Positions 1-64,000 of a stretch of DNA of 64,000 nucleotides are shown in pieces. Numbering within the stretch: position 1 is the first letter of the stretch; every line of letters starts with the position of its first letter. Position numbers and translations under genes: made by a program. Location: NCBI GenBank assembly GCA_963701085.1, contig OY969561.1, forward strand, positions 1,120,001 to 1,184,000, given 5' to 3'. The notes beneath the pieces were generated by a model, which did not search any database, had not been told where the DNA came from, and saw nothing but the letters and a program-made list of their open reading frames with translations. Origin of the DNA: an uncultured bacterium (GTDB lineage: Bacteria > Babelota > Babeliae > Babelales > Vermiphilaceae).

Positions 1-1237
1 CCGGATCAACTAAGCCGGTGGGACGAATAATCTGTTCAACAAACTGATCAGAATGTTGGAGCTCATAATCACCTGGTGTTGCAGAAACAAAAATAACGTC
101 ATTAAAATAGTCTTCGATCTCTTTAAATTGAAGAGGACGGTTTTCTCTGGCGCTCGGGAGTCTGAATCCAAAATCAACAAGTGATGTTTTGCGTGCGCGG
201 TCTCCGGCATACATGCCGCGCAGTTGTGGTATTGCCATATGGGATTCATCAATGACGAGTAAAAAATCATCAGGAAAGAAATCAAACAGTGAATAAGGAT
301 GACCATTGCTTCTGCGGCCATCAAAATGTGCTGAATAGTTTTCAATACCGCTGCAGTACCCGGTCTGCTCAATCATTTCAAGATCATGTGATACACGTTG
401 TCTGATGCGTTCACGGTAAATTGGGTTTGCGACTTGCGGTAACCATTCATCAAGTTCTGTTTGGATGCTGTGTAATGCTGCATCTTTCATCTCTTGGGTG
501 GTTACAAAGTGACTTGCAGGGAATATAACGGTGTTATCAAGCTCTCGCATAACGGTGTTATTGTGTTTGCTCACCCATGATAAACTTTCAATTTCATCAC
601 CAAAGAGCTCAATGCGTAAGATATCTTTTTGATAGGGTAAATTAACATTAATAGTATTGCCGAATACAGAGAATCTACCTGAAGCAGGTTCAATATCATT
701 ACGTATGTATTGAATAAAAATAAGTTGGCGCAACAGTTCTGCACGGGTTATTTTTTGTCCCACTGATAGCGACAGTGCAAGTTCACGATAATCGTTTGGG
801 TTACCAAAAGAATAGATACAGGAAACTGATGCAATAACAATCGTATCATTCCGATTAATGAGCGAAGCGGTTGATTCTACACGTAAACGTTCAATTTCAC
901 TATTAACTTTTGTTTCTTTGGGGATATAAATATCCTGTGCTGGCATATATGATTCCGGTTGATAATAATCATAGTAGCTAACAAAGTAACAGACTTTATT
1001 TTCAGGGAAAAATTGTGAAAACTCTTCATACAGCTGTGCGGCCAATGTTTTATTAGGAGCCAAAATGAGGACAGGCTTGTTTTGCTTGGCAATAACATGT
1101 GCTATTGTATACGTTTTACCTGATCCAGTTACACCAAGAAGTGTTGATTTGCCGGGTCTATTTTCGCAGAGTTGCTTAATGGCCTCTGGCTGGCTGCCCG
1201 CTGGCGGGAATGGTGTATGGAGTTTGAATAAAGACAT
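1..1237 (-). CDS. uvrB: Excinuclease ABC subunit B, 5' part (runs off window start)
   Basis: Manual translation from ATG 1237 (absent from ORF track, no stop in window): PAGSQPEAI, LLGVTGSGKT, PNKTLAAQLY, FVSYYDYYQPE, IDESH, FVSATPG, EQIIRPTGLVDP. Confidence 0.96.
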   Translation of the reverse strand, partial: MSLFKLHTPFPPAGSQPEAIKQLCENRPGKSTLLGVTGSGKTYTIAHVIAKQNKPVLILAPNKTLAAQLYEEFSQFFPENKVCYFVSYYDYYQPESYMPAQDIYIPKETKVNSEIERLRVESTASLINRNDTIVIASVSCIYSFGNPNDYRELALSLSVGQKITRAELLRQLIFIQYIRNDIEPASGRFSVFGNTINVNLPYQKDILRIELFGDEIESLSWVSKHNNTVMRELDNTVIFPASHFVTTQEMKDAALHSIQTELDEWLPQVANPIYRERIRQRVSHDLEMIEQTGYCSGIENYSAHFDGRRSNGHPYSLFDFFPDDFLLVIDESHMAIPQLRGMYAGDRARKTSLVDFGFRLPSARENRPLQFKEIEDYFNDVIFVSATPGDYELQHSDQFVEQIIRPTGLVDP

Positions 1238-1257
1238 AACAGATCCATTTTTTTAGG

Positions 1258-2439
1258 CTATTGCTTAATCAACTTTTGCTTTTTGAGAGACGTTTTTTTT
1301 GTTGTAGCTTTTTGTTTAATTTCTTCATTTTTACGTTTTAATGCTTCAGGAAGTGTAATAGTCTCTTTTTTAACTTTTTCAAAATCTTCTTTTGCATCAG
1401 CTATAACTTGTTCGTTATTGGGAACATAGAGCTGATAATTTCTTTGGGTGTCGCCTTGTTCAGTTATATTTGCAGTAGAACTGATATAGGTTTTTTTGCC
1501 TTCACTTTCAATAACTATATCTTTACCATGCTGCTTTGCGCGTGAACCTAATTGTGGTTTGAAGATATTTACTGAAACCTTAGAATCATGCAGTTGTTGT
1601 AATAGTGGAATACTGGGAGCAGTTAAAGCGCTATAATCAACAATAACTTCAGCGTTTGGTCCTAATTTACTGAGGGAATTGACTACGTCCTTATTAGTGA
1701 GGGTCATAGTTCGTAATTTTACGGTACCCTGGTTTTGAGCAGCATTATCAAATCGTCGAGCAAGAGATTTATTAAGATTAGTATCTTTTGAACTGTATAT
1801 GCTGATTTTGGTTGGTGTGTTTAGAAGCGTAGTTTTTTGTGTTTCTGGCTTCATTGGAGATTGATTTTTTATCATTTTGTATGCTGGCGTGATAATATCC
1901 ATATCTCCTTCTATTTTCATGCCAGATTCAAAATTGAACCGTTGACCAGCTTTGCCTGGCTTATGTTGCCAGGTGCTATTAGTTGCGTTAGCTGATCCGA
2001 ATAACAGTATACCTGTCTTTGGAGTTTGTTTTGATGGACTTGTATCAACGCCAACAAGTATCTTCCCATGTATATTGGGGTCTCGTTTGGTGGTTGTTGT
2101 TTGATATTTGTCCATAGGGTTTTGTGCATGAGAACCAACCGTAAGATAAACATTTGCACCTCTATTAACGGCTGCATTCATGCTTTCAATGGATTTATCT
2201 TGGCTTAATACATACTTTTCCATAGCATAATTTTGTAGATTTTCATTTTGATAAGCTTTGTTAATAAGGTACGGATAATTGTCCTTAAAATTACTTGTAA
2301 AGCGAATGCTTTTTTCTGGTGATTTGGGCGTGCTGATAGATCTATTGAGGGGCTGTAAAGCCTTTGAGGGATCCATTCCCCATAATGGAACCATAAGAAT
2401 AAGAGAAAAAAGAGTGATAAATAGCTGTTTTTTTATCAT
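1258..2439 (-). CDS. Secreted phospholipase D-superfamily protein (two HKD-like halves)
   Basis: Signal peptide from ATG 2439; HGKILVGVD...GSAN and HGKDIVIE...STAN motifs; basic C-terminus. Confidence 0.65.
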   Translation of the reverse strand: MIKKQLFITLFSLILMVPLWGMDPSKALQPLNRSISTPKSPEKSIRFTSNFKDNYPYLINKAYQNENLQNYAMEKYVLSQDKSIESMNAAVNRGANVYLTVGSHAQNPMDKYQTTTTKRDPNIHGKILVGVDTSPSKQTPKTGILLFGSANATNSTWQHKPGKAGQRFNFESGMKIEGDMDIITPAYKMIKNQSPMKPETQKTTLLNTPTKISIYSSKDTNLNKSLARRFDNAAQNQGTVKLRTMTLTNKDVVNSLSKLGPNAEVIVDYSALTAPSIPLLQQLHDSKVSVNIFKPQLGSRAKQHGKDIVIESEGKKTYISSTANITEQGDTQRNYQLYVPNNEQVIADAKEDFEKVKKETITLPEALKRKNEEIKQKATTKKTSLKKQKLIKQ

Positions 2440-2547
2440 TATTGCTCCATTTAAGGTAAAAAACCTCATTATTTAGCTATTTTTAATATAGCTTTAATGT
2501 TTCTAATTGTCAAGTATATGATGATTTATTCGGTGTGAATGGGCCTA

Positions 2548-2581
2548 AAAAAACCCCTTGCTAATCAAAGCAGGGGGTTTG
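2548..2581 (-). terminator. Intrinsic terminator-like hairpin
   Basis: aaaccccttgct-aatcaa-agcagggggttt with A/T tracts, downstream of the 2610..3791 gene. Confidence 0.55.
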
Positions 2582-2609
2582 TATTATGTGCGCAAATTAT
2601 GTGAGTTTT

Positions 2610-3791
2610 TTATCGGGTAAAACGGCTTGGTATAAGGTTGTTGCACTGTGCTCCAATACCACCAAGCAGCTTTGCAAAGACAGCGGGCAATTTATCGTAT
2701 TTATACGCAAGAATTATGCAGACCGTTAAGAAAGTGACTCCAATGGCAGTTTTGACAGAATACATAGAATCTCTGCGTATTTGAGGGGTAAATTTCTTAG
2801 AAGTAGTTGATTTTGGTCTGGTAACATCTTTTTGTTCTGGCAATTTGATGGCAAATTTAAAAACGTTATCTTCCTTGATTAGAGCGTATGTTGGGGTTTT
2901 TGAAGTTGTTGTATAGTCTATATCAATGGCGAGAGTATTATCGTTGGCATCTTTATAGGTAATTTCACAGTTCATATTTTCACGATTTATTCGAGTGATG
3001 TTGCCTTGATAGACCGTGATGCTGTTTGTCATGTTGTCGAAGTTACCCGTCAAAACACCTGATAATTTTGGCTTTTTTTGTTCTGTGTCAGATGAAGTTT
3101 TTTCACTTCCTAAGTCAATAACATACCTTTGCAGCCCGCCCTGTGTAGTTTCTAGAATGGTGATATGGGTTTCTTTATTATATTCTGCGTTTGCTGTGAA
3201 TAGTATGGTTTTTAGGTTATATTCTGTGTCTCTATAGGTAAGCTCATCGAGGCCATCGATGGTTTGTTTGCTATTAACATAGGTAAAACATGGAATGCTT
3301 CGATCTGGAGTGTTGGTAAAACATGCAGTGATTTGAAACTGTGCAGCGATTGTATCTCTTGGGCTACGGCTTGGGCTGGTTAGTGAAGAGCTTGGTGGGG
3401 TTGGCTTTTGCCAGTCAAGGTCGCTTATTGCAGTGATTTCCTGCAATTCAGCAAAGGCGCGTGGAGATAATTTTGGACTAGCTTGTGCAGCAAGGGTGCG
3501 TGGAGATAGTTTTGGACTGCCAGATTCTGTTAAATTAAGCGGCGGAATTATTGATACAGCGCGTGGAGAGCTATTTGGTGTTGTTTGTAAAGACAAGCTC
3601 AACGTTGTATCTGAAGAATTGTTTGAGTTATTGCGTGGAGAAAGTTGTTGTGAGTTTTGTTGTTTTAGTCTTTCACTGAGTGCTAGCACAGCCGCTGAAT
3701 TGTCCTCTCCTGAAGTATCCATGGCTACACTTGTATTTGCAGCAATGAAGAGTCCACAGAGAGCAATGCGAATCGTTATTTTAACTTTCAT
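2610..3791 (-). CDS. Hypothetical secreted, membrane-anchored protein with SPR/SPK-rich N-terminal region
   Basis: Signal peptide, repeated SPR/SPKLSPR, C-terminal hydrophobic segment. Confidence 0.75.
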   Translation of the reverse strand: MKVKITIRIALCGLFIAANTSVAMDTSGEDNSAAVLALSERLKQQNSQQLSPRNNSNNSSDTTLSLSLQTTPNSSPRAVSIIPPLNLTESGSPKLSPRTLAAQASPKLSPRAFAELQEITAISDLDWQKPTPPSSSLTSPSRSPRDTIAAQFQITACFTNTPDRSIPCFTYVNSKQTIDGLDELTYRDTEYNLKTILFTANAEYNKETHITILETTQGGLQRYVIDLGSEKTSSDTEQKKPKLSGVLTGNFDNMTNSITVYQGNITRINRENMNCEITYKDANDNTLAIDIDYTTTSKTPTYALIKEDNVFKFAIKLPEQKDVTRPKSTTSKKFTPQIRRDSMYSVKTAIGVTFLTVCIILAYKYDKLPAVFAKLLGGIGAQCNNLIPSRFTR

Positions 3792-3865
3792 AAAAAAATC
3801 CTCTTCTTTTGATAATTGATGTGATTAAAAACTTGCCTCAAGTCTAATAATTTGGGTTTGATTTA

Positions 3866-5002
3866 TCAAGTTCTGATCGCATGATAAAAATTGAGCAGCT
3901 GTTTGATGATGGAATCAGTATGATAATGTTGTGCCGTTGCGCGTGCACCAGCTGAAAGTTTTTTGTGTAATTCTGCGTTGTTTGCAATGTTTATAATGGT
4001 TGTCGCTGCTTGATTTGCATTTTCAATAATAAAGCCATTTATGCCATTATTAATAATGTCGCGCTGTCCTGGCCCGTCTAACGCAATAACTGGCAACCCT
4101 TGTGACATAGCCTCAGCAAGAACAAGTCCTTGTGTATCTGTTTGTGATGAAAAAATAAAGAGATCTGCATTGTGATAAAGCTTTATTAAATTATCCGGAT
4201 CGGGTTTGTGGATAAAGCGTACACGTTCAGGCGATAACTGTAATGTATCAAACGCTCGTTTTTGCGTTTTTTCGTAATCAGTTCCATAGCCAACAAGCGT
4301 GAGCGTGAATATGTTTGGTAGTTGTTTAAAAACATCAAAAACAAAGGGAATGTTTTTTTCTGGTACAAATCTGCTCACAACGAGTAACTCAAAATGTTTT
4401 TTGTTGGGTATGTTTTTGGTTTCAGCCGTGGATGTAAAGAAGAATGAACGCAATGGGCTTGGAATGATTTTTATTGGAACAGTTATTTTTTGTGCGAGTA
4501 AATAGTCTCTGATTGCGCTGCTTGGCACAATAATGCCATCGACAGCATTGCAAAAACGGCGTACAGTTGATCGGATCAGGGGTTTTGTGAAGAAATTGGG
4601 CAGTGGTATATAATGCGCATATTGTTCATACATGGTGTGATACGTAAAAACACACGGAATTTTCAGTGTGCGTGCCGCGCGCAGCGCACTTACACCCAAT
4701 AAAAAGGGATGATGCACGTGCACAATATCGGGTTTATATTGTTTGAGCAGTTGTGTAATTGCATGTGTTGGTCGCCATGGAATTGCCATGTAATTTTTTT
4801 TGTACATAAATTTGATGGGGCATGCAATGCGAATAACATAATCGGGATCGGCTATTGCTTCTTCCTTTTTGTCTAAAAAATCGAGGGTGATAATAAAAAC
4901 TTGATGGCCTTGCATTCTCAAGGCATCTGTTATTGCATTGATTGAACTGGTGAGACCACCGGAGTAGGGTGTATAATTGTTGGTTACAAACGCGATACGC
5001 AT
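3866..5002 (-). CDS. Glycosyltransferase family 4
   Basis: MRIAFVTNNYTPYSGG, VHVHHPF, FTYHT, DTQGLVLAEAM (GT-B EX7E-type motif). Confidence 0.92.
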   Translation of the reverse strand: MRIAFVTNNYTPYSGGLTSSINAITDALRMQGHQVFIITLDFLDKKEEAIADPDYVIRIACPIKFMYKKNYMAIPWRPTHAITQLLKQYKPDIVHVHHPFLLGVSALRAARTLKIPCVFTYHTMYEQYAHYIPLPNFFTKPLIRSTVRRFCNAVDGIIVPSSAIRDYLLAQKITVPIKIIPSPLRSFFFTSTAETKNIPNKKHFELLVVSRFVPEKNIPFVFDVFKQLPNIFTLTLVGYGTDYEKTQKRAFDTLQLSPERVRFIHKPDPDNLIKLYHNADLFIFSSQTDTQGLVLAEAMSQGLPVIALDGPGQRDIINNGINGFIIENANQAATTIINIANNAELHKKLSAGARATAQHYHTDSIIKQLLNFYHAIRT

Positions 5003-5009
5003 GATTTAT

Positions 5010-5669
5010 TTAGGGAAATTGCGAGAAGTTAAGTTTTTTCCAGTCAGTTAAAAATTGTGCCATTCCTTTATCAGTCAATGGATGTGCGAGTGAATTTTCA
5101 AATACGGTAACCGGTACCGTTGCAATATCAGCGCCAGCCATAATGACCTGTTCAAAATGAGATGTGTCTCTAATTGATGCCGCAAGCAGTTCTGTTTTAA
5201 AATCGTACCAATCAAGCATGTGTCGTAATTGTTGTACTAATTCAATACCATTGTTCCCACTATCATCTAACCTACCAATAAAAGGAGAGATGTAGTGTGC
5301 GCCTAGTTTTGCCATCATCAATCCCTGAACAAGAGAAAATAGTAAGGTAATATTAACAGTGATTCCTTCATCAATAAGTTTTTTTATGACCACATAGTAT
5401 TCTGCATGGCAGGGAATTTTTACCGCAATATTATCACACAATTCAGAAATTTTATGTGCTTGGCGATAGATTTTTTCTGGATCTGTTTCTACAATTTCTA
5501 CGCTGATAACGCCGGATGGTAAAACATCACAAATGGCAAGAATCTGATCAACGGGATTCTTGCCTTCTTTACTTAAATGGGTAGGGTTTGTTGTTACCCC
5601 ATCGATGAGTCCGGTGTGAGCCCATTTTTGTATGAGCTCTGTATTTGCAGTGTCTAAAAATATCTTCAT
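5010..5669 (-). CDS. tal: Transaldolase / fructose-6-phosphate aldolase family (short type)
   Basis: MKIFLDTA, GVTTNPT, VKIP, NITLLFS, YISPFIGRLDD, LAASIR. Confidence 0.9.
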   Translation of the reverse strand: MKIFLDTANTELIQKWAHTGLIDGVTTNPTHLSKEGKNPVDQILAICDVLPSGVISVEIVETDPEKIYRQAHKISELCDNIAVKIPCHAEYYVVIKKLIDEGITVNITLLFSLVQGLMMAKLGAHYISPFIGRLDDSGNNGIELVQQLRHMLDWYDFKTELLAASIRDTSHFEQVIMAGADIATVPVTVFENSLAHPLTDKGMAQFLTDWKKLNFSQFP

Positions 5670-5701
5670 ACAAAAAAGACTACTATTCTCTTTTCAAATT
5701 T

Positions 5702-6088
5702 TCAAGAAAAATAACATGCAAGGGCGAGCGCTATGTTAACTACATATAAAGAGGTGCAGATTGGGCAGAGTGTTCGTATTTTAAAATACAAAATATAGGC
5801 AAATACAACTGATACTGCCACGCCAGCCAATGTGAGTATAAGAGTAAAGGTATGCATGTGCATGGTTGTTAGCGCAATTACTGCACAATAATATAAGGCT
5901 GATGCCCAGATATTTGAGATGCCAAGCATTTTTCCATATGGGCTTTGGAAGGCGCGTGAGCATGAAATTTTATCAGAAATATCACATGCAGGTTTAAATT
6001 GCGCATCTTGTTTGAGTTTGCGTTCTACGATTATACCGTACGCTGAAATTGCAAGGCCAATGAGTGCAAGAATAATAATGATCATCAT
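5702..6088 (-). CDS. Vitamin K epoxide reductase (VKOR) family protein
   Basis: CDISDKISC and CPIC motifs, TM helices; likely start ATG 6088 with AGGAG RBS. Confidence 0.88.
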   Translation of the reverse strand: MMIIIILALIGLAISAYGIIVERKLKQDAQFKPACDISDKISCSRAFQSPYGKMLGISNIWASALYYCAVIALTTMHMHTFTLILTLAGVAVSVVFAYILYFKIRTLCPICTSLYVVNIALALACYFS

Positions 6089-6170
6089 GAGAGGTCTCCT
6101 TTTATAGTGCTGCGCACTATGGTTTTTGTGAATTAAAACATTATCCTTTTTATTATCAAGATTCTCTTCC

Positions 6171-6303
6171 CCCGCTCGCCCTGAGTGCCCCGTAGGGGTG
6201 TATCGAAGGGTGCGACAATACGAAGACCTTAAATTTAAAAAATTCTTTTTATATTGCACCCTTCGATACTTTTTTGCTTGCAAAAAAACTCAGGGCGAGC
6301 GGG
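6171..6303. repeat. Inverted pair of family-A palindromic repeats
   Basis: cccgctcgccctgag...tatcgaagggtgc and gcacccttcgatac...ctcagggcgagcggg. Confidence 0.85.
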
Positions 6304-6364
6304 ACGGGGAATTGAGTTCAGAGAGCTGAATTGCATTTCAAAGAAAAAATATGATAATCGATAA

Positions 6365-7282
6365 CTATTGTGAGCGTAAAGATATTTTATCAAGTTTCGC
6401 TCGCGCTTTCTTAAGTGATACTGCATGGTGTTGTATTCCTTGCCACACATCGCCAACTTTTTTTATACGCTGTTCAACATTGTTAATGCTATATTTTTGT
6501 GAATTCATGTTCTTAGCCAACAGTTCTTCCCAGGTAACTGGCATTGCAACCGGAGCACCTTCGTGTGCACGCACGGCATAGGGAGGGATGACAGTTGCAC
6601 CAAATCCATTGCGCAACCAATCAATAAAAATACGTTTGCCACGGTGAGCTTTATGCATAGTGACCGTAACCATATCAGGAAATTGTGCAGCGAGTAGCTT
6701 TGCAATATCATGAGCAAAGGTACGTACTTCTTCAAAGGTGTGTAGTCGTTTAAGGGGAACAACAATATGAGCACCGCGCGATCCAGTGAGCATACAAAAT
6801 GTTGGCAATTCGCATTCATCGAGTATTTTTTTCAGTTCTACCGCAGCACGTTGCACATCACCAAATGAATGTGCATCTGCAGGATCAAGATCAAAAATAA
6901 GTCTGTCAGGTTTTTCAAGATTATCGGTGCGGCTAAGCCATACGTGAGGCGTTATGCATGCTTGATTGGCGAGATAGAGTAATGTTGCAGGTTTATCAAT
7001 GACTACATAGTGCACCAATCCCTCAGTTTGTCGTGGTATTGCAACACGCGTTATCCAATCTGGAAAATAATCACCGGCATCTTTTTGGAAGAAACCTTCG
7101 TGGTTAATTCCATTGGGAAAGCGTTGCATGGAGATAGGACGATTATCGCAATAGGGGAGCATGATAGGGGCGATCATGTGATAGTAATTGATTAAATCAC
7201 CTTTTGTAATATCAGATTTGCCGAATAAAACTTTGTCGGCATTGCTTATTTCAACGGTGTAGCGCCCACTTTTAATCTTCAT
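6365..7282 (-). CDS. ligD: LigD polymerase (AEP) domain, stand-alone
   Basis: SNADKVLF, TKGDLINYY, RFPNGI, FFQK, PDRLIFDLDP, TGSRGAH, IFIDWLRN, PYAVRA. Confidence 0.92.
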   Translation of the reverse strand: MKIKSGRYTVEISNADKVLFGKSDITKGDLINYYHMIAPIMLPYCDNRPISMQRFPNGINHEGFFQKDAGDYFPDWITRVAIPRQTEGLVHYVVIDKPATLLYLANQACITPHVWLSRTDNLEKPDRLIFDLDPADAHSFGDVQRAAVELKKILDECELPTFCMLTGSRGAHIVVPLKRLHTFEEVRTFAHDIAKLLAAQFPDMVTVTMHKAHRGKRIFIDWLRNGFGATVIPPYAVRAHEGAPVAMPVTWEELLAKNMNSQKYSINNVEQRIKKVGDVWQGIQHHAVSLKKARAKLDKISLRSQ

Positions 7283-7938
7283 TTTTTTGTTTTTTTTTTG
7301 GATTCTATTTCTTCTATTGTTTTTCCTGAAATGGCTGATTCCGGTTGTGAGTTGACGGGGTTGCGACGTGCATCAGCATATTCATCCCGCATTTTGATCA
7401 AAAGCCATTTTTTCATATCATCGCCACTTGTGCGGATAAGTGCGTAGCCGCCCTGCAATTTTTTACCGTGTAGATTCACCTCTATTTGTCCGTTTTTATA
7501 TGATTGTGCAAGCGGAACAATTGTGCCATTTTGTTCTTTGATATTTTCAAATGTTCCGGTGTCCCACACAATAACCGATCCTGCACCATATTCACCTTCA
7601 GGAATAATGCCTTCAAAAGTTGCATAATCCATAGGGTGATCTTCTGTTTCAATGGCTAAGCGTTTTTCGTGAGGGTCTGTTGAAGGACCTTTAGGAATGG
7701 CCCATGATTTGAGTACACCATCAATTTCTAATCTAAAATCATAGTGCAGATGACTCGCGTTATGTTTTTGTATGACAAAAATTGGTTTATTTTTTGGAGC
7801 TGTCATGGAATTTCCTTGTGGTTCGGGAGAGACAGAAAAGTTGCGTTTCTTTTTATAGATCAACAATGCATCATACGGTATAAGCATGAACCCCAAACCA
7901 ATAAGAAGTGCCGTGACTGCAATTGCTTTTTTAATCAT
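7279..7938 (-). CDS. LigD 3'-phosphoesterase domain, stand-alone
   Basis: FVIQKHNASHLHYDFRLE, SWAIPKGPS, KRLAIETEDHP, YGAGSVIVWDTG; ATGA overlap with the Pol gene. Confidence 0.92.
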   Translation of the reverse strand: MIKKAIAVTALLIGLGFMLIPYDALLIYKKKRNFSVSPEPQGNSMTAPKNKPIFVIQKHNASHLHYDFRLEIDGVLKSWAIPKGPSTDPHEKRLAIETEDHPMDYATFEGIIPEGEYGAGSVIVWDTGTFENIKEQNGTIVPLAQSYKNGQIEVNLHGKKLQGGYALIRTSGDDMKKWLLIKMRDEYADARRNPVNSQPESAISGKTIEEIESKKKTKK

Positions 7939-8040
7939 GCCCTACTCCGCTAAAGCTTTGCAAGGATATGTACCCCACAAAGTGTTTTGTGATTTTTCTT
8001 GAGTATGGGCAAATGTGCAGCGTAATTCAAGGGATTATGT

Positions 8041-8826
8041 TTATTCTCTGCTGGTAGGTGTAGTTTTTTTTTCATCGAGAATGCTTCTTATAGTCTGAGG
8101 AACAATTATTTTATATAACATTTCATATGTTTTTATTTTTTTCTCATGTAATGCTTCACGTTTTTTTTCTTGTTGCAGTAATTTAACGAACTTTTTACCA
8201 GATTGTGTTTGATAGATATCGGTGAAGTTTTGTTGAAGAAGGGAGATTAGTTCTCGATCAAAACTTAGGCCTAGCAACGTTGGGAGGAAAAAGTTGGTAT
8301 CAATGTCTAGCCTCTTAAATAGTTTGATAATATTGTCTTTTGTCCATGCAGTGATTTTTTTTAGGATAGTTGTATCAACAGTAGCATTACCTTCTTGTTG
8401 CATCCAGAGTCCAAACACAAGTCTATTTAATTTGTGGAGTAGTTTTTCTTCAAAAACAAGCTTGGTTAAAAGGACGTTTACTTCTTCTTGTGAGTGTTGT
8501 TGTATAAACATACCAAGAGTTAGTATAGAGTTAGGGTCTTCATTTTTCATTTTCTCTACAACCGTAACAATTTCCTCAACACTTTCGCCTCTTGTTTTAC
8601 CGGGACCCCACACCAGCTCTTTAAATCGGTTATATGATTGTTTAATCCGAGCAGTCCAGGTGAGAGGTTGGTAGCTTTTTGTTTGATATATTGTTTTTGG
8701 TGTATAAGTAGGCAATCGTCGTAATTTCCCTGTGCGACGGACTGTTGTTGATGTCATTCCCCAAACATTACTCAGGCCGCTGAGGGCTGCAATGAATAAA
8801 AAGTGATAGAGTAAACTTTTTTTCAC
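8041..8826 (-). CDS. Hypothetical secreted protein
   Basis: 261-aa ORF, GTG start, signal peptide ending VWG-M. Confidence 0.7.
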   Translation of the reverse strand: MKKSLLYHFLFIAALSGLSNVWGMTSTTVRRTGKLRRLPTYTPKTIYQTKSYQPLTWTARIKQSYNRFKELVWGPGKTRGESVEEIVTVVEKMKNEDPNSILTLGMFIQQHSQEEVNVLLTKLVFEEKLLHKLNRLVFGLWMQQEGNATVDTTILKKITAWTKDNIIKLFKRLDIDTNFFLPTLLGLSFDRELISLLQQNFTDIYQTQSGKKFVKLLQQEKKREALHEKKIKTYEMLYKIIVPQTIRSILDEKKTTPTSRE

Positions 8827-9099
8827 GATTTTTCCTGGTTATGGGCATCTAAAAAACCTCAATATCCATTTTTGAGTATAGATTGTTGATTGTCTAATAT
8901 GCAATAATGAGCCTCTGTTTTTTTTAAATAACCGTGCTTTTTGACCAAAAGTTCTTATTAATTGGTTTGCTTTTTGACCAAAGATTGTTTTTTTAAAAAT
9001 CTGTCCATTCGAAAAATCTTATCTGATAGTATTATTGATAGCGATTTGACAGATCGCTATTTAAAAGTAAAATTGTCCAAGATATTTTCTAATGGGATG

Positions 9100-10606
9100 C
9101 TATAAAAATTTTATACATCCCATAATAAATGTAGTTCAGGTTTTGCGAGCAGTTGTTGTTCTTATCTCATTTTTGTTTTCAATAAAATCATTGTAATATT
9201 TGCGGCTATATTTATATTTGTTGGCGATGATCGTTTCGATATTGAATTCATAATACATATGTGCTATGAATGTGATCAGTTCTTTTAACAATGGCATACC
9301 ATCAGCGCTTTATTGTTGCAAAAGATGTGTGAATAATGCGCATTGGGTATGGGGTGAAGTAAGGCATAGAAAGGCATGCATTACTTGTTCTTGATTGGTT
9401 ACAGCTTTGTATAGTGGGTGATTTTTCTATTGTATAAAAGTTGTATAGTTTAGTGTATTTTTCACACGCAAGATCCACTGCTCTTTTACCATCTTTATTT
9501 CTGGAATGTATGTTCAGGCCATGAGATGTGAGAAACGGTAAGTATAGTTCGAACTTGGGAGCAACAATAGATGTTATTACTGCGCATAAATGTAGTTGAG
9601 AGTTTTTCTGTGTATCTTTTGTATGGATGAGTTTGCTTGCAATAAAGGGATTATCAGCAATAAAAGAATAGAATAAATTTAAATCATCATTATAAGCAGA
9701 AAAAAAATGAATTAAAGGCGTTGTTTGGTAATTATTGCTTTTGATTGTTGGATTGGCGTCTTTTTCTATGAGTAGTTTAATTACATTGAGTTGCTTTCTA
9801 GAGCACGCCATATGTAGAGCTGTACTGCCATTATAATTTTGGTGATTGATGGTCCTGGTATCATGAGAAAGAAGCAATTTAACACAATCTTCTTTTCCGT
9901 TACCTGCTGCTATCTGGAGTGGAATATTCCCTGATTTGTCAGATATATTTGCAGCTTGAGGCGCTTTACTGAGCATTGATGTAACTGTTGTGGTTAATCC
10001 TAGTTCACATGCTACGTGCAGTGGGGTGCAGCCTTTTGAGGTGCGTGAATTGGTATCTATATTTTCATGGGTGATTAATAATTGGTAAATTTCTTCATTG
10101 ATACTTCTCTCACTTGCCAAATAAAAAAGTGACTTTCCATCACTGTTTATGTAATTAACATCTGCATCTGCTAATAATGCATCTCGCACTGCTCTTGTAT
10201 CGTTCTTTGCTATGCCTTGAAGACACAAGTGTGTTGCATCAGAGGGGTTAGAGATATTTTTTTGCGTTGTTTCCATTGCATGGGATGTGTGGGGGATGCA
10301 TAAGAAAAGAAAAGCGAGTGATGATAGATGGTATAAACTACTATAGTTGCTCGCTTGAAATTTTTTTCCTGCGCTCGTTCTGATGCTTCGACATTGCTCA
10401 GCAGTGAACACCCGCCTGCCCTCCGAAGCCTCGGCGAAGGACGGGTTGAAGAATATCTTAGAGCGCTCGAAGACATCATCTTCAACCCAGGTTCCACTCC
10501 GTTTCACTCGGGTACCCATCAGAAGGAACTGAAGATGGGTGTAACTGACGAGCGCTAGAGAAGACATGGATAGGGCAAGTTTAATGGTTGTCATCATATA
10601 TTTCAT
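9100..10606 (-). pseudogene. Ankyrin-repeat protein, paralog of 10603..11826, disrupted near the 3' end
   Basis: TPLHVA/TALH repeats. Versus the paralog: frameshift near 9412, in-frame TAA at 9310-9312, further indel near 9162. Repeat cluster in frame in the N-terminus. Confidence 0.7.
10368..10556. repeat. Nested palindromic repeat cluster in the 5' region of the ankyrin gene
   Basis: gcgctcgttctga...cctgccctccgaagcctcggcgaaggacgg...gagcgctcgaagac...gggtacccatc...gatgggt...gacgagcgc. Confidence 0.8.
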
Positions 10607-11826
10607 GAAGCACTCCATAATAAATGTAGTTCAGGTTTTGCGAGCAGTTGTTGTTTTATCTGGTTTTTGTTTTCAATATAATCGTCGTAATATTTTTTGT
10701 TATGTTTATATTTTTTGGCAACGATTGTCTCAATATTGAGCTCATAATAATTGCGTATAATGTGGACTAACAATTCTTCTGGCAGTGTATGGCCATTGGC
10801 ACTTTGTTGTTCCAACATTGTTTTGAATAATGCGCATGGTGTGTGTGGTGAAATAAAGCGTAAGAAAGCATGCATTACTTGTTCTTGATTGGTTACATCT
10901 TTATACATGTTGTGTAATTTTTCTATTGTATAAAAGTTGTATAGTTTAGTGTATTTTTCATACGCAAGATCCACCGCTCTTTTACCCTCATTATTTCTGG
11001 CATTTATATCCAAGTTGTGGGATGCAAGAAATAATAAGTAACTATCGAATTTAGGTTCGAGGATGCCTTGTATTGTTGCACATAAATGAAACTGATTGTT
11101 TTTTTGTTTATCTTTTTTATGGATGATTTTTTTTGCAACAGAGGGATTATCAGCAAGAAAAGAATAGAATAAATTTAAATCATCATAACAAACAGAAAAA
11201 AGACGAGTTAAAGGCGTTACTTGATAATTGTTTTTGATTGTTGGGTCGGCATCTTTTTCTATGAGTAGTTTGATTGTGTCAAGTTGTCTTACGTTGCATG
11301 CTTGATGTAGAGCTGTAAAGCCACCGTAATCTTGGTGATTGCTGGTCCTGATATCATGAGAAAGAAACAATGTAACACAATCTTTTTTCCCGTGATATGC
11401 TGCCACATGGAGTGGAATACTCCCTCCTCTGCTGCATATGTTTGCAGTTTGAGGAGCTTTACTGAGCATTGATGCAACTGTGGTGGTTAATCCTAGTTCA
11501 CATGCTACGTATAATGGAGTGGCGCTATAGGAGTTGCGTGAATTGATATCTATATTTTCATGAGTGATTAATAATTTGTAAATTTCTTCATTACTATTTT
11601 TCTCACATGCTAAATAAAAAAGTGACTTTCCATCACTGATTATGTGATTAACATCTGCACCTGCTAATAATGCAATTTTTACTTGGTTTGGATTGTTTTT
11701 TGCTATGCCTTGAAGGCACAATAGTGTTGCATCAGAGGGGTTAGTATTTTTTTGCGTTATTTCCATTGCGTATGATGTGTGGGGGATACATAAGAAAAGG
11801 GAGATGACCAAAGTAATATGTTTCAT
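10603..11826 (-). CDS. Secreted ankyrin-repeat protein with C-terminal F-box/PRANC-like motif
   Basis: Signal peptide; TPLYVA, IPLHVA, TALHQA repeats; TLPEELLVHII near C-terminus. Confidence 0.88.
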   Translation of the reverse strand: MKHITLVISLFLCIPHTSYAMEITQKNTNPSDATLLCLQGIAKNNPNQVKIALLAGADVNHIISDGKSLFYLACEKNSNEEIYKLLITHENIDINSRNSYSATPLYVACELGLTTTVASMLSKAPQTANICSRGGSIPLHVAAYHGKKDCVTLFLSHDIRTSNHQDYGGFTALHQACNVRQLDTIKLLIEKDADPTIKNNYQVTPLTRLFSVCYDDLNLFYSFLADNPSVAKKIIHKKDKQKNNQFHLCATIQGILEPKFDSYLLFLASHNLDINARNNEGKRAVDLAYEKYTKLYNFYTIEKLHNMYKDVTNQEQVMHAFLRFISPHTPCALFKTMLEQQSANGHTLPEELLVHIIRNYYELNIETIVAKKYKHNKKYYDDYIENKNQIKQQLLAKPELHLLWSAS

Positions 11827-11951
11827 GAGGACCTTGTTGGTTATGAAGATATAATAATTGTTATTTTACAGCAATTGATCAAAAAGTAATGTGAAAACAA
11901 ACACTTGCATAGTAAAAGATAGATTCCCTACACTGGTAACAAAAAGGGACC

Positions 11952-12013
11952 CCTACTCCGCTCCTCCTACGCATAAAGCTTCGGAGGACACGGTAAAACT
12001 ACGAATGGCAGGC
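11952..12013. repeat. Family-B repeat nested in another family-B copy
   Basis: cctactccgc[tcctcctacgcataaagcttcggaggacacgg]taaaactacgaatggcagg. Confidence 0.7.
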
Positions 12014-12014
12014 C

Positions 12015-14594
12015 ATGACAAATAAAAATTTTTCTTTTTATACCAACATTGCGGTGAATGATGCACTTGCAGATCTGCAAACATCTGCATCAGGATTAAC
12101 GCAGGCGGAAGTTGATAAGCGTTTGGCTACGTATGGGCCTAATGAAATTAAAGAAGTTGATATTACGTGGTTTCAGATATTAAAAGGGCAATTGTTAAGT
12201 CCGTTTATGTGCATCTTTTTTGTTATTGGTCTTGCCTATTTATTCACCGGCCAAGGAGCAGAAAGTATTATTATTTTTATTATAATTTTGGTGAACGTGG
12301 GCATTGGCTTTTTCCAGGAATATCGCAGTAATTCATCAATGCTGCTGTTAAAAAAATGTCTTATGTCACAGGTTACGGTCAAGCGTGATAACACAGAAAT
12401 GAATGTTGCCTTAAACCAACTTGTTCCGGGTGATATTATTGTACTCTATGCCGGTGATATTGTTCCGGCAGATTGTCGGTTTATAGAAGTTGATAACCTT
12501 GCAGTTGATGAATCAAGCATGACGGGTGAATCAATTGCCGTTGCAAAAAAAAGTGATGCAATGAGTGAAGCGGTAACTGATATGTACCGCGCTGAAAATA
12601 TAGGTTTTACCGGAACGGTCATAACGCAAGGCAAGGGAATTGCAGTAGTTATTGCAACGGGAAGTTCTACAGCGCTCGGCACCATTGCAGCATTGACCAA
12701 TAAAACAGTGACTAAAAGTAATCTTGAAAAAGGTTCTGTTTCTATTGCGCGTATGACAATATATCTTGTTTTTTTTAGTTTGTTGGCTATTGCGCTGATA
12801 CATATTATTTTGGATAAAGGGAAGCTTAATTATGTTGATCTTTTCCTTTTTGCAGCAGCACTTGCTATAACGGCAATTCCTGAAGGTTTACCGATGGTTA
12901 TTACCTTTTGTTTGTCGCAAGGGGCAGCAACACTTAAAAAAAATAATGTTATTGTAAAGCGTTTATCAGCAATTGGTGATTTGGGCTCAATTGAAGTTTT
13001 TTGTACCGATAAAACGGGAACGTTAACTGAAAATGCGTTGAGTGTGGAAACTATGTATGGCAATGATCCTGATAAAACATTGATTTACGCAATTCTTTCT
13101 TCTCCTGCACAAACGGCAACCAAAGAAAGTCCCACCAAAGGTTTTGATTTAGCATTACAAAAAAAACTTACTGATGAACACAATACGCAGCTTGCACAAC
13201 ACAATGTACTTAAAGAGTCCCCTTTTACGCCGCAAAAAAGACAATGCATGACGCTCGTGCACAAAGATGGTGAGCATACATTGATTGCTAAAGGTTCTCC
13301 TGAAGTTATTATTGAAAAATGTACGTTTTTAAATGATCAAGAAAAACATACCATTCAGGACTGGATCGATACAGAAGAAAGTAAGGGAAATCGTATTCTT
13401 GCCATTGCGACTAAAAATATAGCTTCATATACGGCAGAATCCTATGATATTGAATCTGATGATCATGATTATGAAACAATTGGCCTTATTGCATTCCAGG
13501 ATCCGCTCAAGGGGACTGCATTAACAACCGTTAAAAAAGCAGAATCGCTGGGTATCCAGATAAAAATATTAAGTGGTGACAGCAAAAATGTCTGTTTTAC
13601 CATTGCAAAGCAGTTGGGGTTGGAAACAGATCCTCAGAACGTAGTGCTTGGATCAGATTTTGAAAAAGCGACTGAAGAAGAAAAAACGTTTTTGGCACAT
13701 AATCGTTCTGTTTTTGCTCGCGTAAATCCTGAGCAGAAATATGAAATTATTAGTCACTTACAAAAAAAATATTCGGTTGGTTATATGGGTGACGGTATTA
13801 ACGATGCTCCTGCGCTTAAAATTGCTCATGTTAGTTTTGCAGTTAATGATGCGGCTCCTGTTGCCCGTGAAGCGGCGGAAATTATATTGCTGCGTAAAAG
13901 TTTGAGCAGTGTTATTTTGGGTATTGAGCAAGGAAGAAAAACAATTGTTAATACGCTCAAATATACCAAGATGACGAATGCGCCGAGCTTTGGCCATTTT
14001 TATGCGCTTGCTGTTGCTTCATTGTTACTTGATTATCCGCCGATGTTGCCAATGCAACTTTTATTTTTGAATTTGCTTACTGATTTGCCCATGATTGCAA
14101 TATCAACGGATAACGTGAGTGATCAAGAGGTCAGAAAACCATTAACATATGACATGACCGATGCGACTATTCTTATTATCATGTTTGGCCTGATTATGTT
14201 TGTTGCCGATATAACCATATTCTTGGTATTTAGATCACACTTTCCTGAAACGTTGCAAACAAGTTGGTTTATCACGAGTACTATTTCAGAAGTTGTGTTT
14301 TTATTTTTATTCCGTACTCAAGTACTGTTTTTTAAAGCTGAGCGTCCATCAGTATTGTTAATGGGGCTTTCTCTTGTGGTGATTTTAACCGCAATTATTT
14401 TACCTTTTACAACTATTGGACATGATGTGTTTATGTTTAGTACACCACAATGGGCGCATGCACCATGGTTGATTGGTGTGGTGTTGTTTAATTTGGTTGT
14501 CGCTGAAGGGGTTAAGTTGACGTATTATTATGTGAAAGAAAAGATATGGAAAATGGAAATAAAGATTTTTATTATCATGCCAACAGTAGTATAG
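12015..14594 (+). CDS. Cation-transporting P-type ATPase (MgtA-like)
   Basis: TGES, PEGLP, DKTGTLT, KGSPE, GDGINDAPAL. Confidence 0.92.
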   Translation: MTNKNFSFYTNIAVNDALADLQTSASGLTQAEVDKRLATYGPNEIKEVDITWFQILKGQLLSPFMCIFFVIGLAYLFTGQGAESIIIFIIILVNVGIGFFQEYRSNSSMLLLKKCLMSQVTVKRDNTEMNVALNQLVPGDIIVLYAGDIVPADCRFIEVDNLAVDESSMTGESIAVAKKSDAMSEAVTDMYRAENIGFTGTVITQGKGIAVVIATGSSTALGTIAALTNKTVTKSNLEKGSVSIARMTIYLVFFSLLAIALIHIILDKGKLNYVDLFLFAAALAITAIPEGLPMVITFCLSQGAATLKKNNVIVKRLSAIGDLGSIEVFCTDKTGTLTENALSVETMYGNDPDKTLIYAILSSPAQTATKESPTKGFDLALQKKLTDEHNTQLAQHNVLKESPFTPQKRQCMTLVHKDGEHTLIAKGSPEVIIEKCTFLNDQEKHTIQDWIDTEESKGNRILAIATKNIASYTAESYDIESDDHDYETIGLIAFQDPLKGTALTTVKKAESLGIQIKILSGDSKNVCFTIAKQLGLETDPQNVVLGSDFEKATEEEKTFLAHNRSVFARVNPEQKYEIISHLQKKYSVGYMGDGINDAPALKIAHVSFAVNDAAPVAREAAEIILLRKSLSSVILGIEQGRKTIVNTLKYTKMTNAPSFGHFYALAVASLLLDYPPMLPMQLLFLNLLTDLPMIAISTDNVSDQEVRKPLTYDMTDATILIIMFGLIMFVADITIFLVFRSHFPETLQTSWFITSTISEVVFLFLFRTQVLFFKAERPSVLLMGLSLVVILTAIILPFTTIGHDVFMFSTPQWAHAPWLIGVVLFNLVVAEGVKLTYYYVKEKIWKMEIKIFIIMPTVV

Positions 14595-17087
14595 ATGAAC
14601 ATTTTTAAAAATCTTGCAACATCAGTACAAGGATTGTCGCAGGCAGAGGCGAGCAAGCGTTTGCGGGAGTATGGCCCCAATGAAATACAAGAGACAACCG
14701 CAACATGGTTTGAAATTTTAAAAAATCAGCTCAAAAATCCATTCATTCTTATTTTTATCGTTATTGCTGTTGCCTATTTTTTTACCGAGCAATATACCGA
14801 ATGCATAATTTTGATCATTATTATGATGGTGAATACGGTTATTGGCTTTTATCAAGAATATCAAAGTAGCAAGGCAATGGCGTTGCTCAAATCATATCTG
14901 CAAGCAACAATTATTGTTTATCGTGATGGCAAAGATGATCTTGTTGGCATTAATACATTAGTTCCCGGTGATAGTATTAAGCTTAATGCGGGTGATATTA
15001 TTCCCGCAGATTGCCGCTTTATTGCAACGGATAATTGTGTTGCTGATGAAGCAATGCTTACTGGTGAATCATTACCAACAAAAAAAATGCACATGCTCGC
15101 CGATAAAAAAATAACAGCAGTATATGATGCATACACCATCGGATTTGCAGGTACTGTTGTGGTTGATGGGAGTGCTACTGCCGTTGTGTTTGCAACCGGA
15201 TTACATACAGAAATGGGTTCTATTGCTCAGTTAGCAACGCACACAATAACCAAAAGTAATTTAGCAAAAGGCACCATGCGGCTTGCACAGATTGTTTTTG
15301 GCATGGTTGTCATCAGCCTTGTGCTTATTGTGATGGTTAACGTTATTTTTAAAACAGGACAACGTTCATTTTTTGATTTTTTGATTTTTGCAGGAGCGCT
15401 TGCAATTACGGCAGTTCCTTCAGCGCTTCCCATTGTGATTACCTTTTGTTTGACCAATGGAGCAATGAGATTGCATAAGCATAAAATGATTGTAAAGCGA
15501 TTGTCTTCTATTGAAGATCTTGGCAGTATTGAAGTTTTTTGCACAGATAAAACAGGGACATTGACGGAAAATGTGTTGAGTGTAAAAGATGTTTATGCGG
15601 TGCATGAAGAACATACATTACTCTATGCAGCATTCACGTCGGATATGCTTTCCCGCACAAAGAAAATCATACCGAATGGTTTTGATCAAGCAATTGTGCA
15701 AGCGTTAACGGCAGAGCAAGTGCAATCATTGAAAGAGTACACTATTGTTAAAGAACTTCCCTTTACGTATGAACGTCACCGGAGTATTACGCTTGCTCAA
15801 AAAAATGATACGTATTGTTTGGTGACCAAAGGGTCTGCCGAATATATTATTCCTCTCTGTTCTTCTTTAACACAGCAAGATCTTGTTGCTGCTCATGCGT
15901 GGGTAAAAGATAATGAATTACAGGGCAACCGTGTACTTGCGGTAGCAATAAAAAAAATAACCGGCGCGCAGCAGGTCACTGATGACATGATACATCAGTA
16001 TGACACAACGTATGATACGCTGGGGTTAATTTCTTTTGCTGATCCACTTAAATCAACAGCGGAAACAGCGGTTAAAAAAGCACAAGCGCTCGGTGTGCAG
16101 ATTAAAGTATTGAGTGGTGATAGTGTGTACGTATGTTTTACGATTGCGCAGCAGTTGGGATTGGAGCACAGTATTGATAATGTTGTACTGGGCACGGATT
16201 TTGAAAAAGCGACCGAAGAACAGAAAATGTTTCTTGTGTGCAATCGTACTATTTTTGCACGCGTAACGCCGGAACAAAAGTATCAAATTATTTCATATCT
16301 TCAACGCACCTATTCCGTTGGTTACATGGGTGATGGGATTAATGATGCACCAGCACTGAAAATTGCTCAGGTTGGTATTGCGGTCAATACTGCAGCTGGA
16401 GTTGCACGTGAGGCAGCAGAAATTATCATGCTACAAAAAAGTTTATTGAATATTTTACTGGGGATAGAAGAGGGTAGAAAAATAATTATTAACACGCTTA
16501 AGTATATAAAAATAACTATCGCGTGTAACATAGCGCTGTTTTATGCACTCGTGTTTTCATCATTATTTATTAATTATTTACCGATGTTGCCATTACAGCT
16601 TTTGTTTTTAGATCTTATTACTGACTTTCCGTTAATTGCCATCTCCACTGATGCGGTAAGTAAACATGAGCTGCAAAAGCCTTTGCATTATTCTATGAAA
16701 GAGATTGGTTTTGTCACATTTCTTTTTGGCTTTGTGCGTTTGCCATTCGATTTTTTAATTTTTGTTCTTTTTAAATCTAACCCTGTGTTATTACAAACGA
16801 GTTGGTTTCTTGCAAGTTCATTGTTCCAGTTTGTGCTGATATTTTCATTGCGGACAAAAATACCGTTTTGGCGAGCACCGCGTCCCTCATGGATGTTAGT
16901 GGGATTATGTTGCCTTGCTACAGCTATTGTATTGATTTTGCCATTTATTACTTTTGGGCAAACCATTTTCTCTTTTGTGCAGCCAAGTATGGGTGATATG
17001 AGGAAAATAGCTCTTATTATTGCTGCTTATTTTATAACGACTGAGACAGTAAAAATACTGTATTATCGTAGTCAAAATAATAAATAA
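14595..17087 (+). CDS. Cation-transporting P-type ATPase, tandem paralog
   Basis: TGES, PSALP, DKTGTLT, GDGINDAPAL. Confidence 0.92.
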   Translation: MNIFKNLATSVQGLSQAEASKRLREYGPNEIQETTATWFEILKNQLKNPFILIFIVIAVAYFFTEQYTECIILIIIMMVNTVIGFYQEYQSSKAMALLKSYLQATIIVYRDGKDDLVGINTLVPGDSIKLNAGDIIPADCRFIATDNCVADEAMLTGESLPTKKMHMLADKKITAVYDAYTIGFAGTVVVDGSATAVVFATGLHTEMGSIAQLATHTITKSNLAKGTMRLAQIVFGMVVISLVLIVMVNVIFKTGQRSFFDFLIFAGALAITAVPSALPIVITFCLTNGAMRLHKHKMIVKRLSSIEDLGSIEVFCTDKTGTLTENVLSVKDVYAVHEEHTLLYAAFTSDMLSRTKKIIPNGFDQAIVQALTAEQVQSLKEYTIVKELPFTYERHRSITLAQKNDTYCLVTKGSAEYIIPLCSSLTQQDLVAAHAWVKDNELQGNRVLAVAIKKITGAQQVTDDMIHQYDTTYDTLGLISFADPLKSTAETAVKKAQALGVQIKVLSGDSVYVCFTIAQQLGLEHSIDNVVLGTDFEKATEEQKMFLVCNRTIFARVTPEQKYQIISYLQRTYSVGYMGDGINDAPALKIAQVGIAVNTAAGVAREAAEIIMLQKSLLNILLGIEEGRKIIINTLKYIKITIACNIALFYALVFSSLFINYLPMLPLQLLFLDLITDFPLIAISTDAVSKHELQKPLHYSMKEIGFVTFLFGFVRLPFDFLIFVLFKSNPVLLQTSWFLASSLFQFVLIFSLRTKIPFWRAPRPSWMLVGLCCLATAIVLILPFITFGQTIFSFVQPSMGDMRKIALIIAAYFITTETVKILYYRSQNNK

Positions 17088-17135
17088 TGTATGTTTTAAA
17101 AGGTGGTGTTAAAAAAATGAACCACTTTTTATTTA

Positions 17136-19610
17136 TTATAATTCTTTATTCATTACTTGTTGCGTATCAGTGACGCGCGCAAGCGTATGTTCTTCAAATC
17201 CTAGCGTAATGAGTGTATCAATAAAATCCATTGGTTTAAGTCCAATTTCAGCTGCTTGGTGGAATAAGCATGTTGCTGGTGTGAGTCCGGGTAATGTGTT
17301 ATTTTCAAGAATAACAACGCGTTCTTTTTTTGTTGGGCTTTGCGTGGCTGTTTTGGTAAAAACAGTCAATGCGTGAATATCCTTTGCATTGTAGTGTTGT
17401 AAAAGCGCGTTCCATAATGCGTTGTACAAACTCGAGTGTTGCGTGTGGTAGTGGTGCGGGTGTTTGATTTTCCCCAGCACCGGGTAAGAATTTTTCTTCA
17501 ATAGAAAGTATTCCTGCAGCAGAAACCGCCTGGCTTGGTGGTAATGCACGCGGATGTTCATTACCAATAACTCCCACGGTGAGTTCCATGCCGGTAATAC
17601 ATTCTTCTATTAATACACAATCTTTTTCTTGTAAAACTTTATTAATTGCGACAATTAATTCTTCATCATTGGTTACTTTTTGCACCATTACGCTGCAGCC
17701 ATCATCATGTGGTTTAACTATGAGTGGGTATGCAAGACTATCTTTTTCTTTATCCGCACTCTTCGATACATTTTTGCAAGCAAAAACACTCAGGGCGAGC
17801 GGGAGGGGCAGAGTATTTTCTTTCTGTGAAGTTTTTTCTCCCCGCTCGCCCTGAGTGTTCTTCGTAGCTTCAGCGGAGAAGAATGTATCGAAGGGTGCAA
17901 CCCACGTATTTTTCATAATCAAAATATTCTTTGGAACATCAAAGCCATGCGCAGCAAGTAGTTGGTTTGCTTTATACTTATTCATACACAACGCGCTTGC
18001 AAGCACCGATGATCCGTTATACGGCAAGCCAAGCATTTCTAGTGTGCCTTGTACTGAACCGTTTTCACCTTCACCTCCATGCAGCGCAATAAATACAAAA
18101 TCAGCAATAGATGATAAATCACCCCATTTAATTTTTTGTGATGGTTGCAACAGTTCAACAATTTCTTTAGTAGAATTACGCACGAGTTGTGATTGCGTTA
18201 AAATGTAGAGCTCTAAACTATCGCTGACAAAAACAGGAATTGGTTCGTATTTGTGGGGAGATAGTTTATAAAATACGTTGCGGCCAGAATCGAGTGATGT
18301 TTCTTTTTCATTTGATTTGCCGCCGAGTAGTATTGCAACACGATTTTTTTGTGTATTCATAGTTGGAGATTCCAGTTTTTCTTGAGTAATAATCGTTTCC
18401 AGCATGTTGTATTGTTGGAGTTCTGTTTCAATAATATGGTTAATAAGTTGCGCAGGGCTCATATTAATTTCTGCTGCTTGATTAAAAATATAACTTGATG
18501 GTGCCATGCCAGAGAAGGTGTTAGGATCGATAATAACAACAGTGCCATCGTTGGTTACAAATCCATCGATACGTCCCATATTGCTCAGCTCTAATGCATG
18601 CATTACGTTAATACATGTTTGTTGAATACGTGCAGTAGTTTTAGCGCTACAGCGAGCAGGTGTACGTTTTACACCACGGCCAGGCATGTATTTTTGTTCG
18701 TAATCAAAAAAGCCTATTTCAGTGTGCGCAATGCTTTCTGTGGGAGGTAATGCAAAAAATTCACCTGTCCTGTGATCTGTTAATACAATGCAGGTAAATT
18801 CCATTCCAACAATTTTTTCTTCGATAAGTACGCGCTTTTTTTTGTTAGGATCTATACAGCACGCTTTTTTGAGTGCCTGTTCAAGAGTGCTGCTGTTTGC
18901 GATAGAAATACCAAGGCTGGAGCCTTCATTATAAGGTTTAACAACAAAATGATCAGCATTGTAGCGTGCATCGTTTTTATTCTTTAGCGCTCGTCCTGAA
19001 CTTGTTGAAGGATTTTCTTCGAGCGCTCGAGGATATCCTTCAACAAGTTCAGGACGAGCGCCGGAACATAAAGATTGGGCAGAATTATTGCATTCTGGAT
19101 AATGCCCGCATTAATAAGTCGGTCAAAAATATTGTTTTTGTAGTGCTCAAAATTATCAACTTCATATGGTTCAACGGCGATAAAGCGTGGTGTTGCAATG
19201 CCCGCATTATTGAGGAATGTTTTGAGTACAATTTTATCATTGCGTAATGCACTTGCAAGAACTCCTGAACCAAGATAGGGAATGCCAATAATTTCTAAAA
19301 AACCTTGCAATATACCATCTTCAGCGTAACGGCCATGTTGTGCAATGTAGATAAAATCAACATGATTTTTAAGATCATCCCATGCAATAAGTTCTGCTTC
19401 ATGAGTAAGGCGATGTTCAAAATCAGTTGTTTTTCCACGATGTAAAAAATGCCAAGGAAGTATGTATATTTTTGCATCACTTTGAAATAGTGGAATAACT
19501 GAATAGCGTGATGTATCAACATAATCACAGATTGTTCTGCCGGAGTTAAAAGAAACTTCTTTTTCAAGGGATTTGCCGCCCATAAGGACGCCAACGCGTA
19601 GTTTTTGCAT
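17136..19610 (-). CDS. ddl: D-alanine--D-alanine ligase with two tandem Ddl units (two frameshifts, two repeat inserts)
   Basis: Unit 1: GGKSLEKEVSFNSG, HGRYAEDG, VKPYNEGSSLG, RIDGF, DPNTFSG. Unit 2: GGKSNEKETSLDSG, HGGEGENG, VKPHDDGCS, RIDCF, ENNTLPGLT. Frame changes near 18990 and 17355. Confidence 0.88.
17756..17899. repeat. Inverted family-A pair (with nested B-like loop) in frame in ddl unit 2
   Basis: cttcgatacatttttgcaagcaaaaacactcagggcgagcggg ... cccgctcgccctgagtg...gtatcgaagggtgc. Confidence 0.88.
18986..19063. repeat. Family-A palindrome inside ddl unit 1
   Basis: gcgctcgtcctgaacttgttgaaggat...atccttcaacaagttcaggacgagcgc, near-perfect palindrome. Confidence 0.9.
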
Positions 19611-19806
19611 ATGCTTGTAGCCTTATAATTTTTAATTCTAAATTATTCTCTCTTAATTCAGTATTGTAGTTCACGTTCTATACAAATATCAAACTGCGTT
19701 ATTATTCTACTGGTTTGCGTGATGCTGGTAAAGGAATAATCTGATTGTTGGCAACCGGATGGGTTGTGGTATGCTGGGTAATGGAAGGAAATTTTTTTGT
19801 AGGGGA

Positions 19807-20364
19807 ATGGTTGTGGCAAAAAATGATGTTTTAGGAAATTTGGTTTGGCTTGATCTTGAAATGACCGGATTAGTTATAGCAACGGATGTTATTTTAGAAA
19901 TAGCAACCGTGATCACTGATGGTAATCTTAACGTGATTGCAGAAGGCCCTTCTTTTATTATTCATCAACCAGAAGAACAATTAGCTGCTATGGGTAAGTG
20001 GTGCCAAGATCATCATGGCAAAACAGGATTAACGGAAGCAGTGCGTCAATCAACAGTAACATTGCAGCGAGCCCAAGAAGAAACATTTGATTTCATTGCG
20101 CAGCATTGTGCTCCAAATACGGGAGTTCTTGCAGGTAATTCTGTGTGGCAGGATCGTGTTTTTTTGGATAAGTATATGCCAAGTATTAGTTCATATTTGC
20201 ATTACCGTATTATTGATGTGACGAGTGTTAAAGAGATAGTGCGACGTTGGTATCCTGAAGATAAAAAAACGGAATATCAAAAATCAGATAGGCATCGCGC
20301 GTTGAGTGATGTGTATGAATCAATTGCTGAACTTAAACATTTTCGTATAAATTTTTTTAGATAA
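19807..20364 (+). CDS. orn: Oligoribonuclease
   Basis: LVWLDLEMTGL, ILEIATVITD, HGKTGL, LAGNSV, YRIIDVTS, HRALSDVYESIAEL. Confidence 0.95.
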   Translation: MVVAKNDVLGNLVWLDLEMTGLVIATDVILEIATVITDGNLNVIAEGPSFIIHQPEEQLAAMGKWCQDHHGKTGLTEAVRQSTVTLQRAQEETFDFIAQHCAPNTGVLAGNSVWQDRVFLDKYMPSISSYLHYRIIDVTSVKEIVRRWYPEDKKTEYQKSDRHRALSDVYESIAELKHFRINFFR

Positions 20365-20381
20365 ATTTTTTGTATTAAAAA

Positions 20382-40267: not shown

Positions 40268-41098
40268 GTCAAGTAATCGGCTTAATCGCCTTTGTAAGCG
40301 TTTAATTTCATTAAAATTATATTCAATAAGCTCTCGGAAATTTTCTTGTTCTAATTCAGTGTATGCATAATGCGCTTGTGCAGCTAATCTCTTTTTAAGT
40401 TCGCAGAGCTTTTCTGGGGGATAAAGTGCGATAAGATCATTTAAAATTTTATGAAGATTTTTTAAGGCAATTTTTGCTTTAGAAGATAATCTTTTTTTAT
40501 CTAAACCTTGTATAAAGTTACCCGCTTTTGTAGCTAATAACTCTTTTTTACAAAATAGTGCGTCCATATCAATCGCATAAAAATGATCATTGTCCTCATC
40601 ATAAAAAAGATTGCCGTTATGCCGATCGCTATTGTTGAGGAATATATCGAGAGCCACAATTTTGTAGAGATCTTTGTGTGTCATGAGACTTTCTAATTTT
40701 GCTCTGTTGGTAAGTCCTGATCTTATGCTAAAAAAACTAATTGCATTATTCATTCTCCTCACTTCATTGCCAGGTACAAGGGTGTGGAGAGTTTTTATGT
40801 GATGGGGAAATTTATCAACAGAGCTGAGAGAAGGGTCGTACGGGGGAAATATTTTTACGTGATTAATGTTAACGCCGATAGATCTTCCTACTTCAGCTCC
40901 AAGAGCATCATTAAGTGCGTGGTTGGGACTGCGAGGATATTTTAAGATAAATTTTCTGTTATGAGCATCCTCCACAAAAATAATTCTTCTGACGCATTTT
41001 ATCTGTTGTAATGGTGGAGTAAAAAAATCATTTGAAAAAGCAATGCTCGTAAAACATAATAACACAACAAACAATAAACGAGCGTTTATAGTGGCCAT
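40265..41098 (-). CDS. Secreted HipA/PI3-4-kinase-like kinase
   Basis: Signal peptide; FILK, LDIFLNNSDRHNGNL, AIDMD. Confidence 0.72.
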   Translation of the reverse strand: MATINARLLFVVLLCFTSIAFSNDFFTPPLQQIKCVRRIIFVEDAHNRKFILKYPRSPNHALNDALGAEVGRSIGVNINHVKIFPPYDPSLSSVDKFPHHIKTLHTLVPGNEVRRMNNAISFFSIRSGLTNRAKLESLMTHKDLYKIVALDIFLNNSDRHNGNLFYDEDNDHFYAIDMDALFCKKELLATKAGNFIQGLDKKRLSSKAKIALKNLHKILNDLIALYPPEKLCELKKRLAAQAHYAYTELEQENFRELIEYNFNEIKRLQRRLSRLLD

Positions 41099-41868
41099 TG
41101 TACACTCACTTTTTTGCGTGATGTAGTGATAAGATTGCGTTCTGTGAGCCATGATAAGAATATGTGCTTGATGAATAGGGCGCGTTCAAGACATGCGGCA
41201 ACTGCAGCTATTTTTGTATCGTTGGTGGGGAAAATGGTGCTGAGGTGTAGGCGTTTTATGGTTTGAGCGATACTTAAATATCGTTTGCATGTTTTTATTT
41301 CATGTTCAATTGTTTCAATGAATGTGATTAATGGGTGAGAAAGATCGGTCGGATTTTTTTTGTTAACGTGATGTTCGCCAATTGCGCGTATTAATTCTTG
41401 TTCAAGTTCATGCGGTGATACGCTGCATAACATTTCAAAGTTGTAATCAGATTTCCAGCGTGACCAGCGGGTGGCATGTGTAAGGTAATGGTAGTCAGAT
41501 GATAAGAGTAAGCTGGTGGTGCCGTACGCGGTGAGTCCTGTACCCACCACAATGTTATAGCGATAGTGCCAGATGAGATTTTGTAGTAACTCTTTTGCGC
41601 TGTTGTAATTATCTTTGGTGAATGTTTGTTGTGCTTTTTCCATGATGTGGAGTCCAATATCTCTCATTTGCATGCCAACAGCATGAATAGTTGATGTTGT
41701 GGTGGTGTTAATTGTTGGACTTATGTTTGTGGTATAGTTTGGCGTAGTGGTGACGTTTATGTTATGAGGTATAGGTTGTGCCCCGGAACTTTGCGTGGAA
41801 GGCGTAATGTGTAGTGGCGATAGTGCAATAAAAAATAATATGTAGAGAATTTTTGTTGTATGTTTCAC
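41086..41868 (-). CDS. Hypothetical protein, paralog of 41892..42674
   Basis: Shared motifs WHYRY, FEMLC, PTDLSHPL, EIKTCKRY, LERALFIKH. Confidence 0.8.
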   Translation of the reverse strand: MKHTTKILYILFFIALSPLHITPSTQSSGAQPIPHNINVTTTPNYTTNISPTINTTTTSTIHAVGMQMRDIGLHIMEKAQQTFTKDNYNSAKELLQNLIWHYRYNIVVGTGLTAYGTTSLLLSSDYHYLTHATRWSRWKSDYNFEMLCSVSPHELEQELIRAIGEHHVNKKNPTDLSHPLITFIETIEHEIKTCKRYLSIAQTIKRLHLSTIFPTNDTKIAAVAACLERALFIKHIFLSWLTERNLITTSRKKVSVQWPL

Positions 41869-41891
41869 TGACTCAATCCTTTTTTTATGAC

Positions 41892-42674
41892 TTAATTTTT
41901 TTGATTGCTAGCAATATTGTACTCTGCCAGCCATGATAAAAATAGATGTTTGATAAATAATGCGCGTTCAAGCAGTTGAGTGGCCTGATGTATCTTGTTA
42001 TCACTGGTGGGGAAAATTGGTATGAGGTGTAAACGTTTTATTATTTTTGCAATTTTAATATAACGTTTGCACGTTTTTATTTCTGTATCAACGGCATACA
42101 CAAATGTTGTTAGTGGGTGTGCAAAATCGGTTGGCTTATCTTTGTTGTAATAGTGCTTGTTAATCGCACAGAGTAGTTCATGGGTGAGATCTTTTTGTGG
42201 TAGCGTGCACAAATCCTCAAAATTACATTCCGGCTTCCAGTGTGCCCATATGGTGTTGTTTTGCAGTGTGTGGTAGTAGTCAACAAGCAATAGCATGCTT
42301 ATGATGCCGTATGAACTTACTACTGTTCCTCCTGTAATGTGGTAGCGGTATTGCCACAGTGCTTGCGTGATGAGATTTTTGAGGAGATGATAATTTTCTG
42401 GCGTTGCGGTGTTTTTAATTTTTTGAATGCATTGTAAGGTAATATCGCCAATTTTTACGCTGAAAGCGGAAGAGTTGGCGATATTAATTTGCGGACGAAG
42501 GTCAATTTGCGGACGAAGGTCAATTTGCGGACGAAGGTCAATTTGCGGACGAAGGTCGATGTGTGGGTCGAAGTTATTGTTGTATGTTGGCGCTGTGCTT
42601 GCTTGTTCGCACGGTAATAATGGTATACATTCAAAGAAAACAAAGATGAGATATGCTTTAAATATATAGCGCAC
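41892..42674 (-). CDS. Hypothetical protein with IDLRPQ repeats
   Basis: Paralog of the neighbouring gene; signal-like N-terminus. Confidence 0.8.
   Translation of the reverse strand: MRYIFKAYLIFVFFECIPLLPCEQASTAPTYNNNFDPHIDLRPQIDLRPQIDLRPQIDLRPQINIANSSAFSVKIGDITLQCIQKIKNTATPENYHLLKNLITQALWQYRYHITGGTVVSSYGIISMLLLVDYYHTLQNNTIWAHWKPECNFEDLCTLPQKDLTHELLCAINKHYYNKDKPTDFAHPLTTFVYAVDTEIKTCKRYIKIAKIIKRLHLIPIFPTSDNKIHQATQLLERALFIKHLFLSWLAEYNIASNQKN
42486..42575. repeat. 18-bp coding tandem repeat (4 perfect + 1 degenerate)
   Basis: (aatttgcggacgaaggtc)x4 then gatgtgtgggtcgaagtt. Confidence 0.95.
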
Positions 42675-42805
42675 AAGGCTCCTTTTTTAGTTAGATTTGT
42701 TATAAGATACTAACGTTTTTTATTGTTTGACAAGCATTTTATTTGTGTTGAATAAAGGTGTCAGTTTTTTTATAGTAAGCAATTAAACCTCTACGGGAGT
42801 ATGTA

Positions 42806-43381
42806 ATGCCAAGAAAAGCAATGTATCCAATTAATGATATGTTTATCAATCGTTGGTCGCCGCGGGCGATGTCGGGAAAAGATATATCACATGAACAATT
42901 AATGTCTCTTTTTGAAGCTGCGCGCTGGGCGCCATCATCATTTAATGGTCAGCCGTGGCGATTTATTTATGCGCATCGTAATACTCCGCAGTGGGATGCA
43001 TTATATAATTTAATGGTACTCGCAAACCAGGAGTGGACAAAAAATGCGGCGGTGTTGATGGTCGTTGTTTCTCGTAATAGTTTTGAATATAATAATAAGC
43101 CTTCACGTACTCATTCTTTTGATGCCGGATCTGCATGGATGTCTTTGGCTTTGCAGGCTTCAATCATGAATCTTGTTGCTCATGGTATGGAAGGGTTTGA
43201 TTATGATAAGGCTCGTAAAGATTTGCATATTCCTGATGAGTACACGGTTGAGGCGATGATTGCAATAGGTTATCCTGGAGCATTGGATGTTTTATCACCA
43301 GAGCTGCAAAAAAAAGAGGTGTTATCGGATCGCAAAAAAGTTGAAGAATTTATTTTTGAAGGAATTTTCAGTAGTAAATAG
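42806..43381 (+). CDS. Nitroreductase family protein
   Basis: RWSPRAM, EAARWAPSSFNGQPWRF, FDAGSA, HGMEGFD. Confidence 0.92.
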   Translation: MPRKAMYPINDMFINRWSPRAMSGKDISHEQLMSLFEAARWAPSSFNGQPWRFIYAHRNTPQWDALYNLMVLANQEWTKNAAVLMVVVSRNSFEYNNKPSRTHSFDAGSAWMSLALQASIMNLVAHGMEGFDYDKARKDLHIPDEYTVEAMIAIGYPGALDVLSPELQKKEVLSDRKKVEEFIFEGIFSSK

Positions 43382-43389
43382 GATACGAT

Positions 43390-43824
43390 ATGATAATGCG
43401 CGTGGTAACTTTTTTTGTTGATGAACTGTTGTGGATGATGACGTGGGGTTCTTATCAGCTGACGTTGGGTCTTATTTTTACTTGGTTTATGTTTATGCTT
43501 ATGGGTCGCATGCGGATGCTTCCTGCATTAATTTTAACCGTAGGGTCATATGCATTTGCCATTGTCACTTATTTTGCATTTGTTTCTGTATTACTGATTA
43601 ATTTTTTTCAATGGAAATTCGTTGGTGGTGGTACGCCCAATGTGTTTAATCCTCTTGACGCTTCATTACTTTTAGGTGGCATTTTATCGGTGCTGCAATT
43701 ATTTTTTTATATGATTATTAATTATTGGAGACCTTTTTTGGTCACTCATTTTTTTATACTTTCATTAATCAGTAATATATCAGCAGCATTTTGTGGCTCT
43801 TTTTTTATTAAGCTTACGTTGTAA
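43390..43824 (+). CDS. Hypothetical multi-pass membrane protein
   Basis: About four hydrophobic helices. Confidence 0.7.
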   Translation: MIMRVVTFFVDELLWMMTWGSYQLTLGLIFTWFMFMLMGRMRMLPALILTVGSYAFAIVTYFAFVSVLLINFFQWKFVGGGTPNVFNPLDASLLLGGILSVLQLFFYMIINYWRPFLVTHFFILSLISNISAAFCGSFFIKLTL

Positions 43825-43860
43825 TGATGAGATTGTTAAGAGATTAGTAGAATACCAAGA

Positions 43861-44639
43861 TAAGATTTAATCCCCAGCTTAACGCCGGGGACCCCTCCTT
43901 CGCGTAAAGCTACGGAGGGCAGGCCCACCTTCACTTCGTTACGGTTTTCTTTTCGCAAAGGGGTCTTGCAACCCCTCTGCACTCGTGCACAAGCTTCCAG
44001 CTTGACCTCTTACGGGTTAAAAGCAAGGTCGCTGATCCAGCCTGCTCCTGATCCCGCGACGGCTGGATGGCGACCGAGCCCCATGTCATTTTAAGAAAAA
44101 TGCCAGAAACTCGCTGGTAACCCTTCATGTACTCACAATATTTCGCACCCTTCGATACATTTTTGAAGACAAAAACACTCAGGGCGAGCGGAAAAAAATT
44201 CAAATCCTGTTCTCCCCGCGCTCGTCCTGAGCCTGTCGAAGGATTTCCTCGAGCGCAAATTTAAAAATAAGTACCTACACATTTCGCATGATGGTTTAGG
44301 CTGTGAAGCCCTGCGAACAGACTGTGGCCTGAATTCGTCCTCCTTCGCCAAGGCTTCGAAGGATTCTTTATTTGGGTACCCGACTGTAGCGAAGCGTAAG
44401 TTGGGTTAAAAATGATCGGGGGAATCCAAGGGAACCATTTGCCTGCCCTTCGTAGCCTTGGCGTAGTAGGGTGCACGAGTGCAGAGGGGTTGCAAAACCC
44501 CTTTGCGAAAAGAAAACCGTAACGAAGTGAAGGTGGGCCTGCCCTCCGTAGCTTTACGCGAAGGAGGGGTCCCCAACGGCCTGCCCTCCGTAGCTTTATG
44601 CGTAGGAGGGTCTAAGTTGGGGTCTTTGTTTTAATCTTA
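43861..44639. mobile_element. Composite inverted-arm element, copy 2 (core inverted relative to copy 1)
   Basis: 104-nt arms 43887-43990/44471-44574 with one mismatch; cores match copy 1 in reverse complement. Confidence 0.75.
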
Positions 44640-44651
44640 TCTTCTTCCCCT

Positions 44652-45974
44652 TTAATCTCTACTCAAAATCATCTTCATCTCTTTTTTATAATTCTCAACT
44701 TGCGGCTGATCAAAAGGATTCACGTGCAATAAAAAACCAAGATACATAATTTCTATCATTTTAATCTGCATAAATTGACCAAGATAATACGCAGATTTTT
44801 CAGGTAACATAACAGATACAAAAGGGCGGTTATCATTATGATATGCACGTTTTGTTCCTTCTAAAATAGCATCCATGATTGCGGTGAGGGGTTTTCCTTG
44901 AATGTGCGGGACAACTGCTTCAAATTCTTCATAGTTTGGAACAGTCACATTCGATTTGTTTTGTCCTACTGAAACAAACGTTGTAAATCTGTTATACGGC
45001 CCAGCCAAATAAAGTTGCGCAACTGAATGTAAATCAGTGCTGCCCAAAGATATTGTTGGTAAAACGCCGGTGTTGATCAGTTCTCCGGTTATATCATAAG
45101 CTTTGCCAACACTTTCAGCAGATAGTTGACGGTACCATGCGCCAAGGTTTGCAAGTGCAACAGAAAAAATGAATGTGTCATGAATAATATTGCCACGTTT
45201 ATAATGCGTTGCAATGAGTGCTGCACTTAATGCGGCAGGGTTATTACTGAATTGTTTGTGTGTGCTGAGTGAAAATCCGCTTTGCGCACCTGTGCAGAGA
45301 TTTTCAATATCAATCCCCAAAAAACAAAGAGGAAATAGTCCAACGGCGGAAAATAGTGAATAACGCCCACCAACAAGTTTTGGAACGGCAAGGTGTATAA
45401 ACTCTTCTTGTTGTGCAAGTTTCCACAGCGCAGAATCTTTATCAGTTGTTGCTACAACAAAGTTATGATAATTGTATGGGCGATGGCTTTTGAGAATTTC
45501 AAGGAATATCTCAAAGTTAGCAATGGTTTCTGTGGTGGTGCCAGATTTGCTAATGACGTTGAGAATGATATTGTTACCTGTTGCCAGTTCCCGCTCAACC
45601 AACTGCGCAATATTATTAACGTGATCAGTATCCACCGTATCAACAAAATAAACATCAATATCATAATGTTCGTTATAAAACTTTCCTCGTAACGCTTCCA
45701 GCACAGCAATGGTGCCCAAATTAGATCCCCCAATACCAATAACAACCAATGTTGTTGGGTTGAGGGATTTTGCCGTTTTTACGGCCATAGTGACTGTTTT
45801 TATCAGTTCGCCATCAAATGGCAGGTTTATTGATGCATAGTCGGTGTCATAATCATAGGTTCGGGCGTTATAAATACGTTCAATTTCTGTTTGCAGCTTT
45901 GCCTGTAACGGTTCTAGAGCTTCCTGGGCGACCAGACAGCTATTTTCGTGGTCAAAATGGATACTTTTCATCAA
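44652..45974 (-). CDS. pgi: Glucose-6-phosphate isomerase
   Basis: VIGIGGSNLG, ISKSGTTTET, VGGRYS, QLSAESVGK, DLHS, NPFDQPQVENYK. Confidence 0.95.
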   Translation of the reverse strand: MMKSIHFDHENSCLVAQEALEPLQAKLQTEIERIYNARTYDYDTDYASINLPFDGELIKTVTMAVKTAKSLNPTTLVVIGIGGSNLGTIAVLEALRGKFYNEHYDIDVYFVDTVDTDHVNNIAQLVERELATGNNIILNVISKSGTTTETIANFEIFLEILKSHRPYNYHNFVVATTDKDSALWKLAQQEEFIHLAVPKLVGGRYSLFSAVGLFPLCFLGIDIENLCTGAQSGFSLSTHKQFSNNPAALSAALIATHYKRGNIIHDTFIFSVALANLGAWYRQLSAESVGKAYDITGELINTGVLPTISLGSTDLHSVAQLYLAGPYNRFTTFVSVGQNKSNVTVPNYEEFEAVVPHIQGKPLTAIMDAILEGTKRAYHNDNRPFVSVMLPEKSAYYLGQFMQIKMIEIMYLGFLLHVNPFDQPQVENYKKEMKMILSRD

Positions 45975-46147
45975 CTTACCCTTGTTTTTAGTACAAATCC
46001 TTTTGCAGGTGATTGTAGCAAAAATGCTGCAGTGGTAGCGATAGACGTTTTATGCACCCCATTTGTGCAAATTATCGCTTTATGTTATTATATATAGGAA
46101 TAATAGTAAAACGTGAAATTGATTAAAATTCAACAAGAAATTCTTAT

Positions 46148-46903
46148 ATGGGGGTCATGATGAAAAATAATAAATCGTTTTTAGGGTTATTTTTGGCCGT
46201 TTTAGTGCTGTTGCCAGGCTGTATGCATGTGCCAACGTATCAGCGTAAATCATTGAAGTCAGTGAATGATCATTGTACTTATCGTGGTGCTGAAAAGAAT
46301 GTGATTATGCGGGCAAAAAAACTGAGTCAGGCAGAAAAGAATTATCTTTTTGGTGACCGTAATAGGTTGATTAATGATGAACTTCAGGGGATTTATGTTT
46401 CTGTTCATAATTTAGGTAATGTGCCATATGTTTTCTCTCATGATCATATTTATGTGAGACAAATAAAATATGGAGATGTTATTCGATCAATGAGAAAAAC
46501 CAGTAGTATAGTTAGATTGACTGGTAGTGCATTAATTGCGTGGCCTGTTCTTCCTGTTGCAATAGTTCTTAGTCCCGTGGCCATTGTGCCTATTATGGTA
46601 CCAATACTTACTGCTGGAATGGTTGGCTTTTTGGCTGGTTTTAGTGCAGTGGGCGGGGTTTTAAGTTTAACCTTTTTGGCTTATGGTATAAAATCCATTG
46701 TAATGAATAGACGTATAAGCAAAGATCTTAAAGAAAAAACATTACATGAAAAAGTAACCATTAATCCTGGTGATTCTTACGAAGGTCTTATGTTTGTTAA
46801 AGCAGTAGATTATAATCCGCAATTCAGTGTTACTATGCATGAAAAAGATAACAGAAATAATACTGTTACATTTGATGTTGATTTGCGGCAGAATAAAGAA
46901 TAA
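46148..46903 (+). CDS. Hypothetical lipoprotein/membrane protein
   Basis: Lipobox-like LPGC; internal hydrophobic hairpin. Confidence 0.7.
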   Translation: MGVMMKNNKSFLGLFLAVLVLLPGCMHVPTYQRKSLKSVNDHCTYRGAEKNVIMRAKKLSQAEKNYLFGDRNRLINDELQGIYVSVHNLGNVPYVFSHDHIYVRQIKYGDVIRSMRKTSSIVRLTGSALIAWPVLPVAIVLSPVAIVPIMVPILTAGMVGFLAGFSAVGGVLSLTFLAYGIKSIVMNRRISKDLKEKTLHEKVTINPGDSYEGLMFVKAVDYNPQFSVTMHEKDNRNNTVTFDVDLRQNKE

Positions 46904-46941
46904 GAGTAGAGTATATTTTTTTTAGATTGATTTAAAGATCT

Positions 46942-46976
46942 AAAGGCGCTCTGATAAATAGTTCAGGGCGCTTTTT
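46942..46976 (+). terminator. Intrinsic terminator
   Basis: gcgctctga-taaatagt-tcagggcgc-ttttt. Confidence 0.65.
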
Positions 46977-47113
46977 ACTGCAACATTATCAACTTGCCAA
47001 TATATTGTTTTTTTAAAACCCTTGTATTTAGCATTGTTTATTTGATATATTCATATATGATTATTGTAGAAATAGATGATTTAGTCCTTAAAATGAATGT
47101 ATTGGGGGTTTTT

Positions 47114-47797
47114 ATGAAAAATAATAAGTTGAATAGTGCATTGCTGAGTGTATTATTGATGATCCCAGGGCAGGTATTGTGCTCTGAGCCGTTATTGCCA
47201 GTACAACCGAGTATTTTTGATCGTTTATGGTTGTCTGTGCCATCTATGCCGGCCGCTCCAGAATGGATGACTAATTTCACCAGTGGGTTGTCAGATACCA
47301 AAAAATACTTCTTATATGGCGCAATGGCTGCGTTTTTGGGTTATATTGGCTATCAAGTAAGTGGTATTTCTTTTTTCAGCTCTAAATTTATGGCTGTTCC
47401 TACAGAGATAGATAATAGACCTTTATTGATAGTTAAGTCAGAGCAATTAGATGATGAGATTAATTGTAGAAATATAGCATATATTACAAGAGATTATGTT
47501 CCTACATACAATTCTCCGAAGAGGCAGAAGGCTTTTGAGTCTTATGTATGCCCGGTTCTAAATAAGCATCAGGAAAAGTTGGATTCTAAAGAAAACTGGA
47601 TGACATTTTTGACTAAGATTACATTTCAAAAACATCACAGGATGACTTTTACTTTGAATCAAGATGAGCTTGGTTATAAAATATTTTCATTAATAAATAA
47701 GACGTGTCCTAATAAAAATATTACAAATCCGTTAAAAGAATTATTAATTGAGAGAAATCCACGAGATACTGAGCTTTTAGAATTTTTGAATAAATAA
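47114..47797 (+). CDS. Hypothetical secreted/membrane protein
   Basis: Start MKNNK, signal peptide, one TM segment. Confidence 0.65.
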   Translation: MKNNKLNSALLSVLLMIPGQVLCSEPLLPVQPSIFDRLWLSVPSMPAAPEWMTNFTSGLSDTKKYFLYGAMAAFLGYIGYQVSGISFFSSKFMAVPTEIDNRPLLIVKSEQLDDEINCRNIAYITRDYVPTYNSPKRQKAFESYVCPVLNKHQEKLDSKENWMTFLTKITFQKHHRMTFTLNQDELGYKIFSLINKTCPNKNITNPLKELLIERNPRDTELLEFLNK

Positions 47798-47916
47798 GCA
47801 GATAAATTTAGCTTGTTAAGAGAAGAGTGCTTTGGAGTAATTTCAAAAGCACTCTTTTGTTTTTATAGGGTTTCTTTACAAACCCTAGCGCATGGTTTAG
47901 CTTAGTAATTATGTAG

Positions 47917-49796
<1,880 letters not shown>

Positions 49797-49827
49797 TAAA
49801 TACTGCAGTAAATATGTATTTAGTTTC

Positions 49828-50018
49828 TCGCTGCGCTCACCCTGAACTTGTTGAAGGGTTAAGCGCACATAACAAATAAGCTTTAATATCAAAAAGACAA
49901 AAAAAATAATGGTTAAGAAAAAACAAGAAGCGCTTTAATCCTTCAACAAGTTCAGGATGAGCGCAGCGAAGACCTGAACGCGTGTTTACGAGCTTGCCGA
50001 AGGCTCAGGACGAGCGCG
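49828..50018. repeat. Family-A repeat cluster
   Basis: gcgctcaccctgaacttgttgaaggg; ccttcaacaagttcaggatgagcgcagcgaagacctgaacgcgtg; gctcaggacgagcgc. Confidence 0.82.
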
Positions 50019-50028
50019 AAAGAACAAA

Positions 50029-51649
50029 GTGAAAATTGGATTAAAAAAAGTTCTTGGTCATATCATTTCTGGTTCACTCACTGAAGGTTTGATTATTCGC
50101 ATTTCCCCAGAAACGCCGCTGGAAGAAATAAAGACAGGAAAATTTGTTTCCATCTCCGGAAAAAATCATACCTTTTTTTCTCTTATTACTGATCTCACGT
50201 TAGAAGTTACGCATCCTGATATTTTACTTTTCCCTCCCACACCAGAAGAAACATTGCTCACATCACTTTTAAAACAGCGTGATATTTATGCAACCGCACC
50301 CTCAGGCCAATGCTTATGCTCACTCAAAGACAATAACCGTCACCGGTTAAAACTATTCCACCTCATTTTGCGGTAGTGCATGAAGCGGATAAACAAGATG
50401 TAGCACTTATTTTTGGTGATGAGCGCATATCAGTAAAAAATATTTTAGCATTGGTTGTCCGCTTGATATGGATACGCCGGTATGTATTGATTTGGAAAAA
50501 CTCACCGAACGAAGCAACGGTATTTTTGGTAAAACAGGAACGGGAAAAACATTTTTAACGCGCTTAGTTTTAGCGGGCCTCATTAAAAATGAAAAAGCGG
50601 TTAATCTTATTTTTGATATGCACAGTGAATATGGTTTGCAAGCACGCAAAGAAGTCTGAGCATCAGTCATTTGTAAAAGGCTTAAAACATTGTTCCCTGA
50701 TCGCGTTGCTATTTTTTCTTTAGATCCTGATTCCACACGCAGACGTGGTGGCAGTCCAGACGTTGATATTGTTCTTTCATATCAAAGCATTCAAGTTGAG
50801 GATATTATTATCGCTGCAAGATGAACTTAATCTTGCATTCAACGGCAATTGAAGCGGCCTATTTGATTGTTGCGCAATATAAACAAGATTGGTTGTATGT
50901 GTTGCTTAATCAAGGTGAAAATTTAAAAGAGTTTGCGCAATCAATTGGTGCTCATCCAGAATCAATTGCTGCATTGTATAGAAAATTAAAGCGGATTGAA
51001 CGGTTGCCATTTTTTAAGCCGCTGCATAAGGGTGCTCACAAAGACCGGTGATAGATCAGATGATGGAATATATTGATAAAGGTATTAATATTATTGTGGA
51101 GTTTGGTAATTATACTTCCACGTTTGTCTATCTTATTGATTGCTAATATTATCTACTCGTCGGATTCATGCGCAGTATGTTGCAAAAACAGAAAAGTTTT
51201 TGGGATCACAGCGAAAAGAAGATGAACCAAAAAAATTGTTGATCACGATTGAAGAAGCGCATAAATTTTTAAATCCGCAAGCAGCGCGGCAAACAATTTT
51301 TGGCGTGATTGCTCGGGAAATGCGTAAATATTATGTTTCCTTGCTTGTTGTTGATCAGCGCCCTTCAGGTATTGATCCAGAAATTATTTCTCAGATTGGT
51401 ACTAAAATTGTGGCGCAATTGAATGATGAAAAAGATATTCAAGCGGTGCTGACTGGCGTCAGTGGCGCCACTGCATTACGTTCAATTCTTGCATCTTTGG
51501 ATACAAAAAAACAGGCATTGCTGCTTGGTCATGCCATTGCAATGCCGGTCGTTGTTCAAACACGTGAATATGATGAAAAATTCTATCGCGATATGGGTGA
51601 TATGATTACTGCTGCACACATTGATCAGTTTGTGACTGAATTATTCTAA
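50029..51649 (+). CDS. HerA-like (HAS-barrel + FtsK/HerA) ATPase, broken by several frameshifts
   Basis: GHIISGSL, GIFGKTGTGKT, IFDMHSEYG, IEEAHKF, IAREMRKY, DQRPS distributed over several frames. Confidence 0.78.
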
Positions 51650-51754
51650 ATAAAATCCCACATTTTTTTTAAGTTCGCTGTTAATTTCTTGACGCTCATC
51701 GCATAAAAAGATAAAAAAAGAAATAGAATGAGATGCAATAAAAGGAGATCTATT

Positions 51755-52588
51755 ATGAGCTATATTTCTGTAGGAAAAGAAAATTCCGCTGATATCCAAC
51801 TTTATTATAAAGACTGGGGCACAGGACAACCAGTCGTTTTTAGTCATGGCTGGCCATTAACAGCAGATGCCTGGGAAGATCAAATGCTGTTTCTTTCAAA
51901 GAATGGCTACCGTTGTATCGCTCATGACCGTCGCGGACATGGCAGGTCAAGCCAACCAGGCACCGGCAATGATATGGATACCTATGCCGATGATCTTGCA
52001 AAACTAATTGAAGCTTTAGACCTCAAAGATGTAATTCTGGTTGGTCATTCAACAGGTGGCGGTGAAGTTACTCGCTATATTGGTCGGCATGGCACAAAAC
52101 GTATTGCCAAAGCTGTTTTAATTAGTGCAGTACCACCCTTCATGCTCAAAACAGATACCAATCCCAATGGCCTTTCTATGGAAGTTTTTAATGACTTGCG
52201 TAAAAATACACTCAAAGATCGTTCACAGTTTTTTAAAGATTTCACTGATCCATTCTTTGGTGGCAACAGACCAAATAGTCATGTTTCACAAGGACTCAAA
52301 GATATTTTTTGGCTACAAGCAATGATGGGTGGTTTTAGCGCGATTTTTGATTGCATAAAAGCATTTTCTGAAACTGATTTTAGAGAAGATCTCAAAAAAT
52401 TTGATATACCAACACTTGTTCTCCAAGGTGAAGATGATCAAATTGTGCCACTTAACATTTCCGGATTACTTTCATCAAAGATGATCCCAAATGCTTCTTT
52501 AAAAATTTATCCGGGGGCACCGCATGGTGTATGTTCAGTGTTAAAAGATCAAGTAAATGCTGACCTGCTCGAATTCTTCAAAAAATAA
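51755..52588 (+). CDS. Alpha/beta hydrolase, non-heme haloperoxidase (Cpo-like)
   Basis: [42 protein letters not shown]. Confidence 0.92.
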
Positions 52589-52671
52589 GTCGGACTATTT
52601 TAGAACTTTTGCATCTAATGATATTAATATCAACTGTCGACAAATTGTCGACAACTCACTTCCTTCAGCAA

Positions 52672-54237
52672 TCAGTTATTGCTTAAGCTTTCTCCAATAG
52701 GCTCTTGGGCTTCTTGAAGATTTTTGTGATTTACGTACATGTGCATAATTAAGAGCGCTATTTCTTGCGGTAGCGTGTCACAACCTTCAATTGTATAGTT
52801 TTTGAGCAACAAGTATTTAGGAGTAGCCTCTTTTTTTATTTCAAATTCATTAACCATTTTTTTGAACCACATTTGTTGTCCTGCAAAATCGAATGCATTC
52901 TCCATTTTTTTTGTAAAAGAGTTATAGCTTTTTATGTAAGGATCTGCGTCATATTCTAATAATAATTGTGTAAGCTGTTGATCTTGGTACTTAACAGCAG
53001 ATATTAATGAAGTTTGCTCTGTATTTTTTTGTCGGAAGTTAGGCCTAAGACCCTTTTGTAGTAAGCGGTGTGCTTTGTTGAAGAGGTCATTGAATTCAGT
53101 ATTATTTTCCAAGAGACCATTGAAATCAATTTTATATGATGAAGGGGAGGACCAGCATTCAATACCATCTTTGATATGGAATGTAGAATTATTTTTCAAA
53201 AACTCAGAGACTGCATTATTTTTCACTAGTTTTTTTATTGTATTTCGTTTTTCTATAATGTTGAATAAGCGATCTTTCTGAGTGTCATAATGATAATGTA
53301 ATTGTTGTACAGTACGCATAATTGATTGCATTGTTTTTTGCGGCAATGTGGTATCGGTATAGTTTTTGAATGACCAGTATTTAAATAAATTATTTGTTGT
53401 AGCCATACGTTTCAGCCAACCTTTTGGTTCGCCTTCTTCAAATTCAAATGAGTTTTTACCACACCACCCATCACGTTTTTTATAAGGATTTGCGCCATAT
53501 TGTAATAATAAATGGGCAAGCGGTTTGTCATTGTTTGAAGAAGCATACATGAGAGCTGTTAATGGAAGGAATGTTCCATCGGCAGGCATGTTTTTTTCGC
53601 GTAACAACCGTTCCGTGATACATAATAATTCATTGCGTGTATTTTCATCGGATATAGCGCGTCGGCTTTCAGCAATAAGCTTCAATAGATAATTGCTGGT
53701 ATGCCATCCAAAATCTATTTTTTGTGCATGCGTTATGACTGTATGTGCTTTTTTAAATTGTAGATTATTATTATTAATGATCGCGTACAACAATGATTGG
53801 TCATTATTTCCCAGAACGATGCTAAAATACCACGGATCTTGTAAATCTTTTGCGGTGAATGGTTTGTATTTTTGGCGAATAATTGTGCAAAGATGATCTA
53901 TTTTTTTTTGTACTGTATGGCAACCTAGTTTTTTGATTATAAGGCTATAGCTATTACTGTAGTAGTCGGACGCGCATCCGGTTATTATTTTTTGCATGAC
54001 TTTTTCTTGGCCGTAATATTCATGAAAAAATTTGTTGGTCTCATACAGAGCACGGATATTTTCTTTGAGGTTGTTGATATTAGGTTTATGCTGCTTGCGG
54101 AGATGTTCGGTAACAGTCCATGCATTATCAGAGTTACGTAGTACCATTTCTAATGAGATGGCGGATGCTGGTATTTCCATTCCATGAACTGTTGGGTGTG
54201 CGATAAGTAAAAAAGAAAAAATTATTTTTTTATGCAT
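52672..54237 (-). CDS. Secreted ankyrin-repeat protein with duplicated module and F-box-like motifs
   Basis: LTALMYA...LLLQYGANPY; TSLISAV...LLLEYDADPY; TLPQEIALLI. Confidence 0.82.
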   Translation of the reverse strand: MHKKIIFSFLLIAHPTVHGMEIPASAISLEMVLRNSDNAWTVTEHLRKQHKPNINNLKENIRALYETNKFFHEYYGQEKVMQKIITGCASDYYSNSYSLIIKKLGCHTVQKKIDHLCTIIRQKYKPFTAKDLQDPWYFSIVLGNNDQSLLYAIINNNNLQFKKAHTVITHAQKIDFGWHTSNYLLKLIAESRRAISDENTRNELLCITERLLREKNMPADGTFLPLTALMYASSNNDKPLAHLLLQYGANPYKKRDGWCGKNSFEFEEGEPKGWLKRMATTNNLFKYWSFKNYTDTTLPQKTMQSIMRTVQQLHYHYDTQKDRLFNIIEKRNTIKKLVKNNAVSEFLKNNSTFHIKDGIECWSSPSSYKIDFNGLLENNTEFNDLFNKAHRLLQKGLRPNFRQKNTEQTSLISAVKYQDQQLTQLLLEYDADPYIKSYNSFTKKMENAFDFAGQQMWFKKMVNEFEIKKEATPKYLLLKNYTIEGCDTLPQEIALLIMHMYVNHKNLQEAQEPIGESLSNN

Positions 54238-55166
54238 GAATTTCTATTGTTTATTTTAAGTTTTTTATTTTCTGCAACTTCATCAATTATTTCCTGGAGC
54301 CAGCCTTCTTCTGGTTCAATATCAAAAGCATTTACCATTTTGTTTCTCAACCCACTATATGTTTCAAGATAAGGGTTGGCGCCATATTCTAATAATAATC
54401 GAACAAACTTTTTGCATGTAACTGAGTAGTTTAATGGAGTATATTGAGTTTTTCCTTCGCGACCATCAGGAAGAATTCCTTTTTTAAGTAAGCCTTGTGC
54501 AATAGTGAGCAGCTTCTTGCATTTTTTTTCGTCGAATTTTTCATGTAAGTCTAGCCAGAATAGGTGGTCAGCGATTTTGAATAAAGGATTTTTCCCATGA
54601 CCATAATTAAAAGATAATTTTTCTGTATTATTTAGTATGGTAATTGCTGTTTCTAGATTGAGATTGTCAATTGCTATATATACTAATGATCGATTGAGAG
54701 GTCGTCCATAGAATTTATAACCATACGTGGTAGTTATTGCTAGATACCAAGGATCCAGAAGATCATTTTCACTGAATTTTTTGTATCCAAAGCGAGCAGT
54801 ATCAGTAAAGTGTTTTATTTTGGCATATATTGCACGGCATTTTAATTCACGTGCAGTGCTTTTATCATTTGAATTATTATAACGTAAACATGATCTGATG
54901 ATCCCTTGTGCGATTTTTTCTTGAGCGTAATAATCGTGAAAAAATTTATTAGTGTCAGAAAGTGATCTAATATCTGTTCTTATGCCACACGGCTGATAGT
55001 TATGACTCATGCAGAGGTGGTCAGTAATTTGCGGTATAAGATCATCATTGAAAAGTACCATTGCGGTGTTAACCGCATCATTATTTTCAACAATGTTTGG
55101 TCTTTTCATGCCATGAGTTAATGTGTTTGTGATGAGTAGCAAAGAAAATAGTATCTGTTTATTCAT
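54222..55166 (-). CDS. Secreted ankyrin-repeat protein
   Basis: Signal peptide; TPLNYS...LLLEYGANPY. Confidence 0.82.
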   Translation of the reverse strand: MNKQILFSLLLITNTLTHGMKRPNIVENNDAVNTAMVLFNDDLIPQITDHLCMSHNYQPCGIRTDIRSLSDTNKFFHDYYAQEKIAQGIIRSCLRYNNSNDKSTARELKCRAIYAKIKHFTDTARFGYKKFSENDLLDPWYLAITTTYGYKFYGRPLNRSLVYIAIDNLNLETAITILNNTEKLSFNYGHGKNPLFKIADHLFWLDLHEKFDEKKCKKLLTIAQGLLKKGILPDGREGKTQYTPLNYSVTCKKFVRLLLEYGANPYLETYSGLRNKMVNAFDIEPEEGWLQEIIDEVAENKKLKINNRNSCIKK

Positions 55167-55200
55167 GTAATGATCTTTAAATCAATGTATGACCGAGTTG

Positions 55201-55554
55201 TTATAATTTGTGAGTTTGTCTGTTACGTAAAAAAATTGAAAGTTCCGTATCTCGAGCGCCATTCTTTTTTAAAAAGGTTTCACAGCGTTTACATCCATGA
55301 AGCGTTGCTGCTTCTAATGGTGTCATATCATAATACAAAGATGACATATCTGTTTCTTTTTTATTAATATTAGTACCTGTATAGATATGTTTTTTAATTT
55401 TTTCACATGCCTTATGACTGGAATTATCCCAATGATCAAAAATGCTCCCTTCGTGATGTGTATGATTTGAAACTTCTTTTTTGGTTTCCATGCATACATT
55501 ATGATGTGGGTGTGTCATGATGATTAAAGTAGCTGATATTATTATTCTTTTCAC
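55201..55554 (-). CDS. Small secreted ankyrin-repeat protein
   Basis: MTPLEAATLHG...FLKKNGA. Confidence 0.7.
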   Translation of the reverse strand: MKRIIISATLIIMTHPHHNVCMETKKEVSNHTHHEGSIFDHWDNSSHKACEKIKKHIYTGTNINKKETDMSSLYYDMTPLEAATLHGCKRCETFLKKNGARDTELSIFLRNRQTHKL

Positions 55555-55592
55555 AAAAATCCCGGGTTGTTTTTTTATCGTATTACAAATTG

Positions 55593-56570
55593 TTACAGAG
55601 TTATTTTAGTTTGATCTTCAATTGTTTTATATGAATTTTTACCAACTTCCCATACTTTATATCCAATAAGATCTATTAATTCCTGAAGTAATGTTAATTC
55701 TTCAAGATTATGATGTTTGAAGAGCAAATAGTTGAAAATTGTTTGTTGTTTATTGTCAACCATTTTTTTGAGCCAACCAGTTTCTTCTAAGTCAAAGGCA
55801 CTGCATATACGTTCATAATAATGTCCACAATAAATTTTGTTTACTACAATTTTACAAGGATCTGCATTATACCACAGTAATAAGTGTGCACATTCTTTAT
55901 CAATGGAGCTAGCGAGGACTGCTGCGATCAATGGAGTATTATACTTATTTGAGAGTTTAAAATTTGGATCAGCTCCATGTTCTAATAATAATTCTGCAAT
56001 TGTTAATAATTGTGTTGATTTAAATCTTTTTGCTCTCCTATCGTCACATATTGTGGTCAGTAAAGAGTTATTGATGTTATTTTTAACATCTGTTTTGGCA
56101 TGTATTAAAGTTTTTATTGTATCTAATTGTTGCGCGTGATATGCAGTAGTTAATAATGTTGATTTTGCATCTGCCCATATGGTTATGGTGCTGTTAAGAT
56201 ACCATGTATCTTTTAAGTCATCTTCAGTAAATATTTTGCCTTGCTTTGCTTTGTCAAAAAAGCAACGTATTTTGTTCCCGATTGCATTGTATTTCAAGCA
56301 ACAAGCTATGTTACAATCGCTTATATCATTCTGTAAAGCCATTTGTCTGATAATATTTTGTTGTGTTTTTTCACGGCTGTAATATTCGCATAACGTTGTA
56401 TCAGCCATTGCTAATGAATCAATATCTTTTTTTTCAACCAAAAAAATGTGCGCATTGCAGATTTGTTCAGTGATATGAAACAGCATATTGGGATCATGAA
56501 GTACAGTCAGTTCCATGCTCTGTAGCGCTGTGCTGGTGAGTAGTAAAGAAAAAAATAGTTGTTTTATCAT
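55593..56570 (-). CDS. Secreted ankyrin-repeat protein
   Basis: Probable start ATG 56570 (MIKQLFFSLLL); LLLEHGADPN, TPLIAA. Confidence 0.82.
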   Translation of the reverse strand: MIKQLFFSLLLTSTALQSMELTVLHDPNMLFHITEQICNAHIFLVEKKDIDSLAMADTTLCEYYSREKTQQNIIRQMALQNDISDCNIACCLKYNAIGNKIRCFFDKAKQGKIFTEDDLKDTWYLNSTITIWADAKSTLLTTAYHAQQLDTIKTLIHAKTDVKNNINNSLLTTICDDRRAKRFKSTQLLTIAELLLEHGADPNFKLSNKYNTPLIAAVLASSIDKECAHLLLWYNADPCKIVVNKIYCGHYYERICSAFDLEETGWLKKMVDNKQQTIFNYLLFKHHNLEELTLLQELIDLIGYKVWEVGKNSYKTIEDQTKITL

Positions 56571-56592
56571 GTGAAAATCATGAGGGTAAGAA

Positions 56593-57513
56593 TTAAGTAA
56601 TTTTTTTGCTTTTTGCAACATCGTCAACCATTGCCCGGAACCATTTCTGAGATTCTTCATTTCCACAATTAAAGGCATTTTGGAGCCATGGTTTTTTTTC
56701 ATTGAATGTAGGTAGTATTGTATCAATGGGATATTGTTTTGCAGCCTGCTTAATAGTATAAAAATCTCTATGCTTATAATAGTGCTCATTAAATAATAAT
56801 AAATAAGGGTTCGCTTCATGTTCTAATAATAATCGAGCAAACTCTTTATGGTTTTCCCAAATGCAGATCATGAGCGGAGTGTGTGATGTAATAGTAGGAC
56901 GATCATCTGGATTAGCTTTTTTATGAAGTAATAGCTGGGCAATAAGAAGATTGAGGTTATTAAATTCGCTTCCTTTAGATTTTAGCAGCGATTTGGCTGT
57001 AGACCATAGTGAGCAGGTATTGCTGTCTGCATTGATGTCACTTATGAGCTCAGTTAACATTGTTACATTTGTTATCTGAGCGGCTTCTATAGCGGTACGC
57101 AATAGCGAACGCTGCCAGGAGCTTTTTGTGGCAGTGAGGTACCAGTTATCTTGCAAATCTTCTGGACTAAAGGATTTATTTTTATCAGAAGCAATAGAGA
57201 AAAGATATTCTATTTTGTTGAGTATTGTTTTTTGACCTAAATATTCTGCTGCCCATTGATCGCATATACAATGGCCTCGCGCTACCATTCTGACTATATT
57301 TTTTACATTGTTTTCATAATAAATGCAGAGCGCTTTATTAGTTTGAGAGAGCGTGCCAATCTCTTTTTTGAAGTTAGATGGTTTCATGTCATGAGCAGCG
57401 CACAGTTTTTCAGTAACATGAAACAGTATATCGTGATTATGAAGTACAGTCAGTTCCATGCTATGGATTGCTGTGCTGGTGAGTGCTAAAGAAAAAAGTA
57501 GTTGTTTTATCAT
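56593..57513 (-). CDS. Secreted ankyrin-repeat protein
   Basis: MIKQLLFSLAL signal; TPLMICI...LLLEHEANPY. Confidence 0.82.
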   Translation of the reverse strand: MIKQLLFSLALTSTAIHSMELTVLHNHDILFHVTEKLCAAHDMKPSNFKKEIGTLSQTNKALCIYYENNVKNIVRMVARGHCICDQWAAEYLGQKTILNKIEYLFSIASDKNKSFSPEDLQDNWYLTATKSSWQRSLLRTAIEAAQITNVTMLTELISDINADSNTCSLWSTAKSLLKSKGSEFNNLNLLIAQLLLHKKANPDDRPTITSHTPLMICIWENHKEFARLLLEHEANPYLLLFNEHYYKHRDFYTIKQAAKQYPIDTILPTFNEKKPWLQNAFNCGNEESQKWFRAMVDDVAKSKKIT

Positions 57514-57534
57514 GTGAAGTCCTGAGGATAAGTG

Positions 57535-58368
57535 TTAACTGTTTTGTTTATTTTTCTCAATTTCATAGATGAGGCCTGCAAGCCAATGATCTTGTTTGTT
57601 AAAAAGTTCTTCTATTTCAAATGCATCAGAGGCAATCCATTTTAAGTGGGGATTTGCTCCGTGTTCTAATGCTAAACGAGCTACATTTTTATTCTTACTG
57701 CCCACTGCAATGTGGAGTAATGTTGGAGAATAACATCCCTCTTTGCGGCTATCGGGATGAATTTTATTTTCCAATAAGAGCTTAATAATATCGAGGCAGT
57801 CTTCTTTTTGCAGTGCTTCTGCATCTTCACAACATTGTGTGGTAATTAAGACTAAAGGATTTTCCGAGCATCGTGCATTATTGCAATTAATGCCGGCAGT
57901 AATGAGGAGTTTTGCTTTGGTGAATTCACGCTTTTTTATTGCATCCAACAATAATGTGCTATCGTTTGGATAATTCATTGTAGTACTATTAAGGTACCAA
58001 CTATCTTGTACATCATTCTCAGTAAGTTCTTGATCTTTATTTATTTTGGTAAAAATAGTATCTATTTTACCTGCTATTGTTTTGTAACGAAAAAAATCTG
58101 CTATCGAACGATCGCTCATATTTTTATATATCGCCATTTGTCTGACAATGTTTTGTTTGGTTTTTTCAAGGTTATAATATGTATATAACGTTTTATTAGT
58201 TTTTGAGAATGCGGCAATATCCTTTCTTGTTCGTGTTATATGACATTGATTAATATTGCAAATTTGTTCAGTAATGCAGTTGAATGGCTCTGTATAAGAT
58301 AGCACCAGTTCCATGCTCTGTAGCGCTGTGCTGGTGAGTAGTAAAGAAAAAAATAGTTGTTTTATCAT
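57535..58368 (-). CDS. Secreted ankyrin-repeat protein
   Basis: Signal identical to the 56570 gene; TLLHIAV...LALEHGANP. Confidence 0.82.
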   Translation of the reverse strand: MIKQLFFSLLLTSTALQSMELVLSYTEPFNCITEQICNINQCHITRTRKDIAAFSKTNKTLYTYYNLEKTKQNIVRQMAIYKNMSDRSIADFFRYKTIAGKIDTIFTKINKDQELTENDVQDSWYLNSTTMNYPNDSTLLLDAIKKREFTKAKLLITAGINCNNARCSENPLVLITTQCCEDAEALQKEDCLDIIKLLLENKIHPDSRKEGCYSPTLLHIAVGSKNKNVARLALEHGANPHLKWIASDAFEIEELFNKQDHWLAGLIYEIEKNKQNS

Positions 58369-58401
58369 GTGAAAATCCTGAAATTTATTTTATTTGGTTT
58401 G

Positions 58402-60846
58402 TTATCGTATTACAAAGCTAATCAAGCGGTCTTTAACAAAAACAACTTTGATAACGTTTTTATCTTTAAGCCAATTACTGATTGCGGCGCGTGCTAATGG
58501 CTCAACAGCAGATTGTTCAGCATTGCGTTCTACCGTAACGTTACCGCGCATTTTTCCATTAACTTGAATAACTATTTCTACATTATTTTCATACGTATAT
58601 TCAGGATTTGCATATGACCAGGTGCAATCTTGCAATTGTTTGTTAAGTAATTGCTCAAGTAGTTCACTTGCCATGTGCGGAGCCATTACTGAGAGAGCAA
58701 CGATTACTTTTTCAGCTGAGTCGTGGCTCAATTGCATTGTGGTGCTTGTTGCATCATTAATCCATTCCATAAATGCAGAAAGTGCGGTGTTAGGCTTGAA
58801 CAGATCAATGCGTTCTTGGAAATCTTGTAATAGTTTGTGCACGCGACGTGTAACTACTAATTCTTCTTGTTGTCCTTTTGGTAATAGTGTGCCCGGTTTT
58901 ACCAAGTAATCATGCAGACGGTGTGCAAAACGTTTTACACCTTCAACGCCATTATCTTGCCATTCACAATCAAGTTCAGGTGGTCCCATAAAAAGAATAT
59001 ACATGCGCAACACATCAGAACCATAGTGTGCAACCATATCATCAGGGCTGACAACATTGCCTTTTGATTTTGACATCTTTTCCACAAGGCCTGATTTTTC
59101 TGAGTATTTTAATACCATTCCCTGATTAAAAAGATGCTTGAACGGTTCATCAAATGGTAAATGTCCCAAATCATGCAATACTTTTACCCAGAAACGTGCG
59201 TATAACAAATGTAAAATTGCATGCTCAACACCGCCAACATATAAATCAACAGGTAACCAGTAATTCATATCAGCTGGATCCCATGGTTTATCTTTTAAGT
59301 GTGGATTTGGGTAGCGCAAGAAGTACCAGCATGATCCCGCCCATTGCGGCATGGTATTGGTCTCACGCTTTGCAGGGCCATTACAGTTTGGACATGTAAC
59401 ATTAACCCAATCATGCACTGCAGCAAGGGGGGATTCACCGGTTCCTGTTGGTTGATAATGTTCAATGTATGGTAATGTTACCGGAAGTTGATCTTCTGGC
59501 ACGGGAACGACACCGCATTTTTGACAATGAATGAGTGGTATTGGTTCACCCCAATAACGTTGACGAGAGAATATCCAGTCACGTAATTTATAGTTTGTTT
59601 TTTTTGTTGCAAGCCCAGCGTTGACAAGAAAATCAATGATTGCATTTTTACCCATTGATTGCGCTCGCATGTTATTAAAGCGATCACTATTAATTAATGC
59701 GCCATCGCCGGTATATGCTGCAATAATAATGCCATCATAATCACGCTTGATATCGGGTGAACTGATAACCTCTCTGATTGGTAATCCACATTGTTGTGCA
59801 AATTCAAAATCACGTTCACAGTGAGCTGGTACACCCATTACAATACCGGTACCGTAATCAGCAATTACAAAGCTGGAAAGATACACAGGAATTTCTTCAT
59901 TGTTAATTGGGTTTATTGCATAGCTACCGGTGAATATGCCAGTTTTTTCTTTATCAGTCATGCGTTCAAGTGGAGACATGGTGTTGACGTGAGTGCGATA
60001 TTCTTCAACTGCTGCACGATATTCTGGTGTGGTGATCACATCAACAAGATCATGTTCAGGAGCCATGACGAGAAATGTTACACCATATATTGTTTCTGCA
60101 CAGGTGGTATAAACGGGAAGGTTGATTGTTGTAGTATTGCTTTGGGTAGTAAACGTGATGATTGCGCCTTCACTTTTGCCAATCCAGTTGCGCTGCATCA
60201 GTTTAACTTTTTCAGGCCAATCAAGGGTATCAAGACCAGTTAATAATTTTTCAGCGTAAGCAGTGATTTTTAATATCCATTGTCTGATGGTACGTTGGAT
60301 GACTTCCGTTCCACAACGTTCACATTTGCCATCAACAACTTCTTCATTGGCAAGACCGGTTAAGCATGATGAGCACCAGTTGATTGGTGCATTGTCTTCA
60401 TACGCAAGGCCAGCTTTGAATATTTGTAAAAAGATCCATTGTGTCCATTTATAATAATCAGGATCAGTTGTATTAAGTTCTTTATCCCAATCATATAATG
60501 CAGCAATTTCTTGTAGCTGTTTTTTAAAATGAGCAATGTTAGCAGCAGTTCCTTCTGCGGGTTGAATGCCTTTTTTTATTGCATCATTTTCTGCAGGGAG
60601 TCCAAATGCATCCCATCCCATTGGATGTAAAATATTGTAGCCTTCAAGCCATTTGATACGCGTGTAAACATCGGAGAGTACATATCCACGCCAATGCCCC
60701 ACATGCAATCCGCTGCCGGATGGATAGGGGAACATGTCTAAGCAATAAAATTTCTTTCCGCTGTGAGAGGATTTTGCTTGCGCATCTGGATGGGTTTGCC
60801 ACTTCTTTTGCCATTTTTTTTCAACTGCTGATATATCATAACTCAT
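58402..60846 (-). CDS. leuS: Leucine--tRNA ligase
   Basis: [39 protein letters not shown]. Confidence 0.97.
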
Positions 60847-60929
60847 TAAAAATTCCCTTAGATCTTATCTAAAAAACTGTTATATATAACAATTTTAGAG
60901 GTTTCTTGGAAAAAAGTAACCCTCCTTTG

Positions 60930-61157
60930 TTAAAGCTTACTCTTTCGCATAAAGCTTCGGAGTACACATTTGGAGGGCGGGGTATTAAAAATGGTATTAT
61001 TTTTTGTAAATTGTGCCTGAATAACTTCTGTGAGTGCGAGTAAAAAGACGCGTTGGTCAGGATCTTTTGATGCTTCATTGAGATATGCGAGTGCTTTTTT
61101 TGGATCTTGTAATACATTGAGCAAGTATTCTTGAAAGTCTTTGTGTTGTTTTTTCAT
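60930..61157 (-). pseudogene. Truncated addiction-module antidote-like gene ending in a family-B repeat
   Basis: YLLNVLQDPKKALAYLNEA...FLLALTEVIQAQ resembles antitoxin N-termini; HTH missing; repeat at about 60940-60978. Confidence 0.5.
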
Positions 61158-61189
61158 ATATTAAAAGTAACACAAAGACTTTTTTCGGT

Positions 61190-61588
61190 CTATTGCTGGC
61201 GGGCGGTTTCTTTGAGTTCAGTCAGCCATGCAAACATGATATAACCAAATGCAATGGCAACATCGCGCAAAATAATATCATACATGCCGCCAATCATGAA
61301 TAAATTGATGATCACAGCACCGATCCATGCTGCAACAAGGTATGCGCCAAAACGTGGGTATTTGGTAAGGATAAGTAGGCCGGCAACAATTTCAATAATG
61401 CCAATTACGGGGACAAAGTAAGCTATTGGAAAATATGATGCCACAAAAGGACTTACGTAGATATTCCAGTTAACAATGTAAAAGGCGAATTTATCAGCGC
61501 CTATTAATACTGGAACAAGACCATAGATATATCGTGCAATAGTCCACATGCGATTAAATTTGTTTTCATTGATAATCATCATAACCAC
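61190..61588 (-). CDS. DoxX-like membrane protein
   Basis: GADKF, GIIEIVAGL, YDIILRD; four TM segments. Confidence 0.75.
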   Translation of the reverse strand: MVMMIINENKFNRMWTIARYIYGLVPVLIGADKFAFYIVNWNIYVSPFVASYFPIAYFVPVIGIIEIVAGLLILTKYPRFGAYLVAAWIGAVIINLFMIGGMYDIILRDVAIAFGYIMFAWLTELKETARQQ

Positions 61589-61695
61589 AACTCCTCTATT
61601 ATTTTTATGAAACTGGGAACTGCTTTAGGCATACCATATCATTGCTAATATTGTCACTCGATTTATACTGGAAGTATATAATTGTAAGGAGAAAT

Positions 61696-62385
61696 ATGCA
61701 GATAACTACTTCGCAACAATCCTCCTACGCCAAGGCTACGGAGGACAGGCAAAATAAGCCATTACATGATGAACATATTCTTGTAGTGTGCCGTTCACAT
61801 TTTTTTACCGCAGATACGCCAGCATGGCATGGGTTAAAAGAGGTTAACTTTGATGATTACATGCACATTATTAATCATCGCAAAGAGTTTCATCCACGTT
61901 CCATTATGGAAACAGATCCAACATACAAACAAATTATTCCCTATCTTATTTTTGAGCATGATAATCATTATTTTTTGATGCAGCGCAAATCAGATGCGTC
62001 AGAAAGCAGATTGCGTAATAAGTTAACTCTTGGCATTGGCGGGCATATTCGTGAGGAGGATATGTCCTCCTTCGCCGAGGCTTCGGAGAACAAGCAAGAA
62101 AATTCATTATTTGCATGGGCAACGCGTGAGTTTCATGAAGAAGTAAATTATGCAGGTAATTTGAAAGTACTGCCTTTGGGAATTATTAATGATGATTCAG
62201 ATGATGTTGGCAAGGTGCATATTGGCTTTGCATTTTTGCTACGCGGTGATTCATCTGATATCAGCATTAAATCAGAATTAAAAAGTGGCATTCTTGTTTC
62301 TTTGGATGAATGTATTGCGCAAAAAGAATGTATGGAAAGTTGGAGCCAGTTTGTACTAGAATTTTTACAACAACAGAAACAATAA
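61696..62385 (+). CDS. NUDIX-family phosphoesterase with two in-frame family-B inserts
   Basis: ETDPTYKQIIPY, GIGGHI, REFHEE, INDD, VGKVHIG. Confidence 0.85.
   Translation: MQITTSQQSSYAKATEDRQNKPLHDEHILVVCRSHFFTADTPAWHGLKEVNFDDYMHIINHRKEFHPRSIMETDPTYKQIIPYLIFEHDNHYFLMQRKSDASESRLRNKLTLGIGGHIREEDMSSFAEASENKQENSLFAWATREFHEEVNYAGNLKVLPLGIINDDSDDVGKVHIGFAFLLRGDSSDISIKSELKSGILVSLDECIAQKECMESWSQFVLEFLQQQKQ
61720..61749 (+). repeat. In-frame family-B insert
   Basis: tcctcctacgccaaggctacggaggacagg = SSYAKATEDR. Confidence 0.9.
62065..62094 (+). repeat. In-frame family-B insert
   Basis: tcctccttcgccgaggcttcggagaacaag = SSFAEASENK. Confidence 0.9.
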
Positions 62386-62411
62386 TTAACATAAAACACA
62401 AAGGGTTCATC

Positions 62412-62795
62412 ATGGAACAGTCAACAGCAGTAGAATTGGGTAAACTTATCAAAGCGCAAGCTATGTTTGAGCGGTTTCGTCGTGATATGCAGGATGATAG
62501 AGATCAGATGGGAGCGGTTTTAGCATTTAAAATTTGTTATGAATTAGCATTGAGAGTGATGGAAGCTGTTTTGGCAGCTGAGGGTCTAGAAGCAACATCG
62601 CCAAAAGATATATTTAGAAAAGCGGTTGTTGCAAAAATAATTGCTGATCCTGAAGTATGGTTTAGTTTTCAAGGAAAAAGAAACCTGACAGCACATGCGT
62701 ATGAACAAGAAAATCTTACTGCTATTGTAGCAATTTTTGATCTGTTTTCTGCAGAGCTTAACAAGCTGGTCGAACATTGCAATGTTCAAAAATAG
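62412..62795 (+). CDS. HI0074-family HEPN (nucleotidyltransferase substrate-binding) protein
   Basis: GAVLAFKICYEL, SPKDIFR, RNLTAHAY (RX4H). Confidence 0.82.
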   Translation: MEQSTAVELGKLIKAQAMFERFRRDMQDDRDQMGAVLAFKICYELALRVMEAVLAAEGLEATSPKDIFRKAVVAKIIADPEVWFSFQGKRNLTAHAYEQENLTAIVAIFDLFSAELNKLVEHCNVQK

Positions 62796-62816
62796 GCTTT
62801 GCATAAAAGGAATTAC

Positions 62817-63176
62817 ATGGCCGATGCAACAACAACCGTAGAATCATTAAAAAATGATGTTAAAAAATTTGTTGAAGATCGTGAATGGCAACAATTTCAT
62901 AGCCCAAAAAATTTGAGCATGGCGCTTGCATCAGAAGCGGCGGAAGTTATGGATCTTTTTTTGTGGTGTGAAAGTGCTGCATCATATGATGAGTTAGAAA
63001 AACGCAGACAAGATGTTGAATATGAAATTGCTGATGTGGCAGTTTTATTGTTGGCATTTTGTGTGCGTCATAATATTGATCTGAGTGCTGCTATTGCGCA
63101 TAAGCGTATTGAGGCTGCACGTAAATATCCCATTGAAAAATGCAAAGGGAAGTCGCTGAAATATGATCAGTTGTAG
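62817..63176 (+). CDS. MazG-like nucleotide pyrophosphohydrolase (dCTP pyrophosphatase type)
   Basis: REWQQFHSPKNL, EAAE, EIADV, KYP...KG...KY. Confidence 0.9.
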   Translation: MADATTTVESLKNDVKKFVEDREWQQFHSPKNLSMALASEAAEVMDLFLWCESAASYDELEKRRQDVEYEIADVAVLLLAFCVRHNIDLSAAIAHKRIEAARKYPIEKCKGKSLKYDQL

Positions 63177-63205
63177 AATTGTTTTCAGAATTTCTTCGAG
63201 AAAAA

Positions 63206-63820
63206 TTAATGTGCTTGTGGCGCAAGGGCTTGCAAGCTTAGCACAATACCAAATTTAAGTAATTGTCCCATCATGGCGCTAAATGTATAAATGAGTGCTG
63301 TAGAGGCTGCTGAGCTGACGATAAAGGAGGTTGAAGTTTGTTGCTGCCATTCGTCAAAATTGATTTTGTTTTTTGCTCTAAAATAATTTTTTACCATATT
63401 TAATTTTTCTTCTTCGGTAGCGAATTCATTTGATTCTTTAAGTGAATTGTTTATGTCGCTAAAAGCTTCATTTTTCATGTGAGTAAACGTTCGTTTTTGC
63501 ATAAATTGTTTGGTAAGATTTTTTGTAAAAGCGCCAATGCCAGCATCTGAGCCGGTCGAAAAACTTTGTATAAATATTTGTGGTAGCAGATTATAGATCA
63601 TGCTCCAGTTGCTTGGAGTTGTAGTAGCAGGTTGAATACGTTGTTTTATAGGCTCTTCTTCCTCTTCTTCAATTTTTTCATACATTGTTTGAGGAGTGTG
63701 TGGTGCGGGGGTTATTTTTTGTGTTGCAACTGGTTGTGTAAGTTGTTTGCAATGAGCGAGAGAAGGTAATGCAAATGTGCAGAGTAGTAGAGGAGTAATA
63801 AGATAATTTTGTTTTTTCAT
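63206..63820 (-). CDS. Hypothetical secreted/membrane protein
   Basis: Signal peptide, acidic run, C-terminal hydrophobic segment. Confidence 0.65.
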   Translation of the reverse strand: MKKQNYLITPLLLCTFALPSLAHCKQLTQPVATQKITPAPHTPQTMYEKIEEEEEEPIKQRIQPATTTPSNWSMIYNLLPQIFIQSFSTGSDAGIGAFTKNLTKQFMQKRTFTHMKNEAFSDINNSLKESNEFATEEEKLNMVKNYFRAKNKINFDEWQQQTSTSFIVSSAASTALIYTFSAMMGQLLKFGIVLSLQALAPQAH

Positions 63821-64000
63821 GTGCTTACCTCTTTGTATCTAGTATTCTTTTTATTTACATTGAATGTCTCAAAATAAGAAATAATAAAACAAGAGATAAA
63901 TTATTTTCTTTGAAGCGCCAAAAACAGAGGGATATTTTTTTTTGCCTGCGATATCTGTTCTGCTATATCCTTATTGATCAATTGTTGTTCATATTCTGTT

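Follow-up and report, generated by a model that had tools for sequence, protein, structure and literature searches.

The 64,000-nucleotide stretch of DNA analysed here (the window) contains twelve sites at which a signal-peptide-like leader ends in a small residue and is followed directly by a methionine (Table 1). All twelve N-termini of this kind listed in a preliminary description of the region are present, every one on the minus strand, and ten of them continue as Met-Glu (eight) or Met-Asp (two), as that description had counted. Its statement that they come from several unrelated families is true of the genome as a whole, but within the window the six sites at 52.6-58.4 kb belong to paralogues, as do the two at 9.3-11.8 kb. 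An automatic search for the pattern returned 10 matches in the window, one of which, GspG, is a false positive. The type II secretion system (T2SS) noted earlier is indeed encoded: the window holds the genes for GspF, GspG, and pseudopilins, and those for GspC and GspD lie at other places in the genome; we treat these genes as genomic context only.

Table 1. Leader-to-methionine junctions and T2SS genes of the window.
Leader	Junction	Coordinates	Strand	Gene and remarks
MIKKQLFITLFSLILMVPLWG	LWG/MD	2371..2439	-	PLD-like protein; ORF 1258-2469, real start probably 2439
MKVKITIRIALCGLFIAANTSVA	SVA/MD	3717..3791	-	Orphan protein; ORF 2610-3791
MKKSLLYHFLFIAALSGLSNVWG	VWG/MT	8752..8826	-	Orphan protein; ORF 8041-8826; GTG start
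Leader remnant	SHA/ME	10271..10285	-	Within ORF 9302-10618, ankyrin paralogue of 10603-11826; own start lost or fused
MKHITLVISLFLCIPHTSYA	SYA/ME	11761..11826	-	Ankyrin protein; ORF 10603-11826
MQKQILFALALCSTNITG	ITG/ME	37735..37794	-	Orphan family; gene 36628-37794
MHKKIIFSFLLIAHPTVHG	VHG/ME	54175..54237	-	Ankyrin protein; ORF 52672-54237
MNKQILFSLLLITNTLTHG	THG/MK	55104..55166	-	ORF 54222-55166
MKRIIISATLIIMTHPHHNVC	NVC/ME	55486..55554	-	ORF 55201-55554; GTG start
MIKQLFFSLLLTSTALQS	LQS/ME	56511..56570	-	Ankyrin protein; ORF 55593-56819 open further upstream, leader start 56570
MIKQLLFSLALTSTAIHS	IHS/ME	57454..57513	-	Ankyrin protein; ORF 56593-57513
MIKQLFFSLLLTSTALQS	LQS/ME	58309..58368	-	Ankyrin protein; ORF 57535-58368; leader peptide identical to that at 56570
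		27988..30638	+	T2SS genes GspF (27988-29199), GspG (29230-29679), and two N-methyl pseudopilins

The bearer of these sequences is a small, intracellular member of the TM6/Dependentiae group of bacteria; its genome of 1,198,634 bp (37% GC) was placed in the Babeliales by its LeuRS neighbours. Across the whole genome our own gene caller gave 1172 crude gene calls, of which a loose filter for an n-region and an h-region retained 548 as leader-bearing, a set that admits cytoplasmic proteins via internal starts (PNPase, PcrA, GltX, and others) and overlooks leaders without Lys or Arg. A charged n-region and an uncharged hydrophobic h-region are required by the filter and so are present in all 548 by construction; Lys at residue 2 of the leader, found in 202 of the 548, is independent of it. 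The genome has one signal peptidase I gene only, of the LepB type (Peptidase_S26; 661135-661956, minus strand).

A strict pattern, consisting of Ala, Gly, Ser, Cys, or Thr at position -1, an allowed residue at -3, and then Met at the expected cleavage distance, occurs in 216 of the 548 leader-bearing genes. Applied to the same proteins with a shift of 30, 45, 60, or 80 residues, it gave only 20, 16, 19, and 23 matches, which confirms that Met follows these leaders well beyond chance and far outside the window. Each of positions 15-19 past the start of the hydrophobic core is Met in 7.7-10.4% of cases, compared with a background of 1.85%. A crude cleavage scorer that is blind to the +1 residue made confident calls in 384 cases, 97 of them with Met at +1. 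Among 197 proteins with the pattern (Met-box proteins) and no further membrane segments, it chose the exact Met site in 105, and its remaining picks fell mostly 3-5 residues upstream of that site.

Alignment on the Met of 271 unfiltered cases revealed A/G/S/C at -1 in 208 (A82, G63, S42, C21), one of six residues at -3 in 227 (L57, I42, A38, T36, S28, V26), and a +2 position dominated by Glu (107), with Asp at 25; His, Phe, or Tyr is frequent at -2. The consensus is [L/I/T/A/S/V]-x-[A/G/S/C] followed by M-[E>D], and the leaders have a median length of 22 residues. In the 216 strict matches Glu occupies +2 in 100 (46%; background 5.4%) and Asp in 23 (11%; background 5.5%). Codon choice at -1 and +2 follows genome usage, with the exception of an enrichment of GGC for Gly, and by this measure the Met-Glu signal acts at the level of the protein.

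The mark is found in 143 BLAST families and on at least 11 different folds, where "families" are BLAST clusters and fast-evolving effectors among them may share an older ancestry. Pfam was run on the first 150 of the 195 Met-box proteins that were referenceable; it gave no match for 102, ankyrin repeats for 19, and WD40 or another beta-propeller for 14. The rest included PLD (2), PLA2_B, peptidase C11, methyltransferase, HAD, HIT, AAA, NTP-transferase, thymidylate kinase, Pyr_redox, PEP-utilizer, and DUF2807 proteins and 2 pseudopilin false positives; none of the 150 was an envelope-biogenesis protein. Of 36 ankyrin genes, 19 scored for the Met-box and 4 more carry it by eye. The preliminary description had proposed a comparison with ordinary exported proteins, and here the expected difference was borne out for envelope proteins looked up by family: Skp (INA/EQ), TolB (ISA/DE), a second Omp85 protein (VGA/QH), and CtpA have no Met at +1. 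This contrast is partly circular and covers only 4 housekeeping families looked up independently, with the starts of BamA and OmpA/Pal among them unclear; the accompanying NCBIfam scan, for which the library was not that of the Met-box scan, took in the 87 longest of 247 proteins outside the Met-box set. Lipobox-like leaders are present on other proteins, such as a PpiC-like one (...LPG/C). The rule thus does not govern export in this organism in general. Its carriers form one class, made up of ankyrin and WD40 proteins, orphans, lipases and proteases of eukaryote-like type, and copies of enzymes that are normally cytoplasmic. Judged from the gene calls and leader predictions, about one-fifth of all genes would encode exported, mostly host-directed proteins with Met-Glu after a presumably cleaved leader.

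Within the same genus the rule is strong (83 of 201 leaders in genome G007; controls 3-9), as it is in another genus of the same family (43 of 159 in G012; controls 5-9). It is weak in other families of the order, where six pooled genomes gave 25 of 275 (controls 4-9) and lacked the preference for Glu, and it is absent (0 of 33) from a small outgroup sample of Ignavibacteriaceae.

Among diverged homologues the Met is the best-conserved position. In 128 pairs below 35% identity, with alignments required to span the leader and hence favouring conserved leaders, the +1 residue was identical in 78%, +2 in 60%, and -1 in 57%, compared with 12-25% for +3 to +13. Eight families with median identities of 29-38% bear the mark in 15/17, 11/12, 10/10, 8/8, 6/7, 5/5, 4/4, and 4/4 members (63 of 67 together); in other families the counts are 0/8, 2/20, and 1/6. 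For gene 36628-37794, 18 of 24 listed database relatives have a clear hydrophobic leader, and in 17 of these 18 Met follows a small or Thr residue, 13 of them continuing as Met-Glu; the eighteenth has Ala. Purifying selection thus holds the Met in place across deeply diverged paralogues and orthologues, and because of this we take Met-Glu to be a functional mark of the mature N-terminus.

On balance we favour the view that these are Sec/signal-peptidase-I leaders subject to a class-specific Met-Glu rule, in which the dipeptide serves as a mark at or after cleavage. The single LepB-type enzyme would cut after the small residue and leave a mature protein that starts with Met, usually Met-Glu. 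Met-Glu could then influence, at or after cleavage, how host-directed cargo is sorted, kept stable, or modified. The sole candidate modifying enzyme is a predicted RimI-like GNAT that bears a conserved membrane anchor at its N-terminus, encoded in 15 of 15 genomes of the same family but also in 6 of 9 from other families. The Met itself was probably the initiator of a leaderless ancestor to which a leader was added upstream, an origin suggested by the tandem thymidylate kinases and the GalU-like protein described below.

If complete cytoplasmic-type genes, host-derived or bacterial, acquired their leaders at the 5' end, the Met could also be an old initiator that has no function now. Several mature parts do resemble complete native proteins from the Met onward (Tmk2, the GalU-like protein, the methyltransferase, HAD, and C11). 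In the GalU-like protein the leader ends in ...IMG and is followed by MTMKINKAVIPAAG, and in NagZ-like and LAP proteins a leader precedes a Met that looks native even though the residue at -1 is not small. A few genes also share a 5' module of 125-135 nt at ~90% identity, followed by different downstream parts. A functionless relic is nonetheless unlikely. Met has a single codon, yet it leads the conservation in the distant pairs and persists in the eight families described above. Among 441 leaderless ATG genes, Glu is the second residue in 5.7% and Asp in 2.3%, far from the proportions seen after the Met. The tandem thymidylate kinases are also instructive: Tmk1 is leaderless and begins MPQLTKGILIAIEG..., while Tmk2 has a leader ending ...TSHA followed by MENHKQLNRGILIAIEG.... 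The Met of Tmk2 aligns 3 residues upstream of that of Tmk1 and is therefore not a simple retained start.

A selected mark might instead imitate host N-termini, with Met-Glu and Met-Asp escaping N-degron recognition in the host cytosol or receiving NatB-like acetylation. Met is a stabilising N-terminal residue, and Met-Glu and Met-Asp are NatB substrates. The mark occurs on ankyrin and WD40 proteins and eukaryote-like enzymes, whose site of action is expected to be the host. In the report on Babela, signal-peptide-bearing ankyrin proteins are proposed to reach the amoeba cytoplasm, and a T2SS is the only secretion system detected (PMC4378268); this proposal fits the idea of mimicry. The +2 residues do not follow the NatB-type set: in the 216 Met-box proteins enrichment is seen for Glu and weakly for Asp, with Asn (12, 5.6%; background 6.5%) and Gln (11, 5.1%; background 4.2%) at background. 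With Glu and Asp set aside, a hydrophobic residue occupies +2 in 30 of 93, which is near background with no depletion; the Met-hydrophobic degron is therefore not avoided. NatB, moreover, acts co-translationally on host ribosomes. We consider mimicry of host N-termini improbable.

The preliminary description had also raised the idea of an internal start, and this was not supported: translation begins at the upstream ATG or GTG. An SD-like motif precedes 51% of 222 first starts, 37% of non-leader genes, and 1.8% of the internal Mets. No A-rich tract of the kind seen at true starts lies upstream of the internal Mets. The leader itself has a three-base periodicity of T at second codon positions, and its reading as a Sec-type leader translated from the upstream start is upheld. 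These data also bear on the notion that the internal ATG is a second start, giving exported and cytoplasmic forms from each gene. The strict requirement for ATG would suit a start codon, and some relatives of gene 36628-37794 start at Met-Glu in the public gene calls (P0007, P0013, P0015, P0019), but all four lie on short contigs of 1.8-4.2 kb. Dual initiation also leaves the small -1 and aliphatic -3 residues unexplained, a separate leaderless Tmk gene adjoins the leader-bearing one, and there is no obvious gain from a cytoplasmic form for ~200 host-directed proteins; we regard it as very doubtful. That the genes simply begin at the internal Met, with upstream "leaders" that are untranslated and open by chance, is most unlikely: AT-rich upstream DNA does often read as a Lys/Ile/Phe/Leu-rich peptide, but the SD signal is at the upstream start, codon periodicity runs on through the leader, n-, h-, and c-regions are recognisable and the -1 residue is mostly small, and leader residues are 33-57% identical in distant pairs.

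For the Met-Glu rule that we favour, the nearest analogues are the Q-rule of Bacteroidetes and the +2 rule of lipoproteins. Under the Q-rule, Gln stands at +1 of signal peptidase I substrates and is cyclised to pyroglutamate by glutaminyl cyclase (PMC5837995, PMC10653852). Both rules are lineage-restricted, place one strongly over-represented residue right after otherwise ordinary Sec/SPI signal peptides, and came to light through a statistical analysis of predicted cleavage sites. They differ in that the residue here is Met, usually followed by Glu, and in that the Met rule covers one class, ~40% of leader-bearing genes, whereas the Q-rule covers most SPI substrates; the housekeeping exported proteins looked at here are without the Met mark. 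The Met rule is, in addition, strongest in one Babeliales family.

Lipoprotein signal peptides carry a lipobox, L-[AS]-[GA]/C, and obey a +2 sorting rule. Met-box leaders share with them the small final residue, the frequent Leu or Ile at -3, a fixed +1, and an acidic +2 that could be a sorting code. Their +1 residue is Met instead of Cys, and thioether lipidation and LspA cleavage are therefore inapplicable; -2 is often aromatic or His. Identity with SPase II substrates was rejected, since these require an invariant +1 Cys and +1 is here Met by definition. Type IV pilin and pseudopilin leaders (G/F or G/M ... E5) are short and charged and are cut ahead of a hydrophobic stretch. They resemble Met-box leaders in the cut after a small residue, sometimes before Met and with Glu nearby, but in Met-box leaders the cut comes after the hydrophobic stretch; the Met pattern also caught two pseudopilins, which were rejected as false positives.

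Two members of the same phylum also have many signal-peptide-bearing, host-directed proteins: signal peptides are given for 79 of 126 ankyrin proteins in Babela massiliensis (PMC4378268) and signal sequences for 44% of CDS in Chromulinavorax destructans (PMC6561590). The word "methionine" is absent from both main texts, and a +1 Met/+2 Glu rule is not described in them (PMC4378268, PMC6561590). Because the mark is associated with host-directed, eukaryote-like, and orphan proteins and is not seen on envelope housekeeping proteins, the earlier suggestion that it could predict effectors is sustained within this lineage. Met-Glu after the leader may therefore serve as a marker of likely effectors in this lineage of the Babeliales.

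All twelve N-termini singled out in the preliminary description, in which a leader ends in a small residue followed by Met, are present in the window, every one on the minus strand. The residue following this Met (+2, the Met being +1) makes them Met-Glu in eight cases, Met-Asp in two, and Met-Thr and Met-Lys in one each. The six sites at 52.6-58.4 kb belong to ankyrin-family paralogues, two of which have identical leader peptides.

Positions of the genes and sites discussed, with side observations on single loci (an arrow in motifs marks the inferred cut)
Feature	Sequence	Coordinates	Strand	Remark
LigD domains	window	6365-7938	-	Separate, overlapping genes: primase-polymerase, 6365-7282; 3'-phosphoesterase, 7279-7938, N-terminus hydrophobic
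SHA↓ME site	window	within ORF 9302-10618	-	Paralogue of 10603-11826; own start lost or fused
D-Ala-D-Ala ligase (Ddl)	window	17305-19610	-	499 aa with N-terminal extension; adjoins 208-aa ORF with Ddl N-terminal domain only, which may be a fragment or duplicate
Fic-domain protein	window	24953-25660	+
Query of database search	window	36628-37794
Peptidase A4 protein	window	39196-40110	+	Leader; eukaryote-like (family mainly fungal); not scored Met-box
Weak PI3/PI4-kinase match	window	40265-41152	-	Eukaryote-like; not scored Met-box
Site 56570	window	56570	-	True gene start; open frame extends further upstream
HepT-like/NTase-substrate-binding gene	window	62310-62795	+	Adjoins next
MazG-like gene	window	62799-63176	+
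Genes with common 5' module	genome	351700-352191, 827190-827720, 910062-910529, 910742-911221		Mature parts not clustering
Second GNAT	genome	539693-540343		Cleavable-looking leader, IQA↓SE
Tandem thymidylate kinases (stretches L063/L064)	genome	723590-724231, 725039-725773		Outside window
RimI-like GNAT (stretch L231; relatives L232-L254)	genome	912729-913289
Leader-bearing enzymes without Met mark, examples	stretches L005, L003, L055, L017	L005:3668-4756, L003:12523-13626, L055:9704-11200, L017:11064-13538

The window lies within a genome of one contig (1,198,634 bp, 37% GC), whose closest LeuRS matches (59-66% identical) come from Candidatus Babeliales and candidate division TM6, which places the organism in the Dependentiae. 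Export leaders are frequent in related organisms of that phylum: signal sequences are reported on about 44% of CDS in the text of the Chromulinavorax paper (PMC6561590) and on 79 of 126 ankyrin proteins in that on Babela (PMC4378268). Throughout the present genome many normally cytoplasmic enzymes lack the Met mark but begin with a hydrophobic leader 20-30 residues long, among them GalE-like proteins, GDP-mannose dehydratase, UDP-glucose dehydrogenase, GT4 glycosyltransferases and PEP synthase.

A simple codon-usage model called 1172 genes (88% of the genome), and a leader filter retained the 548 in which an n-region of net positive charge precedes a hydrophobic core of nine uncharged residues. 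Counting from the core start, Met accounts for 7.7-10.4% at every position from 15 to 19, against a background of 1.85%. A strict pattern, hereafter Met-box, in which the Met has A/G/S/C/T before it at -1 and a permitted residue at -3, was found in 216 of the 548; displaced 30, 45, 60 and 80 residues downstream it gave 20, 16, 19 and 23 matches, respectively. When 271 unfiltered cases were aligned on the Met, -3 was mainly L/I/A/T/S/V, -1 was A82/G63/S42/C21 and +2 was E107/D25. Glu makes up 46% and Asp 11% of the residues after the leader Met, compared with 5.7% and 2.3% at residue 2 of leaderless genes. A cleavage scorer blind to +1 returned Met as the commonest +1 residue (97/384 confident cases). 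We infer that the cut lies exactly at the Met, a site on which this scorer lands precisely in only 105/197 Met-box proteins without further membrane segments.

Among 128 homologue pairs of less than 35% identity, a set biased by the requirement that the alignment span the leader, +1 is identical in 78%, +2 in 60%, -1 in 57%, and positions +3 to +13 in 12-25%. Families built on the mature part, with median identities of 29-38%, carry the mark in 15/17, 11/12, 10/10, 8/8, 6/7, 5/5, 4/4 and 4/4 members; in other families it occurs in 0/8, 2/20 and 1/6. A database search with one window gene (see table) returned 24 relatives, 18 with a clear hydrophobic leader at the start. The leader is followed by Met in 17 of these (13 Met-Glu, 3 Met-Lys, 1 Met-Arg) and by Ala in the other. 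Five relatives start at or near the Met, every one on a short contig; gene callers may place starts at the internal Met, as in some database relatives.

The Met-box proteins form 143 BLAST families, 111 of them singletons. A Pfam scan covering the first 150 of the 195 referenceable ones left 102 without a match; 19 were assigned to ankyrin and 14 to WD40 or beta-propeller. Other matches were to PLD (2), PLA2_B, peptidase C11, methyltransferase, HAD, HIT, AAA, NTP-transferase, thymidylate kinase, Pyr_redox, PEP-utilizer and DUF2807; two pseudopilins among the 150 are false positives. PF12796 identified 36 ankyrin genes, of which 19 scored as Met-box and a further four did so by eye; ten ankyrin genes lacking a leader lie in a single array at 513-520 kb. 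Among envelope proteins sought by family the mark is absent, with INA↓EQ in Skp and VGA↓QH in a second Omp85 protein (the starts of BamA and OmpA/Pal are ambiguous), and TolB (ISA↓DE) and CtpA also lack Met. TolB and CtpA, together with GspD and others, come from the non-Met-box list; this comparison is partly circular, comprising the 87 longest of 247 proteins scanned with a library different from that of the Met-box scan.

Sampled DNA from relatives was put through the same pipeline, the pattern also being sought further downstream as a shifted control. Against 216/548 in this genome (shifted controls 16-23), Met-boxes were found in 83/201 leader-bearing proteins in the same genus (G007; 3-9), in 43/159 in another genus of the family (G012; 5-9) and in 25/275 in six pooled genomes from other families of the order (4-9). 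The pooled set has no Glu preference, and one of its genomes gave 7/27. A small outgroup sample of 33 leaders from 100 kb of Ignavibacteriaceae (L226-L230) gave 0/33 (0-4). In these leaders Gln often follows the cleavage-site Ala (endings ...A↓Q, ...AQ↓S, ...GQ↓Q), which, for 33 leaders only, resembles a Q-rule beyond Bacteroidetes proper.

We conclude that Met-Glu, at the predicted cut, is probably under selection as a feature of the mature N-terminus that is specific to one class of proteins, the host-directed cargo. A more speculative reading, which we consider rather doubtful, is an 'M-rule' of one Babeliales family, whereby mature Met-Glu would be a second-step code: following a Sec/LepB step that both groups share, it would set host-directed cargo apart from proteins resident in the periplasm or outer membrane. 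Its reader could be the T2SS, which is encoded here as previously described; GspF, GspG and pseudopilins are found in the window, GspC and GspD elsewhere in the genome. Alternatively, the reader could be an N-terminus-modifying enzyme, the candidate being an order-wide, membrane-anchored RimI-like N-acetyltransferase. The genome has two GNAT genes, each with a hydrophobic N-terminus. The best solved relatives of the RimI-like protein are N-terminal acetyltransferases; its N-terminal anchor is conserved across the order, with a lipobox-like LAAC in this genus, and it is present in 15/15 same-family genomes and 6/9 other families of the order. Because the enzyme also occurs where the Met rule is weak, its presence does not track the rule and it is only a lead as a putative Met-Glu modifier. 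Instead of being read, Met-Glu might set the fate of the protein in the host cytosol. Mimicry of nascent host N-termini, as first proposed, is possible; it is not specifically supported. At +2, Asn and Gln are not enriched, and with Glu and Asp set aside there is no avoidance of hydrophobic residues.

The Met may have originated as an initiator codon, which would fit a tandem pair of thymidylate kinases (~63% identical). Tmk1 is leaderless and starts MPQLTKGILIAIEG..., and Tmk2, with a Shine-Dalgarno (SD) sequence before its first ATG, has a leader followed by Met-Glu (...TSHA↓MENHKQLNRGILIAIEG...), which suggests an exported nucleotide kinase. A GalU-like protein (IMG↓MTMKINKAVIPAAG) and others also resemble complete cytoplasmic proteins that have gained a leader, consistent with the same origin. 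In Tmk2, however, the Met lies three residues away from the Tmk1 start, and leaderless paralogues that start exactly at the Met are too few to weigh. Both the conservation of the Met and the Glu preference at +2 argue against its being a mere relic of the old start.

Altered signal peptidase specificity is an unlikely cause, because the genome has a single LepB (S26) gene and housekeeping substrates lack the Met; this single gene also eliminates a second peptidase of different specificity. Some relatives (G003, G006, G009, G016 and G018) encode two full-length S26 signal peptidases. Translation starts at the upstream ATG. The internal start considered in the preliminary description is not supported, as an SD-like motif precedes 1.8% of internal Mets versus 51% of first starts (37% of ordinary gene starts); at first starts G peaks between -11 and -7 and an A-rich tract is present, and the leader has codon periodicity. 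Codons at -1 and +2 match genome usage except GGC for Gly, so the signal acts at the protein level and a nucleotide motif at the ATG (Kozak-like G at -3/+4, or CATG) is rejected; T at nucleotide -3 (Ser and Cys codons) stands at 20%. A mobile leader cassette is discounted, as blastn on the leaders of the 548 genes, each with 60 nt of upstream sequence, paired genes across families only 29 times, mostly through the 5' flank or because small paralogues lie side by side, and leaders of different families have, a few cases excepted, no common DNA. A 5' module of 125-135 nt, made up of upstream region and leader, is 87-94% identical in four small Met-box genes from three loci.

Of known phenomena the Bacteroidetes Q-rule comes nearest; from it, as outlined in PMC5837995, the Met rule differs in its residue, its class specificity and the lack of a known enzyme. 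Supplements aside, the Met rule was not described in the Dependentiae, Babeliales, TM6 or Babela literature found, and the texts of PMC6561590 and PMC4378268 do not mention it. It would be a second case, after the Q-rule, of a residue exposed by signal peptidase I under lineage-specific selection. Dependentiae are widespread obligate protist parasites with export leaders on nearly half of their proteins, and the mark bears on how host-directed cargo parts from envelope proteins, the T2SS being the only secretion system reported in the text on Babela (PMC4378268). A simple, conserved, class-specific cleavage-site mark would give a testable hypothesis on sorting or stability and a practical way to predict effectors in metagenome-assembled genomes; if the M-rule is true, one dipeptide would predict about 200 effectors in each genome of a parasite lineage that is uncultured.

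Follow-up and report, generated by a model that had tools for sequence, protein, structure and literature searches.

A 30-nt palindromic repeat inserted precisely, and mostly in one frame, in unrelated bacterial genes: a probable minute non-autonomous mobile element

The window, the whole stretch of 64,000 nucleotides analysed here, contains a 30-nt imperfect palindrome that recurs between genes and, in frame, within genes for unrelated proteins, to which it adds ten residues. The repeat is probably a tiny non-autonomous mobile (selfish) DNA element, with the decapeptide as a by-product. The copies are insertions, the insertions are precise, copies in genes are filtered by frame and length, stem bases covary and the element is widely distributed; on these points there is little doubt. 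The manner of movement is put forward more tentatively: the element may move as a single-stranded hairpin, on which a trans-acting enzyme encoded elsewhere carries out the cutting and joining. The original prediction, of a palindrome inserted in frame in several proteins and forming a system like the RPEs of Rickettsia, is confirmed as an observation and partly supported as an interpretation.

The consensus of the 30-nt unit is YCCNNC-TWCGCYRARGCTWCG-NNGGRC-ARG. Its edges are sharp, with information content collapsing outside positions 1–30, and its base composition (61% G+C) differs from that of the genome (37% G+C). The hairpin has an outer stem of 6 bp and an inner one of 3 bp, separated by a 3x3 internal loop, and ends in four unpaired nucleotides, so that the palindrome first described is borne out in its stems but is imperfect, being interrupted by the internal loop and followed by the tail. 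The 6-bp stem is variable but compensated, while the core (TWCG-GCYRARGC-TWCG) and the unpaired 3' tail (CARG) are conserved, the loop being the most conserved part of the element. Among 88 copies in the genome, pair 1-26 is C-G in 35 and T-A in 35, pair 4-23 is T-A in 53 and G-C in 22, and pair 12-15 is C-G in 56 and T-A in 29. In copies from different phyla the stem positions are paired in 93.5% of cases, compared with 82.6% in shuffles, and the covariation score (0.256 vs 0.080 in shuffles) is equalled by none of 500 shuffles; slid stem registers all score below the true one. The tail occurs as CAGG, CAAG or CACG, with CAAG and CAGG making up 95 of 119 cross-phylum copies. In thermodynamic terms the hairpin is weak, with DNA folding energies of -0.1 to -5.5 kcal/mol, z-scores of -2.2 to +1.0 and competing registers; the claim of a stem is therefore supported by covariation, not by folding energy. 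A sister form of 31 nt carries one extra base in the loop, which reads GCRTAAAGC. On translation the consensus is free of stops in all six frames.

The element has six matches in the window, compared with none in 100 dinucleotide shuffles. The copies located in the window, including diverged, nested and sister forms, are:

61696–62385 (+): Nudix-fold gene, 229 aa from the ATG at 61696, host of two copies
61720–61749 (+): copy 1 in the Nudix-fold gene; SSYAKATEDR, residues 9–18; no mismatch to the consensus
62065–62094 (+): copy 2 in the Nudix-fold gene; SSFAEASENK, residues 124–133; one mismatch; in the loop before the REFHEE Nudix helix
32047–32076 (+): copy in the GspK-like gene (31657–32904) of a type II secretion operon; SSSAKASADR
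22631–22660 (-): copy in PriA (21017–23077), between the 3'-DNA-binding and helicase domains; SYYAKASKDR
17854–17883 (-): diverged copy, the central cassette of a 'type II' repeat, in D-Ala-D-Ala ligase (Ddl, 17305–18804), between the N and C domains
10415–10444 (-): copy within a 'type I' composite repeat, in the 5' part of the ankyrin ORF (9302–10618); PSFAEASEGR
24743–24802 (-): nested intergenic pair, with a 30-mer (24755–24784) between positions 18 and 19 of another copy
27914–27943 (-): intergenic copy in a 'type IV' repeat
44338–44367 (+) and 44442–44471 (-): inverted pair of 30-mers in a repeat-rich intergenic region
11962–11992 (+): 31-nt sister form, loop GCRTAAAGC, intergenic
36202–36232 (-): 31-nt sister form, intergenic
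43893–43923 (+): 31-nt sister form, intergenic, in an inverted repeat of about 100 nt
44538–44568 and 44580–44610 (-): two 31-nt sister copies, intergenic

Five coding copies and the intergenic one at 27914 had been predicted, and all lie where they were placed, with 0–3 mismatches to the consensus then given; the peptides proposed for the Nudix, GspK-like, PriA and ankyrin ORFs also read as claimed. Of the intergenic copies, the one at 27914 is indeed a 30-mer, those put at about 11960, 43895 and 44540 are instead the 31-nt sister form, and that at about 24700 is a 30-mer nested in another copy. The list had passed over the Ddl copy and the inverted pair at 44338–44367 and 44442–44471. The Ddl copy (PWM hit of 24 bits, sense frame 0) is flanked by Pfam domains at 155–265 and 346–486, and its flanks are common to many type II repeats. 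For the copy at 27914–27943 a paralogous empty site of the outer type IV repeat exists, and for the nested pair at least eight un-nested copies of the outer element represent exact empty sites. The ankyrin gene copy is present as sequence, but its reading as part of the protein is doubtful because the first 92 residues match no paralogue or orthologue: residues 47–92 match only other copies of the composite repeat, and the paralogue and orthologues align from about residue 92. One contig of a public sequencing run (X3) has 44338–44475 replaced by 32 other letters, at low depth and with a likeness threshold of 85%.

The 1.2-Mb genome holds 88 non-overlapping copies, where shuffled genomes hold 0–1. 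Called ORFs cover 86% of the genome and contain 36 of the copies (41%), while 50 are intergenic; given this coverage, copies are still enriched between genes. Replication-strand bias, which is usual for single-strand transposition of the IS200/IS605 type, is absent (41 leading, 47 lagging). Within ORFs, 30 copies are sense and 6 antisense, and between co-directional genes 21 are oriented along transcription and 10 against it. An inverted partner occurs within 400 nt of 10 of the 88 copies, and most copies have no T-run after the hairpin. Many are interchangeable central cassettes of larger repeats. Self-nested copies, joined at GCT|TCG, number four in this genome, and one is present in a related genome (G002). 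No conserved left-flank target is seen among the genome copies, and the first base after the element shows a weak preference for C (59%). Paralogous empty sites can be found for 14 of the 88 copies, and in these the 14-nt flanks abut exactly, which means that insertion is precise and makes no target duplication. Two other features of the repeat landscape may be mentioned: a dispersed 2-kb repeat encodes a BNR-repeat protein, and the region between inverted copies at genome positions 56335 and 60320 contains YggU, T2SS-F and MutS-like genes and no transposase.

The Nudix-fold gene provides the clearest view of insertion at the level of orthologues, which are present in 40 of 41 related genomes. 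The protein has no Pfam or NCBIfam hit; its AlphaFold model has a pLDDT of 83.7, and the best Foldseek match is 3e57, the putative Nudix hydrolase Tm1382 (E=1.9e-15). Insert 1 corresponds to an exact 30-nt gap at the DNA level and is missing in all 19 aligned orthologues. Insert 2 is likewise an exact gap of 30 nt, or ten codons, in 17 of 19; in the other two (G002 and G004) the site itself, or a point 3 nt from it, is occupied by different insertions of independent origin, antisense-nested in G002 and nested in G004. The same loop has thus been hit independently in three species, by different insertions. The junction of insert 2 is ATG|CAA, with no duplication of 2 nt or more. Both inserts are present, with no differences, in contigs from three public sequencing runs, and no empty-site variant is seen at either site in these contigs, which give thin coverage and possibly derive from the source strain. 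The decapeptide had been thought probably helical. In the AlphaFold model insert 2 is predicted as half helix and half coil (pLDDT 64–66), which lends this some slight support, but insert 1 lies in a disordered N-terminal tail (pLDDT ~40).

Elsewhere the evidence for insertion varies with the gene. The PriA insert is missing in all four of the closest PriA orthologues (73–78% identity); a tandem duplication of 9 residues adjoins it. Together with the Nudix gaps, this confirms the expected ten-residue insertions, and orthologues that lack the repeat DNA do not share the peptide. The copy in the GspK-like gene lies in a variable linker after a conserved AIAQL, where an element-type peptide is present in 5 of 11 members of the genus and absent from 6. 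The assignment of 31657–32904 as GspK is weak; the name is suggested by an NCBIfam hit of 20 bits (cut-off 130) and by upstream genes for T2SS F and G. Among 27 host ORFs scanned, 20 have a Pfam match, intact-looking housekeeping genes (UvrD, PheT, DnaX, a PBP) being among them, and copies are found within the Pfam domains of UvrD, PheT, PBP, M3 peptidase and PfkB. The host gene for iPGM has one in-frame stop.

Copies in genes are strongly constrained in frame and in length. Sense frame 0, which gives the SSFAKASEDR reading, is used by 23 of the 36 ORF copies (p=3e-10), and by 10 of the 16 that were compared with orthologues or are placed within or between Pfam domains. The single frame first proposed therefore describes the majority but is not a rule, as four other frames also occur, making five of the six in total. 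With a 30:6 excess of sense copies, one frame in 23 of 36 and Pfam matches in most hosts, neither random placement nor a preponderance of pseudogenes describes the coding copies. The 30-nt form is divided almost equally between coding (23) and intergenic (21) sites, while the 31-nt form is found in 18 intergenic sites and no coding one, and none of the four copies of 29- and 34-nt forms is coding (length form against coding location, Fisher p=3.6e-5 for 30 vs 31 nt, and 6e-6). Since the copies in genes are only those that preserve the frame, they are probably translated.

The element extends far beyond this genome. Its exact 15-mer core occurs in 23 of 41 related genomes, the reversed control giving no hit. 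In at least 12 phyla there are more than 121 loci, which have unrelated flanks and covarying stems and of which some lie in isolate genomes of Bradyrhizobium and Bdellovibrio; 30 viral contigs carry the element. Five Patescibacteria genomes have 5–14 cores each, with in-frame copies in LeuRS (twice), ribonucleotide reductase, a GT4 glycosyltransferase, Dus and a methyltransferase; antisense coding copies also occur there. In Bradyrhizobium a different palindrome holds the 30-mer in its loop. From phylum to phylum the core hardly changes, whereas the stems vary with compensation. The family is not lineage-specific but is spread over many phyla. REP-like repeats are usually lineage-specific, and extreme conservation of a core across phyla is unusual for selfish repeats. 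Rfam has no family at the Nudix locus or at 43700–44800. One stem variant of the 30-mer was searched for in PLSDB plasmids, INPHARED phages and 5,426 E. coli genomes, at thresholds that miss other variants, and nothing near-identical turned up. No description of the element (by core DNA string, translated peptides or Dependentiae repeats) was found in open-access text, the figures and supplements of PMC3733652 aside, which may show the Bradyrhizobium form.

The search for a mobilising enzyme gave no candidate in this genome. Y1_Tnp (PF01797) has no match even at E<=10, nor is there any match to RVT_1, the TnpB zinc ribbon, DDE_Tnp_1 or rve; there are only three tyrosine recombinases, and no identical long repeats of the IS kind. 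Within the genus, Y1 genes do not track the element, as five of seven genomes without Y1 have at least eight exact cores. The IS200-like elements of two relatives (G007, G010) were considered as a source and rejected, their terminal hairpins being unrelated. Divergent Y1-like ORFs occur in all five Patescibacteria genomes checked; they were likewise set aside as a linked enzyme, as none of five loci examined (in four genomes) adjoins an element.

These observations can be brought together as follows. The element inserts precisely, without target-site duplication, and its sites are of many kinds, from the centre of its own copies and the loops of other palindromes to protein-coding genes. As it is ten codons long and stop-free in six frames, insertion in a gene neither shifts nor truncates the reading frame. 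Selection then probably retains copies only where they are tolerated, in tails, linkers and surface loops, and favours mostly the mildest reading, S-S-F-A-K-A-S-E-D-R. On this reading the decapeptide is a translated by-product rather than a functional module. The trans-acting enzyme might be of the HUH/Y1 type, or supply some other activity; with no candidate to be recognised in this genome, the copies there are either relics or owe their movement to an agent still to be found. A wider version of the scheme is conceivable, although doubtful: a pan-bacterial 30-nt 'nano-transposon' with one core in a dozen or more phyla (Patescibacteria, Dependentiae, Bradyrhizobium, Planctomycetota and phage contigs among its hosts), mobilised by a widely shared activity that recognises the core, and needing no transposase encoded by the element or known to be specific to its family. 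No known mobile element would be smaller or more widely distributed, and it would continue to supply ten-residue insertions to essential proteins such as LeuRS, ribonucleotide reductase, PriA and UvrD.

A function for the host is possible, because the core is conserved across phyla and orientation follows transcription between co-directional genes. In one form of this idea the host maintains the repeat as a structural or regulatory hairpin of the REP kind, for mRNA stability, termination or the binding of a conserved protein; recombination between repeats would be its main route of spread, and the coding copies would be side effects. A conserved binding partner would fit the near-invariant core and compensated stems, and the orientation along transcription (30:6 in genes, 21:10 between co-directional genes), the many interchangeable cassettes and the failure to find a transposase in the genome are all in keeping with it. 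Homologous recombination, however, cannot place the solitary copies with unique flanks in Nudix, PriA, UvrD, PheT and LeuRS, and the independent hits on one Nudix loop in three species, the missing T-run in most copies, the weak folding energy and the lack of an Rfam family also tell against this explanation, which is judged unlikely. Quite unlikely, too, is that no dedicated transposase is involved and that general repair or template switching takes up an abundant small hairpin DNA, or its copy made from a master locus, as filler where breaks or stalled forks occur. Precise insertion with no target duplication, the lack of a conserved left-flank target, the preference for unpaired loops of other hairpins and a reduced genome devoid of transposases would all follow, and the 59% C after the element could reflect microhomology with the CARG tail. 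Against such capture, it is always the same 30 nt with sharp ends that is inserted, with no partial or heterogeneous filler except nested copies; a reverse transcriptase was not found in the genome, and we know of no source of free hairpin DNA.

Other explanations bear mainly on the peptide or on the data. The one dominant frame (23 of 36) would be consistent with a functional role for the decapeptide, as a module (a helical linker or a signal, for instance) favoured by selection on the proteins and passed between them in a manner like exon shuffling; but most copies (50 of 88) are intergenic, five frames are in use and antisense copies occur in Patescibacteria, conservation is at the DNA level with covarying stem bases that alter the peptide, the Nudix inserts fall in disordered or low-confidence regions, and orthologues function without the decapeptide. 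This idea is largely refuted. It is equally improbable that the insert is missing from the mature protein, either cut from the mRNA or bypassed by the ribosome. There is a precedent in the mitochondrial GC clusters of Magnusiomyces (PMC8811140, in part), yet skipping would make length irrelevant, and 23 of 44 30-nt copies are coding compared with none of 18 31-nt copies. The genome is probably a metagenome assembly, and its closest records are MAGs, which raises the question of an assembly or sequencing artefact; identical contigs in three public runs, the presence of the element in complete isolate genomes as well as in 23 of 41 related ones, and frame-preserving placement in conserved genes make the chance of this negligible.

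If the repeat is indeed a mobile element, the lower size limit of mobile DNA would be pushed to a single 30-nt hairpin, and a length of ten codons without stops in six frames, which makes the element harmless by its very form, would show a route by which almost entirely coding genomes can be colonised. The contrast between the 30- and 31-nt forms would be a clean natural experiment on selection against frameshifts, and the near-identical core in distant phyla would make the shared enzyme or host factor that recognises it a testable question. On the practical side, insertions would create spurious 'hypothetical' peptides and extended ORFs that mislead gene callers, as at the start of the ankyrin ORF, and would inflate apparent protein divergence in Patescibacteria and Dependentiae.

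By analogy, the element seems to behave like RPEs, REPs and mitochondrial GC clusters and to be a member of none of them, RPEs being set apart by description. The SDR repeats of Nostoc, which Elhai et al. are said to have reported in Genome Research in 2008, are reportedly repeats of 21–27 nt that form a hairpin with compensatory changes, nest in their own copies and in repeats of other kinds, and have been put forward as the smallest mobile elements. They are said to be confined to cyanobacteria and to comprise several families unrelated in sequence, and their description is said to lay no stress on in-frame peptides in conserved genes. On this description the two are alike in very small size, compensated hairpin and self-nesting; SDR would differ in being cyanobacterial, whereas the present element has one core in many phyla. 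A MITE is bounded by terminal inverted repeats, duplicates its target site and derives from a parent IS. The element lacks each of these, showing no target duplication (14 of 88 copies with exact empty sites), no terminal inverted repeats, no parent IS and no transposase of five families. Like it, MITEs such as QMITE of Coxiella, Correia and ERIC are small and non-autonomous and can fuse in frame with genes (PMC10969869; PMC5896051; both in part).

The GC clusters of yeast mitochondria, with which repetitive hairpin-forming elements of other mitochondrial genomes may be grouped, are mostly intergenic, occur also in frame in var1 and are regarded as transposable (PMC8811140; PMC2800124; both in part). 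The likeness lies in a short GC-rich palindrome in a compact, AT-rich genome (61% vs 37% G+C in the present case) with in-frame coding insertions. Unlike the element, which makes no duplication and has its most conserved part in the loop, GC clusters have terminal repeats that are read as target-site duplications, and fast-changing loops (PMC8811140, in part); their hosts are organelles rather than bacterial genomes of many phyla. An imperfect palindrome of 20–40 nt in high copy, one end of which bears an unpaired tag, is common to REPs and the element. REPs are in some cases found within genes, often those for replication and repair, and CGTC-type REPs are described without a linked transposase (PMC3733652, in part), while REP copies insert into or beside one another (PMC3116915, in part). 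The tag of the element is CARG (CYTG on the other strand) and not GTAG or CGTC, its stem and loop architecture is unlike that of the four CGTC families (PMC3733652, in part), and it is not predominantly extragenic, with 36 of 88 copies within ORFs. Inverted doublets, as in REPINs, are not its unit (a partner within 400 nt for 10 of 88), and this genome has no RAYT or Y1 gene. The 30-mer within a loop in Bradyrhizobium may correspond to the large loops of the GCGG/CCGC type described in PMC3733652 (in part).

RPEs are palindromic repeats of about 150 bp, in ten families from Rickettsia, that occur in frame in unrelated housekeeping genes, where they give a fold-compatible peptide, and also between genes (PMC10969869, in part). 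The resemblance lies in in-frame insertion in unrelated conserved genes whose orthologues lack it (two Nudix sites, PriA), and a host that is a reduced intracellular bacterium. The proposal of an RPE-like system thus holds in that an inserted DNA repeat adds ten residues to proteins. It does not extend to size or range: the element is about five times shorter than RPEs and, where these are described from Rickettsia, is not lineage-specific but has one conserved core in many phyla.

The genome is a single contig of 1,198,634 bases with 37% G+C; related genomes span 0.8–1.7 Mb. The 30-letter consensus of the original prediction matches the window at six places, where they had been claimed, with 0–3 mismatches, and is absent from 100 dinucleotide shuffles. 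Scanning the genome with a position weight matrix derived from the copies yields 87–90 sites, versus 0–1 in shuffled genomes. Since information content collapses to background just before position 1 and past position 30–31, the element has sharp edges. There is no conserved left-flank motif around the genome copies, and C is the first base 3' in 59% of them. Mean G+C of the element is 61%. After discarding four half-hits due to nesting, 88 copies are counted: 50 intergenic, 36 inside called ORFs and 2 at ORF edges. ORFs were called with a purpose-made program based on ORFs and codon usage, which gave 1,092 covering 86% of the genome; 'coding' copies are those within a called ORF, unless specified otherwise.

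The element pairs positions 1–6 with 21–26 (outer stem) and 10–12 with 15–17 (inner stem), leaves an unpaired internal loop with TWC on both sides (positions 7–9 facing 18–20), and ends in a tail of CAGG, CAAG or CACG (positions 27–30). The outer stem varies among genome copies yet remains complementary: pair 1–26 is divided equally between C-G and T-A (35 copies each), pair 4–23 is T-A in 53 and G-C in 22, and pair 5–22 is C-G in 45, A-T in 16 and A.A in 16. The inner pair 12–15 is C-G in 56 copies and T-A in 29. DNA folding energies of the six window copies are −0.1 to −5.5 kcal/mol (z-scores −2.2 to +1.0), with rival registers competing; the hairpin is energetically weak, and it is covariation, not energy, that supports the stem. 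Pairing is kept equally well in ORF copies (5.06/6 pairs) and outside ORFs (4.94/6).

The gene at 61696–62385 encodes a 229-residue protein with no match in Pfam or NCBIfam. Its earlier NUDIX label is borne out by the predicted fold: an AlphaFold model (19-sequence alignment, pLDDT 83.7) resembles 3e57, the putative Nudix hydrolase Tm1382 (E=1.9e-15, TM 0.86 on target). Orthologues are present in 40 of 41 related genomes. As predicted for added peptides, SSYAKATEDR is missing from all 19 relatives in the orthologue alignment, and SSFAEASENK from 17 of the 19. At the second site, empty orthologues read GAT ATG / CAA GAA AAT and the window gene GAT ATG [30 nt] CAA GAA AAT; exactly 30 nt have been inserted, without duplicating 2 nt or more. 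The first insert is likewise an exact 30-nt gap in the orthologues, where a run of CAA codons may hide a 3-nt duplication. At the second site, the orthologue in the related genome G002 has one element copy nested in another, both antisense, and that of another relative, G004, has a 69-nt nested insertion 3 nt downstream. Because these differ from the window insert, the same loop has been hit independently in three species. The G002 orthologue also has an extra 9-residue insertion at residues ~30–40, RLRQGFDGQ, which is the element in sense frame 2 at another site. Contigs of three public sequencing runs (lake water, soil, freshwater), among which may be the source sample, have the Nudix region, with one or other insert, in identical form; none without a Nudix insert was listed among the public-run contigs, where cover is thin.

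In the AlphaFold model, insert 1 (residues 9–18) is part of an N-terminal tail that lacks secondary structure and has a pLDDT of about 40, and insert 2 (residues 124–133) directly precedes the Nudix helix 138–149. On this model, both sites are places where ten added residues should cause little damage. The suggestion that the module is probably helical fares poorly: insert 1 is unstructured, and around insert 2 residues 120–128 are modelled as helix and 129–137 as coil at pLDDT 64–66, which is weak, low-confidence support.

In PriA, the peptide SYYAKASKDR, predicted to be an addition, is indeed missing from all four close orthologues (73–78% identity), and it falls between the 3'-DNA-binding domain and the helicase domain. 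Right after the element there is a 9-residue tandem duplication, VTLTDE... / VTLTNE... (residues about 134–158, window 22540–22660), and further upstream a separate insertion of roughly 10 residues, KTKTLRMSGDE, without counterpart in the orthologues. The GspK-like gene, so named from a weak NCBIfam hit and the adjoining T2SS F and G genes, has the element within a variable linker, after a conserved AIAQL; of 11 genus members, 5 have an element-type peptide at this linker and 6 lack one. A copy is present in the ankyrin ORF, as had been claimed, but its translation is doubtful, since no homologue shares the N-terminal stretch in which it lies; the only sequences matching that stretch are further copies of a larger repeat. 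This repeat, a type I composite, is 130 nt or longer and is built around a central 30-mer; it has about a dozen copies and lengthens the 5' ends of several ORFs (ankyrin, TPR and DUF2608 proteins), whose starts gene callers will probably mis-set. The larger repeats are located as follows.

Composite and palindromic repeats around the element
Window 10380–10560; genome 150821–150952 and 627229–627357: type I composite repeat
Window 44140–44195; many sites genome-wide: type II palindromic repeat
Window 43892–43990 and 44472–44580: inverted copies of a ~100-nt composite repeat, each with a 31-nt sister element, flanking 480 nt of repeat-rich intergenic DNA that precede the gene at 44652–45974

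Most of the 36 ORF copies (30) lie in sense orientation, the other 6 in antisense. The earlier claim of one shared frame holds as a strong preference, 23 of the 36 reading S-S-F-A-K-A-S-E-D-R (binomial p=3e-10 versus one in six), but not for every copy: the others are in sense frame 1 (n=3), sense frame 2 (n=4), antisense frame 0 (n=2) and antisense frame 2 (n=4). Pfam scans of 27 host ORFs place many copies within or between genuine domains.

Element copies at Pfam domains
Frame 0: UvrD, a methyltransferase, iPGM (twice), DnaX
Frame 1: PheT, M3 peptidase, a penicillin-binding transpeptidase
Frame 2: PfkB
Antisense: DprA

In the validated subset (Pfam-placed plus orthologue-checked), frame 0 is found in 10 of 16 (p=5e-5). 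On translation, the consensus is stop-free in all six frames. Most telling is a structural pattern search with any loop length permitted, in which the 30-nt form occurs 23 times in ORFs and 21 times outside, and the 31-nt sister form, with one extra loop base, 0 and 18 times (Fisher p=3.6e-5 for 30 versus 31 nt); none of four 29- and 34-nt forms is in an ORF. One 35-nt 'coding' match bears no resemblance to the element family. Genes therefore retain only frame-preserving copies, which favours translation of the inserts over their removal or bypass. Orientation is independent of the replication strand (41 leading, 47 lagging copies) and tracks transcription, between co-directional genes too (21 to 10). 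The gene for iPGM (cofactor-independent phosphoglycerate mutase; genome 914262–915995) consists of two same-frame ORFs separated by one in-frame stop near 914991, each half containing element copies; a pseudogene, an error and recoding are all possible. A 4,385-residue ORF (genome 416965–430122) that matches a collagen-like repeat and contains long internal repeats has the element at its extreme 5' end, and belongs to a region of diverged tandem paralogues at 388–430 kb.

Empty sites were sought by script, using the two 14-nt flanks of each copy. The flank pair is found elsewhere in the genome for 32 of the 88 copies, and for 14 the flanks abut exactly (gap 0); these are precise insertions with neither target duplication nor target loss. 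For example, at least eight copies of one outer repeat are empty at ...AACAAGTT|CAGGA..., and the same flanks elsewhere enclose the 30-mer. The element also inserts into itself: four copies lie inside another, every time between positions 18 and 19 (GCT|TCG), and one lies between positions 11 and 12. DnaX and iPGM share an almost identical 60-nt nested pair, so that the pair has itself been copied. The type II repeat has the form ...CCTTCGATACA [cassette] CACT CAGGRYGAGCGG..., in which the interchangeable central hairpins of 15–31 nt include the 30-mer, the 31-mer and short T-rich ones. In some cassettes the stem of a 30-mer is combined with a 4-nt loop, and the conserved core may thus be gained or lost within existing hairpins. 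Two public-run contigs, placed at an 85% likeness threshold and possibly from other organisms, vary here: one of low depth has 32 other letters in place of the inverted pair 44338–44475, and another has the 30-mer at the centre of the outer repeat 44165–44170.

Single-strand HUH transposition (IS200/IS605) gives precise, duplication-free insertion, often in unpaired hairpin loops. The element would move in this way, a mechanism favoured by analogy because its insertion is likewise precise, duplication-free and often into unpaired loops of other hairpins; the comparison draws in part on the REPIN discussion in excerpts of PMC3116915. Weighing against it are the lack of strand bias and the missing enzyme: this genome has no match to Y1/RAYT, even at E<=10, nor to RVT_1, TnpB, DDE_Tnp_1 or rve. 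It does encode three tyrosine recombinases. Its long repeats were rejected as IS copies, being diverged paralogues. Y1 genes occur in 4 of 10 genus relatives, and element counts do not track their presence. Some relatives have minimal IS200-like elements of 571 and 656 bp, with three or more copies in G007 and as many as fourteen Y1 matches in G010. Such elements are missing from this genome, and those of the relatives were rejected as the source of the element, their terminal hairpins being unrelated. Divergent Y1_Tnp-like ORFs, about 180–280 residues long and scoring 20–48 bits, are found in all five Patescibacteria genomes (one to five each), with no element beside any of five such loci examined in four genomes.

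Beyond this genome, the exact 15-mer core is found in 23 of 41 related genomes (reversed-pattern control 0 in each): 9 of 10 other genus members, 6 of 14 other family genera and 7 of 16 other families of the order. A scan of prokaryotes, one genome per species, with 20 fixed bases gave at least 121 matching stretches, against ~1 expected by chance (calculated for equal base frequencies). Among the 80 matches listed are Patescibacteria of many classes, Alphaproteobacteria (six Bradyrhizobium records, Caulobacter, Azospirillum, Rickettsiales), Bdellovibrio, 'Deltaproteobacteria', Verrucomicrobiota, Kiritimatiellia, Planctomycetota, Omnitrophota, Elusimicrobia, Armatimonadetes, Acidobacteriota, Bacteroidetes, Ignavibacteria and Anaerolineales. 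Flanks of cross-phylum matches are unrelated to one another. The stem is kept at positions not fixed by the pattern (pair 1–26 in 113/119, 4–23 in 102/119, 5–22 in 105/119), and the tail is CAAG or CAGG in 95/119 cross-phylum copies. The element also occurs in thirty IMG/VR viral contigs. When 150 copies from across phyla and from viral contigs are compared, 89 of them distinct, 93.5% of cells are paired versus 82.6% in shuffles, and the covariation score is 0.256 versus 0.080, with 0 of 500 shuffles as high and every slid register far lower.

Whole-genome counts, 16-mer core (<=2 mismatches) versus reversed control
Bradyrhizobium: 61 vs 7
Armatimonadetes: 31 vs 5
Babeliaceae: 17 vs 0
Bdellovibrio: 13 vs 1
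Saccharibacteria: 6 vs 0

Five Patescibacteria genomes (0.6–1.1 Mb) have 5–14 cores each (control 0). In 8 of 15 regions the element is within a long ORF; seven of these eight ORFs match Pfam families, and the eighth is a 497-residue ORF without a match. The hosts include LeuRS in two genomes, at different sites (one within the editing domain), ribonucleotide reductase and a lamin-tail/PKD protein, and, in antisense reading, a GT4 glycosyltransferase, Dus and a methyltransferase. In-frame insertion is thus not peculiar to the window genome.

Overall, the element is a mobile hairpin of 30 nt that contains no stop codon and leaves the reading frame intact, and selection filters its copies in coding sequence. 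It resembles the SDRs of Nostoc. The predicted likeness to Rickettsia palindromic elements stands in its core, with precise in-frame insertions that lack a counterpart in Nudix and PriA orthologues; those elements likewise add in-frame peptides to housekeeping genes (excerpts of PMC10969869) but differ in size. REPs are similarly short, tagged palindromes, some within repair genes and some families without transposase (excerpts of PMC3733652), but the element lacks the tag, RAYT, doublets and predominantly extragenic location of REPs and REPINs. In Bradyrhizobium the 30-mer is nested in the loop of another palindrome, and the 'large GCGG/CCGC-type loops' mentioned for Bradyrhizobium REPs in excerpts of PMC3733652 may be the element nested in this way in a REP loop. 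Unlike MITEs, it has neither target duplication nor parent IS. It resembles mitochondrial GC clusters (excerpts of PMC8811140, PMC2800124), but without the terminal repeats and fast-changing loops described in excerpts of PMC8811140. No published description of the core sequence was found in open-access literature text. The new features are the element's size and orphan status, together with a core that is nearly identical in many phyla.
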